Positions 1-50,102 of a stretch of DNA of 50,102 nucleotides are shown here, one piece after another; positions within the stretch are counted from its first letter, which is position 1; every line of letters begins with the position of its first letter. Both the position numbers and the translations under genes were made by a program. The notes under the pieces are model-generated. The model searched no databases. It had not been told where the DNA came from and saw only the letters and a list, made by a program, of their open reading frames with translations. Source of the DNA: an uncultured Gemmatimonadaceae bacterium. GTDB taxonomy: Bacteria > Gemmatimonadota > Gemmatimonadetes > Gemmatimonadales > Gemmatimonadaceae. The stretch covers positions 1-50,102 of the forward strand of contig CAYSFN010000002.1 of NCBI GenBank assembly GCA_964430045.1. The letters run 5' to 3'.

Positions 1-15
1 GCGGCCTGGGAGCGG

Positions 16-495
16 ATGGACTCGGCGACGGAGAACCTCCGGACCGCGCTCGCCGATCGGTTGATCATCGCGGACGAAGACCCTCGAGCTACCGACCGGC
101 GAGCGAACCTGGTCAACCGGATCTACGTGATCGTGGTCGTGTTCGGCCTTCTCATCGCCCTGATGTACGCCGGGTTGTTCGTGATCTTCCTCCAGGTCCA
201 GCACCTCGACGCTGCGGTGGCTTCCGCTCAGGCGACGGCGGACGACACCCAGCGCGAGACCCTGGTCAACCGCGAGAGCGGTGTGAAGAACCGGGCGGTC
301 AACTGCCAGATCCTGGTGAGCTTGGGCGAAGCGCTGCCCCCACAGTGCCTCGAACCCTCCGTGGTGGCGCTGTACGACCCCGAGGCGGTCCCGACGGCCG
401 GCGCTGACTCTCCGGGCCAGCGGGCCAACAGGGAGCTGCTGTGCGGCCTCTACCGGCAGCTCGACTTCGTGCGGCCCGAGCTCTGCCTCGGCTGA
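16..495 (+). CDS. hypothetical membrane protein, single central TM helix
   Basis: ATG 16 preceded by GGGAG. 159 aa. Hydrophobic run IYVIVVVFGLLIALMYAGLFVIF. GC-rich third positions in this frame. Confidence 0.6.
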   Translation: MDSATENLRTALADRLIIADEDPRATDRRANLVNRIYVIVVVFGLLIALMYAGLFVIFLQVQHLDAAVASAQATADDTQRETLVNRESGVKNRAVNCQILVSLGEALPPQCLEPSVVALYDPEAVPTAGADSPGQRANRELLCGLYRQLDFVRPELCLG

Positions 496-586
496 CGTAG
501 CCATCGGAATCTCTGCATAGAATCCGGGGCGCTCTCCGACGGTAGTACCGCCAAAGTAGACGTTCTGGACGGTTCGACCCCCGCGC

Positions 587-967
587 GTGACGCTTGACCC
601 GTATCCTATGCAGGGGTACGAATGTGCTCCCAGCGCCGCAGGGGGCGAGGGATCACTGGAACGAGGATTGTGCGTGGCAGATCTGCCTGTGGGGCATTTC
701 ATCAGGGCGTATCGAAATGCCCGGAAGCTCTCCCAGCGGAGCCTCTCGATCGGCTCCGGCCTGAGCGCCAGCTACGTCGGCAAGGTGGAGTCCGGTGAGA
801 TCGATCCCTCGTTCCGAGCGTTCGCCATGCTGGCCCACCATCTCGGCTTCACCTCCCGCGAGATCGTGTTCCTGGTGAAGTATGAAGCAGCCCGTGGGTT
901 GGGTCTCCCAGTGCCGGCGGATGTCGCACCCTCGACCGATGATCAACAGGATGACCATGGCCACTAA
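587..967 (+). CDS. XRE-family helix-turn-helix transcriptional regulator
   Basis: HTH_3-like stretch FIRAYRNARKLSQRSLSIGSGLSASYVGKVESGEIDPS. The ORF opens at GTG 587, but GTG 674 (GAGGA 6 nt upstream) is the more likely start. Confidence 0.75.
   Translation: MTLDPYPMQGYECAPSAAGGEGSLERGLCVADLPVGHFIRAYRNARKLSQRSLSIGSGLSASYVGKVESGEIDPSFRAFAMLAHHLGFTSREIVFLVKYEAARGLGLPVPADVAPSTDDQQDDHGH
655..663 (+). promoter_or_regulatory. ACTGGAAC(A/G) motif copy (ACTGGAACG) in the leader of the XRE gene
   Basis: Read directly: gatcACTGGAACGaggattgtgcGTG. The same 8-mer recurs in other intergenic leaders. Confidence 0.45.
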
Positions 968-2303
968 TGACTCCGTCTCTCCGGCCCAGCCTCAGCCGGG
1001 CGTGCTGATGTTGCTCGGCAACGGCAGCATCGGACTCAGGGCGCGCCGGGCGTTGACTGTCTACGCTCTCGGCGTCGAGCTGTGGAAGCTGGGGAAGTGG
1101 GCGCACGGCAAGTGGGTCGCTGCGAACAGCTACTCGGTCACCGTCACCGGTGACGATGCCATCTTCGAGGACCTTCAGCTCTGGCTCCTCGAGCAGATCC
1201 CCGAGCGCGATCGTCGATCACTCTTCGCTCGCACCCAACGCATCAGCGGCGACGATTCCATCTCCCCATCCGACGGTCGTCCACTCCACCCGGGCCTGAA
1301 GTTCTTCTACGATGGCTCGGAGCGTCAGGCGGTCGTGCTGGGTGGTCACCGGGTGAACGTCCTCGTCGACGCCGAGGATGCGAAGCGGGGTCTGGGTCAA
1401 GGTGACGGTCGTTACGATCGCCACCTTGAGAAGCTCGTCTTCAGCGCTCACGGCATCGAGGGTCACGCCGCCATCATCGAGTTCATCAAGACCGTCACCG
1501 ACGAGCACTACGCCGTGGATCGGAACCCAGACCTGCTGATCAACCGGTGGGGCTCATGGGAGTCACGGCGAGACCTCGGCTCTCGCGGGCTCGACACCGT
1601 GTTCCTCGATGCCGGGCAGAAGGAACGGATCGTCGCCGACCTCGACACGTTCCTCGGCCAGGAGAAGGAGTATCGCGAGCTCGATATACCGTGGCATCGC
1701 GGGTACCTCTTCACGGGGCCACCGGGCACCGGGAAGTCCAGCCTGGCCAAGGCCCTGGCCAACCACTTCGGGCTCGATGTCTACTACCTCTCCCTGTCGA
1801 CGATGTACGACGACGCCGAGCTCAACAACATGATCGGCCGGCTGCCCCCGCGCTCAGTGCTGCTCATCGAGGACAGCGATGTCTACAGCGCCGCCAAAGA
1901 TCGCAGCGACGATGGCAAGGGCCCGACGCTCGCCGGCGTGCTCAACGTCCTTGATGGCCTGCTCACGCCTCATGGGCTGGTGGTCATCGGTACGTCGAAC
2001 GAGGTCGACTCACTCGACGAAGCGTTGAAGCGCAAGGGCCGCTTCGACCTGATCGAAGAGCTCGGCTACATGACGGCGACGTCGCTCGACGAGATGACCA
2101 CCCGGCTCGTCGGCCGCACGGTCCAGCTCGACAGCATCCGCGATGACCTTGTCCCTGTGAACGTGGTCGAGGCAATCAAGCAGCATCTCGGCGACCCGGA
2201 TGCAGCGATCAAGGCCATCGAGGCCCTGGCCCGGCCGGCGGTCGGTCGGGTCGTGACGTGCGGGAGCATCGCCCTCACTTATCAGAACGGAACCCCTTCA
2301 TGA
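951..2303 (+). CDS. BCS1-type AAA+ ATPase
   Basis: Walker A GPPGTGKS and Walker B LLIEDSD. The junction IPWHRGYLFTGPPGTGKSSLAKALA and the later LNVLDGL...GRFD match the Bcs1-like AAA layout. Hydrophobic N-terminus. ATG 951 chosen (the ORF opens at 882). Confidence 0.85.
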   Translation: MTMATNDSVSPAQPQPGVLMLLGNGSIGLRARRALTVYALGVELWKLGKWAHGKWVAANSYSVTVTGDDAIFEDLQLWLLEQIPERDRRSLFARTQRISGDDSISPSDGRPLHPGLKFFYDGSERQAVVLGGHRVNVLVDAEDAKRGLGQGDGRYDRHLEKLVFSAHGIEGHAAIIEFIKTVTDEHYAVDRNPDLLINRWGSWESRRDLGSRGLDTVFLDAGQKERIVADLDTFLGQEKEYRELDIPWHRGYLFTGPPGTGKSSLAKALANHFGLDVYYLSLSTMYDDAELNNMIGRLPPRSVLLIEDSDVYSAAKDRSDDGKGPTLAGVLNVLDGLLTPHGLVVIGTSNEVDSLDEALKRKGRFDLIEELGYMTATSLDEMTTRLVGRTVQLDSIRDDLVPVNVVEAIKQHLGDPDAAIKAIEALARPAVGRVVTCGSIALTYQNGTPS

Positions 2304-2668
2304 GCTCTCGCATCTCAGTCCACATCTCCAGTCTGCCGGTCGGCTGCACTCTCGACACCTACGAGGACGGCTCGGTCTGGTTGCGTCTACCGGGCGGTGA
2401 GGATGTCACCCTTCGGGGGTACGCCCAGCGTGTCGGTTCTGGTCCCGGGAGGGGTGACGGGACGACCATCGATCACGCAGCCACCATGGCGTGTGAGGAG
2501 TGTGGTGCGATGGTGTTGCCGTCGACCAACCGCGACTTCGCCTACGCCACCTACGGCAAGATCTTGTGCTTCGATGATACGCCGAGGCTCGAGCGTAAGC
2601 CCGACAACGGCGAGCGCCGGCGCAAGTCGGACGCGCTCACGACCGACCTGGGGTCGAGTACTCGGTGA
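2300..2668 (+). CDS. hypothetical protein with CxxC pair
   Basis: ATGA overlap with the AAA+ stop. 122 aa. Contains MACEECGAMV...ILCFDD. No recognisable family. Confidence 0.55.
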   Translation: MSSRISVHISSLPVGCTLDTYEDGSVWLRLPGGEDVTLRGYAQRVGSGPGRGDGTTIDHAATMACEECGAMVLPSTNRDFAYATYGKILCFDDTPRLERKPDNGERRRKSDALTTDLGSSTR

Positions 2669-3537
2669 TCTTCTCAGCGAGTCGCTTGGGGATGTGGATG
2701 GACTGCTCCCTGCAGGCCCATCTCCGTTACGACGTCCGCGAGGTCGAGCGAAAGTTCAGCGCGGCCGCGGTGTTCGGGACTGTGATCCATGCGGTCATGA
2801 ACTGGTACAACAACCATCCAGACCCGGGCGCCGACCTCACTCTGACGCAGGCACGCAACCTCTTCCTCAAGTGGTGGGGTGATCCTGGCCTCATCGGCGA
2901 GCAGATCGACTACTACCCGCAACGCACAAGTTGGAACACGTACCGCGACACCGGCCTCGCGGTCATCGAGAACGTCCACGACAAGAACCAGTTCGACAAG
3001 CGGGCGCTCATCGCCACGGAGGCCGATTTCCTGGTCCCGTTCGGCGAGCACAAGCTGACCGGGCGCATCGATCTGGTCGAAGTGCGCTGGAACGGCAAGG
3101 GCAACCCGCTGCTTAGAATCATCGACTACAAAGGGTCCAGCCGGCAGCCGACCAAAGCCGAGCTGGCCCTGAACGTGCAGATGACGACGTACGACTACGC
3201 GGTCGGGTGCCCCGAGTTCTGGATCGGCGACGGCACCGACGAGAACCCCGGCATTCTCAACGGCCAGGCGCTCATGGACCAGTACTTCGATCTGCCCCAT
3301 CGGGCGATCTGGTACCACCTGCGCGGGCCGAAGGAGATCGATGCCGGGCCCCGGGACGAGAAGGACTTCGGCCGCCTCTACCGGGTGGCCACCGAGATCG
3401 AGAAGGCGGATCGCCTGCAGGTGCACGTGCCGAAGATCGGCAAGGCCTGCGAGGAGTGCGACTTCCTCGAGCAATGCCCCATGGACATCCCCGTCGAGCT
3501 CGAAGTTCGACCCGACGACCCGAACGCCTGGGTCTAG
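2665..3537 (+). CDS. PD-(D/E)XK nuclease, Cas4/RecB-exonuclease-like
   Basis: GTGA overlap start. N-terminal Cys (MDCSLQAHL), core GRIDLVE...IIDYKGS, and C-terminal Cys triad CEECDFLEQC typical of Cas4-like Fe-S nucleases. Confidence 0.8.
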   Translation: MIFSASRLGMWMDCSLQAHLRYDVREVERKFSAAAVFGTVIHAVMNWYNNHPDPGADLTLTQARNLFLKWWGDPGLIGEQIDYYPQRTSWNTYRDTGLAVIENVHDKNQFDKRALIATEADFLVPFGEHKLTGRIDLVEVRWNGKGNPLLRIIDYKGSSRQPTKAELALNVQMTTYDYAVGCPEFWIGDGTDENPGILNGQALMDQYFDLPHRAIWYHLRGPKEIDAGPRDEKDFGRLYRVATEIEKADRLQVHVPKIGKACEECDFLEQCPMDIPVELEVRPDDPNAWV

Positions 3538-3556
3538 CCACACGAAAGGAACTCTC

Positions 3557-5095
3557 ATGCCCGTCGAGATCGTCGAGGACGAGTTCAAGTACATGAAGGC
3601 AATCATCGGCGGCGCCCCCGGCACGGGAAAAAGTCGGCAGGCGAGCACGTGGCCCAACGTGCTCTACCTCGACGCCGAGGGCCGCCTCCTCAGTGTCAGG
3701 GATCGCAAGCCGCGGCGGTGGCGCATCAAGTCCACCCTCGACCTCAAGGAGGTGATCTCACATCTTCGACAGTCGCCCGAGGTGCGAGAGAAGGTCTTCG
3801 GTGGGCCCGTCGAGACCGTGGTCGTCGACACCACTGACGAGATCGCCCGCCTGATCATCGCCGAGCGGCAGCAGGCCACCGGCCATGTGATGCAGCGCGA
3901 CGACTGGGGCCACCTCAAGGATGAGCTGTCGAAGTACGTGCGGGCCCTCCGCAACCTTGACGACATGCACGTGCTCTTCAACCTCCACCTTCAGACCGAT
4001 GTCCTCGACTCGGACACCGGTCGCTACGAGGTCGTGCCGCAGATCCAGGGAGCGATGAAGACGGAGATCTTCAACTTCGTCGACATCGCGCTGCTGCTCA
4101 CAGCCGAGAGCTACTCCGACACGAAGCTCGGTCGCACGGCGATCCGCCGGATGCAGACGATCCCCGACAAGGTCTACCCGTGGATCAAGGACCATACCGG
4201 AGCGATTCCGGATGGCTTCCTCATCAACTTCGAGGACGACTACGTCCGCCTCGCCACCCACGTCTTCGGTGAGGTTCCGCCGCCGGTGATGAGCGCTCTC
4301 GAGCTGGCCGAGAAGAACTTCGCCGGCAATCGCGAGGACCTGGTCGAGCTGGCCGAGGAGCTCCGCTCCCAGGACCCCGAACTCATGACTCCGGAGGAGC
4401 AGCAGGAAGCTGCCCGTCTCGAGGCCGAGCGTCGGGCCATCGAGCGCAAGGAGGAGTCGGAGCGGGCCAAGGCTGAGGTCATCGCCATGCGTTCGGGCAC
4501 GGCCCCGACGACCCCGACGGTGGCCGAGGTTCCGTCCGATGAGGGTGATGGTGAGCCCAAGCCGGCGAAGAAGGCGGCGGCCAAGAAGGCCTCGAAGAAG
4601 GCGGCCAAGAAGGCTGCTCCGAAGGCCGGTGAGCCCGAGGCCGAGGCAACGGCTGACCCCGACCCGGACCCGGAGCCGGAGCCTGAACCGGGGCCGACGG
4701 CCGAGCCCGAGCCCGAACCGGAGCCTGAGCCCGACTCGGATGCGGTGGCCTTGGCCGCCGACGTCTTCGAGGGCAGTGTCCCCGAGGATGAGGAGCCGGA
4801 GCCGGAGCGCCAGATCGTCGACCAGGACGGCGAGTCGGTCGAGCCGATCAACGATGACGCCAAGGAGCGGGTGGCCGCTGCCGCCGCCGAGGCCACCGTC
4901 GTCCCCGAGGATGGGACGAGCGAGCCCGAGGAGTCGCCGGCGGCTGACGACGCCGAGGCCGCCGACGAGATGGTGTGCGGCGAGTGCGGCGAATCGTTCG
5001 ATGACGAGGACATCTTCGAGATCTCCAAGATGCGCTACGGCGTCGTGCTCTGCCCGAAGGACTTCGCGGTGCGCCGCAGGGCGCCCAAGGCCTGA
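3557..5095 (+). CDS. Sak4/AAA_24-like RecA-fold ATPase with acidic low-complexity linker and C-terminal zinc ribbon
   Basis: ATG 3557 after AAAGGA. Walker A GGAPGTGKS followed by NVLYLDAEG. Long Glu/Pro/Ala/Lys-rich region. C-terminal CGECG...LCPKD. Confidence 0.75.
   Translation: MPVEIVEDEFKYMKAIIGGAPGTGKSRQASTWPNVLYLDAEGRLLSVRDRKPRRWRIKSTLDLKEVISHLRQSPEVREKVFGGPVETVVVDTTDEIARLIIAERQQATGHVMQRDDWGHLKDELSKYVRALRNLDDMHVLFNLHLQTDVLDSDTGRYEVVPQIQGAMKTEIFNFVDIALLLTAESYSDTKLGRTAIRRMQTIPDKVYPWIKDHTGAIPDGFLINFEDDYVRLATHVFGEVPPPVMSALELAEKNFAGNREDLVELAEELRSQDPELMTPEEQQEAARLEAERRAIERKEESERAKAEVIAMRSGTAPTTPTVAEVPSDEGDGEPKPAKKAAAKKASKKAAKKAAPKAGEPEAEATADPDPDPEPEPEPGPTAEPEPEPEPEPDSDAVALAADVFEGSVPEDEEPEPERQIVDQDGESVEPINDDAKERVAAAAAEATVVPEDGTSEPEESPAADDAEAADEMVCGECGESFDDEDIFEISKMRYGVVLCPKDFAVRRRAPKA
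4655..4735 (+). repeat. Pro-Asp/Pro-Glu dipeptide repeat tract inside the Sak4-like gene
   Basis: Encodes DPDPDPEPEPEPGPTAEPEPEPEPEPD from reiterated gacccg/gagccg units. Confidence 0.6.
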
Positions 5096-5097
5096 GT

Positions 5098-5116
5098 CCG
5101 CGGCTAATACCCGCGG
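5098..5116 (+). terminator. short GC hairpin after the Sak4-like gene
   Basis: CCGCGG-ctaatac-CCGCGG begins 3 nt after the stop at 5095. Only a 6-bp stem and no U tract. Confidence 0.3.
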
Positions 5117-5248
5117 CCAGACAGGTCGATTCTCTGGTTGCGGTCCAGGGGGTCGGCCTGGCCGGCGAGAGCCGGCTGATCCATTCACACCGCAAGGTCT
5201 GCGCCGGACTGCGGCGGGGCCACGCACACCAGACGAGAAGAGGACCCG

Positions 5249-5764
5249 ATGGGACTGACGTTCAAGAAGGAAGAAGCCAGGGAGCGGGGAGATCTCATCG
5301 AGGACGGCACCGTTCTCGATGCCCTCGTGAAGGATGTGAAGAAGAAGCACATCAAGCCGAGGGGTGGCGGCGAGGAGTTCGACAAGGCCGAGTGGAAGTT
5401 CGAGGTCGTGGCTGCGCAGGGCGACGAGCTCGACGGGCGTCCCTTCTGGGGCAACACCGGTGTCGAGTTCGTCGAGGCCGAGGGCTGCAAGCTCACCAAC
5501 TGGACCGAGGCCGTGCTGGCTCGGATCCTGCCCATCGAGTACGAGGTCGACATGGACGACGTGCTCGATAAGCCGTGCCGGATCGAGATCGGTGTGCGTG
5601 AGTACACCAAGACGGTCGACGGCGTCGAGGTGGAGAACCAGGTCAACTACGTGCGTGACGTCTTCCCGACCAAGTCCAAGATGGCGGAGATGGCGGCCCA
5701 GCGCGATGAGGCGGCCCGCGCGTCGGCGCGCGCTGCGGTGCAGGCCGACGAGGAGCCCTTCTGA
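5249..5764 (+). CDS. SSB-like single-strand DNA-binding protein (DUF669-like position)
   Basis: 171 aa. Sits between the Sak4-like ATPase and the primase-helicase, as in Sak4 modules. The acidic C-terminal tip ADEEPF resembles the bacterial SSB tail (actinobacterial DDEPPF). Confidence 0.55.
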   Translation: MGLTFKKEEARERGDLIEDGTVLDALVKDVKKKHIKPRGGGEEFDKAEWKFEVVAAQGDELDGRPFWGNTGVEFVEAEGCKLTNWTEAVLARILPIEYEVDMDDVLDKPCRIEIGVREYTKTVDGVEVENQVNYVRDVFPTKSKMAEMAAQRDEAARASARAAVQADEEPF

Positions 5765-5774
5765 GCCTGGTTAG

Positions 5775-5818
5775 GAGATAGGCCGCACCCTTGTCGGCGC
5801 GAGGGTGCGGCCTATCTC
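5775..5818 (+). terminator. strong stem-loop terminator candidate
   Basis: Perfect 17-bp inverted repeat GAGATAGGCCGCACCCT / AGGGTGCGGCCTATCTC with a 10-nt loop, 11 nt after the SSB-like stop. Confidence 0.7.
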
Positions 5819-5864
5819 GCCAGCAGTTCGCCCTAGCCCATGAACACTCGACGCGGAGCTCTGG

Positions 5865-8357
5865 ATGCCAGATACTGACGTGCTGGGTTACCTCTCGTCG
5901 AAGGGGCTGAACCTCCAGAAGGCCGGCGGCTGGGAGTACCGGACACACTGCCCGGTCTGTCACGAGCAGCCGCAGAAGGGCAAGCGGGGTCGCTTCTACA
6001 TCAACGTGAACCCTGGCGCTGACGTGCCGGGGTTGCACCACTGCTTCCTCTGCGACACCAAGGGCAACCTCACCACGCTCAAGCGCTTCTTCGGCGACCC
6101 GACCTCAGAGTCGGATGAGGAGTCCTACGAGCAGTTCGAGATCTTCAAGTTGGCGGCACGCTTCTACGAGCGTCAGCTCTGTGGCTCGAAGGACCTGCCA
6201 CCGAACGAGGAGATCCTCGCGTACCTCCGGGGCCCGAACCGGATGCTCGAGGACTCGACGATCCGCAAGTTCCATCTGGGGTACGCCCCGATGGAGATCG
6301 TAAAGCCGATGGATAGCGAGGCCCGTGAGGTGCCGAGCCGGAGGCTCTACACCTACCTGAAGGAGATGGGCTGCGAGGTCAAGGCCCTGCTCGACTCAGG
6401 CCTGGTGGTGAAGCGCGGCGACCGCGTCGTGGACTCGCTCAGCGGCATGGTGGTGATCCCGTACATGGTCGCCGGCAACGTGGTCGATCTACGTGGCCGG
6501 TCATGGCCGGAACGAGAGGGCTCGCCCAAGTACAAGACGTGCTCGGGCCGCGACAGCCGGTTGTTCAACACCGACGCCATCTGGAACACCGAAGAGGTCA
6601 TCGCCACGGAAGGAGAACTTGACTGCTTGGTCATGGACCAACTAGGATACCGGGCGGTTGGCTTTCCTGGTGCTAAGTCGTTCCAGGATAACTGGTCTGG
6701 GTACTTCGCTCCACTCAAGCGCGTGTGGCTCGTCTTCGATCGCGACGTCGCTGGCACGGCGGGCATGGAGAAGATGCGCGAGGCCATAGGCCCGAAGGCT
6801 CGGCCGATCCATCTTTCCGAGAAGGGGACGAAGGTCGATCCGACGGCCTGGGTGGCGCAGGGCAATGGTGCCAAGGAGTTCGACGAGCTCCTGTCCGAGG
6901 CTCGGCGCGGCAACCTGCTCGTGAGTGTGCGCGATGCCATCGCCGAGTTCGGTGAGGTCCAGGGGCAGCCCGGCCTGAAGTTCGGCTGGGAGATGCTCGA
7001 CATGATGATCGACCCAGGCCTCCTGGCCGGTCAGCTCATGATCCCGCTGGCCAAGACGGGCTGTCTCGCCGGCGACACGGAGCTCGTCCTCGGCCGGCAG
7101 GGTGTGGGTTTCAAGATGAAACTCAGTGACGCCTACGAGAGCTGGAGCGGCCAGCGGGGGCACTGGGACCGATCGATCCCGACGAACATCCAGCGCGCCG
7201 TCGATGGCGTCGTGCGGCTCGGTGAGGTCGACGAGATCTGGGACTCGGGCGTGAAGCCGGTCTACGAGCTCCGCACGACGACTGGGCGGGCCATCACAGG
7301 GACAGCCAAGCATCCGTTCCTCACGCCCGATGGGTGGCGCAAGTTGGGCGAGCTCGAGGCGGGGGGCGGGGTCTGCGTCAACGCCGGCCTCGACAGCGCC
7401 GGGTGGATGGGCCTCGAGCAGGTGGGCGTCGAGGAGATCGAGTCGATCACGTTCCTCGGCGAGCAGCAGACCTACGACATCTCCATGAAGGACGAGCCCC
7501 ACAACTTCATGGCCAACGGGTTCGTGGTGCATAACACCGGCAAGACCCTCCTCCTGCTCAACATCATGGACATGATGCGGCGCGTTCCAGGTCAGGAGGA
7601 TCTGAAGTTCCTGTTCTTCAGCCTGGAACAGACCCGGGGTGAGTGGTGGGACAGGGCTCGGCGGATCTACCGGTTCCACAACCCGATGGCCGAAGACGAC
7701 GATGCCGAGCGGTGGTGGCAGGACAACCTCTTCATCGTCGACCGCAACCGACTGACCCAGGCGGATCTACGGTTGGCCGTCGAGGACTTCGCCTATCAGG
7801 TGGGGCAGCTCCCCGACCTGATCCTGGTCGACTACCTCGGGTACTGGGCCCGGTCGTACAAGGGCGAGCGATACGAGGCGGTGTCGAACGCGGTCATGGA
7901 CATGAAGGGAATCCTCAAGGACCTTCGTTGCCCGGGGATCGTCCCGCATCAGGTGAGTCGCATCGGCAAGGACGGCGAGGAGTTCGCGAGTGATGCCGCT
8001 CGCGATTCCGGCGTCATCGAGGAGACCGCCGACTTCGGGCTCAACCTCTGGTCCCCCGACAACCGCCTCGGCCTGCAGGAGCAAGAGAAGACCGGCAAGC
8101 TGCTGTGCCGCATCGGCAAGAGCCGTCACGGCGGACGGGGCGCGCTCATCGAGCTGCAGTTCGCTCCGCTCTCGCTGGCCATGGTCCCGAGTGGCGTGGG
8201 CAACGAGCTCGCGGCTCGGGCTCGACGCGAGTTCTTCTGGCGACAGGCTGGCGAGAACTGGGAGTCCGCCGTGCAGCGCCACCGCACCGGCCAGCATCAC
8301 GGAGCCCTCGAACCCTCTACCCGTAATGGATTCGACCAAAGGTCCTTCGACGACTGA
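5865..8357 (+). CDS. bifunctional primase-helicase (T7 gp4-like), intein-containing
   Basis: Zinc finger CPVCHEQ...HHCFLCDTKGN. TOPRIM motifs EGELDCLV and FDRDVAG. DnaB-like helicase motifs LILVDYLGY and PHQVSR. Walker A is interrupted by the intein. Confidence 0.9.
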   Translation: MPDTDVLGYLSSKGLNLQKAGGWEYRTHCPVCHEQPQKGKRGRFYINVNPGADVPGLHHCFLCDTKGNLTTLKRFFGDPTSESDEESYEQFEIFKLAARFYERQLCGSKDLPPNEEILAYLRGPNRMLEDSTIRKFHLGYAPMEIVKPMDSEAREVPSRRLYTYLKEMGCEVKALLDSGLVVKRGDRVVDSLSGMVVIPYMVAGNVVDLRGRSWPEREGSPKYKTCSGRDSRLFNTDAIWNTEEVIATEGELDCLVMDQLGYRAVGFPGAKSFQDNWSGYFAPLKRVWLVFDRDVAGTAGMEKMREAIGPKARPIHLSEKGTKVDPTAWVAQGNGAKEFDELLSEARRGNLLVSVRDAIAEFGEVQGQPGLKFGWEMLDMMIDPGLLAGQLMIPLAKTGCLAGDTELVLGRQGVGFKMKLSDAYESWSGQRGHWDRSIPTNIQRAVDGVVRLGEVDEIWDSGVKPVYELRTTTGRAITGTAKHPFLTPDGWRKLGELEAGGGVCVNAGLDSAGWMGLEQVGVEEIESITFLGEQQTYDISMKDEPHNFMANGFVVHNTGKTLLLLNIMDMMRRVPGQEDLKFLFFSLEQTRGEWWDRARRIYRFHNPMAEDDDAERWWQDNLFIVDRNRLTQADLRLAVEDFAYQVGQLPDLILVDYLGYWARSYKGERYEAVSNAVMDMKGILKDLRCPGIVPHQVSRIGKDGEEFASDAARDSGVIEETADFGLNLWSPDNRLGLQEQEKTGKLLCRIGKSRHGGRGALIELQFAPLSLAMVPSGVGNELAARARREFFWRQAGENWESAVQRHRTGQHHGALEPSTRNGFDQRSFDD
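7062..7535 (+). mobile_element. mini-intein (158 aa) in the helicase P-loop
   Basis: Begins CLAGDTELVL (block A). Has TGTAKHPFLT (block B, TxxH). Ends FVVHN, followed by +1 Thr at 7536. Excision restores Walker A AKTG-TGKT. No endonuclease domain fits in 158 aa. Confidence 0.85.
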
Positions 8358-8370
8358 GCAAGGAGCCCAC

Positions 8371-8670
8371 ATGGCAGATGAACTGACGGCCATCATCAAG
8401 GTCAACATCTCGGCGCAGCCGGGTGTCGGACTGTTCGCCGACTGCGCCACCTTGGCGGAGTGTGCGATGGTTCAGAACTCGCTCCTGGCGAGCGGGAGCC
8501 TGGATCTCCACGAGCTTCTCGAGGCGGGAGTTCCGCAGGCCTTCGTCTCCCCGAACTACCCGACGCCGGCGCCGAGGCCGGAGAACCAGCCGTCGCTGGA
8601 CTGGGGGCTCGTCCCTGACGAGGTCGCGTCCTTCGACTGGGGCCCCATCATCGAGCCCTTCTGCCGATGA
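8371..8670 (+). CDS. hypothetical protein
   Basis: ATG 8371 after AAGGAG. 99 aa. GC3-rich frame. Stop overlaps the next start (ATGA). Confidence 0.55.
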   Translation: MADELTAIIKVNISAQPGVGLFADCATLAECAMVQNSLLASGSLDLHELLEAGVPQAFVSPNYPTPAPRPENQPSLDWGLVPDEVASFDWGPIIEPFCR

Positions 8671-9362
8671 GCGCGATCCTTTCCGCTCACAACTGGAACA
8701 CGAACGCCGACCTCATCCTCGACGCGGTCGAGTTGAAGTACCTCCGGCTGCGCTGGCACACGCTGGACCCGACGTACGGCGGCGGGAAGTGGTGGACGAA
8801 GTGGCGACCGCGCTCGTTGGTCACTCACGACCTCGAGCTCGACGGCGTCGACTTCCGTCGCCTCCCTGAGGGTGACGAGACCTTCGATGCGATCACCTTC
8901 GATCCGCCCTACGTGTGCACTGGCGGCCGTGACACCAGCACCATCACCGACTTCAACAAGCGGTACGGGTTGAAGGGTGCACCCCGCACGCCGAAACTCC
9001 TCCAGCAGATGATCAACGAGGGCCTGGAGGACTGTGTCCGGGTGCTCAAGCGACGTCAGCGCGGGCAGAGCAACGGCATCCTGCTCGTGAAGTGCTGCGA
9101 CTACGTCAGCTCGGGCAACAAGTGGAACGGGACCTACTTGACGGAGAAGCATGCCGTCGAGGAGCTCGACCTGGTTCGCATCGATCGCTTCGAGCACTAC
9201 ACCACGGCGCCACGGGCACAGCCCCAGGGGCGCACCAGGAAGTGCTCACGGTGTAAGGGCAGCGCCACCGGCTGCGAGGCGTGCATCGATGGGCGTGTGC
9301 CCTCCGAGCAGGAGCACGCCGCCTGCAACAGTTCGACTTTGTTCGTATTCGTCAAGAAGTAG
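8667..9362 (+). CDS. DNA methyltransferase (N6-adenine or N4-cytosine type)
   Basis: AdoMet motif LDPTYGGG followed by catalytic FDPPY. C-terminal Cys cluster CSRCKGSATGCEAC. Confidence 0.8.
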   Translation: MSAILSAHNWNTNADLILDAVELKYLRLRWHTLDPTYGGGKWWTKWRPRSLVTHDLELDGVDFRRLPEGDETFDAITFDPPYVCTGGRDTSTITDFNKRYGLKGAPRTPKLLQQMINEGLEDCVRVLKRRQRGQSNGILLVKCCDYVSSGNKWNGTYLTEKHAVEELDLVRIDRFEHYTTAPRAQPQGRTRKCSRCKGSATGCEACIDGRVPSEQEHAACNSSTLFVFVKK

Positions 9363-9371
9363 GAGGAACCG

Positions 9372-9851
9372 ATGGCTAAGGTGCGGATGGCTACCCGGAC
9401 GGCACCGGGCACCTGGCTCACCACGTGGACGCCGGAGCTGGTGGCGGGCGCCGAGGACAAGCCGGCGGCGTTCGCCGCCTACTGCCAGCAGACCATGGGT
9501 GTCCCGTGGGCGACGTACAAGGACATGGCGATCTTGCGCAAGCGGATCAAGGAGCTCTTCGAGTACTACCCGCGGGCGGACTACTTCACGCTGTGCCGAG
9601 TGGCCGCCTGGTGCAAGTCGAAGCGGAGGCGCCTCTCGCGGGTGTACCAGGTCGTGGACAGGTTCCGCGACGCCTACGAAGCCGGCGCCCTGCCCGAGCT
9701 CGATCGAGACAGGCTCGATGACGTCATCGAGCAGGGCATCGTCGAGGCCCTGGAGGTCGAGCAGCGCCCGGAGTGGCGCACGCGGCTCATCCGATCGGTC
9801 GGTCCCGAGGCCCGGAAGGCGGCCCTCGCCGAGTGGCAGCAGAGCCGATAG
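9372..9851 (+). CDS. hypothetical protein
   Basis: ATG 9372 after GGAGGAA. 159 aa. No recognisable domain. Confidence 0.6.
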   Translation: MAKVRMATRTAPGTWLTTWTPELVAGAEDKPAAFAAYCQQTMGVPWATYKDMAILRKRIKELFEYYPRADYFTLCRVAAWCKSKRRRLSRVYQVVDRFRDAYEAGALPELDRDRLDDVIEQGIVEALEVEQRPEWRTRLIRSVGPEARKAALAEWQQSR

Positions 9852-9868
9852 GACGCCTCTTTCTCGTT

Positions 9869-9898
9869 CGTTCCAGTCCGGCTAAGGTCTGTTCCAAT
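9869..9898 (-). promoter_or_regulatory. two ACTGGAAC-type motif copies (CGTTCCAGT and TGTTCCAAT as read on the plus strand)
   Basis: Read directly in the gap after the 9851 stop. The copies are 21 nt apart. TAAGGT lies between them. Confidence 0.4.
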
Positions 9899-9928
9899 TG
9901 TGAGCACGCCCTGGCTGGACCGAACGGC

Positions 9929-10042
9929 GTGTTCTGTCTCCTCTACCAGGAGGAGGAGCTCAACGAGACGATCGCCGAGGAGTGCGAGGGCTACACACCC
10001 TGCGCCTGGGCCCAACTGAAGGGTGTCGCGGATGTCGGATGA
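9929..10042 (+). CDS. possible small Cys-containing protein, start unresolved
   Basis: The frame of ORF 9773..10042 is GC3-rich from about 9887 (VCSNCEHALAGPNGVFCLLYQEEE...). No ATG/GTG/TTG lies between 9852 and GTG 9929. Confidence 0.25.
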   Translation: MFCLLYQEEELNETIAEECEGYTPCAWAQLKGVADVG

Positions 10043-10883
10043 TGTGATGAGGGCCGAGGCCGTCGAGCGCGAGCGGCCGATCATCCATGAGGTGATCGAC
10101 GATGAGCTCGAGATCGAGTACTACAAGGCCAAGACCATGGCCGGTTCGGGGTTCATCGTCGATCCCGACTTCGCTCAGCGCTATCTGAAGATGGGCAAGC
10201 TGCCGGTCTTCCTGATGGCGTTCCGGGTGAAGGACTGGACGCCGAAGGTCAACCCGAACGGCGAGGGCTACAAGGAGGTCCGTCTCGAGGCGTGGGAGGT
10301 CCGCGAGCTCGATGGCGAGGTCCGCCGGGAGGCGATGGCCTACTTCGCCGCCACGTCGCCTGAAGTGGCGCATGAGGGTGACACGGCGACGTTGGCCTTG
10401 CCGATGAGCGCCGAAGGCCACAAGCTCCAGCAAGCCGGCCTGCAGCAGGAGCTGCTGGAGCAGTACCTCGGTCAGCGTTGGGGCTTCGTGCCGAACGACG
10501 ACGAGACGCCCGTCGAGGCTGCCATGCGCCTTCTCGAGGAGCTCAAGGACATCAACGATTCGGCGCCGCCGGCGCTCGACGTGGTGCGCGACGTCTCGGA
10601 CGAGGAGTGGGAGTTCGAGGAGGCGAAGCGCTCCGGCCTCCATGGCGAGCTGTCCCCGAAGACCCAGGCGCTCGTGGATGGCATCCTGGAGGGCCTCGAG
10701 GACATCGATCCGGCCGCGGCTGATGTGCTCGCCGAGCTCGAGGACGACGACGAGGACGACGAGCCGGCGGTGGTGCGCGACGCTGGCCCGTCGTTCGAGG
10801 ACCCGGGTGTGGCGCCTCGGGCTGACCGCAGCTCGGGCCCGATCTTCGACGAGCCCTCCGACGAGCCGGCGGCGGCGCGCTGA
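10032..10883 (+). CDS. hypothetical protein with acidic C-terminal region
   Basis: ATG 10032 (the ORF opens at GTG 10023). About 283 aa. DDDEDDE tract near the C-terminus. Confidence 0.6.
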   Translation: MSDDVMRAEAVERERPIIHEVIDDELEIEYYKAKTMAGSGFIVDPDFAQRYLKMGKLPVFLMAFRVKDWTPKVNPNGEGYKEVRLEAWEVRELDGEVRREAMAYFAATSPEVAHEGDTATLALPMSAEGHKLQQAGLQQELLEQYLGQRWGFVPNDDETPVEAAMRLLEELKDINDSAPPALDVVRDVSDEEWEFEEAKRSGLHGELSPKTQALVDGILEGLEDIDPAAADVLAELEDDDEDDEPAVVRDAGPSFEDPGVAPRADRSSGPIFDEPSDEPAAAR

Positions 10884-11551
10884 TGGAACCCGTCATCGAG
10901 TTCGTCGCTGAGGGCTACGACTCCCTCTACGCCTGCGGTCAGTGCCGGATGATCGTGGTCAACCGTCTGGTCCCCATCTCGGACGGGGCGGAGCCCGGCG
11001 ATCGCGAGCTGGCCATCCTGTGCTGCTGGTGCACCCGTTGCCTCGCCGCTCCCCGGAAGGGGCATCGGTCGGTCTGCGAGGACTGCGAGAAGCTGCAGCG
11101 CCAGGAGACCAACGCTGCTCGTCACGCCAAGCTCCTCGCGATGCCGTTCGCTGAGCCGGCCGGCTACGAGATGTTCTTCGCCGACGAGATCAACCGCTTC
11201 GGCGAGGATCTCGACACCCTGGCCGACTACATCCTCTTCGACGTCGAGGACGGCGGCGGCACCTACGCCGACATCGACTGGTCGGATCAGGTCGTTCATC
11301 CCTGCTCGAAGCGACAGGTCGGCACGCCGGATGTACTCGAGCATCTCGACGAGGCGTGGAGTAGCGAGTTCACCGACGACTCCGGCCCATACCTCCCCTC
11401 CGAGGCAGCGCGCCAGCAGGCCAAGCTCCTTCAGGCGTTGCTCGAGAAGGACGCCCCGATCATCTACGAGCCGATCACGACGCTTCGCATCGACATGGCG
11501 GCCAGCCAGGCTGGTCGTCCAGGGAACAAGGGGTCGGCCACCGCCGGCTAA
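10883..11551 (+). CDS. hypothetical Cys-rich protein
   Basis: TGATG junction with the upstream gene. N-terminal CGQC...CCWCTRC...CEDC cluster suggests zinc binding. Confidence 0.6.
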   Translation: MEPVIEFVAEGYDSLYACGQCRMIVVNRLVPISDGAEPGDRELAILCCWCTRCLAAPRKGHRSVCEDCEKLQRQETNAARHAKLLAMPFAEPAGYEMFFADEINRFGEDLDTLADYILFDVEDGGGTYADIDWSDQVVHPCSKRQVGTPDVLEHLDEAWSSEFTDDSGPYLPSEAARQQAKLLQALLEKDAPIIYEPITTLRIDMAASQAGRPGNKGSATAG

Positions 11552-11566
11552 CGGGCGCTTCGGCGC

Positions 11567-13300
11567 ATGCAAGGGAAGAGGATCACGATGGGCAAGGGCG
11601 TACTGGACATCTCGTCCACGCTGAAGCTGCCACTGGACTATGTCACGCAGACGGGTGCCATCTTGGCCCGGCGCGGCGCCGGCAAGACCTACACCGCGCT
11701 GAAGCTGGCGGAGGAGTTCGCCGAGAACGGACTGCCGTTCGTCGCCATCGATCCCACCGGGGTGATGTGGGGCCTGCGGTCCTCAGCCACCGGCGGGAGT
11801 GGCGGCTGGCCCATCGTGATCCTCGGCGGCGAGCACGGCGACATCCCGCTCGACTCGACGTCGGGCAAGGTCATCGCCGAGTTCGTTGTGGACTCCGGCA
11901 TGTCGGTGATCCTCGACCTCTCGCTCTTCGAGTCGAAGGCGCAGTCGAACCGCTTCCTCTACGACTTCGCCGACCGGCTGTTCCGCTACAAGGCGAAGCA
12001 CCGCGAGCCGCTCCACCTCCTACTCGACGAGGCCGACCAGTTCTGTCCGCAGCAGCCGAAGCCGGACGACATGAAGATGCTCGGGGCGTGGGAGTCGATC
12101 GTCCGCCTCGGCCGCAGCCGCGGCCTGGGCATGACCATGATCACCCAGCGCGCCGCCGTGCTGAACAAGAACGTGCTCACTCAGATCGAGGTGCTCTTCG
12201 CCTTCCAGAACACCAGCCCGCAGGACCGCAAGGCCATCCTCGACTGGGTCAACGCCACGGCGTCGAAGGAGGAGGCGAAGGAGATGCTCGACAGCCTCGC
12301 CTCGCTCCAGCCCGGCGAGGGCTGGGTGTGGTCGCCGGGCTGGCTCCGGGTGCTCGTGCGGGTACAGATCTCGAAGCGCAAGACGTTCGACTCCTCCCGC
12401 ACGCCCGAGGCCGGCGAGGTGCTCCAGCCCAAGCAGGTGGCGCCGGTCGACCTCGAGGCGCTGGCCGAGCGCATGCAGTCGACCATCGAGCGGGCCCTGG
12501 CCACCGACCCATCGATCCTCCAGGCCCGCGTGCGCGAGCTCGAGCGCGAGCTCAAGGCCATGGCCAACCAGCCGGCCGAGGTGCGGGTGGAGACTCGGGT
12601 GGTCCGCGTTGAGGTTCCGCCGGCCGGCATCGAGAAGCGGTTGCTCGATCTCAGTCAGAACCTCGCGATGTTCGAGGACGAGCTCCAGGGCGTGTACGAG
12701 GATCTCCGGTGTGCTCGAATCGAGGAGGAGGCCAAGGCCGAGGTGGCCGAGATCCAGGGTTCACCGCCGCCGGACTGGGCGGCGAAGAAGGTCCAGCGGC
12801 GCTCGGTGCCCGTGGCGGCCCCCGCCGGCGACGTGAAGCTGGGCAAGGCTGAGCGCATGATCCTCGCCGTTCTCTGGGATCACGGCCACCTGACCAAGGG
12901 TCAGCTCGGGATCCGCACGGGCTACCAGGCGAAGGGCGGCGGCTTCGGCAACGCCCTCAGCGCGCTGCGTACCGCCGGGTACGTCGAGGGATCGGGCGAT
13001 ATCGCGATCACCGACGCCGGCATGGCTGCCGCTCAGGCGATGGATCTGCCGTACATGCCCTCCGACCTCTTCGACTTCTGGAAGAACAAGGCGCACGGGA
13101 AGGCCGAGAAGCTCATCCTCGAGGAGCTGCGCCGAGCGGGCGACTGGGTCACCCGAGAGGACCTGGCGGCGGCCACCGGGTACGAAGCCAAGGGCGGCGG
13201 CTTCGGCAACGCCCTCAGCAAGGTCAAGACCATGGACCTGGTCGAGAAGGACGCTGGCTCCTTCCGCCTGGCCACCGACTTCCGAGAGGCCATCTCCTGA
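11567..13300 (+). CDS. HerA/FtsK-superfamily (DUF87-like) ATPase with tandem C-terminal winged-helix repeats
   Basis: Walker A RRGAGKTY, Walker B LLLDEADQF, then GRSRGLGMTMITQR. Alternative start ATG 11588 after GGGAAGAGGA. Two approx 86-aa repeats each contain GY(Q/E)AKGGGFGNALS. Confidence 0.75.
   Translation: MQGKRITMGKGVLDISSTLKLPLDYVTQTGAILARRGAGKTYTALKLAEEFAENGLPFVAIDPTGVMWGLRSSATGGSGGWPIVILGGEHGDIPLDSTSGKVIAEFVVDSGMSVILDLSLFESKAQSNRFLYDFADRLFRYKAKHREPLHLLLDEADQFCPQQPKPDDMKMLGAWESIVRLGRSRGLGMTMITQRAAVLNKNVLTQIEVLFAFQNTSPQDRKAILDWVNATASKEEAKEMLDSLASLQPGEGWVWSPGWLRVLVRVQISKRKTFDSSRTPEAGEVLQPKQVAPVDLEALAERMQSTIERALATDPSILQARVRELERELKAMANQPAEVRVETRVVRVEVPPAGIEKRLLDLSQNLAMFEDELQGVYEDLRCARIEEEAKAEVAEIQGSPPPDWAAKKVQRRSVPVAAPAGDVKLGKAERMILAVLWDHGHLTKGQLGIRTGYQAKGGGFGNALSALRTAGYVEGSGDIAITDAGMAAAQAMDLPYMPSDLFDFWKNKAHGKAEKLILEELRRAGDWVTREDLAAATGYEAKGGGFGNALSKVKTMDLVEKDAGSFRLATDFREAIS
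12932..12961 (+). repeat. 30-nt perfect direct repeat, copy 1
   Basis: aagggcggcggcttcggcaacgccctcagc. An identical copy lies 258 nt downstream, in frame. Confidence 0.85.
13190..13219 (+). repeat. 30-nt perfect direct repeat, copy 2
   Basis: Identical to 12932-12961. Encodes KGGGFGNALS in the second winged-helix repeat. Confidence 0.85.
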
Positions 13301-13530
13301 TGCCCAACATCTACCAGAACGTCATGCTCGACAACGGCAAGCTCCAGGTCACCTACCTGGCGCCCGACGCCGTCGACGAGGAGACCGGTGCCGCCGAGAT
13401 CACCATCATCGAGATCCCGCACGGCGTCATCCCGCACGAGCTGTTCGATGAGCTCGTCGACCAGCTCGATCAGATCGTGGACGCATACCGCAAGGCGCGC
13501 CGGCGGCCGCCTCCTACGATCAGCAGATGA
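13300..13530 (+). CDS. hypothetical protein
   Basis: TGATG junction with the HerA-like stop. 76 aa. Confidence 0.6.
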   Translation: MPNIYQNVMLDNGKLQVTYLAPDAVDEETGAAEITIIEIPHGVIPHELFDELVDQLDQIVDAYRKARRRPPPTISR

Positions 13531-13712
13531 CCCGGATCCGCTACCGAGCCCTGTGGACGCAACGGGGCGCCGTCATCCTGGTCGACCACGATGGGCGCTT
13601 CGTCGTCAGGCGGTTCAGGTTGCGCGACCGAGCGGCCATTCGGGGAAAGGTGCGGCCGCCGAAGAACGACGTTCCCTCAGACCCGATTCGACGTTGGCCG
13701 CGGAGGCGATGA
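13527..13712 (+). CDS. hypothetical small basic protein
   Basis: ATGA overlaps at both ends. 61 aa. Confidence 0.45.
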   Translation: MTRIRYRALWTQRGAVILVDHDGRFVVRRFRLRDRAAIRGKVRPPKNDVPSDPIRRWPRRR

Positions 13713-14086
13713 TGGCAAGACGAGCGAAGAAGTTGACCAAGGCCGAGAAGGAGGAGGCCGATACCACTCGCCGGGTGGCCTTCAAGGGCGGCCCCTACGA
13801 TGGCCTCCGGATGACAGTCGGCAAGAACCTCATGCGGGAGTACATGCGTCTCGGCTTCCCCGAGTGGGCGACCTACCGGTGGGACGGGGACGAGACCCTC
13901 TACGTCTACTTCGGGCCCGACCCAGCTCCGGCAGGCGCCGGCACGGTGCGCAAGCCAGTCGAGGGTCAGGCCGCCGTGAGGGGGGTCGTGGTCGATCCGG
14001 CCGACATCGATCTGTCGCATCGCGAGACCGCGGCCTGGAAGCGCGGTCGTCTCTTGGCCGGGCAGACCATGGCGGATGAAGGATGA
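13709..14086 (+). CDS. hypothetical protein
   Basis: Internal ATG 13709 of ORF 13388..14086, in an ATGA overlap. 125 aa. Confidence 0.55.
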   Translation: MMARRAKKLTKAEKEEADTTRRVAFKGGPYDGLRMTVGKNLMREYMRLGFPEWATYRWDGDETLYVYFGPDPAPAGAGTVRKPVEGQAAVRGVVVDPADIDLSHRETAAWKRGRLLAGQTMADEG

Positions 14087-15066
14087 AGCGGCTCGATGTG
14101 GTCGAGGCCGTCGTCGACTGCGAGGCATGTCCTCGGTCGAAGGTGACGATGCCTGTCCCGATCGCTGGGACAGAGGGAGCCGACTACCTGGTGGTGGGGG
14201 GCTATCCGAGCGCGGACGACGCTGAGGTGGCCAAGCCGTTCACGGGTGAAGCCGGCGATCTGCTCCGGGACACGCTCGCTGACGTGGGCCTCGATGAGCT
14301 TCGGCCGGCCTTCATGAGTGTCGTGGCCTGTGCCGGCGATGGGCCGACACCGGAGCACGTCGAGGCCTGCGCTCCTACTCGAGAGCTCCAGGCGAACCTC
14401 GCCGGCGCCCGCTGGACGCTGCTGGTCGGAGCTCTCCCGTTGCGCACGTACGCTCCAGCGCTGCGCACCGTTCACGGCCTCGGCCGCCCGTTCCTCATCG
14501 ACGGCATCGTGCACTTCGGCACCTTCAACCCGAGCCAGGCCATGGCCGACCCGTCCGTGCTTCGGCAGTTCCGGTCCCATCTCGAGACCTTCGCCGAGAT
14601 GCTCACCGAGGAGAAGGAGTGGACCCTCCATGGAGGCGATGACTGTTCGGTATGCGATGCCTGGTTCGAGTGGATCACTGACGACGGTCTCACCTGGTGC
14701 GGTGACCATGTTCCCGCCTACGGGCGCCAGGCCTATGAGGAACGCGTGGCTCTACTCGAGGAGCACCGGGATGTCCTGGCGCTCGAGTGGCAGACCGAAG
14801 ATGACGAAGGATGGACCAGACGCGCCTGGGAGACCTTGACGGGCTATCTTCGTACCCATGACGAATTCTTCGTCGATTCGTTTTGGGCCGAGACCGGGCT
14901 CGAGGTTCCACGCGAAGCTCGAGCCCTTGGTCCGCTGGTAAGGAGGGCGGCCATGGCCGGTCAGATGGAGAAGACGGGGGAGTTCCGCAAGTCGGATGCC
15001 TCCAACCGCAGCGAGAAGCCCGTGTGGCGTTCGCTCATCGGCCCGATGGTGGCGGCCCATGGGTAG
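14083..15066 (+). CDS. uracil-DNA glycosylase superfamily protein (family-4-like scaffold, altered active-site motifs) with C-terminal extension
   Basis: Fe-S-type Cys pairs CEAC and CAGDGPTPEHVEAC. Conserved KPFTGEAGDLL. Motif A reads GGYPS (not GEAPG) and motif B reads FNPS (not HPS). About 150-aa C-terminal region with CSVC...WCGDH. Confidence 0.7.
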   Translation: MKRLDVVEAVVDCEACPRSKVTMPVPIAGTEGADYLVVGGYPSADDAEVAKPFTGEAGDLLRDTLADVGLDELRPAFMSVVACAGDGPTPEHVEACAPTRELQANLAGARWTLLVGALPLRTYAPALRTVHGLGRPFLIDGIVHFGTFNPSQAMADPSVLRQFRSHLETFAEMLTEEKEWTLHGGDDCSVCDAWFEWITDDGLTWCGDHVPAYGRQAYEERVALLEEHRDVLALEWQTEDDEGWTRRAWETLTGYLRTHDEFFVDSFWAETGLEVPREARALGPLVRRAAMAGQMEKTGEFRKSDASNRSEKPVWRSLIGPMVAAHG

Positions 15067-15280
15067 GGCCCGGCCGCAGCGGCGCATCGTGCTCGATGTC
15101 AACGCGTCGATCCACGACGACCTTGAGCGCCTGGCTGAGCGTGATGGGGTCACGGCCGGGTCCGTGGTTCGCGAGGCGGTGGCCAAGCACCTGCGCTCGA
15201 ACCGTGACTACCTCGGGGAGGGCATGGGCGACGTCGGGGCCGAGCTCGGCGGGTTCGCCGGGCACTCGGGCCAGTTCTGA
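15059..15280 (+). CDS. ribbon-helix-helix (CopG/Arc-like) protein
   Basis: Internal ATG 15059. N-terminal RRIVLDVNASIHDDLERLAERDGVTAGSVVREAVAKHL fits a beta strand followed by two helices. 73 aa. Confidence 0.65.
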   Translation: MGRARPQRRIVLDVNASIHDDLERLAERDGVTAGSVVREAVAKHLRSNRDYLGEGMGDVGAELGGFAGHSGQF

Positions 15281-15369
15281 TGGTGCCCCCGCCGACCGGA
15301 TCAGGCGTCGCGTGGCTGATCGTGGCCGGGCTCGTCGTCCTCGCCGCCGTTCTGATCCTCGTTCACTGA
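15280..15369 (+). CDS. possible 29-aa membrane microprotein
   Basis: TGATG junction with the RHH stop. Encodes MVPPPTGSGVAWLIVAGLVVLAAVLILVH. Below the ORF-track cutoff. Confidence 0.35.
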   Translation: MVPPPTGSGVAWLIVAGLVVLAAVLILVH

Positions 15370-15406
15370 TTCAGATCAGCTCGTCAGGGGCGGGAACGTA
15401 CAGGAC

Positions 15407-15577
15407 TCACGTCGGCTGCCCCCACCAGTTCTCATAGAGGACGGCCATGGCCGCCTCGGCCTGGAAGTAGGCGGCGGTCTGCGCGTCGAACAGCGGGCCG
15501 TAGCCCAGCTCCTCGTTCTCGATGGCTCGTGCGGCGCGCTCCCCCAGCTCGAACTCGTCGAGGACGAAAGCCGCCAT
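15407..15577 (-). CDS. hypothetical 56-aa protein (last gene of the minus array)
   Basis: ATG 15577. Encodes MAAFVLDEFELGERAARAIENEELGYGPLF... GC3-rich. Below the ORF-track cutoff. Confidence 0.4.
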   Translation of the reverse strand: MAAFVLDEFELGERAARAIENEELGYGPLFDAQTAAYFQAEAAMAVLYENWWGQPT

Positions 15578-15681
15578 CAGATGCTCCCGTCGCCGGCATC
15601 CGCTTGGGCGGGCCGGGCGTCAGTCTCGAGCAGGTGCATGGTGGGGACCCCAGGCTGAGGTTGATCTGGCGGACGTGCGGT

Positions 15682-15695
15682 GTTTCACGTGAAAC
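15682..15695. promoter_or_regulatory. 14-bp perfect palindrome GTTTCACGTGAAAC
   Basis: Read directly. Overlaps the stop codon (15685-15687) of the 77-aa gene. AT-rich arms in a GC-rich context. Confidence 0.4.
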
Positions 15696-15918
15696 GCCGA
15701 GCGCTCGGGCTGACGAGCTCGAGACCCAGGCTCCGCCTGGCGTACTGCCGACACTCGTCGACGGTGCCCTCGAACACGGTGCGGGAGCCGCTGAAGACCT
15801 TCAGCCGGACCCGGTGACCTTGGTCCGTGGCCACGATCTCCATAATCGGATTGGCGAACCCCCAGTTCTCGTCGAGCTTGTAGAAGATGAGCTCCTGGTC
15901 GTCGGCGATGAATATCAT
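15685..15918 (-). CDS. hypothetical protein
   Basis: Internal ATG 15918 preceded by AAGGAGG. ATGA overlap with the upstream gene. 77 aa. Confidence 0.55.
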   Translation of the reverse strand: MIFIADDQELIFYKLDENWGFANPIMEIVATDQGHRVRLKVFSGSRTVFEGTVDECRQYARRSLGLELVSPSARRFT

Positions 15919-16214
15919 GCGAATCCTCCTTGCCTGGTGGACTGGCCGGCTGGCGTGATGAGGGGGTTGCCCATCCTCGAGGCCCCCGGGCGGAGCACGG
16001 AGGCGTCCGTCGGCACCTCCGGCTCGCAGCCGCCGTCGGGCCAGCCCTTCTTGTCGAACTGGCGGTTCTCCTCGTGGCAGCACTCCGAGCAGATGGCGCG
16101 CCGGGGGTTGTAGTAGGTCGGGATGAACGGCCCCTTCCGACTGCCGCAGTTCGAGCACGACTTCTGGTTGGCCGTCGACGGGATGGCCTTCGGGTTGCGG
16201 GTGCGCTCGATCAT
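15915..16214 (-). CDS. zinc-ribbon protein
   Basis: ATGA overlaps on both sides. 99 aa. CSNCGS...CSECC four-Cys arrangement. Confidence 0.55.
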   Translation of the reverse strand: MIERTRNPKAIPSTANQKSCSNCGSRKGPFIPTYYNPRRAICSECCHEENRQFDKKGWPDGGCEPEVPTDASVLRPGASRMGNPLITPAGQSTRQGGFA

Positions 16215-16516
16215 CGGTCCACGACCGACTCGGGCAGCTCGATGCCGCGGGCATCGGCCATCCGGAGGCAGGTCCGACAGAGCTGCTTGCGGCGCACGTG
16301 GGAGATGATGATCACCTGACCGCCGACGGTTCCGGTGTCGCGGGCAGTGAGCGTGGTCTCGCACATGGCCCTGACCTCGAGCGGAGGCTCGACGACCTCG
16401 CCGGCGGAACCGAAGACTTCGACTTCGATGGTCGGGGTCTCGGCCGAGATGAGGTGGACCTTGCCGCTACCCCAGTGACGAGCAGCGAGGTAGCTGGGGA
16501 TCGTGGTCGTGGTCAT
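16211..16516 (-). CDS. hypothetical protein
   Basis: ATGA overlaps on both sides. 101 aa. Confidence 0.55.
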   Translation of the reverse strand: MTTTTIPSYLAARHWGSGKVHLISAETPTIEVEVFGSAGEVVEPPLEVRAMCETTLTARDTGTVGGQVIIISHVRRKQLCRTCLRMADARGIELPESVVDR

Positions 16517-17007
16517 ATGGGTGCTCCGATCGCGTACTCGGTCAGGGTCTCGGCGGCCTCGGCTGGTAGGAGGATGCCGATGCGCTCCTCGTGCTCGCCG
16601 ATCACCACGGTGTCGGGATGGATGCCGAGCTCGGCCAGGAGGGGGCGGAGCTTCTCGAGGGTCGCCTCGCACTGCCGCCTGGTCTCCTCCTGGTGGGCCT
16701 TCTTGGCGGCCTGCTCCGCTCGGTACTCGGCGTTCCGCCGGCTGGCCTCAGCGGCCCGTTCAGCGCGGCGAGCGGCTTCGGGTCCGCAGGCTTCGATGCC
16801 CGCCTCGGTGATCGTGTACTCGCCATAGCCGAAGCCCCGGTCCTCCTTCGGCCGATGAGCGACGAGTCGGCGTTTGGCCAGCGTGTCGAGGATCCTCGAC
16901 GTCTGGAGGTTGCTGCCGAAGTACCAGCCGGAGTGTACGGACCAGGCTCCCCGTTCGAGGATGAGCATGAGCACCTGGAGCTGGCGATCGCCGAGCGGTC
17001 GAGTCAC
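16513..17007 (-). CDS. putative winged-helix DNA-binding protein
   Basis: GTG start in a GTGA overlap. N-terminal LGDRQLQVLMLILERG...TSRILDTLAKRRLV resembles a MarR-like wHTH. Charged helical middle region. Confidence 0.5.
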   Translation of the reverse strand: MTRPLGDRQLQVLMLILERGAWSVHSGWYFGSNLQTSRILDTLAKRRLVAHRPKEDRGFGYGEYTITEAGIEACGPEAARRAERAAEASRRNAEYRAEQAAKKAHQEETRRQCEATLEKLRPLLAELGIHPDTVVIGEHEERIGILLPAEAAETLTEYAIGAPI

Positions 17008-17585
17008 GACGCTTCGGCGTCTCGGAACAGCAGGCGGTCGAGCCAGTGGCGGCTACCCGCCGGCGTGCCGTCGAAGTGGAAGCGCTCCTCCTCGACGTTC
17101 GTGAACTCGACGCCCATGTCGCGGCGCTCGGCGCGCACGCTGTTGTCGTAGGTGGGCTGATCCACCCAGCCGGTCGGGAGGTAGAAGCCCCACTTCCGTC
17201 GGCTCGGCCCGTGGATCACGATGGTCCAGACCGTGCGTCGGAGCAGGCCGGTGATCCGATGGCACTCGTCGAGGCGCATCATGCGCCAGCGGAAGCGATG
17301 TCGGATCACGCGCTCTCCTCGCCGAGCGCTCTCGCCGAAGTCCTTCTCGATGAGCTCGGCGCCGGCCGCCCAGGCGCAGGCCTTGCGGGTCTCGAGCCGC
17401 TCCTCGACGTAGCCGCCGACGATAGGCATCGAGATGAACGACCAGGGATGATCGTGCAGATCGAGGCCCGGATCGGGGCCCTCCATCTTGTGAAGGAAGA
17501 TGCCGCCGAGCCACTTCCGCTCGATGCCCCAGCGGTCGAGGTAGATGCGGCCGTCGGCCCTGGTCAGTCGGAGTCGGGTTCCCAT
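17004..17585 (-). CDS. hypothetical protein (HDHPW motif)
   Basis: Internal ATG 17585 of ORF 17004..17876. 193 aa. LDLHDHPWSF could be a cupin-like metal site. No firm family. Confidence 0.55.
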   Translation of the reverse strand: MGTRLRLTRADGRIYLDRWGIERKWLGGIFLHKMEGPDPGLDLHDHPWSFISMPIVGGYVEERLETRKACAWAAGAELIEKDFGESARRGERVIRHRFRWRMMRLDECHRITGLLRRTVWTIVIHGPSRRKWGFYLPTGWVDQPTYDNSVRAERRDMGVEFTNVEEERFHFDGTPAGSRHWLDRLLFRDAEAS

Positions 17586-17593
17586 GAGTCCTC

Positions 17594-17908
17594 TCAGGTG
17601 CGATCGAAGTCGCGCACGGCCTTGATGGCGGCGTCGATCTCGGCGTCGGTCGGGTGCCACTCTCGGCACGATGGCGGGCAGGTGGGCCCGCACTTGCCGC
17701 CGGTGTGGCCCACGTTGACGGTCATGCGCTCGGCGTGGACCGTGGCCCGGTTCGAGTAGACCCAGGCGACGTCGCCGGGGATCTGGGCGGCCACCTGGTC
17801 GCAGACCATGGTGATCCCGAAGCTGATGAACTCCCGGCCGTTGATCCAGCCGTGCCAGCCATCGGGCTCGATCCACTTCACGGTTCCATGGTTCGGCTTA
17901 GCGGTCAC
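17594..17908 (-). CDS. hypothetical protein with Cys cluster
   Basis: GTG start in a GTGA overlap. 104 aa. Contains GKCGPTCPPSC. Confidence 0.55.
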   Translation of the reverse strand: MTAKPNHGTVKWIEPDGWHGWINGREFISFGITMVCDQVAAQIPGDVAWVYSNRATVHAERMTVNVGHTGGKCGPTCPPSCREWHPTDAEIDAAIKAVRDFDRT

Positions 17909-18228
17909 GGGATCCCCAACCGTGCCTGGGCATCAGCGATGATCCGTTGGAGCCATGGTGGTTGATCCGCGTCGATGTCGACCAGGCAGCTCCGCCGTTG
18001 ACGACTCGGCGTCCCGTCCTTCTTGCGCATCTGGCCTTGGACGTAGACCTCGAGGTCGCCGGCGGCGTGATGATCGTCGCCACGCCGCCGCTCCCAGCAG
18101 GTCACTTCGAAAGCGCTGGACAGGACGAGGTCACCCATGACCTCATCGCCGTCCTCGCTGACGTGGTAGCTGAGTGATGGCTTGCGGATCTCCCCGGCGA
18201 GGCGGGTGGCGTTCTGGTGGGTCGTCAT
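17905..18228 (-). CDS. hypothetical protein
   Basis: ATGA overlap with the upstream gene. 107 aa. Confidence 0.55.
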   Translation of the reverse strand: MTTHQNATRLAGEIRKPSLSYHVSEDGDEVMGDLVLSSAFEVTCWERRRGDDHHAAGDLEVYVQGQMRKKDGTPSRQRRSCLVDIDADQPPWLQRIIADAQARLGIP

Positions 18229-18455
18229 CGTTCATCAGGTGGGATGACCACCGGACCGCCGGGCTGCTGGCGACCCTCCCTCTTGAGCTTCTCGTTCATG
18301 CGCATGCGACGCAAGATCGACCGCACCGAGCTGTCGTACCGCCGTCGGGCCTCACGCACCGCCGGGTCCGTCCGCTCGAGCTCCGACAGATCAGCCTCGA
18401 GCGCCGCCCATTGCTCCGGCGTCACGTCGTCCATGTCGTACTTGATGCGTGCCAT
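18225..18455 (-). CDS. hypothetical protein
   Basis: 76 aa. Abuts the upstream stop. Charged and helical. Confidence 0.55.
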   Translation of the reverse strand: MARIKYDMDDVTPEQWAALEADLSELERTDPAVREARRRYDSSVRSILRRMRMNEKLKREGRQQPGGPVVIPPDER

Positions 18456-18704
18456 TCAGTCCTCTGAATCGCGGGCGTAGATCTGATGTTCGTAGCGCCA
18501 GATCAGACCGTTCTCGTCGGCCTTGGTCACGTTGCTGGCCCGCCCGTCGTATGGGTCCGGGCGGATGCCGGCGAGGATGTTGCCGATGTGCTCGATCGTG
18601 CCGTTCACGGAGCCGGACCCTGGGCGGCCGTCGGAGGTGGCGACGAGGTCGCCGACCTTCCAGTAGCGGCCGGGCCCATGGGTGGTTGGGTCGATGATCG
18701 GCAC
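18456..18704 (-). CDS. hypothetical protein
   Basis: GTG 18704 lies 2 nt after the stop of the Thr/Ser-rich gene. 82 aa (VPIIDPTTHGPGRYWKVGDLV...). Confidence 0.45.
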   Translation of the reverse strand: MPIIDPTTHGPGRYWKVGDLVATSDGRPGSGSVNGTIEHIGNILAGIRPDPYDGRASNVTKADENGLIWRYEHQIYARDSED

Positions 18705-18706
18705 GG

Positions 18707-19579
18707 CTACCCCGTGAAGTGCGGCGTCACGGGGACGGGGACGGCCGGCGGGACCTCGACGATGGGTGGGATCAAGCAGGAGCCGCCCCCAGGAGGTGAG
18801 GTGTCCATCTCGCAGGGGTCCATCGTTGTCGTCGTGCTCGGCGCCGTGGTGGTCGTCGAGGGCTGACTGGTCGACGTGGTCGACGTGACCGGCTGGGTCG
18901 TGGGAGTCGTCGAGGTTGTCGTGCTCGGCGCCGTCGTCGACGTCGTGGTGGTGGATGGCTGGGTCGTCGATGAGGTTGTCGAAGTCGTGGTGGGCGGGCT
19001 CGTGGTCGTCGTGGTCGACGGTTGGGTGCTCGTGGTAGTCGTCGTGGGCTGGGTCGTCGAGGTCGTCGAGGTGCTGGGCGAGCTGGTGCTCGTGGTGCTG
19101 CTGGACGTGCTGGAAGTGGTGGACGTGGTCGTAGAGGTCGTCGTCTCGGGCGGCTTGCACTTCTCGACCTGGATCCGGACCTTGCCCTCCTGCTTGTCGC
19201 TGCCGTCGGGGCCGGCCCAGATGAGGCGCCAGGCCACCTTGATCTCGCCTTCGTAGTCGGCCGGTGGGTAGATCGACATGGTCGCCTTCGAGTTGCCCGT
19301 GTTGGGCAAGGTGTCAGGCGTGAACGGGGTCCAGGTGAACGCGGGCTCGACGGCCATGACCTGGGGCTTCCCGGGACTCAGCGGGAAGCCGGTCTCGAGG
19401 TTGGTCAGCGTCACGATCGCCGGGGTGGATCGCGTGCCGCCGGCGCACGCCGCAGGCGTGACCTCGACATCGGGTTCGGGCCAGGCGCCGGCGATCATCG
19501 GGTTGGCCACGATGGTGACCACGGCGAGCGTGATCACGGCACCGATGGCGACGAGTGTGTTGCGGGTGCGGGTGTGCAT
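18707..19579 (-). CDS. exported or membrane-anchored protein with a long Thr/Ser/Pro-rich (mucin-like) region
   Basis: ATG 19579 after GAGGAG. N-terminal signal/anchor LVAIGAVITLAVVTIVANPMIAGA. About 110-aa beta-rich domain, then about 108 aa of T/S/P/Q repeats, then a Cys-containing Pro-rich tail. Confidence 0.65.
   Translation of the reverse strand: MHTRTRNTLVAIGAVITLAVVTIVANPMIAGAWPEPDVEVTPAACAGGTRSTPAIVTLTNLETGFPLSPGKPQVMAVEPAFTWTPFTPDTLPNTGNSKATMSIYPPADYEGEIKVAWRLIWAGPDGSDKQEGKVRIQVEKCKPPETTTSTTTSTTSSTSSSTTSTSSPSTSTTSTTQPTTTTTSTQPSTTTTTSPPTTTSTTSSTTQPSTTTTSTTAPSTTTSTTPTTQPVTSTTSTSQPSTTTTAPSTTTTMDPCEMDTSPPGGGSCLIPPIVEVPPAVPVPVTPHFTG
18824..19147 (-). repeat. imperfect tandem repeats encoding TTTST(Q)PS-type units
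   Basis: Reiterated gtcgtcg/ggtggt units on the plus strand. Encodes residues approx 145-252 of the 290-aa protein. Confidence 0.7.
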
Positions 19580-19596
19580 GGGTCTCCTCAGGGAAA

Positions 19597-19615
19597 TGGA
19601 ACGCCGTGTTCCAGT
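19597..19615 (-). promoter_or_regulatory. inverted pair TGGAAC-N5-GTTCCA containing an exact ACTGGAACA copy
   Basis: aTGGAACgccgtGTTCCAgt lies in the 44-nt gap upstream of the Thr/Ser-rich gene. The TGTTCCAGT copy (19607-19615) starts 28 nt from the start codon. Confidence 0.5.
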
Positions 19616-19623
19616 ATGCTTCG

Positions 19624-19851
19624 TCATCGCAGGTACGTCCAGGTCTCCTCCGGTTCTTCTTCTGTCTCATCTGGGGGCTCGTCGTCGAAGAGCGGTGGCC
19701 AGACCTTGCGCAGCCTGTCGACCAGGACCTGGGTGTCGTTGCGCGAAAGCTCGAGGCATACGTTGCCCTGGCCGGAGTAGGCGGGCGAGAGGCGGGAACC
19801 GATGATGTCCTCGACGATGTCGCTGAGCTCGGCGGCCAGGCGGGCGCTCAC
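19624..19851 (-). CDS. hypothetical acidic protein
   Basis: GTG 19851. 75 aa. C-terminal DDEPPDETEEEPEE. Confidence 0.5.
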   Translation of the reverse strand: MSARLAAELSDIVEDIIGSRLSPAYSGQGNVCLELSRNDTQVLVDRLRKVWPPLFDDEPPDETEEEPEETWTYLR

Positions 19852-19868
19852 GAGTCGTCGAACTCTAA

Positions 19869-19876
19869 GGGGGGGG
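19869..19876. repeat. G8 (C8 on the coding strand) homopolymer in an intergenic leader
   Basis: ctaaGGGGGGGGcagg, 18 nt upstream of GTG 19851. Confidence 0.8.
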
Positions 19877-19908
19877 CAGGCCTTGCATAGCCTCGCGCTG
19901 CCTATTCG

Positions 19909-21096
19909 TCATCGCGGTGCGTCGACGCGGTAGTCGGCAGTGCGCTCGCCATGAGCGGGATTGCCCTTGAGATGCATCGGCCTGTAGTAGATCCCCGTGA
20001 GTTTTCCGAAGAGCAGTCCCTTGACGGGGTGGCTGCCTGGACAACAATCCCCATAATGAGCGATGCTGCCCGGGTGGATGTGGAAAGCGTCGGTGCCCTG
20101 ACCGGAGCCCGGTCCGGATCGGATTCGGGTGGCCGTGCCGGTGGGCTGGATCTTGATGAGGTGGTAGCCGACGAGCGGGTTGGTTGCCTTGCGCTTCTTG
20201 CGGTGCTTCCTCTGCTCGCCCGGTGAGGGTTCGCGGTACTCGGTCTGCACGTTGCGGCAGTTCAAGAACGACAGGGCCATGCCCCACACGTTCAGGGCTC
20301 GAGCGAAGTCGGTGACCAGGCTCTCGCCGTCGGCGCCGTCGACCTCGAACAAGAACTGGAACATCATGTCCAGCGGTTTGCCGTGCGGGTCGAGCGCGAC
20401 CTTCCAGCTCATGAACGGACCGACGGCCTCCTTGCCCCGGCCAACGAAGAGCTGCAGCGTCCAGACCCATCGGACGTCCTCCCAGCCGTTCATGTCGAGC
20501 GAGTCCGAAGTCCAGAGCCCGTTCTCGTAGCGGACCAGGCCGTTGCCGTCGACTTCGCCCATGGTGAGATCGCTCTCTGCCTGGTAGACGATCTCGCCGG
20601 CCGGCCGGAACTTGTTGTCGACCGAACCGTGACCCACGCCGCCGGCCGCCTCGGCGATGGCGAGCACGCCGATCTGCTGGCCGTTGCGCTGGTTCCATTC
20701 GGTCCAGTACATCGGCCACTTCGGAGCGAGGCAGGGCATGTCGAGAAGCTGGGTCCGGTCGTCGGTGGTGCGCTGGTGTACGTAGACGTTGTTGGCCAGC
20801 ACGATGGGGTAGGACTTGAACATCTCACCGAGCGACCGTTGGTACTTCCGGTGGGCTTCGAGGGTCCGGTTCGCGGCGTTGCGCTCGAGCTCGTCGACCT
20901 CGTTCAACATCTGGACCACCTTGTCCTCGTTGCCTGGGATCGACATGACCCGGTCAAGGTCCGCCTCGGTGGCCTCCTCGGTGAGGCCGAGCTCGGCCAG
21001 GTGGCGGGTCTTCATGGCTTCGACGTGGTCCTGCTCCGAACGGAGCGGGCCGCGCGGCTTGTAGGCGCCGGTGAGGATAAGGTCAGCAAGTCTCAT
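19909..21096 (-). CDS. hypothetical 395-aa protein
   Basis: Internal ATG 21096 after GGAGGAG. Overlaps the HNH gene end by 14 nt. Basic patch RKHRKKRK. No recognisable domain. Confidence 0.65.
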   Translation of the reverse strand: MRLADLILTGAYKPRGPLRSEQDHVEAMKTRHLAELGLTEEATEADLDRVMSIPGNEDKVVQMLNEVDELERNAANRTLEAHRKYQRSLGEMFKSYPIVLANNVYVHQRTTDDRTQLLDMPCLAPKWPMYWTEWNQRNGQQIGVLAIAEAAGGVGHGSVDNKFRPAGEIVYQAESDLTMGEVDGNGLVRYENGLWTSDSLDMNGWEDVRWVWTLQLFVGRGKEAVGPFMSWKVALDPHGKPLDMMFQFLFEVDGADGESLVTDFARALNVWGMALSFLNCRNVQTEYREPSPGEQRKHRKKRKATNPLVGYHLIKIQPTGTATRIRSGPGSGQGTDAFHIHPGSIAHYGDCCPGSHPVKGLLFGKLTGIYYRPMHLKGNPAHGERTADYRVDAPR

Positions 21097-21565
21097 AGGA
21101 CTCCTCCGCTCTGATGATTCGGTCGATGGCGGGTAGGTAGAGGCGACGGTTCTCGACCGAGACCAGCCAGATATAGACGAGACAGACCTTCTGCCAACGT
21201 TTCTTATCGGCGTGGACCATCGCATGGTGAATTTCACAGAGAAGAATGAGGTTCTCGAGCGAGTGGTCCACGCCTTCGCTGCGGTATCGCACGTGATGTT
21301 TATGAAGTCGGCCGAGCGCGCTATGGCCCTTCGCCTGGGTCCCGCAGAACCGGCAGCGTGCCCGGTCTCGGACGTAGAGCTCGGCGACGGTCTGGGCGTC
21401 CGGTTCGTCGACGCGCTTCGGCTGAGTCGTTGTCGTGCTGTTGGGCTTCGACTGGGCGCTCCGGGCGCATTCGTCGGAGCACACGCCGCCGAGGCCGATC
21501 CGGCGATGTGGCGGCTGGTAGTAGAAGTTCTTGCACCCCTGGCATCGGTACTTGCTGTTGGCCAT
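21083..21565 (-). CDS. HNH endonuclease
   Basis: HKHHVRYRSEGVDHSLENLILLCEIHHAMVH (His-Asn-His core). N-terminal CQGC...CSDEC zinc site. Confidence 0.85.
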   Translation of the reverse strand: MANSKYRCQGCKNFYYQPPHRRIGLGGVCSDECARSAQSKPNSTTTTQPKRVDEPDAQTVAELYVRDRARCRFCGTQAKGHSALGRLHKHHVRYRSEGVDHSLENLILLCEIHHAMVHADKKRWQKVCLVYIWLVSVENRRLYLPAIDRIIRAEESYETC

Positions 21566-22098
21566 CAGCGTCGTCCTTCGGGGTTGCGGGCCTGCTGGTA
21601 GTGGTGGACGCAGAGCACCAAGCCGAACCTGGCCAAGCCAAGTGATGCCAGGTCCTCTTCGACGGGGAAGCCGCAGGTCTTGCCGGCTTTCTTCACGGCC
21701 TGACAGGTCCCGAGGTCGTGTTGGACCGGCCTCAATCCGCTAGTCAGGGGGCTGATCGCCATCTCCCGCTGGAAGAAGTTGGAGGTCGAGAACGTGGTGG
21801 TGATACCCGGTTGCGACCGAAATCGGCCATCGATGGGACTCCGAACTGGGTTCGATGAGACTCGGCCTCCCTCGAGCTTGCGCATGCCCACCCGGTATAC
21901 GGCGACCGAGCGGTCGATGGCGGTGTTGAGGTGCACGGCCCGGTCCTGCCTGGCCTCATCCTCAGAGTGTCTAGGGCCGACGTAGCCACAGGAGCACTCC
22001 ACGAAGTAGCCACCGTCGAAGTGGGACATCTGCAGCGCCATCGAGTGGTTATCGGCAGGTGGATCTGCGTAATGGGCTGAGAGGACGATGTGCGCCAT
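21565..22098 (-). CDS. hypothetical protein
   Basis: Internal ATG 22098. TGATG junctions on both sides. 177 aa. Confidence 0.55.
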   Translation of the reverse strand: MAHIVLSAHYADPPADNHSMALQMSHFDGGYFVECSCGYVGPRHSEDEARQDRAVHLNTAIDRSVAVYRVGMRKLEGGRVSSNPVRSPIDGRFRSQPGITTTFSTSNFFQREMAISPLTSGLRPVQHDLGTCQAVKKAGKTCGFPVEEDLASLGLARFGLVLCVHHYQQARNPEGRR

Positions 22099-22313
22099 CA
22101 CAGGTACCGGGCGACCCTCGTGTAGCCGGTGGCCGACTTCGTGCAGATGCCGCACTGCGGGAGGTCGCGGTCGCGCATCGCCCAGCCCTGCTCGTTGCAC
22201 GGCTTCCCGCACAGGGTCTTCAGGCCGTCGTCGGTGAGGTGGCTCTTCTTCGCTCCAATCTTCGAGCACGGCTTCGGTGTCGGCACGGCCTTCTTCCTGA
22301 TGACCCAGCTCAT
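22098..22313 (-). CDS. hypothetical small Cys-containing protein
   Basis: Internal ATG 22313 in an ATGA overlap. 71 aa. Four scattered Cys including a CGIC pair. Confidence 0.5.
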   Translation of the reverse strand: MSWVIRKKAVPTPKPCSKIGAKKSHLTDDGLKTLCGKPCNEQGWAMRDRDLPQCGICTKSATGYTRVARYL

Positions 22314-23206
22314 GCCGCCGACTCCTGACGTAGGGTCCGGCTGAGGTCGATGAGGCTCAGCGTGGCGGCGCCGAAGCGTTGGTTCGGATCCGGGGGGGCC
22401 ACCCTCGAGTCGAACATGAAACGGGGGGCCTGGCTCCAGTTCGCCTCTCGGATCAGGGAGTCGTCCAGCTCGTCGTCGATGGCGACGGGGGCGCACCCCT
22501 TCGGGCAGCGCCAACCGGTCTTCGTGGGGTAGAGCAACTCGCCGGGTTGGTGCTCCCAGCAGTGGTAGGCAACGGGCCGGCGGTGCATCTGCCATCTCCG
22601 GAGCTGCATGCACTGGCTCGCCGTCCACGGCGCCGGCACGAAGTGCATGTTGGGTTGGATGCCCTTCCTCGTGGTCGGCTTGCGCAGAACACTGAAGCCG
22701 TTCTGCTCGAAACGGGAGATGTTCCCGTCCTCGAGCAGGCCGGCCGCCTTGAACGCGTCGAGGAGCTTCTTGTAGGCGAGGTGGTCGAGGCGCTTGCCGT
22801 TGATGATGAGGTGGACATGGCCTTTCGTCGAGCTCGGGACGACGGTCGCGGGGAAGTCGAGGTCGAGCATCGGGAAGTGGTCGCCCTCGCCGGTCAGGCT
22901 GATGATGCAGTTCATGTCGGGGGTGTCGGTGTCACTGATGGCCATGACGTCGTAGGCACCACCAGGGTCGTTGCTCGTGGCGGAGAGGTTGACCAGGGCG
23001 TAGCGGAACTGGGAGTAGTCGAGTCCGGCGGCGAGCTGCTCACTCTCGATCTCGTCACGGACGTCCTGTCGGATCTGCTTCAGGAGCTTCTCGAGGCCGT
23101 TTTCGAGGAAGAACAGCTCCAACGTCTTCCGGCCGACGCTCCTTAGGACTATTCGGCGCAGCTCGTGCCAGGCATGGTCGAAGATCTCATCCGCCACCGC
23201 CGTCAC
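22310..23206 (-). CDS. hypothetical protein with LDLDF / SSTKGHVHLII motif pair
   Basis: GTG 23206 in a GTGA overlap. 298 aa. The motif pair resembles AEP primase-polymerase motifs I and II (or an HUH site) but with unusually short spacing. Confidence 0.6.
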   Translation of the reverse strand: MTAVADEIFDHAWHELRRIVLRSVGRKTLELFFLENGLEKLLKQIRQDVRDEIESEQLAAGLDYSQFRYALVNLSATSNDPGGAYDVMAISDTDTPDMNCIISLTGEGDHFPMLDLDFPATVVPSSTKGHVHLIINGKRLDHLAYKKLLDAFKAAGLLEDGNISRFEQNGFSVLRKPTTRKGIQPNMHFVPAPWTASQCMQLRRWQMHRRPVAYHCWEHQPGELLYPTKTGWRCPKGCAPVAIDDELDDSLIREANWSQAPRFMFDSRVAPPDPNQRFGAATLSLIDLSRTLRQESAA

Positions 23207-23286
23207 TCCGTGGACTCGGGCGACCCGATGCGGTAGTCCTCGAGGAAGTGCCACGCCCCTATGGCCCAGCGGGTGACCTCGCCCAT
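23203..23286 (-). CDS. possible 27-aa microprotein
   Basis: ATG 23286 in a TGATG junction. Stop in a GTGA overlap with the next start. Fills an otherwise uncovered gap. Confidence 0.25.
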   Translation of the reverse strand: MGEVTRWAIGAWHFLEDYRIGSPESTE

Positions 23287-23456
23287 CAGATGTCCTCGGC
23301 CTCGACGATGACGGCGTCCCATTCGCCGACTTCGAACTCGTCGACGATGCCTCCACGGGCGTCGGTGATCCAGACGCCGTACTCTTCAGTGACCGTGGCG
23401 AACATCCCCGGGTAGATCCTGTCGTCAAGGCCTTCGATCTTTATGGTGGTCTTCAC
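23286..23456 (-). CDS. hypothetical 56-aa protein
   Basis: GTG 23456 in a GTGA overlap. Encodes VKTTIKIEGLDDRIYPGMFATVTEEYGVWITD... Below the ORF-track cutoff. Confidence 0.4.
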   Translation of the reverse strand: MKTTIKIEGLDDRIYPGMFATVTEEYGVWITDARGGIVDEFEVGEWDAVIVEAEDI

Positions 23457-24091
23457 GCGCTCTCCTTCTCTGCAGGGCCGAGCTGGGCCCAGAGGATCTC
23501 GTCGGCTCGGTCAGCGTCGTCGTCGTCGCCAACGAGGCAGCGGTCGTGGTGCTCCTGGATCGCTCGGCGTAGGTCGGCGATCTCCTTGTTCAGGGCATCG
23601 TCCATGCGCTCGATGATGCCGCGCACCTCGATGATGGTCATGTCGAGGCCCGTCTTGAAGCGGAGCTTCTTGACCTGATCGCTCTTGAACTCCGAACGCT
23701 CACGCTCGAGGTCGGCTTCCTGGTTGGCCAGCTTCCGACGGGCGTTCGTCAACGCCTTGTCGTCACCGGAGCTCCTGGCCTCCTCGACCGACATGCGCGA
23801 GATCGTGATCCGGCCTCGCAGGCGGGACTTGGTCGAGTCGAAGCTGGCGTCGAGCGAGGCGAGCTGGCCCTCGACGCTCTTCGACTTGCGCAGGAGCTCG
23901 GCGTAGAAACGCCGGATCACCGTAGGGCTGCGGAGCTGAGGGCCGAACGTCCAGTCGGCGCGAGCTTCATCGCGTCGGTGGAGGTCCTCGTCGATGAGCC
24001 CCCGGAAGACCTCGTCCGGTAGTCCGAGGAGCTGATCCTCGGTGAGGCCGTTCTTGAGTAGTCGGTTTACGTCTTCTTCTCTGTAGCGCAT
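23453..24091 (-). CDS. coiled-coil protein
   Basis: Internal ATG 24091 in a TGATG junction. 212 aa. Long charged heptad-like segments. Confidence 0.6.
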   Translation of the reverse strand: MRYREEDVNRLLKNGLTEDQLLGLPDEVFRGLIDEDLHRRDEARADWTFGPQLRSPTVIRRFYAELLRKSKSVEGQLASLDASFDSTKSRLRGRITISRMSVEEARSSGDDKALTNARRKLANQEADLERERSEFKSDQVKKLRFKTGLDMTIIEVRGIIERMDDALNKEIADLRRAIQEHHDRCLVGDDDDADRADEILWAQLGPAEKESA

Positions 24092-24345
24092 CAATCTTCC
24101 ATGATGGATCGGGCCCACGCCTTGGCCAGCTCGATCGCGTCGATCTTCTCGATCGCGATGAGCGTGCCCTTGCGAGTGCTGATGGTCAGGTGGAGCTCCA
24201 TAGTCGCAGTGTCGATAGACCCATCACCATGGACGCCGACCGTGTCCACGGTGCAGACCGCCCGGCCGTGCCGGAACTCGAACCACGCGAGGCGCATGGC
24301 CTCGGCGTTCTCGATCGGCTCGGCTCGGACGGTCAGGTCGCGCAT
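24091..24345 (-). CDS. hypothetical protein
   Basis: ATG 24345. 84 aa. Confidence 0.55.
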   Translation of the reverse strand: MRDLTVRAEPIENAEAMRLAWFEFRHGRAVCTVDTVGVHGDGSIDTATMELHLTISTRKGTLIAIEKIDAIELAKAWARSIMED

Positions 24346-24347
24346 GA

Positions 24348-24482
24348 CTAGAACGGTCCTCGACTTCCCAGGAACATGCAGACGATGGCAAAGATGATGA
24401 TGGCCGGCAGGACCTTGTTCAGGACCGGATCACCGTCGTTGCCGCCGGCGAAGGAGTCGGTGTCCGGATCGCGCTCGGTCAT
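24348..24482 (-). CDS. possible 44-aa membrane protein
   Basis: Internal ATG 24482 in an ATGA overlap. C-terminal TM run LPAIIIFAIVCMFLG. Confidence 0.4.
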   Translation of the reverse strand: MTERDPDTDSFAGGNDGDPVLNKVLPAIIIFAIVCMFLGSRGPF

Positions 24483-24898
24483 GCCGACACCAGGCCGGCA
24501 TCGAGGGCGTGGAGCTGGGCGTTGGTCAGGAGCCGGTAGTGGCTCGGTGCCTCGTCGATGAGGAAGTCCACGATCTCCAGGTGGCGCTCGTGGCCGTCGG
24601 GCGTGGCCAGGAACCGCTTCGTGTGCTCGAGGAGGTTGAGCACGACCACGTCGACGTAGGCCTCGAAGACGTCGTCGTCGTAGATGGCACCGCTCGCCGC
24701 GATCAGTTCGGGGCAGACGGGGGCGAGCAGTCGCTTGCCGTCCTCGCTGATCACGGGGAGGAACCCGTAGCGATGCTGCGGCTCGAGAGGCCACGAGCGG
24801 TAGGTCTCGAGGTCGACGGGGGCGACGGTGACGTGGACTTCGCCGAGGCGTTCGGTGAGCGTGTCGATGGTGTACTGCGTGCGGTCAGCGATGGTCAT
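24479..24898 (-). CDS. hypothetical protein
   Basis: Internal ATG 24898 in an ATGA overlap with the RuvB-like stop. 139 aa. Confidence 0.55.
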   Translation of the reverse strand: MTIADRTQYTIDTLTERLGEVHVTVAPVDLETYRSWPLEPQHRYGFLPVISEDGKRLLAPVCPELIAASGAIYDDDVFEAYVDVVVLNLLEHTKRFLATPDGHERHLEIVDFLIDEAPSHYRLLTNAQLHALDAGLVSA

Positions 24899-25833
24899 GC
24901 GATCTCCCGGGTGGAGGTGGGGGGTCGGCGTCCGAGAACCTTCTGGACGCCGATGGTCGTCAGGGTCCGCCCCTTGCTGGTGAGCTTCACGAAGCCGCGT
25001 CGGATGAGCAGGCGCTCGAGATCCTCGACTTCTGGCTTGCTCATCTGGGTGAGGCTCGTGATGTTGACGAGTCCGCTCTCGTCTCCGAGCTCGCGAAGCG
25101 TCTCGAGGTAGTAGCGGTGCGAGTCGGTGAGCCCCTCGTCGTCGACTCCGGCGAACTCGAGGATGCGCTCGAGCGTGAGCTCGTTGCCGGTGATGGCCAG
25201 GTCGCGAGCCTTGATGATGAAGGACGAGGCCATCCGAGGGTTGCCACGACCGGCCTGGGCCGGGCCGGTCGTGGAGTAGGGGGGGAGCTCCACGCCGGCC
25301 CGGGCGGCCATGCCCTCGACGATCAGTGCCATCTCGTCGTCGGAGTAGTCGACGAAGCGAGGGCGGGTGAGGCACCGATTGACGAGAGGGGGGATGAGCT
25401 TGGCGGGCTCGGTCGTGCCGAGGATGAAGGTGATGTGCTCCACCGGATACCGGACGCCGGTCTTGGAGACGATGGACCCGGACTCGAGGGCGTGGAGCAG
25501 CACCTCCTGGAAGGAGCGAGGCGCGTTGTGGGCCTCGTCGAGGAACACGACGCCTTGGCCGAGCTCGGTGGCGGCGTAACAGAACTCCTTCTCACCCATC
25601 GGCATCTTCAGGTCGAGGATCGGATCCCCGATGTCGGCAGCGATGATCTTCGCCAGGGTGGTCTTGCCGTATCCGGACGGCCCGGCGAGCAGGATGTGGT
25701 CGAGTACGGCGCGTCGCTGGACGGCGGACTCGATCGTGATGCGGAGGTCCCGCTTGAGCTTGTCCTGACCGATGTAATCGTCGAAGGTCTTGGCGCGGAC
25801 CAGCTCCGCGGTGGGAGTGGTGGTCGTCGACAT
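24895..25833 (-). CDS. ruvB: RuvB-like AAA+ ATPase (divergent Holliday-junction branch-migration motor)
   Basis: Collinear with RuvB: FDDYIGQDKLK, VLDHILLAGPSGYGKTTLAKIIA, VVFLDEAH, FILGTTEP, GRGNPRMAS, and the C-terminal wHTH EDLERLLIRRGFVKLTSKGR. Confidence 0.8.
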   Translation of the reverse strand: MSTTTTPTAELVRAKTFDDYIGQDKLKRDLRITIESAVQRRAVLDHILLAGPSGYGKTTLAKIIAADIGDPILDLKMPMGEKEFCYAATELGQGVVFLDEAHNAPRSFQEVLLHALESGSIVSKTGVRYPVEHITFILGTTEPAKLIPPLVNRCLTRPRFVDYSDDEMALIVEGMAARAGVELPPYSTTGPAQAGRGNPRMASSFIIKARDLAITGNELTLERILEFAGVDDEGLTDSHRYYLETLRELGDESGLVNITSLTQMSKPEVEDLERLLIRRGFVKLTSKGRTLTTIGVQKVLGRRPPTSTREIA

Positions 25834-25860
25834 GGCGTCGGCTCCGGGGTTGGGGGTAGG

Positions 25861-25869
25861 TGTTCCAGT
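25861..25869 (-). promoter_or_regulatory. exact ACTGGAACA motif copy upstream of the RuvB-like gene
   Basis: TGTTCCAGT on the plus strand, starting 28 nt from start codon 25833. TAGACT (a TAnnnT-type hexamer) overlaps it on the coding strand. Confidence 0.5.
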
Positions 25870-25893
25870 CTAGAGGAAAGGTCGGGTCGGAGT

Positions 25894-26142
25894 CTACGAA
25901 CTCTCCAGATCGGCGAGACGGCGGTGGGCTTCGATCTGGAGAGCCGTGAGCAGGGCGTGCAGCTCGCGCGCCTCGGCGCTCCACGAGTGGGGGGGTGTCC
26001 AGAGCTCGTGGAGCGCCTTGAGGGCTTCGCGGGTGCTGGTCCGGAGTTCGGCGAGCCCGAAGGCTGTCAGCTTCGTGACGTCGACGACGTCGGGCGCGTC
26101 GACGTCGAAATCCAGACTGGCCAGCGGGTCGTCAGGATCCAT
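25894..26142 (-). CDS. hypothetical protein
   Basis: ATG 26142. 82 aa. 11-nt overlap with the upstream gene. Confidence 0.5.
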   Translation of the reverse strand: MDPDDPLASLDFDVDAPDVVDVTKLTAFGLAELRTSTREALKALHELWTPPHSWSAEARELHALLTALQIEAHRRLADLESS

Positions 26143-26359
26143 CGGTCGGTCCTCTCGGGTCTTCGAAGCAGGCGAGGGTGACCTGCACCTTGACCACGTG
26201 GCCGGTGGGCTTGTTGTCCCGCTCGAGGATCTCCAAGTCGAACTCGTAGCCCCGGTAGATGGGGCGGATCTCGGAATAGTTGTGCGACGTCCGGAGCGGG
26301 GCGAGGACCGCCTTCGCCACGTTCCAGAGGAGCGCGTCGTCTCTGCGGGCGAGGCCCAT
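26132..26359 (-). CDS. hypothetical protein
   Basis: ATG 26359 in a TGATG junction. 75 aa. Confidence 0.5.
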   Translation of the reverse strand: MGLARRDDALLWNVAKAVLAPLRTSHNYSEIRPIYRGYEFDLEILERDNKPTGHVVKVQVTLACFEDPRGPTDGS

Positions 26360-27291
26360 CAGGTGCGGGTGTGCCAGGCGAGGCGGCCCTGCGCACCCTG
26401 CATCGCCTGCAGGTGGATCTCGGCGGCACCGAGGGAGTTGCCCAGCAGTTCCTCGTACTCGGCGACCTTGGCCTTCACGCCGCTGATGCGCTCGACGAAA
26501 GCGTTGGCCACGCCAGGTGTGACGGGCTCACCCTGGAGGAGGGCGTTCATCTCGGTCGTGATCTTGATGACCTCGCCGACGGTCTCCTCCTGGTAGGCGG
26601 CTCGCAGCATCTCGCGCTGGTCCGACCCGTCGATCAGGGGGATCGGGGTGATGTTGACGCCGGCCAGACCCCGGACGGCGCCGAGCACGGCCTCGACGGC
26701 GGGGGTGTGGCTGTCGAGCACGAAGAACACGCCACCGGTGGGTCGCACCGAGAGGGCGTGGGTCGAGTGGATGACCCGGCTGATCACGTTGCGCACCGAG
26801 TCGGAGTGGAGCATGCCCTTCCAGAAGCCGAAGGACGTCTGGGCCTCACGGGCCAGGTTCATGGCCCGGGCGTGGGGGAAGTCGCCGAGGAAGGTGACGG
26901 TGAAGTCACCACCGATCGGGTGGAACTCGAGTTCGACGACCGGGTCGAACGAGAGGCGCTTGTTCTGGGCGTCGACGCGCTCGGCGACGATGTGCTTCAC
27001 GATCGAGCCCTTCTCGTGCCGGACCTTGCGGACGAGGATGTTCTCGTACTCGCCGGTCGTGCCGATGGGCTCGCGCTTGCGGGCGATCTTCGAGGTGACC
27101 CGCAGGAACGTGTCGTCGTCGCGGGGCACGCCGGGGATGAAGTTGCCGAGGCCGTGGAGCTCGAGGCGCTCGACCATGTCGGCGTGGCTGATGCGGGTGA
27201 TCTCCTCGACCGAGTAGAAGAGGATGTTGCCGAGCACGGGGACGCCGGACTTGCGGATGTCGTCGAGGTAGGACTGCAGAGTGGGGCTCAT
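26359..27291 (-). CDS. conserved-looking 310-aa hypothetical protein in the MoxR/VWA operon
   Basis: ATGA overlap at 27288-27291. Globular. Contains SVRPTGGVFFV. I cannot assign a family from memory. Confidence 0.65.
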   Translation of the reverse strand: MSPTLQSYLDDIRKSGVPVLGNILFYSVEEITRISHADMVERLELHGLGNFIPGVPRDDDTFLRVTSKIARKREPIGTTGEYENILVRKVRHEKGSIVKHIVAERVDAQNKRLSFDPVVELEFHPIGGDFTVTFLGDFPHARAMNLAREAQTSFGFWKGMLHSDSVRNVISRVIHSTHALSVRPTGGVFFVLDSHTPAVEAVLGAVRGLAGVNITPIPLIDGSDQREMLRAAYQEETVGEVIKITTEMNALLQGEPVTPGVANAFVERISGVKAKVAEYEELLGNSLGAAEIHLQAMQGAQGRLAWHTRT

Positions 27292-27743
27292 GGCGAGACT
27301 GCTGGGGGTTTGGTGGGAGCTGCGGATCGTGCGGGAGGGGTGGTGGCTCGCAGGCTGGCTCGTTCGGCGATGGCCTCTGGTCCGAGGTGGAGCACGACGC
27401 CGACCTCGGCCGCCATCTCGACGGCCATGGCCACGATGCCCGGGCTTCCGCCATCAGCGAGCCTGTGCAGAACAGCTTGGATCTTCGTGAAAGCCCTGTC
27501 CTCGGCGTTCTCGGCAGCAGCGGCACGGCTGAGTACCTGGTTGATCCGACGCTGCTTGTCTTCCATCGCCTTCGTGTGTTCGGAACGCAGCATGATCGTC
27601 TGGGACCCGAGGGCGTGCACGAGGGTGATCCTCGCCATCCGCTCCAGGTCGGCGAGGTGGACGTGGACGCCCTGCTCTTCGGCGGCGAACTGGAGCCCGA
27701 ACTTGGCCCGCTCCACTGCCTCGTCAGGGACATCCACGGTCAC
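27288..27743 (-). CDS. hypothetical protein
   Basis: GTG start in a GTGA overlap. 151 aa. Helical. Pro/Ala-rich tail. Confidence 0.55.
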   Translation of the reverse strand: MTVDVPDEAVERAKFGLQFAAEEQGVHVHLADLERMARITLVHALGSQTIMLRSEHTKAMEDKQRRINQVLSRAAAAENAEDRAFTKIQAVLHRLADGGSPGIVAMAVEMAAEVGVVLHLGPEAIAERASLRATTPPARSAAPTKPPAVSP

Positions 27744-28066
27744 GCGTCCCCTTCCTCGAGCACCTTCTCGACGATGACGTCGACCGTGGTGTCATGCACG
27801 CCACGCTTTCGTGCTGCGTATAGCGGAAGCGGATCGACCGAGGTCAACTCGCTCATGTGGATGATGACCTGGCCGGCGACGATCCGGTCCCGCAGCTTGG
27901 CCATGATCTTGACGGCCTCGGCGGAAGGGTAGTGGGGAGTGATGTAGAACTCCCGGCCGCCGGGCAACTGGGTGCTCAGCACGGACCCGTGCCCCTCGTC
28001 GATGATGAAGATGTGGGCCTGGTCGATGCAGATCAGGCTGTTGTCGCTGGTACTGACCCAGGTCAT
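27740..28066 (-). CDS. hypothetical protein
   Basis: ATGA overlap. 108 aa. Confidence 0.55.
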   Translation of the reverse strand: MTWVSTSDNSLICIDQAHIFIIDEGHGSVLSTQLPGGREFYITPHYPSAEAVKIMAKLRDRIVAGQVIIHMSELTSVDPLPLYAARKRGVHDTTVDVIVEKVLEEGDA

Positions 28067-28356
28067 GAGACCTCCTCGGTGATCGTGTCGGTGATGATGT
28101 CGTGCCAGGACCAGCCCCCGCGTGGACCCTGTCGTCGAACCTCGATGTCGTAGGTGCCGAGGGACAGAACCCTCGAGCCACCGTTGCTCTTCTGCGTGAG
28201 CTCGACCGTGCTGCCGTCCTTCGAGCGGAGGCGGCCCGAGGTCCAGCCGCCCTTCGGGCCCTTGTCGATCCGACGAAACCGAGCGTTCCAGTAGTCGACG
28301 TCATGGCTGGGCGGATCCTTGGCCCTGGGCCTGGCTGCCTTGGTCCGGGTGGCCAT
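28063..28356 (-). CDS. hypothetical basic protein
   Basis: ATG 28356. 97 aa. Basic N-terminus TRTKAARPRAK. Confidence 0.55.
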   Translation of the reverse strand: MATRTKAARPRAKDPPSHDVDYWNARFRRIDKGPKGGWTSGRLRSKDGSTVELTQKSNGGSRVLSLGTYDIEVRRQGPRGGWSWHDIITDTITEEVS

Positions 28357-28445
28357 CAGTCCCAGATCCCGCCGAGGGTGGACAGCATGGAGCTGAGGAC
28401 TGTGGAGATCGCTGCGGCGTTCGCCGATGAAGTGAAGGTGGTCAT
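28356..28445 (-). CDS. possible 29-aa hydrophobic microprotein
   Basis: ATG 28445 after AGGAGAA. TGATG junction with the next gene. Encodes MTTFTSSANAAAISTVLSSMLSTLGGIWD. Confidence 0.3.
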   Translation of the reverse strand: MTTFTSSANAAAISTVLSSMLSTLGGIWD

Positions 28446-28490
28446 TGTTCTCCTAGTCAGGTTGGGTGGTTCTCGATTCGTCGCGGGTGA

Positions 28491-30119
28491 TCAAACGCCC
28501 CGGAAGACCATGGCCGCGTCGGACCCCGACTGGAAGTCCTTGACCGTCGCCGTCTTCCCTTGACACATGGCGTGGAGCGAGCCATGAGGGCTCACCGGTC
28601 GGCCGGTGGCGGACAGACCCCACGTGGTGGCGTCCATGCGCTCCATCTCGTCGAGGTAGGCCTTCATGAAGGGTCCCGGGACGTGGCACTCGTCATCGGT
28701 CATGAAGACGACGTCAGCTCGCACGCACCCTGTGGCGGCGTGCTCCTCCTGGAGGATGCGTAGCGCTTCCTCCATCGGGGTGACGAACGAGGTGCCGCCG
28801 CCGTAGAAGACCTCAGCCACCTCGATGATCCGCTCGAACGTGAAGTCCGAAGGCTTGGTGAACGAGTAGGTGCGGAACTGGCCGGGACCACCGAAGTGGA
28901 TCACGTGCATCGTGCGCTTCTGACGTCGGGCCAGGTCGAGGAGGCAGAGCATGACGGCCTTGGACCACATCTCGCGGTCACCGCTCATCGAGCCAGATCC
29001 ATCCTCCGCGTAGATGATCCCGCCGCGAGCCAGGCGTTCCGTGCCTCGCTTGGCGTACTGCATCACGCTGTGGGTGACCAGCTTGCGGAGGAAGAGGAGC
29101 TTGAGGCCTCGGTGGTGCCGGACGCCCAGCATCTCCGATGGCAGCATCCTGAATAGATCGTCGCCCATCTCGACGTCGTAGATCTCTTCGGGGATGTTCG
29201 TGGTCTTGCGCTTCTGTTCACTGAGCATAAGGTTGCGCATCGGACCGAACTTGTCGGCGATCTTGCGGAACCGGTCGCTCTTCAGGAGCTTGGCCAGCTT
29301 GAAGCGCTCCTCGGCGTTCATGCGCTTCAGCTCGCCAGGGTCAGCTCCCCAGCAGGAGGCGAGCTCCAGGTCGGCCTGGACAGCGTCGGCGGCAGCGTTC
29401 AGGGCCTCCCGTAGTGCGATGGCCACCAGCGGGGAGGCATCGTTGAGGGCGTCGGAGAGTCCGTCGGCCTGATCCTGGACCTGGTCCTGAAGCTCGCTCA
29501 CGGCCTCGTGGGCAGCCTGCGCTGCTTCGGCGGCTGCGTCCAGGGCCGCCCTCTCGTCGTCGGTCAGCTCCCGATGTTCCGGGGTCTCGGCGGCCGCCGC
29601 GTCGAGCCGGGTCTGGAGTGCCGCCATGTCGTCGTCGGCACTCGCAGCGTCAGCCGCCGCGCCAGCCAACGCCAGCAGCGAGTCGAGGAGCTCCTGGGCC
29701 TGCTTGCGCTCCTGGTCGAGCCTGTCGAACAGGGTCTCCAGGTCCGGCTCAAGGTCGGCCGCGCTGAGCGCCGCCTGGACGTCGTCGCCCTGGGAGTACC
29801 GGCGGAGACGCTTGTACTCCGGGAGGCCATGCATCTCCTCGATGACGGCAGCGTTCACCAGGTGGGAAGGCAGGATCTGGTCGGGGGCGAGCAGTTCGGG
29901 GCTGGCCTTGAGCAGCGACCAGAAGGTGTCGTCCATGGCCGGCTCGCCAGTCTCGACTGCTTCACCGAGGGTCCGCCGTGCGGCGGCGAAGGCCGCCACA
30001 TCGGTCAGCCGCTCCACCCGCTCAGCGTCGTCCCATTTGTCGAACAGCACGACGTGCTCGTTGAGCTCGTCGAGATCGATGCCGGTGGCTTTCCACTTCT
30101 TGGGCAGGTTGAACTCCAT
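28491..30119 (-). CDS. von Willebrand factor A (VWA) domain protein, ViaA-like partner of the MoxR ATPase
   Basis: MIDAS motif DGSGSMSG, followed by MHVIHFG, YGGGTSF and VVFMTDDE. Long acidic helical N-terminal region. 542 aa. Confidence 0.85.
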   Translation of the reverse strand: MEFNLPKKWKATGIDLDELNEHVVLFDKWDDAERVERLTDVAAFAAARRTLGEAVETGEPAMDDTFWSLLKASPELLAPDQILPSHLVNAAVIEEMHGLPEYKRLRRYSQGDDVQAALSAADLEPDLETLFDRLDQERKQAQELLDSLLALAGAAADAASADDDMAALQTRLDAAAAETPEHRELTDDERAALDAAAEAAQAAHEAVSELQDQVQDQADGLSDALNDASPLVAIALREALNAAADAVQADLELASCWGADPGELKRMNAEERFKLAKLLKSDRFRKIADKFGPMRNLMLSEQKRKTTNIPEEIYDVEMGDDLFRMLPSEMLGVRHHRGLKLLFLRKLVTHSVMQYAKRGTERLARGGIIYAEDGSGSMSGDREMWSKAVMLCLLDLARRQKRTMHVIHFGGPGQFRTYSFTKPSDFTFERIIEVAEVFYGGGTSFVTPMEEALRILQEEHAATGCVRADVVFMTDDECHVPGPFMKAYLDEMERMDATTWGLSATGRPVSPHGSLHAMCQGKTATVKDFQSGSDAAMVFRGV

Positions 30120-30129
30120 GAACGCCTCC

Positions 30130-31317
30130 TCAGGCGAGGCCGCGCTGGGCCTTCAGGGCCGCGGCCTCCTCGGGGGTGAGCTGGTAGATCTCGGCCAGCG
30201 CCCGGTCGTTGAGTTTGGTGAGGGTGGAGCGAACCCGGGCGACCTTGCGGGCCCGGCGGCCGGTGCCGGCCCGGGCTTTGAGGTCGTTGATCTCCTGGCT
30301 CGCCTTCATGATCTTGGCGTGCATGTCGTTGCCCAGGCGCATGCGGGCCTCGTCGGTGTCCACCTTGTCGACTTCCCCTTCGAGTAGGCGGATGTTGCGC
30401 ATGAGGACGTCGATCTCGGTGTCGAGGGGGTTCGACAGCTCCTGCACCACTCGAGCCACCTCACCGCGCTGCTCCTGCTCCTCCCAGAGGATGTGCTCGG
30501 CGTGCATGAGGTGGTCGGTGTCGGCGACGGTGGACCCGTCCAGCCAGGCGGCGGCGCGCACGACGTCGAGCAGCTTGAAGTAGCGGCGTTCCGACGGGCG
30601 GATCTCCTTCTCGGCCAGCTTGGCCCGGATGCTGACGATGGCCTCAATGACCGACGGCGGGATGACGACGGCGCTGACCTCGGCCTGAGCTTGGGTGACC
30701 TCATCCCAGGAGAGGATCGGCGTCGGGTTCTCGGGGCGCTGCGTCGTGAGCATGCGCTCGAAGGACGAGACATCCTGGACGTGGTCGGTCAGGAGCCGGA
30801 ACACCATGCGGTCGTAGAGGGCGTTCAGGTCGTTGTCCATGGGCAGGTCGTTGGCTGCACAGATCATGAAGCGCAGCGGGATGCTCACGACGTGGCGTCC
30901 GTGGCGGTACTGGCGCTCGTTGATGGCCCAGAGCAGACCGTTCAGGATGGCCGAGTTCGCCCGCCAGACCTCGTCGAACATCGCGCCGTGGGCCGTCGGC
31001 AGGTAGCCCTCGATCTCCCGTTCGAAACGACCCTGGTCGAGGGCGACGAGGGAGGGCGGCCCGAAGACCTCCGCGGGCTCGGTGGTCTTCGCCATCAGGA
31101 TCTTGAAGAACTCGACGCCGCCGATGTAGGCCTGCAGACGGTCGAAGAGGAGGGACTTGGCCACGCCGGGCGGGCCCAGCATGAACAGGGTCGAGCAGCT
31201 CAGGATCGTCAGGATGGAGCACTCGATCTCGGTCTCGCGCTCGACGAGCTCCTGGCCGAGGACCGTCTCCAGGGCGGCGAACTTCGCCGGCAGCGAGGTG
31301 GTGGTGGCGGTGGACAT
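30130..31317 (-). CDS. MoxR-family AAA+ ATPase, RavA-like
   Basis: Collinear with my recollection of E. coli RavA: LFMLGPPGVAKSLL, TEPAEVFGP, GYLPTAHGAMFDEVWRANSAILNGLLWAINERQYRHG, RFMICAANDLP, ALYDRMVFRL. Confidence 0.9.
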   Translation of the reverse strand: MSTATTTSLPAKFAALETVLGQELVERETEIECSILTILSCSTLFMLGPPGVAKSLLFDRLQAYIGGVEFFKILMAKTTEPAEVFGPPSLVALDQGRFEREIEGYLPTAHGAMFDEVWRANSAILNGLLWAINERQYRHGRHVVSIPLRFMICAANDLPMDNDLNALYDRMVFRLLTDHVQDVSSFERMLTTQRPENPTPILSWDEVTQAQAEVSAVVIPPSVIEAIVSIRAKLAEKEIRPSERRYFKLLDVVRAAAWLDGSTVADTDHLMHAEHILWEEQEQRGEVARVVQELSNPLDTEIDVLMRNIRLLEGEVDKVDTDEARMRLGNDMHAKIMKASQEINDLKARAGTGRRARKVARVRSTLTKLNDRALAEIYQLTPEEAAALKAQRGLA

Positions 31318-31348
31318 GGCGTCTCCGTGGGGTAGGGCTGGGGTGGGG

Positions 31349-31378
31349 ATCGTACGGAACTGGAACAGCTTAGGTCAA
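31349..31378 (-). promoter_or_regulatory. candidate promoter TTGACC-N18-TACGAT with an ACTGGAACA copy (inverted orientation) in the spacer
   Basis: The coding-strand reading is TTGACCtaagcTGTTCCAGTtccgTACGAT, about 30 nt upstream of the MoxR start codon at 31317. Confidence 0.35.
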
Positions 31379-31503
31379 TCGTCGCTCTTGCGCTCGTGCT
31401 GAGCGCGGAGTACCCGGCGGATCATGGCCGCTTCACGGGCCTGGTCGTCCTCGAACTCCTCCCGGGTGGGGAGGCGTTCGAGGCGACGCTGCTTCTCGGT
31501 CAC
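31375..31503 (-). CDS. possible 42-aa protein
   Basis: GTG 31503 in a GTGA overlap. Encodes VTEKQRRLERLPTREEFEDDQAREAAMIRRVL... Confidence 0.35.
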   Translation of the reverse strand: MTEKQRRLERLPTREEFEDDQAREAAMIRRVLRAQHERKSDD

Positions 31504-31790
31504 TCGTAGCCGTACTTCCGGCTGACGGTGTGCATGAGGTCGTCGATGGTGTCGGCGCCGACGGTCTCGCGGGGCACGCCGTACACCCAGACCTGGCAGT
31601 AGAAGGCGTCGTCGGCGAACCACACCCGGCCGTTGAAGTCCCAGTCGGCGTAGCGGCACCAGCCCTCGCCGGCCCGGAGCATCTCCTCCGTGCCGGGGTC
31701 GACGGTGAAGGCGAAGTTGGACAGGCCGAACTCGGGGGTCTCGACGAGCTCGGGCGGGGGGCCGGGTGTGGTGGTCAGGTCGATCGTCAC
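31500..31790 (-). CDS. hypothetical protein
   Basis: GTG 31790 in a GTGA overlap. 96 aa. Confidence 0.5.
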   Translation of the reverse strand: MTIDLTTTPGPPPELVETPEFGLSNFAFTVDPGTEEMLRAGEGWCRYADWDFNGRVWFADDAFYCQVWVYGVPRETVGADTIDDLMHTVSRKYGYE

Positions 31791-32701
31791 GCGATCGCCT
31801 CCTCGAGGGGGTAGATGAAGGGGGAGTCGGCGGCGAGCGTGCCCTTGCGCCGCAGGGCGACGACGTGGCCGCGCTCGTCGGCGTAGCGCCGATCGTCGAG
31901 GTCGCCGTCGATCACGGGGAAGCCGGCGATCTCGTCGGGGATGGGGCGGAGCTCGCCGGTGCGCCGGTCCTTGCCGCCGGGCGTGGCGAGCACGACGGCC
32001 ACGTTGCGGCCGGCGTTGATGTTGCGCGCCATGGCGCCCTTCGAGGACTTCTCGGACCACGAGTAGGTGAGCACGTAGTTCGACGGCATCGACCGGACCG
32101 GCCGGCTCACGAGCGGGTGCTTCGTGTAGTCGTAGAAGCGCACGTCGGCGTAGTGCACCCAGAACCAGGACGGGAGCACGCGCTCCCAGCGGATGTCGCT
32201 GAAGGCGTTGAGGCGCACGCCGATGCCGCCCGGGTGTCGGCGGCGCAGCTTCTCGAGGTCGTGGACGAGCAGGATGAAGAAGGCCCGGGGGCTGTTCGTC
32301 AGCAGCATCTTGCGGGCCGAGCGCACGTCGGTGGTGCGATCCCACCGACCGTTGCCTGAGTAGGCGACGCAGCCGTCGGTGCATGCGCCGCGCTGCGGGC
32401 AAACCTCGACGCCGGCGACGTCGGCCGGGGCCAGGGCCAGACCGGCGAGGGTGAGGTGGTCGACGCCAGCGTCCTTCTCGAGCTTCGTGATGGAGGTGTT
32501 GGGCGAGAGGATCCACAGGCCCTCGGCGCCGGGCGAGGTGAGCACGGACTGCCTGAAGGCAACGCGCTGCTCGTTGAGGATGCGGATGGCCCGCTTGTGG
32601 GCCGTGGTGCCGTACGGGTACCAGGCGGGGAGGAAGGGGACGAAGTCGTTCAGGGTGGACCGGATGCGGTCCTCGAGGTTGGCGTAGGTGAAGGTGGTCA
32701 T
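31787..32701 (-). CDS. hypothetical 304-aa protein with CX6CX3C cluster
   Basis: Internal ATG 32701 in an ATGA overlap. Contains CPQRGACTDGCVAYSGNG. Looks like a conserved phage protein but I cannot name the family with confidence. Confidence 0.6.
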   Translation of the reverse strand: MTTFTYANLEDRIRSTLNDFVPFLPAWYPYGTTAHKRAIRILNEQRVAFRQSVLTSPGAEGLWILSPNTSITKLEKDAGVDHLTLAGLALAPADVAGVEVCPQRGACTDGCVAYSGNGRWDRTTDVRSARKMLLTNSPRAFFILLVHDLEKLRRRHPGGIGVRLNAFSDIRWERVLPSWFWVHYADVRFYDYTKHPLVSRPVRSMPSNYVLTYSWSEKSSKGAMARNINAGRNVAVVLATPGGKDRRTGELRPIPDEIAGFPVIDGDLDDRRYADERGHVVALRRKGTLAADSPFIYPLEEAIA

Positions 32702-33315
32702 GAGTCTCCCTGACTTCGCTTGCGGGGGTAGCAGGTCCGACAGAATCGGCTGCCACGGCTGTCGTAGCCGGTGTTCGTCGGGGTGTAGGCGTGGCCATGG
32801 ACGCACGCCGTCTTGCGGAAGTTGCGAGCTTGGAGCGAGTTGGATCGGAGGACGTTGATGCGATCGGTGGTCTGGACGAGGTGATCGGGGTTCACGCATC
32901 GGCGGGTCTGACAGATGACGTGGTCGAGGGGCAGGGCTCGCGCCGCCAGCCGATGGTCGGCGGGGTATCGACGTCGCGTCCCTCGGTAGTGCTCCCAGGC
33001 CCAGACGTGGGCGCGCCAGAGCTTCGGGCCTACTCGAAAGGCTCCGTACCCGGTGTCGAAGCAGCCGGCAGTCCAGAGCCAGCACCCACCCGTCGACACC
33101 TCCACCTTCTCGGTGAAGCGTTCGATCGGCGGTCGGACCGGCCTCAGGCCCTGTCGGTTGACCTCGGCGTCGCCGTGCTTCCGCCAGCGCTGGTAGTGGC
33201 GGGCGCACATCTTTCGAGCGCGGACCGGATCGTCGCACCCGTCAATCGAGCAAGTCGAGGCTGCGGAAGGATCCTTCGAGCTGGTCGACGAGGCACTCGC
33301 GCGGTCGCTTGTCAT
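32698..33315 (-). CDS. HNH homing-type endonuclease
   Basis: CSIDGCDDPVRARKMCARHYQRWRKHGD, followed by GCWLWTAG...GYGAF...AHVWAW...DHVICQTRRCVNPDHL, typical of actinobacterial/phage HNH_3 proteins. ATG 33315 would overlap the ligase 3' end by 74 nt. Confidence 0.8.
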   Translation of the reverse strand: MTSDRASASSTSSKDPSAASTCSIDGCDDPVRARKMCARHYQRWRKHGDAEVNRQGLRPVRPPIERFTEKVEVSTGGCWLWTAGCFDTGYGAFRVGPKLWRAHVWAWEHYRGTRRRYPADHRLAARALPLDHVICQTRRCVNPDHLVQTTDRINVLRSNSLQARNFRKTACVHGHAYTPTNTGYDSRGSRFCRTCYPRKRSQGDS

Positions 33316-34090
33316 CGCGGATCCTAAGCATGCGGGGCTGGTACAGCCGGATGGTCTTCGCCGTCCGGGTAGCATATAGGAAACGCACCTCGAGCACGTC
33401 ACCGACCTTGACGTGGGGCTTGCCGCTCAGGGAGCAGCGCCCGACGATCAGGGGCTTGCGGCTGCGCGGCGTGGGGTAGACGCCGTACTCGCAGTTGTCG
33501 TGTCCGTCGAGGCCCTTGGCCAGGACCACGACGTCGACGGTCTTCGTGAACTTCACCTTGAGGATGGCGCGCTCGGCCTGCCGGTATCGGTCGTCGGCCC
33601 GGCGGATGATGACGCCCTCGCCGCCGCCGAGGCGGATGGCCTCGAACAGCGCCCGCTTGTCGGCCTCGGTGGAAGCCTCCCGGACCAGGCGGATGCCGCC
33701 GCTGCTGAACATCACGTCGGCGATCATCTCGAGCTGCATGCGCCGGGTGGCGTACTCGTCGGTCTCGTCGAGGACGATCCGGCCGTCGGGCTGGACCACC
33801 CGGACCAGGTCGAAGACGTGGTAGGTGAAGTCGAGGAGCTCGCCGTCGAGCACGAAGGTGCCTTGGGCGGCCAGGCCGCGCAGGTCCTGCTTGATCCGCT
33901 CGCCGATCGGCTTCGTGTAGGTCTGGCCGTTGCGCCCCCAGAACCGCAGGACGGTCTTGCCGTCGACCTGCAGCGCCTCGGCCACGACCCGGTCGCCGTC
34001 GATCTTCTGCTGCCAGCGGGTGTCGGGGTTGATGGCGTGGACGCCGATCTGGCGAACGTCGAGCTCGGCGGCGAGCATCGGCTCGATCAT
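33242..34090 (-). CDS. lig: minimal ATP-dependent DNA ligase
   Basis: Nucleotidyltransferase motifs I KIDGDR, III FVLDGELL, IIIa YHVFDL, IV GEGVIIRR and V ILKVKF, plus OB-domain motif VI RMLRIRDDK. 282 aa. Confidence 0.85.
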   Translation of the reverse strand: MIEPMLAAELDVRQIGVHAINPDTRWQQKIDGDRVVAEALQVDGKTVLRFWGRNGQTYTKPIGERIKQDLRGLAAQGTFVLDGELLDFTYHVFDLVRVVQPDGRIVLDETDEYATRRMQLEMIADVMFSSGGIRLVREASTEADKRALFEAIRLGGGEGVIIRRADDRYRQAERAILKVKFTKTVDVVVLAKGLDGHDNCEYGVYPTPRSRKPLIVGRCSLSGKPHVKVGDVLEVRFLYATRTAKTIRLYQPRMLRIRDDKRPRECLVDQLEGSFRSLDLLD

Positions 34091-34650
34091 CAGAACACCA
34101 TCCCGGGGAGGCGCTCGAAGTACCAGAGCCAGGAGTCGGCGTCGACGTACCACTGGATCATCTCGGCCACGATCAGCGGCACCTCGAGGCGCTTCACCAG
34201 CGGGTCCATGTCCGGGATGTCGGGGAGCTCCTCGAGCTTGACGCCGAGCATCTCGTCCAGGGCGAGGACCAGGCGCATCGCCACTCGGTCGGCGTAGTGC
34301 TCGCGGTCGATGTCGCAGACGGCGATGCCGACCGCGACCGGCACGATCGGGTCTTCCTTCCAGCGGTCACCGATCAGGCGGCCGCCGGGGTGCTCGATGA
34401 TGAAGCGGTTGATCAGCAGGGTGTGGATGTTGGCGACCGGGAGTCGGACCACCCGATTGATGTTCCACATCGCCGGGGTCCAGGTCTTCTCCTGGGCGTC
34501 CACGATGCGGGGGCCGTGGTAGGCGCTGGTCGGCAGCTCGACCACCCGACCGACGATGTCGCCGGACTTGGGTTGGCGGTCGGGCTGCATCGTGATGCGA
34601 ACGGTGTCGCCGAGACCGGCGATCGCCTTGAACTCGAGAGGCGTCATCAT
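34090..34650 (-). CDS. hypothetical protein (Ku-ligase operon)
   Basis: TGATG junctions on both sides. 186 aa. Confidence 0.6.
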   Translation of the reverse strand: MMTPLEFKAIAGLGDTVRITMQPDRQPKSGDIVGRVVELPTSAYHGPRIVDAQEKTWTPAMWNINRVVRLPVANIHTLLINRFIIEHPGGRLIGDRWKEDPIVPVAVGIAVCDIDREHYADRVAMRLVLALDEMLGVKLEELPDIPDMDPLVKRLEVPLIVAEMIQWYVDADSWLWYFERLPGMVF

Positions 34651-34967
34651 CAGAGGATTCCCTCGTCTCCAGGTCGGGTGAGCTTCTCGGCCAGATCGGC
34701 CAGGCCTTCCTTGGCCTCGTCGGCCTTGGCGGCCAGCTCGGCGCGCTCGGCCTCGGCGAGGACCTTCTCGAAGTCCTCGTCGTTCTCGCCGGTGCGCTCG
34801 GGCGGGATGGAATCGTCGATGCGGAACATGCCCCGCAGGCGGGTGACTCCGCCCTCTTCGGTGGCCGGGATGATGGCCAGGTCGGTGACCTTCATCCCCT
34901 GCCCCCGGGCCACCCGCTCGACCGCTTGGCGGATGCGAGCGAGGGCCCGGGTCTCGTCAGTCGCCAT
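34650..34967 (-). CDS. hypothetical protein (Ku-ligase operon)
   Basis: Internal ATG 34967. 105 aa. Acidic helical C-terminus. Confidence 0.5.
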   Translation of the reverse strand: MATDETRALARIRQAVERVARGQGMKVTDLAIIPATEEGGVTRLRGMFRIDDSIPPERTGENDEDFEKVLAEAERAELAAKADEAKEGLADLAEKLTRPGDEGIL

Positions 34968-35235
34968 CGGGCAGCCGATCCTCGAGCTCGTAGGGCACCC
35001 ACTGGTGCATCGGGAGGACCTCCCGGCGAGCCAGCGTGTCGGTGCGCACACCCTCGAGGCGCGCTGCCAGTTGGAAGCACGCCGTGATCTCGATCGGCGT
35101 GGCCGAGCGTGCACTCAGGCCGGCGAGAGCCTCCAGCAACAGCGCTCGCTCGCGAGGCCGAAGCTGGAGGCTGACGTCGGGGATGCCTTGGGGGACGGGA
35201 TTCCGCATCCACCCCTGGAAGATGCCGCCTGCCAT
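34957..35235 (-). CDS. hypothetical protein (Ku-ligase operon)
   Basis: Internal ATG 35235 in a TGATG junction with the Ku stop. 92 aa. Confidence 0.5.
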   Translation of the reverse strand: MAGGIFQGWMRNPVPQGIPDVSLQLRPRERALLLEALAGLSARSATPIEITACFQLAARLEGVRTDTLARREVLPMHQWVPYELEDRLPDGD

Positions 35236-36098
35236 CAGGCGGCCTTGACGGCGGCCTTCTTGGCGGCACGCTTGCGGGGCTTCTTCGCCGGCTTGGTCGT
35301 GGCCAGCATGGCGGCGAGCGCCGCCGTCGGGTCGTCGGCCCGGACCTTCGAGACGGGCTCGGGCTTCGGCGCGTTCGGGTCGCTGACCGCCCGCTTCAGA
35401 TCCTCGACGGCCTCGACCTCGCGGTTGGCCCACTCGTCGGGGACGAAGGGCTGGGGGTCGGCGCCGGCGAACTGCTGGAGCTGGGCGAGCAGGCCGGCGT
35501 CGTACTCGGCGTGCTGGACCTGCACGTCGTGGAAGCTGCCGGGCCGGATGAGCTCGACCAGGGTGAGCATGCCCTCGCGGTTCATGATGCGGTACATCTT
35601 CTGCTTCGAGCGCATCGTGAGCTCGCAGACGAACGCGAGGTTCGAGTCGAGCACGAGGTCGCAGAACATCGAGTACAGGCCGGGGTTGGTCTGCGGCTGG
35701 ATGCGGTAGACCGAGCCGGCGGCGAAGGTGTTCGCCTCGACCTCCTCGGCCTTGAAGACCTGGACGTTGGCGATGCCCTTCGGCACCTCCGTCTCGCCGA
35801 GGACCTCGATCTGCTCGGTCGTGACCTTGAGCAGGGTGCCGTCGACCTTCACGGCGCGGTGGGCGTCGGAGCTCGAGAACGGGCCGTGCTCGGGGTTGTG
35901 CGTGCAGGCGTACTGCTGCTTGAGCGGCTGCGCGTCCTCGCAGGTCGGGCAGACGATCTTCAGCTCCTTCGGGTCCGAGATCACGGCCGGCAGGATGTTG
36001 ACCGGGATGGTGCTCACGCCGAAGAAGGTGAGCATGACGTTCGAGGAGACCGAGCGCGGGTTCTTGTGCTCGTCGGTGGTATCGGTGGTGGTGGACAT
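35235..36098 (-). CDS. ku: Ku-like DNA end-binding protein
   Basis: ATG 36098 after GGAGGA. LTFFGVSTIPVNILPAV matches the bacterial Ku N-terminal ISFGLVxIPV strand. CPTC zinc-ribbon insertion at the position of the C-x2-C in M. tuberculosis Ku. YRIQPQ...LYSMFCDLV...MLTLVELIRP core. Lys-rich tail KPAKKPRKRAAKKAAVKAA. Confidence 0.75.
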   Translation of the reverse strand: MSTTTDTTDEHKNPRSVSSNVMLTFFGVSTIPVNILPAVISDPKELKIVCPTCEDAQPLKQQYACTHNPEHGPFSSSDAHRAVKVDGTLLKVTTEQIEVLGETEVPKGIANVQVFKAEEVEANTFAAGSVYRIQPQTNPGLYSMFCDLVLDSNLAFVCELTMRSKQKMYRIMNREGMLTLVELIRPGSFHDVQVQHAEYDAGLLAQLQQFAGADPQPFVPDEWANREVEAVEDLKRAVSDPNAPKPEPVSKVRADDPTAALAAMLATTKPAKKPRKRAAKKAAVKAA

Positions 36099-36113
36099 GG
36101 CGTCCTCCGTTTC

Positions 36114-36128
36114 TGTTCCAGTTTCCAG
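36114..36128 (-). promoter_or_regulatory. exact ACTGGAACA copy plus an adjacent CTGGAA half-site, in the Ku leader
   Basis: The coding strand reads CCTGGAAACTGGAACAgaaacGGAGGAcgccATG. The motif ends 16 nt from the start codon. Confidence 0.5.
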
Positions 36129-36138
36129 GGGTGGTGTG

Positions 36139-36167
36139 ACGGTACCGAAGAGGTGTGACACCGTCAA
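36139..36167 (-). promoter_or_regulatory. candidate promoter TTGACG-N17-TACCGT for the Ku-ligase operon
   Basis: Coding-strand hexamers at 36167-36162 and 36144-36139. Direct repeat GGTGTGAC x2 in and around the spacer. Confidence 0.35.
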
Positions 36168-36179
36168 TCGAACGGACGT

Positions 36180-36563
36180 TCAGGCCGGCAGACTGGCCCT
36201 CAGTTCGACCAGGTCGGCGATGCGTTCGTTCACGTCGTCCATGCTGCGCTTGATGGAGGTGATGAGGTTGTCGGCCATCCGGACGGCAGCGTCGATGCTC
36301 TCCCCGCCGATGAGGCCAGGCTGGACGAGGGCGCCGATGACGTAGCAGAGGTGCTGCTGGATCTCCTGCTGGGCGGCGAGGACGTCGGCGCTCGGGCGAT
36401 CGTCGACGGGCATGTCGTCGCGGTTGGACTGGTCGACCTTCTTCAGGAAGAGCAGGTCCCAGCCGTTCCCCATGACCGAGAGGGTGCCGTCACTATCGAA
36501 GACGTCGGCGGTGATGGCGGTGTAGTTCGTCGTGCGGAAAGGCTCGAGCGATGCGTCGGACAT
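36180..36563 (-). CDS. hypothetical protein
   Basis: ATG 36563 in a TGATG junction. 127 aa. Confidence 0.55.
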   Translation of the reverse strand: MSDASLEPFRTTNYTAITADVFDSDGTLSVMGNGWDLLFLKKVDQSNRDDMPVDDRPSADVLAAQQEIQQHLCYVIGALVQPGLIGGESIDAAVRMADNLITSIKRSMDDVNERIADLVELRASLPA

Positions 36564-36994
36564 CAGGCGAGGTCGCCCTCGCGTTCGCCCTGCTCGCCGC
36601 CCTCCTCGTCGTGACCGAAGCGCTCGGCGTCGACCTCGCTCGGGTCGTCCTGGCGTTCCTCGAGGTGGGCCGGGTAGGTGACCTCGAGGTCGCCGCCGGA
36701 CGGAGCGTCGGCGTCGTCGGTGAGGATCGTGCCCGCCTGGGTGACGTAGCCGGGGGCGTCGCGGAGCTGGTCGAGGATCGGGCTGGTCGGGTCGTTGCGC
36801 TCCCGGCGCATGATCTGGTGCCAGCCGGTCTCGTGGTACTTCGGGTCGAACTCCCCGGGCGTCTCGTCGAGCAGACGGAAGGCCTCGAACGACGCACCCT
36901 CGAAGGCCTCGAGGACGTCCTGGCGGGTGGGGTGGAGGGGGAAACCCCTCGCGATCTTGTGGGCTTCGGCGTACGGCTGGGACTGAGGACTCAT
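36563..36994 (-). CDS. hypothetical acidic protein
   Basis: Internal ATG 36994 in an ATGA overlap. 143 aa. Confidence 0.55.
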   Translation of the reverse strand: MSPQSQPYAEAHKIARGFPLHPTRQDVLEAFEGASFEAFRLLDETPGEFDPKYHETGWHQIMRRERNDPTSPILDQLRDAPGYVTQAGTILTDDADAPSGGDLEVTYPAHLEERQDDPSEVDAERFGHDEEGGEQGEREGDLA

Positions 36995-37653
36995 GTTGAT
37001 ACCTTCCCGTGGATGCGGGGTGGCGGGGTTGCCACCAGCTCGCGACCGTAGTGATCGCTGAGCTTCTCGTGGATCATGGCGTGGGCGTCGTCGGATGTGA
37101 CCTGGCGGAACCGACGCTCGAGTTCGCCGACGTCCTCGAACTCGACGCGCTGGCGACCGGGGCGGAAGTGCAGCAGCACCTCTCGGCCGGGGGCGTAGAC
37201 CGTGAGGTCGATCCAGATGGCCGAGCTCGCTCGGTCGTCGTGCCAGAGGTGAAGCGAGTAGTCGATGCGGCAGCGGTCGTAGGGGTCTTCGAGGTCCGCC
37301 GGCCAGGCGTTGAGGCACCACGCCAGCGGCGTGATGAAGCTCGAGGCCTGGCTTGTCGGGCCGACCGTGGCGAACCCGACTGCCGCGAACCAGACCCGCA
37401 GCCGGTTCAGGTGGATGAGGAAGCGCTCCTCGAACCGGGCCTGAACGGCTTGGTGCTTCTCCCTGATGTCGTCGTCCACAGCGGTCTCCTTGGTGCAGGT
37501 GGCGCACAGGGCGCCGAGCGGGGGTGTGACGGCCAGCCCGATGCGGCGGCCGCAACGGGCGCATGCGTGGCGGGGTCGTCGGTCGGGGACGTAGGGCCCT
37601 TCTCGGTCCGGGGGTTCATCCGGTGGGCCGATCAGGAACCAGGGATCAGGCAT
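36991..37653 (-). CDS. hypothetical protein with N-terminal zinc ribbon
   Basis: Internal ATG 37653. 220 aa. CARCGRR...CATC. Confidence 0.55.
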   Translation of the reverse strand: MPDPWFLIGPPDEPPDREGPYVPDRRPRHACARCGRRIGLAVTPPLGALCATCTKETAVDDDIREKHQAVQARFEERFLIHLNRLRVWFAAVGFATVGPTSQASSFITPLAWCLNAWPADLEDPYDRCRIDYSLHLWHDDRASSAIWIDLTVYAPGREVLLHFRPGRQRVEFEDVGELERRFRQVTSDDAHAMIHEKLSDHYGRELVATPPPRIHGKVST

Positions 37654-38260
37654 CGCCCTTGAGCACGGCGACGTCCTCGCCAGTGAGCTGCCGGTGGTTG
37701 CAGTCGCCGCAGTTGTCGGGTTGACCGCACACGACGCAGAGCTCCTCGTCAGCGATCTCGGGCCAGTCGCGATCGAAAGCGTCGGGGCGTGGGGGCATTG
37801 CCCTGGACTCGACGACAGCGATGACACCCTCGAGGGCGGCGGAGCACATGACCGAACCGCGCTCCTTGAGCAGGTTCACCATGTCCCGCTGGTTCTCGAG
37901 CCACTCAGCTCGCTCCACCGGATCGTGGAGGTTCATCCAGCCGAGGTCGACGTCGAAGAGCCCCGCCGGCTCACCCTCGCCGATGAACTGGTTGGGCTCG
38001 TCGGGGTCCCGGATCACGAGCACGATCGTGCGTTCGGCGGTCCACTCTTGGGGCAGTCGACCGGCGTTCGAGAGCTCGCGGTCGAGGTCGATGAAGCACT
38101 CGACGAGCTCACGCAGGTGCTCGTTCTCTCGTTCGGGGTTGGCCGGCAGCGGCGTGCCAGCCTGCGACATGGCATCGCGAGTCATGTCCATGCCGCGGAT
38201 CGTGCTGATGGCTGCCCGGCAGCCGGCGAGGAAGGTGTTGGCGTTCCTCTCGTCGGTCAC
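37646..38260 (-). CDS. hypothetical protein
   Basis: GTG start in a GTGA overlap. 204 aa. C-terminal CVVCGQPDNCGDC. Confidence 0.55.
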   Translation of the reverse strand: MTDERNANTFLAGCRAAISTIRGMDMTRDAMSQAGTPLPANPERENEHLRELVECFIDLDRELSNAGRLPQEWTAERTIVLVIRDPDEPNQFIGEGEPAGLFDVDLGWMNLHDPVERAEWLENQRDMVNLLKERGSVMCSAALEGVIAVVESRAMPPRPDAFDRDWPEIADEELCVVCGQPDNCGDCNHRQLTGEDVAVLKGDA

Positions 38261-38826
38261 GTGGCCTTCTTGACGGGGCGTCGGCTGGCGGTCGCCTTGC
38301 GGACTCGGGGCTTCGGCCCCGGCTTGGCCTGGAGGACGACGGCGGCCTCATCGCGCTTGGCCTGCGCCGCCTCGAGCGGGGCGAGCCGGGCCTCGAGGCT
38401 CTCGATGATGCCGTTCAGGTGGTCGATGTGCTTGTCGTGGCGCCTGCGGTCGATGACGTCGACGAACTCGGCCTGCGCTGCGAGGTTCACGTTGGGGATC
38501 GGTCGCCCGCCGCGGTCCGACAGGGCACGACCTTCCGCTTCGAGCTGACCGCCGACGTAGCGGAAGGCGCGACCGATGGCGAGCAGGCGGCCGATCTCTT
38601 CGTTGGGTTCGTCGTCGTGCTGACGCTTCGAGCTGCCCTCGACTTCGATGGTGCGGCCGAGGGCCGAGACCTCGATCCTGTAGGCGGCGACGTCGACACC
38701 GGCGTAGCTGTCGAGGACCTTGAGCGTGATGTCGGGGGCGGTGACGTTGGGCATGGTGTTCTCCGTTTGGCAGGTGTGGCAGACCATGGTGGCGTTGCCG
38801 ACGGTGGGGATCGTCCAGGTGGTCAT
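38257..38826 (-). CDS. hypothetical protein with basic C-terminal tail
   Basis: Internal ATG 38826 in an ATGA overlap. 189 aa. CHTC near the N-terminus. Tail KPGPKPRVRKATASRRPVKKAT. Confidence 0.55.
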   Translation of the reverse strand: MTTWTIPTVGNATMVCHTCQTENTMPNVTAPDITLKVLDSYAGVDVAAYRIEVSALGRTIEVEGSSKRQHDDEPNEEIGRLLAIGRAFRYVGGQLEAEGRALSDRGGRPIPNVNLAAQAEFVDVIDRRRHDKHIDHLNGIIESLEARLAPLEAAQAKRDEAAVVLQAKPGPKPRVRKATASRRPVKKAT

Positions 38827-39248
38827 GGGGCGAGCCTCTCGAGCTCGGATTCGGTGAGCCACACGCGGCCGTCGCCCGACCAGCGAACGATGCCGTGGTA
38901 GTCCTGCGTGAGCTCGGCGATCCAGGTCAAGGGCTCCGAGGCGATCTCCATGAGGTCGTCGTAGGCTTCGGCCCACTGGTCGGGCGTTTGGCCGGCGGCG
39001 GTGAGGACCTCGCCGTCAGAGAGCCCGACGTGTGTGATGTTGAGTCGAGGCACGGCCATGTCGTCGGAGGACTCGAAGGTGCCCTGGGTGACGAACCAGC
39101 GCGCCGGCGGGATCGCCTCGCGGACGAGGCCGTTCAGGTGGCTGATGGCCTCTTCGACCATCAGTTGGGCGGCCGCGTTGTAGGCGTTGATGGCGGTGTG
39201 GTACGTGGATTCGGAAGCGCCGTCGGGAAAGGGGGTGGGGGTGATCAA
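38823..39248 (-). CDS. hypothetical protein
   Basis: 4-nt overlap with the upstream gene. 141 aa. Confidence 0.55.
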   Translation of the reverse strand: MITPTPFPDGASESTYHTAINAYNAAAQLMVEEAISHLNGLVREAIPPARWFVTQGTFESSDDMAVPRLNITHVGLSDGEVLTAAGQTPDQWAEAYDDLMEIASEPLTWIAELTQDYHGIVRWSGDGRVWLTESELERLAP

Positions 39249-39700
39249 TCGTTGCTCCAGTCGTAGATGCGCATGTTCTCGATCGGCTCGGCGTCGGCGT
39301 CGAAGAGGACCCAGTCGCAGTCCCGCTCGCGGGCGTAGAACATGATGCCGGCGAGCTCTCTCGGGATGTCGCTCTCGAGACGGAGCGTGATCAGGTCGTC
39401 GTTGTCGGGCACCCAGAGCCAGTAGCCGTGGGGGCGTTCGTCGACGTACAGCTCTTCGATCTCGAGGATGCCGCCGGTGCCTAGGTGCTTGGGGAGGTGG
39501 GCGATCGAGACATCGAGGAAGCGCCGCACAGGCAGGCCCGTGGCCCGGAAGGCCAGGCGACGGGCCACCTCGATCGGCAGTGTCACCGTCCTGTCGGCCT
39601 GTGAGGTCGACAGGCGCCAGGGCGAGACCTTCAAGAGGTCAGCGATCCAGACGGCCAGGTCATCGATCCCCTCGGGGACGGTGGGAGGCATCTCGCTCAT
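39245..39700 (-). CDS. hypothetical protein
   Basis: Internal ATG 39700 in an ATGA overlap. 151 aa. Confidence 0.55.
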   Translation of the reverse strand: MSEMPPTVPEGIDDLAVWIADLLKVSPWRLSTSQADRTVTLPIEVARRLAFRATGLPVRRFLDVSIAHLPKHLGTGGILEIEELYVDERPHGYWLWVPDNDDLITLRLESDIPRELAGIMFYARERDCDWVLFDADAEPIENMRIYDWSND

Positions 39701-40173
39701 GACGACGTCAACCTGCGGTACTGGGCTCGGATGCGGCGACGCTGGATGCGCCCTCGCCATCCGTCGAGCAGCGCCACCTCGAGGCTCGGCCAGGTGCCGA
39801 CCTCGCTGGCGCCGATGCAGTAGGTGTCGTGGTCGTCGACGGCGCCGGGCCGGACGAGGAAGACCCGGTAGTAGCGGAGGCTGTCGTCGTCGTAGCGCCG
39901 GCGCACCCGGAGACCCAGCGCGCTGGCGATCAGGAAGGCGGCCGCCTCGTCGCCCATGCCGTCGTCGATGCGCCGGCAGCTTCCGCAGCACTCGACGAAC
40001 AGGTGGGCGTCGTCCCCCTCCGGGTAGATCGGGGCGATCGTTCCAGGCAGACCGCCGCAGCAGGTGTCGCAGTACTCGTCGTGGTCCGAGTCGTCGTTGG
40101 CGGGGTCGGCCAGCATGCGGACCAGGGCCTCGAGCTCGTCGTGGGTGAGCGGGTTCTTCGAGAAGGTGATCAC
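39697..40173 (-). CDS. hypothetical Cys-rich protein
   Basis: GTG 40173 in a GTGA overlap. 158 aa. CDTCCGG...ECCGSC. Confidence 0.5.
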   Translation of the reverse strand: MITFSKNPLTHDELEALVRMLADPANDDSDHDEYCDTCCGGLPGTIAPIYPEGDDAHLFVECCGSCRRIDDGMGDEAAAFLIASALGLRVRRRYDDDSLRYYRVFLVRPGAVDDHDTYCIGASEVGTWPSLEVALLDGWRGRIQRRRIRAQYRRLTSS

Positions 40174-40376
40174 GTGGTCACCTCGGTGTAGACCTCGCCG
40201 GGGATGTTCTTGGAGGTGTCGTCGCGGTAGACCTTGACGACGCCCTTGCCCTCGATGTGCACGGCAACGACTCCGGTGTCGGGGTCCTGGTAGACAACGA
40301 CGGCGATCTCGTCGTCTTCGGGGTGGTCGCGTCGAGGCACGACGGTGACGTTGCCTCGGTAGGTGCTCGTGGTCAT
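40170..40376 (-). CDS. hypothetical protein
   Basis: 68 aa. 4-nt overlaps on both sides. Confidence 0.5.
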   Translation of the reverse strand: MTTSTYRGNVTVVPRRDHPEDDEIAVVVYQDPDTGVVAVHIEGKGVVKVYRDDTSKNIPGEVYTEVTT

Positions 40377-40591
40377 GCGGCACTGGCCCCAATCTCACCT
40401 GCGGGCAGGCGCTCCGTCTCGACCAGTCGCCACTCCCACCGAGAGAAGCGACCGCTCACGTAGTGTCGTCGGTAGATGCCGCGCTCGCTCGTGCCGGGCC
40501 GCTCGAACAGCTCCCAGGCGGCGGAGGCAACCTCGAAGAACTCGGCCTTCGGCTCACCCTTCGAGGTCGTGATGACCATCCACTTCTTCAT
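40373..40591 (-). CDS. hypothetical protein
   Basis: Internal ATG 40591 after GGGAGGA. 72 aa. Confidence 0.5.
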   Translation of the reverse strand: MKKWMVITTSKGEPKAEFFEVASAAWELFERPGTSERGIYRRHYVSGRFSRWEWRLVETERLPAGEIGASAA

Positions 40592-40901
40592 CGGCGTCCT
40601 CCCTGCTATCGAACGGGTGGGGGTGTTCGTGGTCGGCGGGGCAACCGCAGTACTCGGGGTCGCACTCGTAGTAACCGCCGCCGGGCTCATCCTCGTCTTC
40701 ACACCAAGCGCAACGGCAGTAGCTCTTGCCGTGGTTGACACCTTCCCTGGCGATCCGCTCGCACCGGCCGAGGGCGGTCCACCATCCTTCGCCCGACAGG
40801 CGGGCGGCCATGGCGGCCTCCTCGACCTCCTCGAGCCTGGCCGTGAGGAATCCGATGGTGTCCTCGGCCTCGTGCAGATCGTCCACGGTGTCGCGGCTCA
40901 T
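40554..40901 (-). CDS. hypothetical Cys/His-rich acidic protein
   Basis: 115 aa. CRCAWCEDEDEPGGGYYECDPEYCGCPADHEHPH. 38-nt overlap with the downstream gene. Confidence 0.5.
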   Translation of the reverse strand: MSRDTVDDLHEAEDTIGFLTARLEEVEEAAMAARLSGEGWWTALGRCERIAREGVNHGKSYCRCAWCEDEDEPGGGYYECDPEYCGCPADHEHPHPFDSREDADEEVDGHHDLEG

Positions 40902-41242
40902 CGGTCACCTCCACGGTCGACGAACCCGTCGCGCTCGGGGTGCTTCGTGCCGTTGATGGCGTCGACGAGGTTCTCGAAAGCCTGGACGAAGGTGATGTCC
41001 TGCGTCATGGCGTTGAACTCGACGAGGTAGAAGAACGACGGCTCGGCCGCCATCAGGACCAGCGTGTAGAGCTCGTGGCCCTCCTCGGTCTCGCAGAAGA
41101 TCACCGAGGCGATGATCGTGGTGTCGATGAACGTGGTCTCGTGGCTGTTGGCGTTGTGGCTCGGCAGCACGAGCAGGTCGTTCGGCATCGGCGTGTCGCC
41201 GGGGGCCAGGACCCGGCGCTCGAGGGCGGTTCCGTTCGTCAC
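40898..41242 (-). CDS. hypothetical protein
   Basis: GTG 41242 in a GTGA overlap (alternative ATG 41188). 114 aa. Confidence 0.5.
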   Translation of the reverse strand: MTNGTALERRVLAPGDTPMPNDLLVLPSHNANSHETTFIDTTIIASVIFCETEEGHELYTLVLMAAEPSFFYLVEFNAMTQDITFVQAFENLVDAINGTKHPERDGFVDRGGDR

Positions 41243-41442
41243 AGGTCGCCCCCGCTGCTGGTCTCCGACCCGATGAAGGTGTCGTCGTACTCGTCGTCCT
41301 CGTCCTCGTCGTCGAAGTAGCGGACCTCGTACCAGTCCATCTCGACGTCGCCCATGTCGGGCTCGCTGGGGTAGTCCCAGCCGACGACTTCGCCCGCTTC
41401 GTTCTTCTCGATCACGGCGCCGGCGCCGGGGAACATGCTCAT
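41239..41442 (-). CDS. hypothetical acidic protein
   Basis: 67 aa. DDEDEDDEYDD tract. Confidence 0.5.
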   Translation of the reverse strand: MSMFPGAGAVIEKNEAGEVVGWDYPSEPDMGDVEMDWYEVRYFDDEDEDDEYDDTFIGSETSSGGDL

Positions 41443-41669
41443 CGGAGGCTCCTTCCCTTCGGGCCGAGATCGGGGTCATCCTCGAACCCGGAGACGGGCT
41501 GGTCGGTGAAGTCGGCCACGACAGACGAGTCGCTGAACTCGTACTCGCGCTCGATGACCCGCAGGTGATCGCGGCGGGCCACCTCGATGGCAGTGTCCTT
41601 GCTGTCGAACTCGGTGGTGAGCTCGCCGCCGTCGGCCGTCTCGAAGTTGTAGCGGTGGATGGTGGTCAC
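41439..41669 (-). CDS. hypothetical protein
   Basis: GTG start. 76 aa. 4-nt overlaps. Confidence 0.5.
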   Translation of the reverse strand: MTTIHRYNFETADGGELTTEFDSKDTAIEVARRDHLRVIEREYEFSDSSVVADFTDQPVSGFEDDPDLGPKGRSLR

Positions 41670-42214
41670 GGTTCCTCCGTGGGGGTGAGGAGCTGCCGGA
41701 TGTCCAGCAGGAGGTCGTCATCGAGGGCGGGGGGCTTGGTTCTCGCGTCAGGCTCGGGGACCTGCTCGATGCTGTACCCGGTTGGGTCGGCGTAGCCGGC
41801 GAGGGCTTCATTTGCCTCCGCTTGGGTGGCGTAGCGATCGACGATGCCGCCATCGAACTGCTCATCGACGATTGCCCAGGTGGCACTGTCCGGGTAGACG
41901 TTGTCGAGCCAGGCGTGGACGAGCTGCATGGCCTCGTCGCTCAGCTTCCAGCTCGGGACGCCGCCGTGGAGGTCGATGCCGCGAACGTCGGCCCGGAGCG
42001 TGTCGACGTAGTAGCTCGACACGAACTGGCCCCAGAGGTTGCCGCCGTTCTGCTCGGCGAACTTCTCCTCGTAGCGTCGGTCGTAGAAGGCGACGGTCGG
42101 CTTGCCCTCGGCGGTGAGGCAGAGGTTCAAGCCGTGCCGCTCGCCCTCGGTGATCAGGCGCGCCGTCCACGGCTGGCCGGATCGGGGGTCGATGAAGTTG
42201 ATGGTGGTGATCAA
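41666..42214 (-). CDS. hypothetical protein ending in a DLLLDIRQLL peptide
   Basis: 182 aa. 4-nt overlaps. The C-terminal motif is shared with the upstream 58-aa gene (42211-42387). Confidence 0.55.
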   Translation of the reverse strand: MITTINFIDPRSGQPWTARLITEGERHGLNLCLTAEGKPTVAFYDRRYEEKFAEQNGGNLWGQFVSSYYVDTLRADVRGIDLHGGVPSWKLSDEAMQLVHAWLDNVYPDSATWAIVDEQFDGGIVDRYATQAEANEALAGYADPTGYSIEQVPEPDARTKPPALDDDLLLDIRQLLTPTEEP

Positions 42215-42387
42215 GGCGTCTCCGGATCGTTGGTGCAGGTGACGCCCGGGCCCTTGATCAGGCCGCGGATGTCGAGGAGGAGGTCGGTCATCGTGTTCGA
42301 GTCGACCAGCGAACGGTCGGCGATGTTGTTGATGCCCTTGTCGATGAGGGCGAGGGCCTGCTCGTTGCGGGTGGGGGCTTCGGGCAT
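42211..42387 (-). CDS. 58-aa protein carrying a DLLLDIRGLI peptide
   Basis: Internal ATG 42387 in a TGATG junction. Below the ORF-track cutoff as a stand-alone gene. Confidence 0.4.
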   Translation of the reverse strand: MPEAPTRNEQALALIDKGINNIADRSLVDSNTMTDLLLDIRGLIKGPGVTCTNDPETP

Positions 42388-43073
42388 CAGGAGCCGACGC
42401 AGACGTAGTAGCCCGGTGCCTCGACGCGGACGCCGTCGTCGACGGGGAAGATCTCGCTCATGCTGCCGCAGAAGTACAGGATGGCGTCGCTCACCAGGCT
42501 GCGCTCCCGATCGTTCAGCTCGGGGAAGGAGTGGCTGATCGGTTCCTTCCAGCCGTCGATGTTCATGACGGCGGCCAGGCCGAAGCGCAGCTCGTGGGCG
42601 GTGAAGGGGCCGCGCTCGGAGCCGGGTTCGGGATCGCTGTCGCCGGCATCGGCGAAGCGCTGGCGATCGGCGTGCATGGAGACCGAGCGCCAGAGGTTCG
42701 GGTACTCGGTGCTGTAGTTGCGGCGCCAGGTGACCGAGGTGATGACCGCCTTCACCTCGTACTGGTCGCCGGTGCTTAGGTCGTAGAGAGCCTCCGCGTC
42801 CCAGAACTGGGGACACTCCTGCTCGTCGTAGTGGTAGCTGGCCGCGTCGTCCTGCGATGGGTGCGTGGTGAAGAACACGTGGCCGTCGTTGACCTCGCGC
42901 TCGACTAGCAGCCAGCGGTGATCGTCGTCGTTCTCGGTCCGGCAGTTGCTGATCCCACCGAAGTCGTCGATGGAGCCGGCCTCGAGGCGCACGATGGTAG
43001 TGCCGTCGAGGCCGAAGCCGTAGCCGCCGACGATCTCGTCGAGCTGGTCGAGGTACTGCGCGGAGAAGGTCAT
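42387..43073 (-). CDS. hypothetical protein
   Basis: Internal ATG 43073 in an ATGA overlap. 228 aa. Confidence 0.55.
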   Translation of the reverse strand: MTFSAQYLDQLDEIVGGYGFGLDGTTIVRLEAGSIDDFGGISNCRTENDDDHRWLLVEREVNDGHVFFTTHPSQDDAASYHYDEQECPQFWDAEALYDLSTGDQYEVKAVITSVTWRRNYSTEYPNLWRSVSMHADRQRFADAGDSDPEPGSERGPFTAHELRFGLAAVMNIDGWKEPISHSFPELNDRERSLVSDAILYFCGSMSEIFPVDDGVRVEAPGYYVCVGS

Positions 43074-43702
43074 GCCGGCACGAAGCTCACGCCGGTGCGG
43101 ACCTTGTACTCCTCGCCGGTGCGGCGGTCGAAGAGCGTCTCGGTTTCCCAGTCGCTGGGGTACTCCTGGCCCTGGAGGTAGTCGCCGGCCTTCTCGAGGG
43201 TGGCGTGGGCCGTGACCCACAGCGGCGGGCTGTTGCGTCGGTTGCGCTGCACGAGGATGAAGGGCGCCTTGGCCACGTCGGCCTCGATGTCGCCGCAGTT
43301 CTCGTCGTGCGCACTGTGGCAGATGGCGAGCATCGGGCCGCCGGAGGGGTGGACCTCGAGCTCGTAGGAGTGGAGCTCGCTCACGAGCGGCGTGCTGTGC
43401 AGAGCGTCGCCGAAGGGGTAGGTCTCGCTCACCTCCTTGGGGTCGATGTCGTTCGCCTCGAACAGGTCGCTGATCGCGTCGATGAAGTCGGCGCCGGACA
43501 GGTGGTGCTCGGGGGTGGTCTCCTCCTCGTCGGTGCGCTGGAACAGGTGGATGACCTGCCAGAGGACCGACTCGACGATCTTCGTCTCAAGCTCCATGCG
43601 ATAGGCCAGGTCGAGGCCGCCGGCAGCGGTGGCGTTGCCGGTCTCTCGGGCGATGGCCAGCGCGGCGCTGGCGGTGATGCGGTTCTTGCTGGGGATGTCC
43701 AT
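43070..43702 (-). CDS. hypothetical protein
   Basis: ATG 43702 after TAGGAGG. 210 aa. Confidence 0.55.
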   Translation of the reverse strand: MDIPSKNRITASAALAIARETGNATAAGGLDLAYRMELETKIVESVLWQVIHLFQRTDEEETTPEHHLSGADFIDAISDLFEANDIDPKEVSETYPFGDALHSTPLVSELHSYELEVHPSGGPMLAICHSAHDENCGDIEADVAKAPFILVQRNRRNSPPLWVTAHATLEKAGDYLQGQEYPSDWETETLFDRRTGEEYKVRTGVSFVPA

Positions 43703-43776
43703 GGGTGCCTCCTAGGCGGCCAGGCAGAGGGCGTCGACAACCTGGCCGACGATCCACTCCATGACGGGTGGGATGG

Positions 43777-44193
43777 TCAGTCGGACGAGACGTGGTCGTC
43801 GGACGCCTCGGGCACGCCGGGGATGTCGCCGAAGGCGATGTAGTCCTCGTGCTCGCGGTGGCCGTCGGCTCGCTGGGCGGCCTTGAGCTGCTCGATGAAC
43901 TCCTCGGCCTCGGCCTTGGGGAGATCGCCCGCCAGGCGGGTTCCGCGGACGGGGTCGCCCTGCGGTCGCTTCACGACTCGGAACGGGATGCCGTAGTGGA
44001 AGGCCTGGGCCTTGGCCAGCTCAGGTACGCCCTCCCACTCGACCCGACCGAGGTCGGCGTGTACGGCGAACAGCCGGTCGGTGACGCCGGCGCGGCAGGC
44101 CAGGTCGTACACCCGGCGCATCATGGTCTGGGAGTCCTTGCCCCCGCTCGTGTTGATCAGGATGACGTCGTAGTCGGTCAGGTCCGGCGTCAT
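43777..44193 (-). CDS. PP-loop ATP pyrophosphatase fragment (PAPS-reductase-like N-terminal half)
   Basis: Internal ATG 44193 in an ATGA overlap. ILINTSGGKDS PP-loop, then VHADLGRVEWEGV and YGIPFRVVKR. Only 138 aa, with no C-terminal Cys motifs. Confidence 0.7.
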   Translation of the reverse strand: MTPDLTDYDVILINTSGGKDSQTMMRRVYDLACRAGVTDRLFAVHADLGRVEWEGVPELAKAQAFHYGIPFRVVKRPQGDPVRGTRLAGDLPKAEAEEFIEQLKAAQRADGHREHEDYIAFGDIPGVPEASDDHVSSD

Positions 44194-44591
44194 CGGCCCA
44201 CCATCCACTCGACCAGCGAGCGCTGGCCGGCCATCACCATCGGGTGCGTCACGAACATGCCGAACTCCTGGGGGAACTCGTTGGCGAACTGGATCACGGC
44301 CCATGCCGGGCTGGCCTTGTGGATCACGAACCACGGTGTCGACCATGCCCACCAGCACAGGATGGCGTTGAGGTAGTCGGCCAGGCCGTAGGCCACGTCC
44401 AGGTGCTGCGTCGTCGCGGCGATCGTCTCGGGGTCGTACCAGAAGACCTCGCCGTCCTCGATGGCGGCGACGATGCCGAAGCCGGAGGGGTGACGATCGC
44501 ACCACGCCGGATGCTGCATCACCGCCGCCTGGAACTCGCCGAGGTTGTCAGCCTGGGCGATGAAGTAGGCCTCGATCAGCGTCGTCGACAT
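44190..44591 (-). CDS. hypothetical protein
   Basis: Internal ATG 44591 in a TGATG junction. 133 aa. Trp-rich hydrophobic segment. Confidence 0.55.
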   Translation of the reverse strand: MSTTLIEAYFIAQADNLGEFQAAVMQHPAWCDRHPSGFGIVAAIEDGEVFWYDPETIAATTQHLDVAYGLADYLNAILCWWAWSTPWFVIHKASPAWAVIQFANEFPQEFGMFVTHPMVMAGQRSLVEWMVGR

Positions 44592-44842
44592 CAGTGGATG
44601 TAGATGAGGTCGATGGAGTCGGTGGGGATCTCGACGATGGCTCCGGTCGCGGTGTCGACATCGACGTCGTCGATCCACTCCTGGGCGCGCAGCACCCTCA
44701 GGCCGTCGATCCGCTCACGGATCTCGTAGTCCTTGGGCTTGCCGCCGGAGTGCGGGTGGATCTCGACGACGAGACCCCCCTCGATGCAGCGGTCGACGAG
44801 GGAGGTCTCGAACTCGGCCTCGGGGTTGAAGGCGAACTTCAC
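44591..44842 (-). CDS. hypothetical protein
   Basis: GTG 44842 after GGAGGA. 83 aa. Confidence 0.5.
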   Translation of the reverse strand: MKFAFNPEAEFETSLVDRCIEGGLVVEIHPHSGGKPKDYEIRERIDGLRVLRAQEWIDDVDVDTATGAIVEIPTDSIDLIYIH

Positions 44843-44844
44843 GG

Positions 44845-45081
44845 TCAGTCCTCCCCGTAGTGGTTGACGAGCAGGTCCTCGAAGGAACCCTTGGCCTTGA
44901 AGGCCACGGTCTCGGCGAAGACATCGGCGGGGGTGCCCCCATCGCTCATTCGTTCGACCTCGTCGACGGCGTCCTTGACGATGATCTCGACCCACTCGAC
45001 GAGGTCCTCCATCACACCGTCGTCGTGCAGATCGTGGGCGTCGGGTGCTGCGTGGCGCGCTGGCTTCTCACGGGTGGTCAC
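44845..45081 (-). CDS. hypothetical protein
   Basis: GTG 45081 in a GTGA overlap. 78 aa. Confidence 0.45.
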   Translation of the reverse strand: MTTREKPARHAAPDAHDLHDDGVMEDLVEWVEIIVKDAVDEVERMSDGGTPADVFAETVAFKAKGSFEDLLVNHYGED

Positions 45082-45584
45082 GTCGTCACCAGCTCGTAGG
45101 TGATCTTGCCGGCGTCGTCGGCGAGGGTGACCTCGATCTTCTCGATGCCGGGCAGACCGGAAGCGACCATGTCGAGGAGGCCGGCGCGGATGGAGTCCTG
45201 GGCGACCTCGTTGGGGGTGAAGAGGTTCGGGCCGCTCACCATCCATCGGGGGTCGGGCGGCGGTTTGGTGAACACGATGTCGTGGTCGACCCCCTGGCGC
45301 GTGAGGAACGCCTTGATCGGCGAGCACGCCACGTTCAGCTCGCCCTTCGTGCAATCGACCGGGTCGAACCTGTCGATGGAGGCCAGCAGCTCCTGGAGCT
45401 TCCGCGCCGCCTGCCCGGGGAGCCTCCAGTAGCACCAGCCGTCGCTGTTCTGGTTCGTCCACCGCATCAGGCGCTGGAGTCGGCGGGCCCCCTCTTGCAA
45501 GTTCGGCGTCTCGTCGGTGAACCGCTGAGACAAGTCGTCGATCTCGTACTCGTTCAGGATCATCGTCACGATGACCTCCTTCAC
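45078..45584 (-). CDS. hypothetical protein
   Basis: GTG 45584 in a GTGA overlap. An internal GTG/ATG after AAGGAGG is an alternative start. About 168 aa. Confidence 0.55.
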   Translation of the reverse strand: MKEVIVTMILNEYEIDDLSQRFTDETPNLQEGARRLQRLMRWTNQNSDGWCYWRLPGQAARKLQELLASIDRFDPVDCTKGELNVACSPIKAFLTRQGVDHDIVFTKPPPDPRWMVSGPNLFTPNEVAQDSIRAGLLDMVASGLPGIEKIEVTLADDAGKITYELVTT

Positions 45585-45997
45585 TTGCTGGAAGGGGCGA
45601 ACTGGTCGAACAGGTCCTTGAGCGCGGCCCGTTCGACCGCGACCACGTCGTCATGGGTGGGTGGGGGTGGTGCCCACGACCTTCGACCGAACACATCACC
45701 GTGGGTCCCGGTGCCGTGGTGAGCAGCCCGATCGGCTGCGTACATGGCCCTTACGGCGTCGTCCAAGGCGAACTGCACCTCGTCGAGCAGTCGGCGGCCC
45801 GACGAGGTGCAGTGCACGATGTTGGGATCGTCCGGCGGGATCTCGACCAGGCTCATCCGGAGCAGACGTTCGAGGGCGAGGTTCAGCCGCACTCGAAAGA
45901 TGCCCTTGGGCGCGTACCCGCGACGGATGTTCAGCTCGTCCATCGGCAGGACCCGAAGGACTGCCAGGGAAACCTCTTCAGAACTCAGTGCACTCAT
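45581..45997 (-). CDS. hypothetical protein, possibly winged-helix
   Basis: 138 aa. 4-nt overlaps. The segment IRRGYAPKGIFRVRLNLALERLLRMSLVE is compatible with a wHTH. Confidence 0.5.
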   Translation of the reverse strand: MSALSSEEVSLAVLRVLPMDELNIRRGYAPKGIFRVRLNLALERLLRMSLVEIPPDDPNIVHCTSSGRRLLDEVQFALDDAVRAMYAADRAAHHGTGTHGDVFGRRSWAPPPPTHDDVVAVERAALKDLFDQFAPSSK

Positions 45998-46389
45998 CGG
46001 GGGACCCTTCGGCTGTAGACCCAGCCGGCGCCAACGTGCGGGTCCTTGATCAGGATCCGGCAGTAGTCGGCGCCGCGCTCGTCATGGATGGGGTTGCTCC
46101 CGAGTGGAGGGACGCCACTGAGCGTTCCCCATTGCCGGCGAGGCTCGTCCCGTCGACCAGCGAGGTACTCGACCTCGTCGGTCCACATGATCCCGCCGGG
46201 AACTTCGTCGATGGGGATGTACTCGTAGCGGTAGGTGGTCGAGTCAGACCAGGCGGCGTATTCGGCCGCCGCCTCCCGTTCCAGCTCGCTGGCTTGGCGC
46301 ACGCGGTCGCGGTGGGCCGCACGAGCTTCTCGAAGATCCTCCCGCCGCTCGAGAATCCGCCGTTCTCGATCGGGGCTGTGGCCGCTCAT
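45994..46389 (-). CDS. hypothetical protein
   Basis: Internal ATG 46389 in an ATGA overlap. 131 aa. Confidence 0.55.
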   Translation of the reverse strand: MSGHSPDRERRILERREDLREARAAHRDRVRQASELEREAAAEYAAWSDSTTYRYEYIPIDEVPGGIMWTDEVEYLAGRRDEPRRQWGTLSGVPPLGSNPIHDERGADYCRILIKDPHVGAGWVYSRRVPR

Positions 46390-46811
46390 CGAGGGGCCTC
46401 CCCGGTGATCCAGGCCCGGTTGTAGCCGAGCGCACACTGCCCGGCGATCCGAGCCCGTCGACCGGCGTCGTCGCGGTCAGCCTGCGACGAGTCGACGTGG
46501 TAGCGCACCGAACCGGCCCGGATGAGCTCGCCGGCTTTGGACGCCATCCAGGTCAGCCGGCCGGGCCCATTGGGGGCGACGCGGACCGCGCCCCGCGGGG
46601 TGATGATGCCGGGCCAGTCGGTCGGGGCCTCGGAGTAGCGGGCCGAGGCTCCGGCCTCAATGAGCTTGCGGGCAGTCTTTCGGACGTCAGAGCTGCTGGC
46701 CAGGTTGTCGAGGACGAAGTTGATCTCGGCATCGGTGTAGAACGGCCGGCACAGGTGGGCGATGTACGCCTTCTCCGCGGTGGTGACCGGCGGGGTGACG
46801 GTGGTGGTCAA
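46386..46811 (-). CDS. hypothetical protein
   Basis: TTG start in a TTGA overlap. 141 aa. Confidence 0.5.
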   Translation of the reverse strand: MTTTVTPPVTTAEKAYIAHLCRPFYTDAEINFVLDNLASSSDVRKTARKLIEAGASARYSEAPTDWPGIITPRGAVRVAPNGPGRLTWMASKAGELIRAGSVRYHVDSSQADRDDAGRRARIAGQCALGYNRAWITGEAPR

Positions 46812-47104
46812 TGGCTTGCCTCATTGAAGGCCGGCTCGTTCGGCCAGTCCGCAGGGTCAGTGCAGATGACCGACTCGTAGTCGATCGCGTGGTCGACGCG
46901 TTCGGCGCCGGGGCTGAGCAGGAGCGCCTGGCTCACATCGCCGGCCCACTCGAACTGGACGTTCGGGTAGCGCCGGCGCAGTTCGGCGTTGACGGCGTCC
47001 TGCCACTGCTCGTTCGTCATGCCGAGCTCGTCCTCGTCGACGCAGTCGGCGGTGTAGGCCACGGCGATGCCGCAGATGTCCTCGTTGACGTTGGTGGTGT
47101 CCAT
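46808..47104 (-). CDS. hypothetical acidic protein
   Basis: Internal ATG 47104 after GAGGAGGG. 98 aa. Confidence 0.5.
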   Translation of the reverse strand: MDTTNVNEDICGIAVAYTADCVDEDELGMTNEQWQDAVNAELRRRYPNVQFEWAGDVSQALLLSPGAERVDHAIDYESVICTDPADWPNEPAFNEASH

Positions 47105-47115
47105 GTCGTCCCTCC

Positions 47116-47724
47116 TCAGCAGGGGATGGCGATGTCGGGGATGAACTCGTCGCTGTGCTCGCCGGCCCAACGGTGCGGGTCGACGACCTCGGCGAGGTCG
47201 ACGTCGCCGATGACGTGGCGGTAGGCACGCTGGAATCCGACGTTGTGAAGCATCTTCCTCAGGTTCTCGCGGCCCGTCGTCGTGCCGCCGAAGTTGACGA
47301 TGAACTCGCCGCACGCCCGCACGCTCTCGTCGTCGTGGGAATCGAGGACCAGATCGGCGAGGCGTCGCGCGGCGTAGGTCCGGGCCTGGGCCCAATCGTC
47401 GAACCCTCCCCGCTCGGAGACGTTGAACGCTCGGCCGCTGGGGTGCATGCCGACCCAGTGGAACTCGACTTCGGTTCTCGGCTGCACGCTGGGGCACGAG
47501 ATGATGGTGACGAAGACGGTCTCACCCTGGGCGCCGTGCTCGAAAGCGATGGTCTCGGGGGCGTGCCAGGAGTTGAGCCACATCTGGAGCTGCAGGCGAG
47601 CGGCTTCCTTCGCCTTGGAGATCGACGAAGAGTTGACGACGATGGGTCCGATCCGGAACTCGCGACCCTTGGGCCAGTGGGTCTCGGTCATCTCGCCGAC
47701 GATCGGGATGGAAACGTTGGTCAT
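47116..47724 (-). CDS. hypothetical protein
   Basis: ATG 47724 in an ATGA overlap. 202 aa. Confidence 0.55.
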   Translation of the reverse strand: MTNVSIPIVGEMTETHWPKGREFRIGPIVVNSSSISKAKEAARLQLQMWLNSWHAPETIAFEHGAQGETVFVTIISCPSVQPRTEVEFHWVGMHPSGRAFNVSERGGFDDWAQARTYAARRLADLVLDSHDDESVRACGEFIVNFGGTTTGRENLRKMLHNVGFQRAYRHVIGDVDLAEVVDPHRWAGEHSDEFIPDIAIPC

Positions 47725-48425
47725 GTCGAACCTCCGGTGAGGCTGATGAGGGCGTGGGTGAGCTCGGCGGGGGTGGCGGTCGCGTTGACGCGCTTGCGCC
47801 GCCGGGTGAGCAGTTTGTCGATGCGTTCACACTCGCCGAACAGTCGAGCCCTGAGGGCCTCGTCGAAGGCAGCCCCTTCGGGAGTGTTGAGAAGGGCCTT
47901 CACGGCGGCGACGCGCTTGACCTGAGACGTCCGCTTCTTGCAGCCGGCATGCTCCTGGAGCAGGCGGTTGTACCGGACGTCGGCAGCGCGGCGGGTCTCC
48001 CGCATCCGCTGCCAGAAGGAGACCCGTTCCGGATGCTTGATGTAGCGGTCCCAGCACGACTTGCACGAACTCCTCCGATGATGGCTCCGGAATCCCGCCA
48101 CCCCGAACCCCTGACACTCGGCGCAATCGGGGAAGCCGATCTCCCGCTCGCGATCCCGTCGCCAGCTCGGGCAGTGCGGGGCGTAGTTCCACTCGTAGGC
48201 TCCGTCGAGCAGGTGCACGCGCTCGAGGTACCGCGGCTTGGCCGTGCAGGAGTAGCAGAGGCCGTTGAAAGTGCCGGCGTAGAGCTCGGCCGGGTGCCCT
48301 CCGTCCGCGTTCAACTTGGCGCCGCATCCCAAGCAGGCCCAGTCGGAGGGGTACATCCCGTTGACGTCCATGTCCTTGTAGGCCGTCTTGATGGCGGTCT
48401 CGACGCGTGACTGAAGATCGCTCAT
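47721..48425 (-). CDS. Cys-rich protein with a DnaJ-type CxxCxGxG zinc-finger element
   Basis: ATG 48425 in an ATGA overlap. CLGCGAK, CYSC, CAECQGFG, CKSC. 234 aa. Confidence 0.6.
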   Translation of the reverse strand: MSDLQSRVETAIKTAYKDMDVNGMYPSDWACLGCGAKLNADGGHPAELYAGTFNGLCYSCTAKPRYLERVHLLDGAYEWNYAPHCPSWRRDREREIGFPDCAECQGFGVAGFRSHHRRSSCKSCWDRYIKHPERVSFWQRMRETRRAADVRYNRLLQEHAGCKKRTSQVKRVAAVKALLNTPEGAAFDEALRARLFGECERIDKLLTRRRKRVNATATPAELTHALISLTGGST

Positions 48426-48607
48426 CGCGCCCACCCGATCGGGTTGACCCAGTCGCCGGCGGATTCGTTCACCGCTCCGCTCTTGATGAGGCTGTCGATC
48501 AGCTCGTTCCAGGCTTCACGAATGGCCGGCTTGTCCCGACTGGCGATGACCGCGGCGCAGGTGTCGCGGAAGTCCCGCTCGACGTCCGACTTCTTGACGG
48601 TGGCCAT
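48422..48607 (-). CDS. hypothetical protein
   Basis: ATG 48607 after AAAGGAGG. 61 aa. Confidence 0.5.
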   Translation of the reverse strand: MATVKKSDVERDFRDTCAAVIASRDKPAIREAWNELIDSLIKSGAVNESAGDWVNPIGWAR

Positions 48608-48646
48608 GGCGGCCTCCTTTGGGGTGGGGAGAGATCTGGGGTTCGT

Positions 48647-48829
48647 TCATGCTACCGCGGGTTCATGGGCCTGTTCCAGTGCGAGGCCGGCTGTCTGGAT
48701 GGCGCGCAGGACTTGTTCAGGGTGGATCGTGTCGGCGCACTCGGTCGCCGTCCTGCCCTCACTCCGACAGTCGGTGCACGCCATGGCCTCGAACGTGCAG
48801 GCCAACGTGTCATCGGTGAACTTGGGCAT
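48647..48829 (-). CDS. hypothetical 60-aa Cys-containing protein
   Basis: Internal ATG 48829 after GGGAGGA. CTFEAMACTDC...EC. Confidence 0.45.
   Translation of the reverse strand: MPKFTDDTLACTFEAMACTDCRSEGRTATECADTIHPEQVLRAIQTAGLALEQAHEPAVA
48672..48680 (-). promoter_or_regulatory. exact ACTGGAACA copy near the 3' end of the 60-aa gene
   Basis: TGTTCCAGT on the plus strand, starting 65 nt from the start codon at 48607. Lies inside codons L-E-Q. Confidence 0.35.
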
Positions 48830-49380
48830 CAATCCTCCCGTCGGGTGCCGGGGGTGACGTCGGCCTTGCAGTAGCTCGGCACGGGCGTCGGATCGGTGGG
48901 CGTGTGGGTCGTGAAGCCGGTCTGCTGGAGGCAGATGGGCGGGGTGTAGTCGAAGATCGGCCGGGCGATGTGGAAGTCGACGCCGCGGTCGGCGCCGGCG
49001 CCGTTGTTGCCCCAGTTCCAGTAGCGGCCGACGTGCGTCTCGAACGTGGCCACGAGGTGCTCGAGCTTCACGACGCGGAAGGGTCCGCCGCTGATGTCGA
49101 CAGAGCCGTCGTAGCGCAGGAACGCCGAGCCGGACGACTCGCACACGTGCACTTCGCCCTCGTGGACGAACCCTGTGCCCACCTCGTAGATGCGACCGAG
49201 CGGCGGCGCCTTGGGCAGGTCCGAGTCGGACGAACGACCGATGCCGTAGTAGGTCGGGTTGATGAGCCCGGCCGGCCAGCGCACGAAGTCACCCGAGCGT
49301 GGTCGTCGGCGTCGCACCTCGTCGTAGGGCGAGTGCACGATGCCGTCCTTGTTGATGGCTTCGACGATGAATTGGCCCAT
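48829..49380 (-). CDS. hypothetical protein
   Basis: ATG 49380. 183 aa. TGATG junction downstream. Confidence 0.55.
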   Translation of the reverse strand: MGQFIVEAINKDGIVHSPYDEVRRRRPRSGDFVRWPAGLINPTYYGIGRSSDSDLPKAPPLGRIYEVGTGFVHEGEVHVCESSGSAFLRYDGSVDISGGPFRVVKLEHLVATFETHVGRYWNWGNNGAGADRGVDFHIARPIFDYTPPICLQQTGFTTHTPTDPTPVPSYCKADVTPGTRRED

Positions 49381-49575
49381 CTAGGAACCTCCGCTGACGA
49401 GCACCTCGAGGTGCATGTTGGGGAACTTCTCGTTGACGCTGACGGCCAGGGCGCGCAGCCCGAGCTGGACGTGCTCGACGATGTCCTCGATGAGCTCCTC
49501 CTCGCCTGGGCCTTCACCGTCCCAGGTCAGCTTGTCGTCGGCGCACTTGATCTCGATGGTGTGCCTCGTGATCAC
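49381..49575 (-). CDS. hypothetical protein
   Basis: GTG 49575. 64 aa. Confidence 0.5.
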   Translation of the reverse strand: MITRHTIEIKCADDKLTWDGEGPGEEELIEDIVEHVQLGLRALAVSVNEKFPNMHLEVLVSGGS

Positions 49576-49576
49576 G

Positions 49577-49936
49577 TCACGACAGCTCCGCCCTGCGCTC
49601 GTCGATGAGTAGCTTCCACCAGTCCTCGAGCGAGGCTCGGTCCTGGGCGCCCATGTCGTCGAAGCCGAAGTAGAACTCGTCGCGCTCCTCGGGGTCGAAG
49701 CCGCCGGCCCGGATGATCGCCCGGGGTTGGGCGGGCCACGAGTAGCCCGGGTTGGTGAGCCCCTTCCAGCGGTTGAACTGGGCGGCCATGCACGTGGTCG
49801 TGCTGGCGAGGCTCATCGTGTCGAGGTCGATCTCGAAGACCCACATGGGATCCTCGGCGACTCGGTCGAGCAGGTCGAAGCCGGCCTGCACGGTGTTGCG
49901 GGCCTGAAGGGCCCGGTCTTCCCGGACGATGCTCAC
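49577..49936 (-). CDS. hypothetical protein
   Basis: GTG 49936 after GGAGG, in a GTGA overlap (alternative ATG 49948). 119 aa. Confidence 0.5.
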   Translation of the reverse strand: MSIVREDRALQARNTVQAGFDLLDRVAEDPMWVFEIDLDTMSLASTTTCMAAQFNRWKGLTNPGYSWPAQPRAIIRAGGFDPEERDEFYFGFDDMGAQDRASLEDWWKLLIDERRAELS

Positions 49937-50102
49937 GAGACCTCCCATTCGATCTTGTGGACGTGGATGTTCGGGTACGACGTCATGGTGCCGTCGGCGC
50001 GGACGGTCACGAAGCCGGGGTGCTCGAAGCTGATCGTGCCCGTGATCCTCTGGCGGGCGACGTCGCCGGCGCCGTAGAGCTGGATGGTTCCCTTGCTCAC
50101 CA
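49933..50102 (-). CDS. hypothetical protein, runs to the window edge
   Basis: The frame ending at TGA 49933-49935 reads (V)SKGTIQLYGAGDVARQRITGTISFEHPGFVTVRADGTMTSYPNIHVHKIEWEVS. The start is either GTG at 50100 or beyond the window. Confidence 0.4.
   Translation of the reverse strand, partial: VSKGTIQLYGAGDVARQRITGTISFEHPGFVTVRADGTMTSYPNIHVHKIEWEVS

Follow-up and report, generated by a model that had tools for sequence, protein, structure and literature searches.

A 9-bp asymmetric motif at host-type promoters of uncultured soil phages, a probable operator

Main finding

The window, i.e. the whole stretch of DNA analysed (50,102 nt), carries a short motif, ACTGGAAC(A/G), that is over-represented, restricted to gaps, conserved at orthologous sites with its orientation kept, and overlaps statistically supported promoters. 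The motif is a marker of host-type promoters in large soil phages that form an uncultured clade and have high-GC bacteria as hosts; this, and its standing as an ordinary kind of phage gene-control element, is well supported. In our preferred reading (probability roughly 0.6), the motif is a 9-bp asymmetric operator through which a trans-acting regulator acts on sigma-A-type early and middle promoters. The operons under its control would be the XRE-led rightward replication operon, the operon after 9851, the Thr/Ser-rich gene, the RuvB-like block, and the MoxR-vWA and Ku-ligase operons. The sequence was recovered from soil DNA metagenomes only, and the phage collection searched gave no match to this clade.

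Copy number and location of the motif

Ten exact copies of ACTGGAAC[AG] were counted in the window (both strands). Expected numbers were 0.61 with dinucleotide shuffles, 0.66 with a third-order Markov model and 0.94 with codon shuffling within genes, and ten copies were reached in 0/100, 0/200 and 0/300 simulations under the three null models (0/600 in all). The excess proposed in an earlier note on this DNA thus stands against both Markov and codon-shuffled backgrounds. Non-coding DNA makes up 4.2% of the window, yet holds 6 of the 10 copies (binomial P = 1e-6). Among all 8-mers of the window ACTGGAAC was the most gap-enriched (6/11 in gaps, p = 5e-6), and it again ranked top when five genomes were pooled (13/20, p = 1e-12). 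The following copies and partners were located:

655..663, + strand: motif copy ACTGGAACG, forward, in the XRE leader, adjoining the RBS (GAGGA)
8692..8700, + strand: coding copy (codons Asn-Trp-Asn-Thr), judged outside the system
9869..9877, - strand: motif copy, reversed (GTTCCAGT on the transcribed + strand), in gap 9852-10031
9890..9898, - strand: degenerate copy ATTGGAACA, reversed, 21 nt from copy 9869 and 1 nt past TAAGGT
19595..19603, + strand: degenerate inverted partner AATGGAACG, making TGGAAC-N5-GTTCCA (19597-19613)
19607..19615, - strand: motif copy ACTGGAACA, forward, 27 nt upstream of the Thr/Ser-rich gene (ATG 19579)
20355..20363, + strand: antisense copy within gene 19909-21096, judged chance
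25861..25869, - strand: motif copy ACTGGAACA, forward, 27 nt upstream of the RuvB-like gene (ATG 25833)
28284..28292, - strand: coding copy (codons Tyr-Trp-Asn), judged outside the system
31359..31367, + strand: motif copy, reversed (TGTTCCAGT on the coding - strand), within the MoxR promoter spacer
36114..36122, - strand: motif copy ACTGGAACA, forward, 15 nt before ATG 36098 (Ku) and 20 nt past the -10
36121-36128, - strand: degenerate tandem copy CTGGAAAC, directly upstream of Ku copy 36114
48672..48680, - strand: motif copy in the final codons (Ala-Leu-Glu-Gln) of a low-scoring 60-aa ORF

Seven copies of this short asymmetric site lie in gaps. The coordinates given earlier for ACTGGAACA (19607, 25861, 31359, 36114 and 48672), for ACTGGAACG (655 and 9869) and for the degenerate ATTGGAACA (9890) were all correct; three copies, all coding, had been missed (8692(+), 20355(+) and 28284(-)). 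The four forward copies lie 10, 27, 27 and 15 nt before their start codons, close to the 11–28 nt reported before. Copies 8692 and 28284 were placed outside the system because each persists only together with the protein sequence: 8692 persists in lineage L171, whose protein is identical, and is lost in L224 (His-Ala-Trp-Ala-Ser), and the L004 ortholog at 28284 retains Tyr-Trp-Asn-Ala-Arg-Phe. The status of copy 48672, 64 nt before the 48607 start, is uncertain.

Codons account for three of the ten exact copies (Asn-Trp-Asn, Tyr-Trp-Asn and the antisense one). As an explanation of the whole, chance or an artefact of composition or codons has a negligible probability; it is refuted by the simulations, the gap enrichment and the retention of the motif at orthologous gaps across lineages.

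Promoter context

Promoters of the strict form TTGAnn-N17/18-TAnnnT numbered 11 in gaps versus 2 in coding sequence (~70-fold), every one of them in sense orientation. Of the eight in motif-bearing genomes, seven have the motif in the spacer or 9–20 nt past the -10. Three predicted promoters were located as follows:

594..623, + strand: promoter of XRE and the rightward early operon, sigma-A-type TTGACC-N17-TACGAA(T), inferred
31349..31378, - strand: promoter of the MoxR-vWA operon, sigma-A-type TTGACC-N18-TACGAT, from a consensus scan and the strict pattern
36139..36167, - strand: promoter of the Ku-ligase-GP88 operon, sigma-A-type TTGACG-N17-TACCGT, from the strict pattern

At predicted sigma-A promoters the motif was found in the spacer, over the -10 or 9–32 nt downstream. 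Copy 19607 overlaps the 3' end of CATACT in a putative TGGACG-N17-CATACT promoter (19613-19641), and copy 25861 the final 3 nt of the -10 in TAGACT-N18-TAGACT (25867-25896). A -10-like hexamer, TAAGGT, lies 5 nt downstream of copy 9869. In the MoxR spacer, copy 31359 is overlapped by an extra GGAAC (31356-31360). The Ku promoter also holds GTCACAC-N8-TACCGT. A distant phage (57% GC) has the motif core in the spacer again (TTGACA-ttcGTTCCAG-...-TAGTAA). Position relative to the -10 varies (-3, 0, +9, +20, +32, or inside the spacer), which is typical of an operator and not of a core promoter element.

Conservation in related lineages

The relatives compared are uncultured, their proteins are only 43–80% identical, and the flanks of the motif have diverged. 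The motif was present, as the earlier note had proposed to check, at the orthologous XRE gap (L171, L172, L224), 9869 gap (L171, L224), RuvB block (L004, L005, L006), MoxR gap (L004, L005, L006, L167) and Ku gap (L004, L005), with orientation kept at each. Upstream of RuvB, the nine motif columns are the sole invariant block besides RBS and start codon in the window, L004, L005 and L006. In the MoxR spacer, GTTCCA lies 5–6 nt from each hexamer in the window and all four relatives, where orthologous promoters read TTGAAC/TTGAGC-N17-TACCAT. The Ku promoter is kept in L004, L005, L006 and L008, and in L005 the motif lies 9 nt past its -10. The L171 counterpart of copy 9869 (18733) keeps the distance of 21 nt to its partner, and this partner (18754), degenerate in the window, is there a perfect ACTGGAACA. 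The orthologous gap of L224 has a forward copy, 1 nt past TAGTAT. Two related lineages, L168 and L169, are without the motif. The comparison of motif and XRE co-occurrence has no negative control.

Shape and orientation of the site

In a profile built on 24 sites of divergent lineages, all information was confined to the 9-mer, and there is therefore no partner half-site at a fixed distance. The paired arrangements described earlier were located correctly (TGGAAC-N5-GTTCCA at 19597-19613, GGAACTGGAAC at 31356-31366, CTGGAAACTGGAAC at 36115-36128), but their geometry is inconsistent: direct spacings are 6, 7, 21 and 33 nt, and 19597-19613 is the only inverted pair. This pair could form a 6-bp RNA hairpin, with a fold no better than shuffles (z = -1.2).

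Forward copies are those at XRE, the Thr/Ser-rich gene, RuvB and Ku; reversed ones are the 9869 pair and those at MoxR (five lineages). With L171 3496, L225 8441 and L172 6683 as further cases, reversed sites make up about half of the independent conserved loci. Conservation in both orientations fits recognition of double-stranded DNA and not an RNA signal or a directional promoter. Together with the promoter overlap and the copy at XRE, it favours the operator suggested in the earlier note; the dimeric regulator suggested with it is not supported.

The XRE gene and the candidate regulator

A protein most likely binds the motif and most likely represses, as far as can be judged from sequence. 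Sitting on the spacer, on the -10/start-site region or on the first 10–30 transcribed bases, it would keep RNA polymerase from binding or from escaping the promoter, and for this reason repression is the likeliest effect, as negative feedback or a Cro-like temporal shut-off. The leading, though unproven, candidate is encoded in the window itself:

674..967, + strand: HTH gene of the XRE family (97 aa), start moved from 587

The start was set at GTG 674 and not at 587 because of the conserved promoter at 594-623 and the start of the ortholog. Copy 655, 10 nt before this GTG and 32 nt past the -10, is therefore non-coding; in the earlier note it lay inside the XRE frame (587-967). In L171, L172 and L224 the -35 and -10 are kept, and spacer and leader diverge; the motif is a conserved island in the leader, reading TACTGGAACG, ACTGGAATA and ACTGGATCG, respectively. 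In four lineages the XRE gene thus has a motif copy in its own leader; in L225 the XRE ortholog is present and an upstream copy absent. Should XRE bind the motif, it would be autoregulated through this copy.

The XRE protein matches Pfam HTH_31/HTH_3 and PHROG transcription regulators. Its AF2 model has five helices (pLDDT 84.5) and fold matches to C.AhdI, P22 c2 and ClgR. Fourteen orthologs occupy the same syntenic position with an invariant recognition helix (S-x-S-Y-V-x-K-x-E), the proteins being otherwise 45–78% identical. Of the regulators named earlier, XRE holds up as the sole recognisable DNA-binding protein among ~70 window proteins scanned, whereas the 'RHH' (15059-15280) and 'wHTH' (16513-17007) proteins had no Pfam match and no informative PHROG match. 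All structural relatives of XRE bind dyad-symmetric operators as dimers, and the sites here are lone asymmetric 9-mers. The binder may instead be another regulator, encoded beyond the DNA covered here, in about 3 kb of the contig or in the rest of the genome, >100 kb judging by L171.

Alternative explanations

In many lineages the forward copies directly precede the RBS, at 10–27 nt from the start codon, and the distance from motif to start varies somewhat less than that to the -10. Both observations would suit an RNA leader element, bound in the mRNA by a translational regulator or processing enzyme upstream of the Shine-Dalgarno, like the start-associated sequences of Cluster K or the T4 RegA/RegB targets. 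The same short box close upstream of gene starts, and its overlap with -10-like hexamers at RuvB and the Thr/Ser-rich gene, could also mark a directional promoter element for a phage sigma factor, RNA polymerase or sigma appropriator, either a single-box middle/late promoter like T4 late TATAAATA or an ECF-type -35, whose canonical core is GGAAC. The earlier note had offered both as a 'phage-specific promoter or leader element'. Both are disfavoured by the half of the conserved copies that face away from the downstream gene: these would be missing from the sense transcript and, as promoters, would give antisense transcription. The motif has no complementarity to the Shine-Dalgarno or anti-Shine-Dalgarno, searches for conserved RNA structure or a covarying pair found none, and Rfam was negative; an RNA leader is accordingly unlikely, with a possible RNA-level role left to the forward copies. 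A directional promoter appears improbable: the RBS and start codon, 10–27 nt downstream, fall inside the would-be ECF spacer and are too close for this spacer plus a -10, the 24-site profile and visual inspection of the flanks gave no CGT/GTT box 16–17 nt off and no conserved box at +16–18, positions relative to sigma-A -10 hexamers vary by >30 nt, and no sigma factor or RNA polymerase gene was found in the window.

The motif has stayed constant although the phages' own proteins have diverged to 43–55% identity, as would readily be understood for a binder that is a conserved protein of the host. An actinobacterial DNA-binding protein of the host could read the motif and tie early phage expression to host physiology, for example a KstR-like TetR-family repressor (operator half-site ACT(A/G)GAAC(A/G)). 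KstR (Rv3574) of mycobacteria is a dimer on its operator, a palindrome of 14 bp, TnnAACnnGTTnnA, made of two half-sites with an N2 centre (PMC1995591). The 9-mer is identical to frequent published left half-sites, e.g. ACTGGAACGTGTTTCAGT, and the KstR operator likewise overlaps -10 regions for repression (PMC1995591). Scored with a PWM from 47 published sites, the 9-mer is a perfect left half-site (14–15 bits versus a median of 13.2). The right half-site, however, is at about background (about -19 versus a background mean of -19.9), and the best full-site score in seven loci, 11.2, is below the weakest published site (17.8). A full KstR operator was rejected on these scores: KstR operators are palindromes of 14–18 bp occupied by a TetR dimer, whereas the phage sites are without a second half. 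We give a host factor little credence, and favour an operator read by a phage regulator.

Comparison with known systems

In Gram-positive bacteria and Actinobacteria the LexA (Cheo/SOS) box is a GAAC-N4-GTTC palindrome. It was rejected as an identification, the motif having a single inverted pair with N5 and its other copies no partner. The repeat of Cluster O mycobacteriophages (Corndog and relatives) is a 17-bp sequence, TGTTCGG-N3-CCGAACA, with >30 dispersed copies in a stoperator-like distribution, many of them intergenic; the phage that carries them has a Ku-like gene, a long leftward arm and SigA-like promoters by prediction (PMC4351075). Its half-site CCGAACA has GAACA in common with TGGAACA. 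Unlike the 9-mer it is perfectly dyad-symmetric (7-bp inverted repeat, 3-bp gap), about one third of its copies lie in coding sequence, and it is related to this clade neither in sequence nor in proteins.

The forward copies resemble the start-associated sequences of Cluster K (GGGATAGGAGCCC), which are asymmetric, conserved across subclusters and directly upstream of many gene starts (PMC3203893). These sequences, however, hold the Shine-Dalgarno, sit at the start codon and have almost always one orientation, whereas the motif has a separate RBS downstream of it and lies 10–27 nt from the start, in mixed orientation.

Stoperators are 13-bp sites of the GGTGGMTGTCAAG type. Those of Cluster A mycobacteriophages (L5 gp71, TipsytheTRex repressor) are, like the motif, short, asymmetric, multi-copy sites at promoters and in short gaps across the genome, conserved among related phages. 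In Cluster A one phage regulator binds them and acts on transcription by the host RNAP (PMC9283540). Their orientation strictly follows transcription, and function is lost on reversal (PMC9283540), in contrast to the 9-bp motif conserved in both orientations. Their repressor is a two-domain monomer of ~183 aa, versus the single-domain 97-aa XRE candidate here; no two-domain protein (HTH plus stoperator domain) of ~180 aa was seen among ~70 proteins of the window, a minor part of the genome, nor an integrase or lysogeny module in the window.

Cro/C-protein-type HTH regulators (lambda/P22 Cro, c2; C.AhdI) have their dyad-symmetric operators grouped in one or two control regions, unlike the single asymmetric 9-mers spread over at least six promoters here. 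The candidate XRE protein has their fold, the gene for it opens an early operon and has a site in its own leader, and the sites overlap sigma-70/sigma-A promoters, as in those systems.

Copies of the motif and over-representation

All coordinates listed in the earlier note for the 9-mer ACTGGAAC(A/G), here called the motif, were correct on re-checking, but its list was incomplete, the copies at 8692, 20355 and 28284 having been omitted. In total, ACTGGAAC[AG] occurs 10 times in the window. The over-representation expected by the note was confirmed: 0.66 copies were predicted by a third-order Markov model, 0.94 by shuffling codons within genes and 0.61 by a dinucleotide shuffle, and 10 copies were attained in none of the simulations. 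Six of the ten copies lie in gaps (intergenic regions), within the 4.2% non-coding part of the window (P = 1e-6). ACTGGAAC was the most gap-enriched 8-mer of the window in an unbiased k-mer screen and again ranked first when five genomes were pooled, with 13 of 20 copies in gaps (p = 1e-12). A chance origin of the motif was excluded.

The copies at 8692 and 28284 are read as Asn-Trp-Asn and Tyr-Trp-Asn codons, respectively, and are kept only where the peptide is kept; both are explained by these codons. The copy at 20355 is antisense within a gene, and that at 48672 overlaps the final codons of a weak 60-aa ORF. The XRE ORF as previously drawn (587-967) encloses copy 655. The gene itself, coding for a helix-turn-helix (HTH) protein, is present, but its start should be GTG 674 (97 aa), as indicated by a predicted conserved promoter at 594-623 and by the ortholog in the related locus L171, which was called at the equivalent start. 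Copy 655 consequently lies in the XRE leader.

Phage clade and gene content

The window has a G+C content of 66% and tightly packed genes, with a non-coding share of 4-5%. Rightward genes occupy the + strand from 1 to ~15,280, and leftward genes the - strand from 15,407 up to the end of the window. No family was assigned to most ORFs other than those listed here.

Recognisable products in the window
PD-(D/E)XK nuclease, AAA_24/Sak4-like protein, intein-bearing primase-DnaB helicase, HNH endonuclease, UDG-superfamily protein
BCS1-like AAA ATPase, HerA-like ATPase, RuvB-like ATPase, MoxR ATPase followed by a vWA-like protein
XRE HTH protein, DUF6744, GP88, ATP-dependent ligase, Ku

The window is the non-structural part of a large (>100 kb) uncultured phage, since tail-type genes lie directly upstream of XRE in a relative of 80% identity. 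Neither a near DNA match nor a close protein match (queries including Ku, MoxR, XRE and AAA_24) was found among the 50,697 phage records of INPHARED, and the clade has no cultured relative by DNA or by these four proteins and no annotated representative. No prophage copy was detected in 185,579 species genomes (isolates and MAGs, GTDB), and the closest match in IMG/VR reached only 42%. Relatives were found solely as metagenomic contigs, chiefly from soil; the sequence itself was found in four runs, from soil or unspecified DNA metagenomes, and in no RNA run. The host is probably an actinobacterium: the G+C content and the GP88 and Rv2632c-like domains point that way, as do the WhiB genes of a relative and matches of the AAA ATPase to phages of Rhodococcus, Microbacterium and Arthrobacter.

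Three further features were recorded in the window.
5865-8357 (+): primase-DnaB helicase gene with an intein (Pfam Intein_splicing)
17004-17585 (-): ORF matching a PHROG annotated as cysteine dioxygenase (E = 1.6e-34), without a Pfam match; an unusual phage function
18456-19579 (-): ambiguous gene calls, in which the Thr/Ser-rich ORF 18707-19579 overlaps ORF 18456-19160 in another frame

The former of the two overlapping ORFs has an ATG with a GAGGAGA ribosome-binding site (RBS) and the latter is better by codon usage; one of them may be the real gene, or a frameshift may be present. Inteins change place within the clade: L006 (10001-12001 and 18588-20513) carries one in MoxR (666 aa) and probably another in RuvB (641 aa), and the L224 primase (13547-17296) has two with LAGLIDADG/HNH domains.

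Conservation in related loci

Nine related metagenomic loci were retrieved via homologs of MoxR, the AAA ATPase and XRE. Protein identity among the compared phages is only 43-80%, and the gap flanks have diverged. As the earlier note had proposed, the orthologous gaps of relatives were inspected, and the motif was present upstream of Ku, the RuvB block, MoxR and XRE and in the 9852-10031 gap. Orientation is given relative to the downstream gene.

Motif copies in orthologous gaps
Ku upstream: L004, L005
RuvB block upstream: L004, L005, L006
MoxR upstream: L004, L005, L006, L167; reversed in every one
XRE upstream: L171; L172 and L224 with one mismatch each
9852-10031 gap ortholog: both reversed copies, 21 nt apart, in L171; one forward copy in L224

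Apart from the RBS and the start codon, only the nine columns of the motif form an invariant block when the RuvB block is aligned. In the XRE gap, -35, -10 and motif form separate conserved islands. A 24-site profile from divergent lineages had its information confined to nine positions, (A/G)(C/G)TGGAAC(A/G), with none within 25 nt on either side; the motif is therefore asymmetric and self-contained. The compared region of two more distant lineages, L168 and L169, contains no motif. In L168, several genes instead have (GACCA)n runs, 'gaccagaccagaccag', immediately before their RBS (~3060-3085, 7490-7520 and 18280-18305); these may represent another leader or operator element, specific to that lineage.

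Position of the motif at predicted promoters

Sigma-A-type promoters were predicted with a strict pattern (TTGAnn or 5/6 match, N16-19, TAnnnT). Eleven were found in 30 kb of gap sequence versus two in 392 kb of coding sequence (both strands). They were always aimed at the downstream gene, and one was also picked up by an independent consensus scan. Of eight strict predicted promoters in motif-bearing genomes, seven carry the motif.

Motif position relative to predicted promoter elements
MoxR: reversed core GTTCCA within the spacer in five lineages, with 5-6 nt to either hexamer
Ku: forward copy downstream of the -10, at 20 nt in the window and L004 and at 9 nt in L005
XRE: 32 nt after the -10, abutting the RBS
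RuvB and Thr/Ser-rich gene: shares the final three bases of a -10-like hexamer
L224: begins 1 nt after TAGTAT
L225 (57% G+C phage): inside the spacer of a perfect TTGACA-N17-TAGTAA

Its variable placement around the promoter, its occurrence in both orientations and its conservation at the level of double-stranded DNA together give the motif the anatomy of an operator, and of neither a core promoter element nor an RNA signal. We estimate at roughly 60% the probability that the motif is a DNA-level regulator site at predicted sigma-A-type promoters. The set of copies would then act like the operators of one global phage regulator. The operator favoured by the earlier note is thus retained, but not its dimeric regulator, as the profile holds no partner half-site, and its alternative of a phage promoter or leader element became unlikely.

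Alternative readings

Forward copies lie 10-27 nt before start codons, as an RNA leader element would, but half of the conserved loci carry the motif reversed, which makes this reading unlikely. Neither conserved structure nor covariation was found (folding z-scores -1.6 to +0.9), and Rfam and tRNA searches were negative; an RNA structure or a known RNA family was rejected on these grounds. A directional phage promoter or ECF -35 is likewise unlikely, given that reversed copies are conserved, that no -10 box follows downstream, that the RBS would fall inside the spacer and that no phage sigma factor was detected among ~70 proteins scanned. GGAAC as an ECF sigma -35 had the wrong geometry and lacked a -10 partner. 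A fixed -10 overlap ('nAnnCT' + GGAACA) fits RuvB and the Thr/Ser-rich gene but fails at Ku, XRE, L005 and L006. A LexA/Cheo box was dismissed (a single inverted pair with wrong spacing), as was a DnaA box or iteron: the copies are dispersed at promoters and unclustered, and by direct comparison the motif differs from TTGTCCACA by an insertion.

It is also unlikely that the motif is read by a host factor resembling KstR, an actinobacterial TetR-family repressor with a 14-bp palindromic operator. Kendall et al. 2007 (PMC1995591) give a table of KstR operators, and the half-site in it, ACT(A/G)GAAC(A/G), is the same sequence as the phage 9-mer. When scored with a PWM built from 47 published KstR sites, the phage copies were perfect left halves with random right halves, and none of seven loci contained a full site. 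The phage copies are therefore not KstR operators, and the resemblance may reflect coincidence or similar HTH-DNA reading.

In ~9 of 11 independent loci the motif points its 'ACT' end towards the -10 hexamer, being reversed if upstream and forward if downstream; 9890, together with its ortholog 18754 in L171, and L005 17819 deviate. With -10 hexamers partly assigned by eye, the binomial value of ~0.03 is weak evidence. Such polarity, if real, would suggest polar contact with RNA polymerase, which the regulator could make from either side of the -10. We regard as improbable a polar, RNA-polymerase-directed element tying the early programme to a host signal via a monomeric phage protein or a co-opted TetR-type factor. 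Were it true, the whole early programme of the clade would be tied to a host signal, e.g. lipid or steroid catabolism.

Candidate binder of the operator-like motif

Neither a sigma factor nor an RNA polymerase nor a further HTH protein emerged from the scan of ~70 proteins, and the 'RHH' and 'wHTH' candidates of the earlier note found no supporting family match. The predicted structure of XRE (674-967, +) is a five-helix lambda-repressor-like domain (pLDDT 84.5), closest to C.AhdI, P22 c2, ClgR, Stl, DdrO and SinR. Its gene is the first of the rightward early operon, and its own leader carries a motif copy in four lineages. Among 14 orthologs, 45-78% identical overall, the recognition-helix residues S-x-S-Y-V-x-K-x-E are invariant and the syntenic slot is constant. 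Operon position, leader copy, recognition helix and synteny make XRE the leading candidate; that it binds the motif is nevertheless a tentative proposal. The link is circumstantial, because all its structural relatives bind dyad-symmetric sites as dimers and because L225 has an XRE ortholog without a motif copy in front.

Other regulatory features

A second promoter-linked element, GTCACA(C/G)-N8-TAnnnT, occurs five times in gaps and not at all in 469 kb of coding sequence (both strands).
36139-36159 (-): copy in the window
6096-6116 and 14024-14044: copies in L004
7004-7024: copy in L005
9950-9970: copy in L168

Geometry and TGTCA core are like those of tTGTCRgtg-8nt-TAnnnT, the PafBC-activated promoter of the RecA-independent DNA-damage response in mycobacteria (PMC5656591). 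As the promoter of the Ku-ligase operon bears this element, the end-joining genes might be damage-inducible.

In L225, a distant relative, genes for a histidine kinase, two response-regulator-domain proteins and WhiB-like proteins adjoin the XRE ortholog (7397-9841, 10298-10585). The promoter of the kinase gene is the TTGACA-N17-TAGTAA with the reversed motif in its spacer.

Two features flank gene 5249-5764.
5096-5248 (+): conserved, apparently structured leader after the AAA_24 gene
5775-5818 (+): perfect hairpin with a 17-bp stem (GAGATAGGCCGCACCCT...AGGGTGCGGCCTATCTC), before the primase-helicase gene

The leader includes two hairpins, the second one GC-rich, and a conserved GCCGATC; the first hairpin has the loop GCT(A/G)AT(A/T) and a stem that varies in a compensatory manner among lineages. 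With four lineages aligned, RNAalifold gave 20 pairs, four with compensatory changes, and Rfam contained no match. The 5775-5818 hairpin is likely a terminator; the equivalent place in L171 has an unrelated GC hairpin followed by GTTCCACC.

Comparison with known dispersed repeats

If the operator reading is correct, the motif provides a regulon map for a large soil phage clade without a cultured member and with hardly any annotatable genes, showing co-regulated operons, host-type promoter sites and a likely master regulator. TTGACN-N17/18-TAnnnT with the 9-bp site could serve as compact regulated expression parts in high-GC bacteria. A new kind of mechanism is not opened by the motif.

Cluster A stoperators are 13 bp long and co-oriented, whereas the motif occurs in both orientations; both are asymmetric and multi-copy. 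The many copies of the Cluster A operator/stoperator site bind a monomeric repressor and strictly follow the direction of transcription (PMC9283540). The Cluster O repeat (17 bp, TGTTCGG-N3-CCGAACA) is similarly distributed but dyad-symmetric, unlike the asymmetric motif; the phage carrying it likewise has a Ku gene and SigA-like promoters (PMC4351075). The start-associated sequences (SAS) of Cluster K (PMC3203893) resemble the forward copies; they differ from the motif in containing a Shine-Dalgarno sequence and in having a single orientation. Lacking at least one defining feature of each of these repeats, the motif belongs to none of them. By analogy, its closest counterparts are the dispersed regulatory repeats of actinobacteriophages, of which it would, if correctly interpreted, be the fourth, after stoperators, SAS and Cluster O repeats.

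Follow-up and report, generated by a model that had tools for sequence, protein, structure and literature searches.

Pairs of a MoxR ATPase and a VWA protein have been noted in phage genomes since 2007, usually under the label 'metal chaperone' or 'cobST', with the client not known. One such pair heads a tight run of genes in a phage-like genome, that of the window, by which we mean the whole stretch of 50,102 nt analysed here (contig CAYSFN010000002.1, from an uncultured Gemmatimonadaceae bacterium). An earlier, sequence-only reading likened the pair to RavA-ViaA of Escherichia coli and saw in the run a phage system of nine components, that is, the pair plus a fixed set of small partners. Which of these genes belong together, what kind of pair is it, and on what might it act? 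On one point the literature that we searched agrees with that reading: the function of the pair and its partners is not established.

An ORF check of the window placed nine densely packed ORFs, of the sizes first given, on the minus strand between 25894 and 31317. In gene order these are:

30130..31317, minus strand: MoxR-class AAA+ ATPase, 395 aa, with a RavA-like AAA+ module and a helical C-terminal region of ~100 aa
28491..30119, minus strand: ViaA-like VWA protein, 542 aa, starting 10 nt after the ATPase gene
28356..28445, minus strand: p29, hydrophobic 29-aa ORF (GRAVY 0.74; third-position GC 0.83; AGGAG upstream)
28063..28356, minus strand: p97, basic 97-aa protein (pI 10.2), a lineage-restricted accessory gene
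27740..28066, minus strand: p108, a variable accessory gene
27288..27743, minus strand: p151, an orphan ORF (third-position GC 0.78, the lowest among the nine)
26359..27291, minus strand: DUF6744 protein, 310 aa, the conserved third component
26132..26359, minus strand: p75, a variable accessory gene
25894..26142, minus strand: p82, acidic 82-aa protein with conserved motifs

Spacing between successive genes is +10, +45, -1, -4, -4, -4, -1 and -11 nt, the overlaps of 1-11 nt noticed earlier running from p29 onward; gaps of 57 nt upstream and 60 nt downstream form the borders of the unit. Third-position GC of all nine ORFs (0.78-0.95) is the same as that of clear genes of the window, and conservation support is absent for p29 and p151 only. 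The two gaps contain the following signals:

31349..31378, minus strand: candidate sigma-70-like promoter, TTGACC-18 nt-TACGAT, within the 57-nt gap that precedes the ATPase gene
31359-31367: inverted copy of ACTGGAACA, within the spacer of the promoter candidate
25861..25869, minus strand: forward copy of ACTGGAACA, within the 60-nt gap at the downstream end of the unit and 27 nt before the ATG of a RuvB-like gene

The promoter-like hexamers described earlier are thus present, as a single candidate that alone is weak evidence, because one site was found where 0.5 were expected. In the closest relative, locus L019, the string TGTTCCAGTTCCGYACGAT is kept and the -35 hexamer of the candidate is not. 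The motif ACTGGAACA, also reported earlier at the unit, occurs in seven exact copies against 0.19 expected; L019 has a copy at the same position as the window's 25861..25869 copy, and in both the unit is flanked by copies on both sides. No intrinsic terminator was found on the coding (minus) strand within 24000-34500, and there are no tRNAs in the window.

If the unit were one nine-component system with fixed small partners, the small genes should travel with the pair. Across about 20 related loci, five of the seven downstream ORFs are missing from most or all. Neither p29 nor p151 has a homologue in any of them (for p29, L019 included); p75 has one in L019 only (83%), and for p108 the sole homologue is likewise in L019, where a 211-aa ORF matches it with its N-terminal part (51%). 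Homologues of p97, which matches no family in Pfam or PHROGs, occur only in L019 (64%), L006 (42%) and L004 (36%). The same slots are elsewhere filled by other, unrelated small genes. The fixed set of partners has therefore to be given up, and a nine-component system is highly improbable, notwithstanding the tight translational coupling of all nine ORFs and the ACTGGAACA copies that bracket the unit in the window and in L019. Judged by this distribution, p29, p97, p108, p151 and p75 appear to be interchangeable cargo, and the space between the VWA and DUF6744 genes is a hotspot of gene turnover. The hydrophobic nature of p29 and the basic nature of p97 are as first described; the status of p29 as a gene is doubtful, and it stands outside the conserved module. 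We also considered p151 and p108 as diverged members of a 165-228-aa family that precedes DUF6744 in five relatives; the comparison was negative. The remaining small gene, p82, belongs to one family found in nine of nine loci of the high-GC clade (the window's own), always between the DUF6744 and RuvB-like genes, and is a fourth conserved member specific to that clade.

The identity of the pair can be read from its domains. The ATPase has a single AAA_5-type module with an AAA lid and intact Walker A (GPPGVAKS at residue 48) and Walker B (MFDE at residue 113) motifs, as in the MoxR class; it matches the Pfam models bpMoxR (6e-44), AAA_5 (3e-16) and AAA_lid_8 (2e-11). For this AAA+ module the best match, by sequence and in the PDB, is RavA: the protein aligns to residues 11-292 of E. 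coli RavA (PDB 3nbx, E 2e-57) and to positions 4-301 of the 498 in the NCBIfam RavA equivalog model (NF010054, 8e-64). The almost block-for-block alignment to RavA claimed earlier holds over the AAA+ module and ends there: positions beyond 301 are unmatched, and the protein stops at residue 395 without the C-terminal LARA domain, the part of RavA to which LdcI binds, and therefore without an LdcI cage. The RavA-like ATPase matched only 30 of the 50,697 records of an isolate-phage database, among them both bacterial phages with DUF6744. ATPase matches labelled 'Campylobacter phage' were left out (the record is unverified, the stretch has 51% GC and no DUF6744). A locus scan with the ATPase obtained one IMG/VR locus, and megablast of the region against isolate phages gave nothing.

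The VWA protein consists of an N-terminal helical domain, an acidic helical hairpin (residues ~135-256) and a C-terminal VWA domain (~365-541). Both of its previously described traits were borne out: residues 121-260 are acidic and helical (34 D+E against 7 K+R), and the MIDAS motif is complete (DGSGS at residues 373-377), with D373, S375, S377, T443 and D475 invariant across 28 homologues. Homologues are 480-660 aa long, intein carriers excepted. The best-matching family is ViaA (NCBIfam NF008230 equivalog, 1e-15); homologues of other phages align to ViaA over a greater length, yet also score below its cutoff. In PHROGs the match is phrog_24053. Foldseek with the AlphaFold2 model (pLDDT 86.8) matched VWA domains, including that of NorD (9qhe_G), confirming the VWA fold, whereas the VWA alignment, used as a profile against the PDB, yielded no useful match. 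As in RavA-ViaA, the ATPase gene comes first, with the VWA gene directly behind it, and the MIDAS-bearing VWA domain is C-terminal, behind a helical part. Unlike in RavA-ViaA, neither protein comes anywhere near its equivalog cutoff (the ATPase reaches 216 of 681 bits, the VWA protein 58 of 500), and pairs of this type sit on phages and plasmids, not on enterobacterial chromosomes.

Orthology to CobS/CobT, which the sequence-only reading had named as the result that would speak against it, did not emerge. Neither CobS (TIGR01650, CobS_N) nor CobT (Pfam CobT, CobT_C) models matched the window pair at E<=0.01, and none matched the homologues from Moorella, Bacillus, L008 and Aphanizomenon phage CL131 at E<=0.001; these homologues did match the RavA and ViaA models. 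The window also lacks a gene of CobN size. On the evidence of these profiles the pair is, as first proposed, RavA/ViaA-like; it is not CobS/CobT.

The 310-aa product matches Pfam PF20529, DUF6744, at 7e-32 (111 bits, above the cutoff of 27), with residues 18-297 covering profile positions 20-301 of 314. The family comprises 2807 cluster representatives at E<=1e-3 (50% identity clusters); no paper naming DUF6744, PF20529 or bpMoxR was found in the literature searched. The AlphaFold2 model is confident (pLDDT 86, pTM 0.76). Foldseek, a check proposed earlier, was informative for the VWA model and found no PDB match for this one (best E 0.024); matches in BFVD, at about 1e-15, include a protein of HVTV-1. 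Rad50 coiled coils, DnaK substrate-binding domains and VirB8-like folds were rejected as chance-level PDB matches (TM about 0.1-0.2), a PDB sequence-profile search gave chance-level matches only, and among 41 DUF6744 members scanned (E<=1) no second Pfam family was common to more than one. The fold, as modelled, offers no functional clue. Scans of IMG/VR and GTDB loci with DUF6744, as single protein or alignment, confirmed no relatives or met an alignment too divergent, and a word-indexed homologue search with its profile added little.

A clue comes instead from the company that DUF6744 keeps. In all 19 loci with enough flank, homologous MoxR and VWA genes occur no more than about 11 kb away from it, although the number of independent lineages is nearer 8-10, because many of these loci belong to one clade. 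The loci are the window, L001-L006, L008-L010, L015, L016, L019, L020 and five plasmids; a trio was counted where all three genes lay in one replicon, usually within 11 kb. Its carriers are Bacillus phage 0305phi8-36, Moorella phage MTATph1, metagenomic phage-like contigs and large plasmids (97-264 kb) of Nocardia, Streptomyces, Rubrobacter, Brevibacillus and Alicyclobacillus. The co-conservation of the 310-aa protein with the pair, a check proposed in the earlier reading, is thus strong; the module is not specific to phages, being found also on large plasmids, including the mobilizable Nocardia pNF1, and what stays constant is MoxR, VWA and DUF6744, with p82 added in the high-GC clade. The trio recurs on large phages and large plasmids and is, so far, confined to large elements.

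The three genes are adjacent in all five plasmids inspected and 11 kb apart in 0305phi8-36. Their order is AAA-VWA-DUF in Actinomycetota and DUF-AAA-VWA in Bacillota, where one to three small ORFs sometimes separate DUF from AAA; such variation is better explained by selection on co-occurrence than by inherited synteny alone. From locus to locus, the three proteins also vary together in their identity to the window's (r 0.82-0.92, n=10). Some relatives carry inteins in their MoxR and VWA homologues, a sign that these genes are conserved and important to the element. The association reaches haloarchaeal Druskaviridae, where DUF6744 occurs with a different AAA+/VWA pair; the HVTV-1 AAA+ protein, however, is of another subfamily (GvpN/CobS-like) and encoded 15 kb from DUF6744. 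On the other side, CL131 (whole genome) and L021 (within 10 kb either side) have the pair without DUF6744, which is therefore not obligatory for this type of ATPase and VWA protein. A constant third partner nevertheless sets the window pair apart from RavA-ViaA, for which the papers found describe a two-gene ravA-viaA operon.

Could the trio be a chaperone for metal or cofactor insertion, helping a cobaltochelatase as CobS/CobT do, or maturing a metalloenzyme of the element such as ribonucleotide reductase (RNR)? AAA+/VWA-MIDAS pairs are widespread in tailed viruses, and those of many phages and of Druskaviridae, where they co-occur with DUF6744, are annotated cobST and linked to B12-dependent RNR (PMC8651126). 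Metal insertion is the task of many MoxR/VWA pairs (PMC13036017), and the pair of 0305phi8-36 was annotated in 2007 as a metalloprotein chaperonin. In both MTATph1 and HVTV-1, a few small genes separate DUF6744 from the RNR large subunit upstream of it. Against this, the window pair and its homologues in bacterial phages match RavA/ViaA models, and none of the models CobS, CobS_N, CobT or CobT_C matches them or the plasmid homologues; even the HVTV-1 protein reaches CobS at merely 26 bits against a cutoff of 558. There is no RNR among the window ORFs scanned, the annotations of the five inspected plasmids place none close to the trio, and we hold metal insertion to be improbable. NorQ-NorD and CbbQ-CbbO share the two-protein architecture, and NorD, as noted, a structural match; their clients, unlike anything linked to the window trio, are known metabolic enzymes encoded adjacently.

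The genes around the unit bear on what the client may be. Those that recur in relatives are:

24895..25833, minus strand: RuvB-like AAA+ protein, 312 aa (Pfam RuvB_N and RuvB_C), syntenic in the high-GC clade
33242..34153, minus strand: ATP-dependent DNA ligase (Pfam DNA_ligase_A_M), a syntenic upstream neighbour in the high-GC clade
35235..36167, minus strand: Ku homologue (Pfam Ku, 5e-8), syntenic in several relatives; its true start is probably the ATG near 36095

The RuvB-like protein matches NCBIfam RuvB at 4e-46, below cutoff, and its PHROGs label is clamp loader; going by its position, we treat the gene as a syntenic neighbour and do not claim it for the module. Ku is found in L004, L005, L006, L010, L019 and L020. 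With primase-helicase and UDG, these neighbours make up a replication and repair context in the window, and the plasmid trios lie next to dnaN, helicase and primase genes.

This setting also bears on a role in assembling a large structure, a virion tail or capsid in phages or a transfer apparatus in plasmids. The virus-encoded MoxR and VWA proteins p618 and p892 of Acidianus two-tailed virus are a precedent (the ATPase p618 is a distant match, with 28% identity over 48% of the query), and a similar part has been proposed for the MoxR and vWA proteins of group 2.2 jumbo phages (PMC7824862). Other points in favour are that only large elements carry the module, that GroES/Cpn10 is encoded near DUF6744 in 0305phi8-36 and L008, and that in pNF1 the trio abuts conjugation genes. 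The Acidianus proteins, however, are tied to virion and tail development, whereas the window genes have a non-structural context; in the loci examined the trio was never among structural genes and always in replication or metabolism blocks, and it occurs also on plasmids typed as non-mobilizable. The jumbo-phage vWA is fused to a metallopeptidase; the window pair has no peptidase and is accompanied by DUF6744. An assembly role is thus quite improbable.

That the module is common to phages and plasmids, both of which must establish in naive hosts, brings up counter-defence or host takeover: on entry, the trio might remodel or inactivate a host complex (defence, respiratory or membrane). RavA-ViaA acts on Nuo and Frd. 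On the Alicyclobacillus plasmid the neighbours of the trio, at distances of up to 6 kb, include an AcrIIA9-family gene, PcfJ, SSB and a large DEAD/DEAH helicase, a mix that we take to be characteristic of establishment genes in leading regions. In CL131 the ATPase gene is preceded by one that bears the polyvalent-protein domain LPD29, and the window's unit contains a hotspot of orphan small genes. PADLOC, on the other hand, gave no match of note (the VWA protein drew only coiled-coil noise, JetC, and the other proteins drew no match), all three proteins lack effector or enzymatic domains and are well conserved rather than fast-diversifying, and a survey of leading-region anti-defence genes makes no mention of MoxR or VWA proteins. 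We judge this explanation unlikely. The MoxR-vWA ternary conflict systems (Kaur et al. 2020, PMC7159879) likewise combine a chaperone pair with a conserved third protein, and the window ATPase matches their Pfam model bpMoxR. Their third protein is VMAP, iSTAND, beta-propeller or FtsH-like, not DUF6744, and Pfam models for these matched none of the nine window proteins; the window VWA domain extends to residue 541 of 542, leaving no variable C-terminal effector domains; and the ternary systems lie on chromosomes of multicellular bacteria, not on mobile elements.

The reading that we prefer, to which we give about an even chance, is that RavA-type MoxR, ViaA-type VWA/MIDAS protein and DUF6744 make up a three-gene module that serves large mobile elements as an AAA+ remodelling machine. 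What each of the three proteins is, their intact catalytic and MIDAS motifs, their co-occurrence and their co-divergence are observed directly; we infer the physical association of the trio, the role of DUF6744 and the class of target. The mechanism is drawn by analogy with RavA-ViaA, NorQ-NorD and CbbQ-CbbO; precedent for MoxR/VWA pairs is found in NorQD (PMC13036017) and PMC7159879, and in the solved mechanism of the NorQ-NorD/CbbQ-CbbO type a finger of the VWA domain enters the ATPase pore. By this analogy the ATPase would assemble as a hexameric ring on which the VWA protein docks, its MIDAS site gripping an acidic residue of a partner, and ATP hydrolysis would pull or twist by way of the VWA protein and so remodel the client complex. 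DUF6744 may itself be the client, or else an adaptor, specific to the element, by which the client is chosen. The client would be a protein assembly needed during replication of the element or its establishment in a new cell, and not a virion part, because in phages the module is found amid genes for replication, recombination and repair, and in plasmids by dnaN, helicase and primase genes; such a context is weak evidence, because the non-structural regions of large phages consist mostly of replication genes, and in pNF1 the neighbours are conjugation genes instead.

A more specific version, a long shot in our estimation, makes DUF6744 a dedicated third subunit and the MoxR/VWA motor a loader, unloader or extractor of ring-shaped or tightly bound proteins on the DNA of the element: an ancient machine, common to large phages, large plasmids and haloarchaeal viruses, acting in establishment and replication. 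Candidate clients would be Ku trapped on DNA after end joining, sliding clamps, and RuvB-like or clamp-loader-like assemblies. AAA+-driven extraction of Ku exists in eukaryotes; were this version true, the machine would be its prokaryotic counterpart.

A RavA/ViaA-type pair tied to a single constant partner corrects the labels 'metal chaperone' and 'cobST' for this clade, and DUF6744, with its about 2,800 cluster representatives at 50% identity, gains a first functional context. Tractable systems in which to search for the client are gp46, gp63 and gp66 of phage 0305phi8-36, Nocardia pNF1, and the Streptomyces and Brevibacillus plasmids. That the trio is limited to large phages and plasmids hints at a need tied to replicon size or to entry into a new host.

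Nine tightly packed ORFs occupy 25894-31317 on the minus strand, all of them exactly the sizes given in the sequence-only reading. Third-position GC lies between 0.78 and 0.95 in all nine, as it does in clear genes elsewhere in the 66% GC window; spacings in gene order are +10, +45, -1, -4, -4, -4, -1 and -11 nt, and the unit is flanked by gaps of 57 nt upstream and 60 nt downstream. The principal genes here are:

26359-27291, minus strand: 310-aa DUF6744 protein
28491-30119, minus strand: 542-aa VWA protein
30130-31317, minus strand: 395-aa MoxR ATPase
33242-34153, minus strand: ATP-dependent DNA ligase, forming an end-joining pair with Ku, just upstream of the ATPase gene
35235-36167, minus strand: Ku homologue, upstream of the ATPase gene

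The earlier description of a nine-gene operon is borne out as to close spacing, but these genes are only a segment of a longer co-directional block, since coupling starts upstream of the ATPase gene (with Ku, the ligase, a GP88-family gene and two small ORFs, nearly abutting) and a RuvB-like AAA+ gene lies downstream. The position of Ku and ligase is kept in most high-GC relatives, and the Ku protein has no tblastn match among 50,697 isolate-phage records. For Ku, the TTG annotated as the start is probably incorrect, because an ATG with a GGAGGA ribosome-binding site is present near 36095. The ORF at 31787-33238 (483 aa) matches Pfam GP88 over its C-terminal 220 residues (7e-32); its long N-terminal extension may reflect an over-extended ORF call, given that the counterpart in L019, the closest relative, has just 302 aa.

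The edges of the nine-gene segment are two short gaps, each with one copy of ACTGGAACA. This 9-mer occurs seven times in the window (at 8692, 19607, 20355, 25861, 31359, 36114 and 48672) against 0.19 expected, and 22 times against 5.6 expected if up to one mismatch is allowed. Three genes, namely the RuvB-like gene, Ku and one whose start is near 19570, have a forward copy 15-27 nt before their ATG; the copy at 19607 is within the palindrome TGGAACAcggcGTTCCA. An inverted copy is placed in front of the ATPase gene, in the spacer separating the -35 from the -10 hexamer. L019 carries copies at 2058, 5875 and 11413, and keeps the positions upstream of Ku, ATPase and RuvB-like genes. In this phage group ACTGGAACA probably serves as a promoter or operator element.

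Pfam matches (bpMoxR, 6e-44; also AAA_5 and AAA_lid_8) place the 395-aa protein among the MoxR-class AAA+ ATPases, and its Walker A (GPPGVAKS) and Walker B (MFDE) motifs are intact. Among characterised proteins it is closest to E. coli RavA (NCBIfam RavA, 8e-64; PDB 3nbx, 2e-57, covering RavA residues 11-292); however, it is not RavA proper: the match ends with the AAA+ module and scores 216 bits against an equivalog cutoff of 681, the last 100 residues are helical, and the LARA domain is absent. The VWA protein has no Pfam match, and matches ViaA (NCBIfam, 1e-15) and phrog_24053. An AlphaFold2 model (pLDDT 86.8) shows a helical N-terminal domain, then a long, acidic hairpin of helices and, C-terminally, a VWA domain whose structural matches include integrin I-domains, the MDN1 MIDAS domain and NorD; the MIDAS residues D373, S375, S377, T443 and D475 are invariant in an alignment of 28 sequences. 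CobS/CobT models match neither protein nor any tested bacterial-phage or plasmid homologue. CobS/CobT orthology, named in the sequence-only reading as a ground for refuting it, therefore fails, and the pair is of RavA/ViaA type, as first proposed, with the defining features of CobST lacking. Inteins are a common feature among these phages: the primase-DnaB helicase of the window has one, as does the MoxR ATPase (666 aa) of one relative. Several relatives have VWA proteins of about 900 aa, one containing a LAGLIDADG domain, and the doubled length of one RuvB-like protein (641 aa) suggests an insertion there too (intein and long-protein entries: window 5865-8357; related loci L004 3215-5215 and 11802-13727, and L005 5826-8531).

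The 310-aa protein is a member of Pfam DUF6744 (111 bits against a cutoff of 27); an exhaustive profile search for this family gave 2807 cluster representatives at E<=1e-3. Nearly all of the 150 matches listed consist of a single domain and measure about 300-330 aa, and none of 41 members scanned shares a second Pfam family with another. The predicted structure is confident (pLDDT 86, pTM 0.76), and comprises an N-terminal alpha/beta region that includes a four-stranded meander sheet, then another small alpha/beta unit, and finally a long helical hairpin at the C-terminus (residues 223-309). The PDB holds no meaningful match by sequence or by fold (best E 0.024, TM 0.14); the sole structural relatives are uncharacterised viral proteins.

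Wherever flanking DNA sufficed (19 loci), DUF6744 is accompanied in its locus by homologues of both the ATPase and the VWA protein of the window. These loci include Moorella phage MTATph1, Bacillus phage 0305phi8-36 (gp46 being DUF6744, with gp63 and gp66), a 137 kb IMG/VR contig with adjacent ligase, MoxR, VWA and DUF6744 genes, metagenomic contigs of the window's high-GC clade, a 196-kb contig (29% GC) binned to Ignavibacterium, another, divergent, contig, and all five large plasmids inspected. Gene order is ATPase-VWA-DUF6744 in Actinomycetota and DUF6744-ATPase-VWA in Bacillota, at times with 1-3 small ORFs between DUF6744 and ATPase; 11 kb separates the genes in 0305phi8-36. From locus to locus, the identities of the three proteins to their window counterparts rise and fall together (r 0.82-0.92). 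Just 30 of the 50,697 isolate-phage records have the RavA-like ATPase, and these include both DUF6744-carrying bacterial phages. A RavA-like gene with 41% identity to that of the window also lies in MG065691.1 1-26328 ('UNVERIFIED: Campylobacter phage A11a'; 51% GC), a record that may be misassigned, the stretch being unlike Campylobacter phage DNA. Conversely, the pair does not always come with DUF6744: the whole genome of Aphanizomenon phage CL131 has the pair and no DUF6744, and contig L021 has the pair with no DUF6744 within 10 kb. CL131 may use a different third partner. Directly upstream of its pair, gp148 (L012 758-1600) has an LPD29 domain, which is associated with large polyvalent proteins.

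Conservation of the remaining small ORFs is another matter. The 82-aa product (p82) is a well-conserved family, found in 9/9 high-GC-clade loci and always between the DUF6744 and RuvB-like genes; it is a clade-specific fourth member. The 97-aa product recurs in three loci, the 108- and 75-aa products just in L019 (~77% protein identity), and the 29- and 151-aa products in no related locus. The VWA-DUF6744 interval (window 27288-28445) holds unrelated small ORFs in each relative compared (L004-L006, L009, L010, L016, L019), and a 165-228-aa family that stands immediately upstream of DUF6744 in five relatives is missing from the window. These comparisons mark the interval as a hotspot of gene turnover within a conserved frame. 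The proposed fixed set of small partners is therefore not supported, and a system of nine components is contradicted by the conservation data.

Characterised MoxR/VWA pairs (RavA-ViaA, CbbQ-CbbO, CoxD-CoxE and the NorQ-NorD structures) work through a hexameric ATPase that engages the VWA protein; the client is bound via the MIDAS of the latter and remodelled by ATP hydrolysis (PMC13036017; review text PMC7159879). Because all residues needed for this chemistry are conserved in the window pair, we propose, by analogy with RavA-ViaA and NorQD, that the trio would act as one machine with DUF6744 as its element-specific adaptor or client: the chances of this seem to us evenly balanced. Haloarchaeal Druskaviridae (HVTV-1, HVTV-2, HCTV-1, HCTV-5 and HCTV-16) encode a protein clearly homologous to DUF6744 (Pfam 3e-19; Foldseek 9e-16), and in HVTV-1, the one inspected, an AAA+/VWA pair lies 15 kb away, its AAA+ protein being of another, GvpN/CobS-like, subfamily. 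In the literature those genes are called cobST and reported for the whole family (PMC8651126). An RNR large subunit gene is found a few small genes upstream of DUF6744 in the Moorella phage and HVTV-1. The cobST label, together with the closeness of RNR in these two distant viruses, would suit insertion of a metal or cofactor, which nonetheless has a low probability given the failed CobS/CobT tests.

If the trio is one remodelling machine, the recurring neighbours would tie its client to replication or establishment of the element. They include ligase, Ku and a RuvB-like or clamp-loader-like AAA+ protein (high-GC clade), dnaN (directly upstream of DUF6744 on an Alicyclobacillus plasmid, directly downstream of the pair in CL131), PolIII alpha, SSB and RecA (Ignavibacterium-binned L008), processivity factor and UDG (0305phi8-36), and RepB primase with a large helicase (Rubrobacter plasmid). 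Replication context is weak evidence for the client class, as non-structural regions of large phages hold mostly such genes. UDG and Cpn10/GroES genes lie downstream of DUF6744 in both the Ignavibacterium-binned contig and 0305phi8-36; the intervals that show DUF6744 with RNR, UDG, Cpn10/GroES or dnaN are L001 2816-6290, L014 5957-10966, L008 10001-12504, L002 690-4359 and L025 8660-10846. Other neighbours (AcrIIA9, PcfJ, SSB, LPD29) would fit counter-defence or host takeover, functions suited to an element-borne module; with no PADLOC match and no effector domain, we consider this unlikely.

The window probably comes from a large phage, or an element resembling one, whose high-GC host is probably an actinobacterium. 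It encodes a BCS1-like AAA ATPase, a PD-(D/E)XK nuclease, an AAA_24 protein, the intein-containing primase-helicase, a HerA-like ATPase, UDG, Ku, ligase and the RuvB-like protein; it has no tRNAs, and none of some 30 ORFs scanned matched structural-protein families. The BCS1-like protein (473 aa; 882-2303) finds its best matches, at ~32% identity, in jumbo actinophages (140-195 kb phages of Rhodococcus, Microbacterium and Arthrobacter), which supports a large actinophage-like origin; relatives lie on contigs of up to 110-137 kb. The trio is not restricted to viruses: tblastn placed DUF6744 on 16 plasmids (97-264 kb), and on Nocardia farcinica pNF1 (MOBP relaxase) the trio follows genes for a conjugative coupling protein, an SCO6880-family protein and a DUF4913 protein. 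Non-mobilizable plasmids also carry the trio. Structural assembly, as in ATV, is accordingly very improbable, both for this plasmid carriage and for the non-structural location.

The trio would work like a RavA-ViaA or NorQD-type pair, and its make-up resembles the "MoxR-vWA plus third protein" scheme described by Kaur et al. 2020, but it does not match the third component and effector fusions of VMAP, iSTAND and beta-propeller ternary systems. MoxR/VWA pairs in phages are already known; DUF6744 (PF20529) is mentioned in no paper of the literature searched, and we found there no earlier description of its link to the pair or its spread over phages, plasmids and archaeal viruses. What emerges is a clean, testable three-gene module, rather than a nine-gene system.

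Follow-up and report, generated by a model that had tools for sequence, protein, structure and literature searches.

The characteristic feature of operons for bacterial NHEJ is a Ku gene lying beside that of an ATP-dependent ligase (PMC7719229). In canonical NHEJ of Mycobacterium and Bacillus, the genes for Ku and multidomain LigD are adjacent and co-oriented, and Ku carries, in addition to its core, a minimal C-terminal helix and an extended basic tail. The ligase domain of LigD, taken by itself, is a direct target of the core and minimal helix, and the core stimulates it (PMC13201618). Combinations of Ku with an ATP-dependent ligase lacking polymerase and nuclease domains are over-represented in Actinobacteria (PMC7719229; PMC5124664). 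They include the non-conventional NHEJ of Streptomyces, in which KuA is partnered by LigC or LigD, both ligase-only enzymes, and in which kuA is paired with polK and ligC with polR (PMC5124664), so that the polymerases are supplied in trans.

Among phages, Corndog (cluster O, gp87) and Omega (cluster J, gp206) encode a single-domain Ku with a basic C-terminal tail, which together with host LigD circularizes genomes with 4-nt overhangs (PMC3706429; PMC4351075; PMC12848934), and dependence on host LigD has been reported for both (PMC12848934). Mu Gam, a Ku-like end binder of phage origin, has been described as protecting ends and as able to promote end joining (Bhattacharyya et al., 2018, as cited in PMC8136500). 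Finally, according to a preprint abstract, the ligase gp17 of PhiKMV repairs double-strand breaks in the phage genome, and in PhiKMV-like phages the ligase alone is reported to protect against Cas12a and EcoRI cuts (bioRxiv 10.64898/2026.09.21.753257).

Here, we analyzed a window of 50,102 nucleotides from an uncultured Gemmatimonadaceae bacterium assembly, the minus strand of which carries five tightly overlapping genes between positions 33242 and 36098 (Table 1). Three of these genes, encoding a Ku homologue, a small acidic protein (g105) and a minimal ATP-dependent DNA ligase, likely constitute a phage-borne DNA-end module, whose biochemistry and purpose are predicted from sequence. We consider this module a variant of known bacterial and phage NHEJ in which the virus probably brings its own end-joining kit instead of borrowing a host ligase, because Ku sits with its own small ligase and a constant acidic companion.

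Table 1. Features of the Ku cassette and its downstream neighbors (window positions).
Feature	Position	Strand	Remarks
Promoter-like TTGACG-N17-TACCGT	36139..36167	-	Upstream of Ku, read directly
ACTGGAACAG motif	36113..36122	-	Ku leader, 15 nt before ATG
Ku	35235-36098	-	287 aa; Cys3His-type CxxC insert, conserved ALAAMLA helix, Lys-rich C-terminal tail
g92	34957-35235	-	92 aa; ORF without assigned function
g105	34650-34967	-	105 aa; acidic
g186	34090-34650	-	186 aa
Ligase	33242-34090	-	282 aa; minimal ATP-dependent DNA ligase
His-Me/HNH homing-endonuclease-like ORF	32698..33315	-	Between ligase and gp88; start uncertain
Gp88-family protein (PF17338)	31787..32701	-	Pfam 113 bits; phrog_1617
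Second promoter-like site TTGACC-N18-TACGAT	31349..31378	-	Upstream of MoxR, promoter scan
MoxR-type AAA+ ATPase	30130..31317	-	Pfam bpMoxR 149.9 bits
VWA-like partner of MoxR	28491..30119	-	542 aa; phrog_24053

All five genes start with ATG, and the overlaps of 1 or 11 nt described in the initial annotation were borne out (1, 11, 1 and 1 nt from Ku to ligase). Their third-position GC content ranges from 0.83 (g92) to 0.99, matching coding expectation, and comparison with the near-identical relative L012 gave dN/dS values of 0.13 for both Ku and g105 and of 0.28 for g186, indicating that these three are real genes under purifying selection. The same annotation had regarded the five genes as a self-contained operon; the overlapping ORFs and their lengths stand, but self-containment does not, as the His-Me/HNH-like ORF and the Gp88-family gene continue on this strand ahead of the next conserved promoter and no terminator-like site was found 3' of the ligase gene. 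The cassette is best explained as the first, promoter-proximal section of a longer operon that runs leftward.

Upstream of Ku, we located both the promoter-like site and the leader motif that had been noted there. The window holds a single copy of the promoter pattern (0.01 expected by chance), and the form TTGACG-N17-TACnnT is kept ahead of Ku in five loci (the window, L001, L002, L003 and L012), the 17-nt spacing being constant in the four relatives, in three of which the proteins are only 47-59% identical. The best explanation is a sigma-70/SigA-like promoter that would drive the Ku unit. A GGAGG lies 7 nt ahead of the Ku ATG. The leader motif, allowing at most one mismatch, has 11 sites in the window against 1.85 expected, several of them intergenic and one inverted within the spacer of the MoxR promoter, and it is possible that it is a shared regulatory element. 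The promoter-like site upstream of MoxR, where related TTGAxC...GTTCCAC...TACCAT sites are found in L001, L002 and L005, probably marks the downstream end of the Ku transcription unit.

The first gene of the cassette is, by its profile matches, a divergent Ku homologue. It passes the cut-off of Pfam PF02735 (33.7 bits; cut-off 25), matches phrog_4873 (Ku-like) and the PDB Ku 9vnq, and aligns with TIGR02772 over positions 10-227 of 259, with a score (33 bits) far below the equivalog threshold of 150 bits. The profile of its clade retrieved only Ku structures from the PDB (9i91 at 1.6e-11 and 8v53 at 3.2e-11) and also matched the Ku of Corndog (5e-14) and of the Omega-like phage Yeet (7e-13). 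The predicted CxxC insert and Lys-rich tail are both present, and C50 and C53 of the CxxC, together with C65 and H71, are kept in 6 of 7 aligned clade sequences. A tblastn search with the window Ku recovered no deposited phage Ku, because the protein is too divergent.

The last gene of the cassette encodes a protein with two domains, nucleotidyltransferase and OB, and without polymerase or phosphoesterase domains. It scores 43.4 bits against Pfam PF01068 (cut-off 26.2) and matches phrog_114, and motifs I to VI are kept in the family alignment, with K29 in QKxDGxR, in agreement with its earlier description as a minimal six-motif ligase lacking the additional LigD domains. All significant whole-domain PDB matches of the family profile are ATP-dependent DNA ligases, including the LigDom of Mtb LigD (1vs0, 4.5e-11); a few WD40-repeat chains match over one short stretch only. 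The match to Pfam RNA_ligase stays under its cut-off (17.7 bits; cut-off 27), and the protein is not an equivalog of LigC (50 bits; cut-off 296) or LigD (40.5 bits; cut-off 227.75).

The three middle genes had been proposed as possible sources of end-processing functions or as specificity or anti-nuclease factors. They do not form one conserved set, as only g105 is co-conserved, and signatures of a nuclease, polymerase or phosphatase are absent from all three. g92 is an insertion of 258 nt peculiar to the window genome, placed between Ku and g105; no fetched locus gave a tblastn match to it, and it is lacking in L012, where Ku is 97% identical and g105 starts within 1 nt of the Ku stop. g186 occupies a variable slot and is restricted to the closest relatives, with 81% identity to a 187-amino acid gene product in L012 and 39-43% to a 124-amino acid one in L003; it is not present in L001, L002 or the lower-GC loci. 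Neither g92 nor g186 matched a family in profile searches.

g105, in turn, belongs to a previously unnoticed family of proteins of about 100 amino acids (pI 4.6 for the window protein), with 33 representatives in a library of 1.84 billion proteins, that is the constant companion of this kind of Ku. A g105-family gene lies downstream of Ku in all 12 Ku loci, and its presence follows Ku, not the ligase: of the 80 loci retrieved by way of their ligase, Ku and g105 are both present in 7 and both absent from 73 (Fisher p = 3e-10), and for the 26 of these with at least 3 kb of upstream sequence the counts are 5 and 21 (p = 1.5e-5). Structure prediction, which had been proposed as a route to the function of the middle genes, gave an AlphaFold2 model for g105 (mean pLDDT 88.7; a helix, a beta-hairpin and a long helix), but neither the model nor the sequence matched any known fold or family. 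We know of no g105 partner in cellular NHEJ based on Ku and a ligase-only enzyme.

Ku is encoded in 12 of 91 related loci. The order and strand of Ku, g105 and ligase are identical in the window, L001, L002, L003 and L012, and likewise in seven further metagenomic loci with GC contents of 0.50-0.66. In every Ku locus with enough sequence, the ligase gene lies co-stranded 0-2.5 kb downstream of Ku and g105, which upholds the original proposal that this Ku travels with its own ligase, and the neighborhood spans GC contents of 0.50-0.68 and protein identities down to about 35%. The Ku-g105 pair also survives rearrangement, as seen in L009 (Ku, beta clamp, two genes, g105) and L018 (a RuvB-like gene between g105 and ligase). 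All Ku-bearing loci nevertheless fall into a single syntenic group of related elements, so part of the conserved order could stem from common descent and not from functional coupling.

With respect to its genomic context, the best reading, on indirect grounds, is that the window genome is phage-like and the Ku module phage-borne, since in relatives rIIA/rIIB homologues adjoin the module (L086) and the contig reaches 136.7 kb (L048). No virion genes were recognised within the 50-kb window. The window Ku shares with those of Corndog and Omega the single-domain architecture, the basic tail and a setting in a high-GC, actinobacterial-type phage, and L009 resembles the Corndog neighborhood in having Ku near a beta clamp. 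In contrast to the window, neither Corndog nor the Omega-like Yeet has a g105-family gene or, within 5 kb of Ku, a ligase gene. The Streptomyces system has a comparable ligase-only ATP-dependent partner but is cellular, whereas the window system is probably viral. Canonical NHEJ shares the gene arrangement and Ku architecture and differs in its POL and PE domains and in lacking a conserved third protein. Mu Gam is a distant Ku relative that uses host NAD+ ligase, while the window encodes a member of the Ku family proper plus an ATP-dependent ligase. For PhiKMV gp17, neither a Ku nor a partner protein appears in the abstract, which deals with the ligase alone.

Taken as an end-joining module, the cassette would operate as follows. 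A Ku homodimer would thread onto double-stranded phage DNA ends, either the termini of the linear genome after injection or breaks caused by host nucleases, to protect and bridge them. The Ku core and conserved minimal C-terminal helix would then recruit the phage ligase, which would seal already compatible ends. The cassette encodes no polymerase or phosphoesterase activity; lacking POL and PE domains, it is predicted to perform no gap filling or 3' end cleaning. An AEP polymerase was searched for in the window and not found, the primase there being DnaG-type. g105 would be an obligatory partner of this Ku lineage that may act as an adaptor or regulate Ku loading, Ku unloading or ligase recruitment, and g92, g186 and the His-Me/HNH-like ORF would be variable passengers outside the machine. 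The purpose may be circularization, break repair or end protection.

It is possible, though we hold it only tentatively, that the module mainly reseals double-strand breaks that restriction enzymes or CRISPR nucleases introduce into the phage genome, and does not serve mainly for circularization. The protection attributed in the abstract to the PhiKMV-like ligase alone is in line with this, clean, compatible breaks are a suitable substrate for a ligase that lacks end-processing domains, and the window also encodes a methyltransferase-like gene and a recombination module with a PD-(D/E)XK nuclease and a Sak4-like protein. However, sequence does not separate repair from circularization, and counter-defense is compatible with end joining by Ku, g105 and ligase rather than exclusive of it.

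An unlikely alternative is that Ku and g105 only cap ends, like Mu Gam, against host nucleases of the RecBCD/AdnAB type, and that the ligase is an uncoupled neighbor, an ordinary replicative or nick-sealing phage enzyme. Of the 26 metagenomic loci with 3 kb or more of upstream sequence, 21 have a ligase of this family but no Ku; ligases of the family also adjoin the terminase in L013 and L014 and, in Micrococcus phage Kurnik, lie a few genes upstream of it. A general role in replication or repair is therefore possible for the ligase, and a housekeeping role also fits the finding that a family profile search of the window returned the 282-amino acid protein as its single match. Moreover, between the window and L012 the ligases are only 53% identical, compared with 97% for Ku and 95% for g105: the ligase slot was retained while its occupant was exchanged, independently of Ku and of the g105 gene that follows it. 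Against uncoupling, the ligase keeps its place downstream of Ku and g105 in every checkable Ku locus, even after this allele replacement, and the window Ku retains the C-terminal helix that recruits ligase in characterized systems.

Least probable is that Ku, g105, ligase, MoxR and the VWA-like gene are unrelated early genes that stayed neighbors in one large-phage lineage: all Ku loci have a long collinear block in common (Ku/ligase, then MoxR, then the VWA-like gene, with DUF6744 further on in several), and no relatives of this Ku clade were found outside it, but g92, g186, the HNH-like ORF and extra genes of 49, 92 and 233 amino acids between core members in L002 come and go while the core persists, Ku and g105 remain together in the reordered L009 and L018, and Ku beside an ATP-dependent ligase is itself the hallmark of NHEJ operons in bacteria (PMC7719229).

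Downstream of the ligase, MoxR and the VWA-like gene follow in order in 10 of the 12 Ku loci, that is, in all those with sufficient downstream DNA, the remaining two contigs ending too early. The VWA-like protein of the window has no Pfam match itself; its homologues in L002 and L012 (the latter 77% identical) show weak VWA_2 matches. The Gp88-family gene, which probably belongs to the same transcription unit as the Ku cassette, is found 3' of the ligase in L003 and L012 and not in L001, L002 or L005; its family counts 238 mycobacteriophage records. The His-Me/HNH-like ORF, for which Pfam gave a weak zf-His_Me_endon match (E = 8.5e-4), also matches at 32% an ORF located elsewhere in L001 and corresponds to an insertion of about 580 nt missing in L012 and L003. 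This ORF may overlap the 3' end of the ligase gene.

The window (50.1 kb out of a 53.2-kb metagenomic contig) contains five minus-strand ORFs spanning 33242-36098, which encode, in order, a Ku protein, three small proteins designated here by their lengths in amino acids (g92, g105 and g186) and a minimal ATP-dependent DNA ligase. Every ORF starts with ATG, the successive overlaps from Ku to the ligase are 1, 11, 1 and 1 nt, and the third-position GC content (0.83-0.99, in surroundings of 68% GC) is a signature of real coding sequence. The 81-nt gap 5' of Ku holds a promoter-like site, a ACTGGAACAG string and a GGAGG placed 7 nt before the Ku ATG; in all these respects (layout, lengths, overlaps, promoter-like site and leader) the initial annotation was accurate. 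The pattern TTGACG-N17-TACnnT occurs once in the window (0.01 expected) and is kept, with the same spacing, 5' of Ku in a near-identical relative of the window (L012) and in three loci with more distant Ku proteins (L001, L002 and L003), which is good comparative evidence for the predicted promoter. We found no terminator-like site between 31000 and 38500, and the next promoter-like site precedes a MoxR gene; thus, the transcription unit probably runs from Ku through the ligase and an endonuclease-like ORF to Gp88, and the description of a self-contained operon was too strong.

Features of the window, with protein identity to the near-identical locus L012 where compared
Feature	Position	Strand	Length	Identity to L012	Remark
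PD-(D/E)XK nuclease	2665-3537	+			Recombination module
Sak4-like ATPase	3341-5095	+			Recombination module
DnaG-DnaB primase-helicase	5865-8357	+			Contains an intein splicing domain
HerA/FtsK-like ATPase	11567-13300	+
UDG-like gene	14083-15066	+
MoxR and VWA-like genes	28491-31317	-			Matching genes in L001, L002, L012, L018, L042, L043, L047, L048, L055 and L086
Promoter-like TTGACC-N18-TACGAT	31349-31378	-			Precedes MoxR; counterparts in L001, L002 and L005
Gp88				83%
His-Me/HNH homing-endonuclease-like ORF	32698-33315	-			Between ligase and gp88; possibly overlaps the ligase 3' end
Ligase	33242-34090	-	282 aa	53%
g186	34090-34650	-	186 aa	80-81%
g105	34650-34967	-	105 aa	95%
g92	34957-35235	-	92 aa
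Ku	35235-36098	-	287 aa	97%
ACTGGAACAG string	36113-36122	-			Ku leader
Promoter-like TTGACG-N17-TACCGT	36139-36167	-			In the gap upstream of Ku

Beyond these ORFs, the window carries a recombination module, an intein-containing DnaG-DnaB primase-helicase, a methyltransferase-like gene, a RuvB-like ATPase, MoxR, a VWA-like protein, a DUF6744 protein and many small ORFs, and several of its genes have PHROG matches. No virion, integrase or tRNA gene was recognised across positions 1-50102, no close DNA relative of the window was found among deposited phages, and a search with the primase-helicase returned no phage match and only weak plasmid matches. Among related loci, the module adjoins rIIA/rIIB homologues in L086 and lies on a 137-kb contig in L048. 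We infer that the window is the non-structural arm of a large, uncultured phage. It should be noted that the MoxR gene of L002 (13477-15477) likewise contains an intein.

The assignment of the first gene to Ku, already made in the initial annotation, held in profile searches. The protein scores 33.7 bits against Pfam PF02735 (gathering cut-off 25; residues 27-184) and matches PHROG 4873 ("Ku-like DNA end binding"). Against the bacterial Ku model of NCBIfam (TIGR02772, Ku_bact) it reaches 33 bits over model positions 10-227 of 259, far under the equivalog cut-off of 150; it belongs to a divergent lineage and is not an ordinary bacterial Ku. The single sequence matches one solved Ku (9vnq, E = 8e-4), and a profile of the seven-member Ku clade has Ku chains as its sole PDB matches (9i91, 1.6e-11; 8v53, 3.2e-11), over profile positions 21-271, and also matches the phage Ku proteins of Corndog (5e-14) and the Omega-like Yeet (7e-13). 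A CxxC...C...H insert and a Lys-rich tail are conserved across the clade, and in the ALAAMLA segment residues L261, A263 and L265 are invariant in the seven aligned members and are followed by KPAKKPRKRAAKKAAVKAA; a function for this region is suggested by analogy (PMC13201618). The clade is rare: a search of 5.8 billion protein clusters yielded only six relatives, tblastn with the window Ku gave no match in deposited phages or plasmids, and the Ku alignment detected none in IMG/VR, GTDB (185,579 species genomes) or JGI metagenomes.

For the 282 amino acid protein, we considered whether it could instead be an RNA ligase or a capping-type enzyme. Its score against the DNA ligase model PF01068 (DNA_ligase_A_M) is 43.4 bits (cut-off 26.2) and it matches PHROG 114, whereas the RNA_ligase model gives 17.7 bits, below its cut-off of 27. 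All significant whole-domain PDB matches of the ligase-family profile are ATP-dependent DNA ligases (Pyrococcus, Lig4, Lig1, Lig3 and the ligase domain of M. tuberculosis LigD), its 48 PDB matches include neither an RNA ligase nor a capping enzyme, and a few WD40-repeat chains match over one short stretch only. All six motifs are kept in a five-member family alignment: the adenylation motifs I, III, IIIa, IV and V read QKIDGDR (K29, within QKxDGxR), LDGEL, FD, EGVI and KVKFTKT, and the candidate motif VI (PRMLRIRDDK, kept in 5/5) aligns to that of the Pyrococcus ligase only weakly and in a stretch of its own. The window ligase is not matched by the Pfam OB model PF04679. Taken as a whole, the profile scores and PDB matches argue for a DNA ligase. 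The nucleotidyltransferase part and the putative OB part fill all 282 residues and we found no further domain, in agreement with the earlier statement that the polymerase (AEP) and phosphoesterase domains of LigD are absent; with 40.5 bits against the NHEJ_ligase_lig model (cut-off 227.75), the protein is not an equivalog of LigC or LigD. Elsewhere in the window, no AEP polymerase was found (the primase is of the DnaG type), nor did the ligase-family profile detect a second ligase. The ligase alignment found no relative in IMG/VR and, in a genome scan, only relatives of 24-28% identity in three unrelated MAGs. This family is wider than the Ku clade, most of its members having no Ku nearby; one member adjoins a terminase on a 141-kb contig, and in Micrococcus phage Kurnik a few genes separate a member from the terminase downstream of it. 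Several ligase relatives (P0050, P0065, P0069, P0070, P0075 and P0087) have a WGR domain (PF05406), which the window ligase lacks.

A metagenome scan with the ligase alignment provided 80 further loci, in which we looked for Ku, g105 and the ligase with purpose-built HMMs. Ku was present in 7 and g105 in exactly those 7 (Fisher p = 3e-10); where 3 kb or more of sequence was available upstream of the ligase (26 loci), 5 had both and 21 had neither (p = 1.5e-5), the effective number of loci being slightly lower because two are near-duplicates. The order was always Ku, g105, ligase on one strand, with the ligase 0-2 kb beyond g105, and the GC content of the Ku loci ranged from 0.50 to 0.66, so that the module is not restricted to high-GC elements. 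Over all 91 loci Ku was found in 12, every one of which (12/12) also carries g105. The earlier proposal that Ku travels with its own ligase was borne out, as the two genes lie on the same strand and 0-2.5 kb apart in the window, and likewise in 10 of the 12 Ku loci related to it; as to the remaining two, the contig of L009 stops right after g105, and L003 has the ligase and stops before MoxR. By its adjacency, co-orientation and co-conservation, the Ku-ligase pair is predicted to form an operon of the bacterial NHEJ type. Downstream, a MoxR AAA+ ATPase and a VWA-like protein of ~540 amino acids follow in 10/10 Ku loci with enough downstream DNA, and a RuvB-like ATPase is often near Ku.

The initial annotation had treated all five genes as a unit, and this holds for Ku, g105 and the ligase only. 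The number of genes separating Ku and ligase is one in L001, four in L002 and two in L003, and in all-against-all BLAST a g105-like gene was the only middle gene common to all loci compared; for g186 this comparison gave a shortened relative in L003, and for g92 none. A fifth locus, L012, found via the ligase, retains g186 and lacks both g92 and the endonuclease-like ORF, and a sliding comparison with it revealed two clean insertions in the window, of 258 nt (g92) and ~580 nt (endonuclease-like ORF). The dN/dS values between window and L012 are 0.13 for both Ku and g105 and 0.28 for g186. Gp88 was rejected as a Ku-linked gene, its family being that of cluster A mycobacteriophages, without association with Ku.

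The sliding comparison with L012 also showed a trough of identity centred on the ligase, beside the endonuclease-like insertion; the ligase slot was therefore retained and its occupant exchanged. The ligases of the window (33242-34090) and L012 (10001-10837) are as distant from each other as either is from that of L003, a mosaic pattern, and the trough could reflect homing-associated co-conversion or allele replacement. The His-Me/HNH-like ORF is present in neither L012 nor L003 and has a relative (32%) elsewhere in L001.

We next consider g105, whose family comprises 33 representatives in an exhaustive profile search, all of ~100 amino acids and matched over their full length. Members are uniformly acidic (pI 4.3-5.3), and most end in G-[IF]-L, with D-W-L in more distant ones. 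An AlphaFold2 model built from the 33-sequence alignment, in which an N-terminal helix is followed by a beta-hairpin and a 35-residue helix, has a mean pLDDT of 88.7 and supersedes a poor two-sequence model (pLDDT 68.7). Foldseek found nothing significant for it in the PDB or BFVD, no family in Pfam, PHROG or NCBIfam matches g105 consistently, and a family member searched against phages gave no match. Two candidate identities were discarded: a GspM/PulM-like domain, for which only 2/33 members gave weak T2SSM_b hits and Foldseek E exceeded 0.6, and a TALE-like protein, since the PDB profile hits to TAL effectors are noise added up over repeats, no one stretch being significant by itself. Because of its strict association with Ku, we propose with moderate confidence that g105 is a Ku cofactor. 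In two loci retrieved with the family, the gene context is partly visible: L005 has g105, ligase and MoxR in succession and its contig stops just upstream of g105, and in L009 (1299-4319) a distant Ku precedes a DNA polymerase III beta clamp, two small genes and then a member of the g105 family. The contigs of L006, L007 and L008 are too short for this context to be judged. In L006 (2-385) and L008 (1159-1875), the g105-family gene is preceded by a non-Ku protein with a putative SWIM-type zinc-finger motif (by eye only), which in L008 bears a Lys-rich tail as well.

Among known systems, the nearest are the Ku of phages Corndog and Omega, which belongs to the same protein family and has the same phage context as the window Ku, and the "non-conventional" NHEJ of actinobacteria, which uses ligase-only enzymes as the window cassette would. 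Corndog and Yeet have no ligase within 5 kb of Ku, whereas in the window it lies four genes downstream in the same operon; the Corndog/Omega trait of a Ku without cognate ligase that needs the host LigD therefore does not seem to apply here. The Corndog and Omega systems also lack g105; the Corndog order Ku, gp86, gp85, beta clamp is echoed by L009. A non-exhaustive search of the full-text literature turned up no report of a phage Ku accompanied by a ligase of its own, nor of a g105-like partner. The main points of interest are the new Ku-associated g105 family and the block in which Ku, g105, ligase, MoxR and VWA-like genes are conserved together.

By analogy with characterised systems, Ku would thread onto DNA ends and bridge them. 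Since a Ku core with a minimal C-terminal helix acts directly on the isolated LigD ligase domain (PMC13201618) and ligase-only enzymes are used by Streptomyces (PMC5124664), it is plausible that Ku and the minimal ligase form a complete sealing unit for compatible ends. The cassette encodes no polymerase and no phosphoesterase, and would be suited to short cohesive termini (as in Corndog and Omega, with 4-nt ends) or clean nuclease cuts, not to damaged ends. Its purpose may be circularisation, repair as a counter-defence, or the protection of ends. A bolder reading, which we regard as improbable, is that the g105 family is a dedicated cofactor of the phage Ku lineage (an adaptor or a regulator of loading and unloading), that the whole Ku, g105, ligase, MoxR and VWA-like block is one end-joining machine, and that the MoxR-VWA pair removes or remodels Ku rings trapped on DNA after ligation, much as Ku is extracted by p97/VCP in eukaryotes. 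If true, this reading would describe viral NHEJ with accessory factors and offer a handle on how prokaryotic Ku leaves sealed DNA.

Earlier accounts of phage Ku have it borrow LigD from the host. In these uncultured, probably large phages Ku comes together with a minimal ligase encoded beside it, and phage Ku may thus not always depend on host NHEJ as is reported for Corndog and Omega. Of greater use is the g105 family, acidic proteins of ~100 residues with a confident, unmatched predicted fold, found beside Ku in every locus examined: it is a cheap-to-test candidate accessory factor for end joining in prokaryotes, commonly portrayed as the work of two proteins. A compact set of Ku, partner and 282 amino acid ligase could also interest end-joining-based bacterial genome editing. 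The significance proposed for the cassette and for g105 derives from comparative genomics only.

Finally, the ACTGGAACAG 10-mer of the Ku leader has 11 sites in the window with at most one mismatch (1.85 expected), exact at 36113, 31359 and 48671 and with one mismatch at 25860, 19606 and 9889, among others. Many are found in leaders between genes, such as those of Ku and the RuvB-like gene, and one, in inverted orientation, falls within the MoxR promoter spacer, in which GTTCCA(C) is kept in L001, L002 and L005 too. This 10-mer may be an operator or a shared regulatory element.
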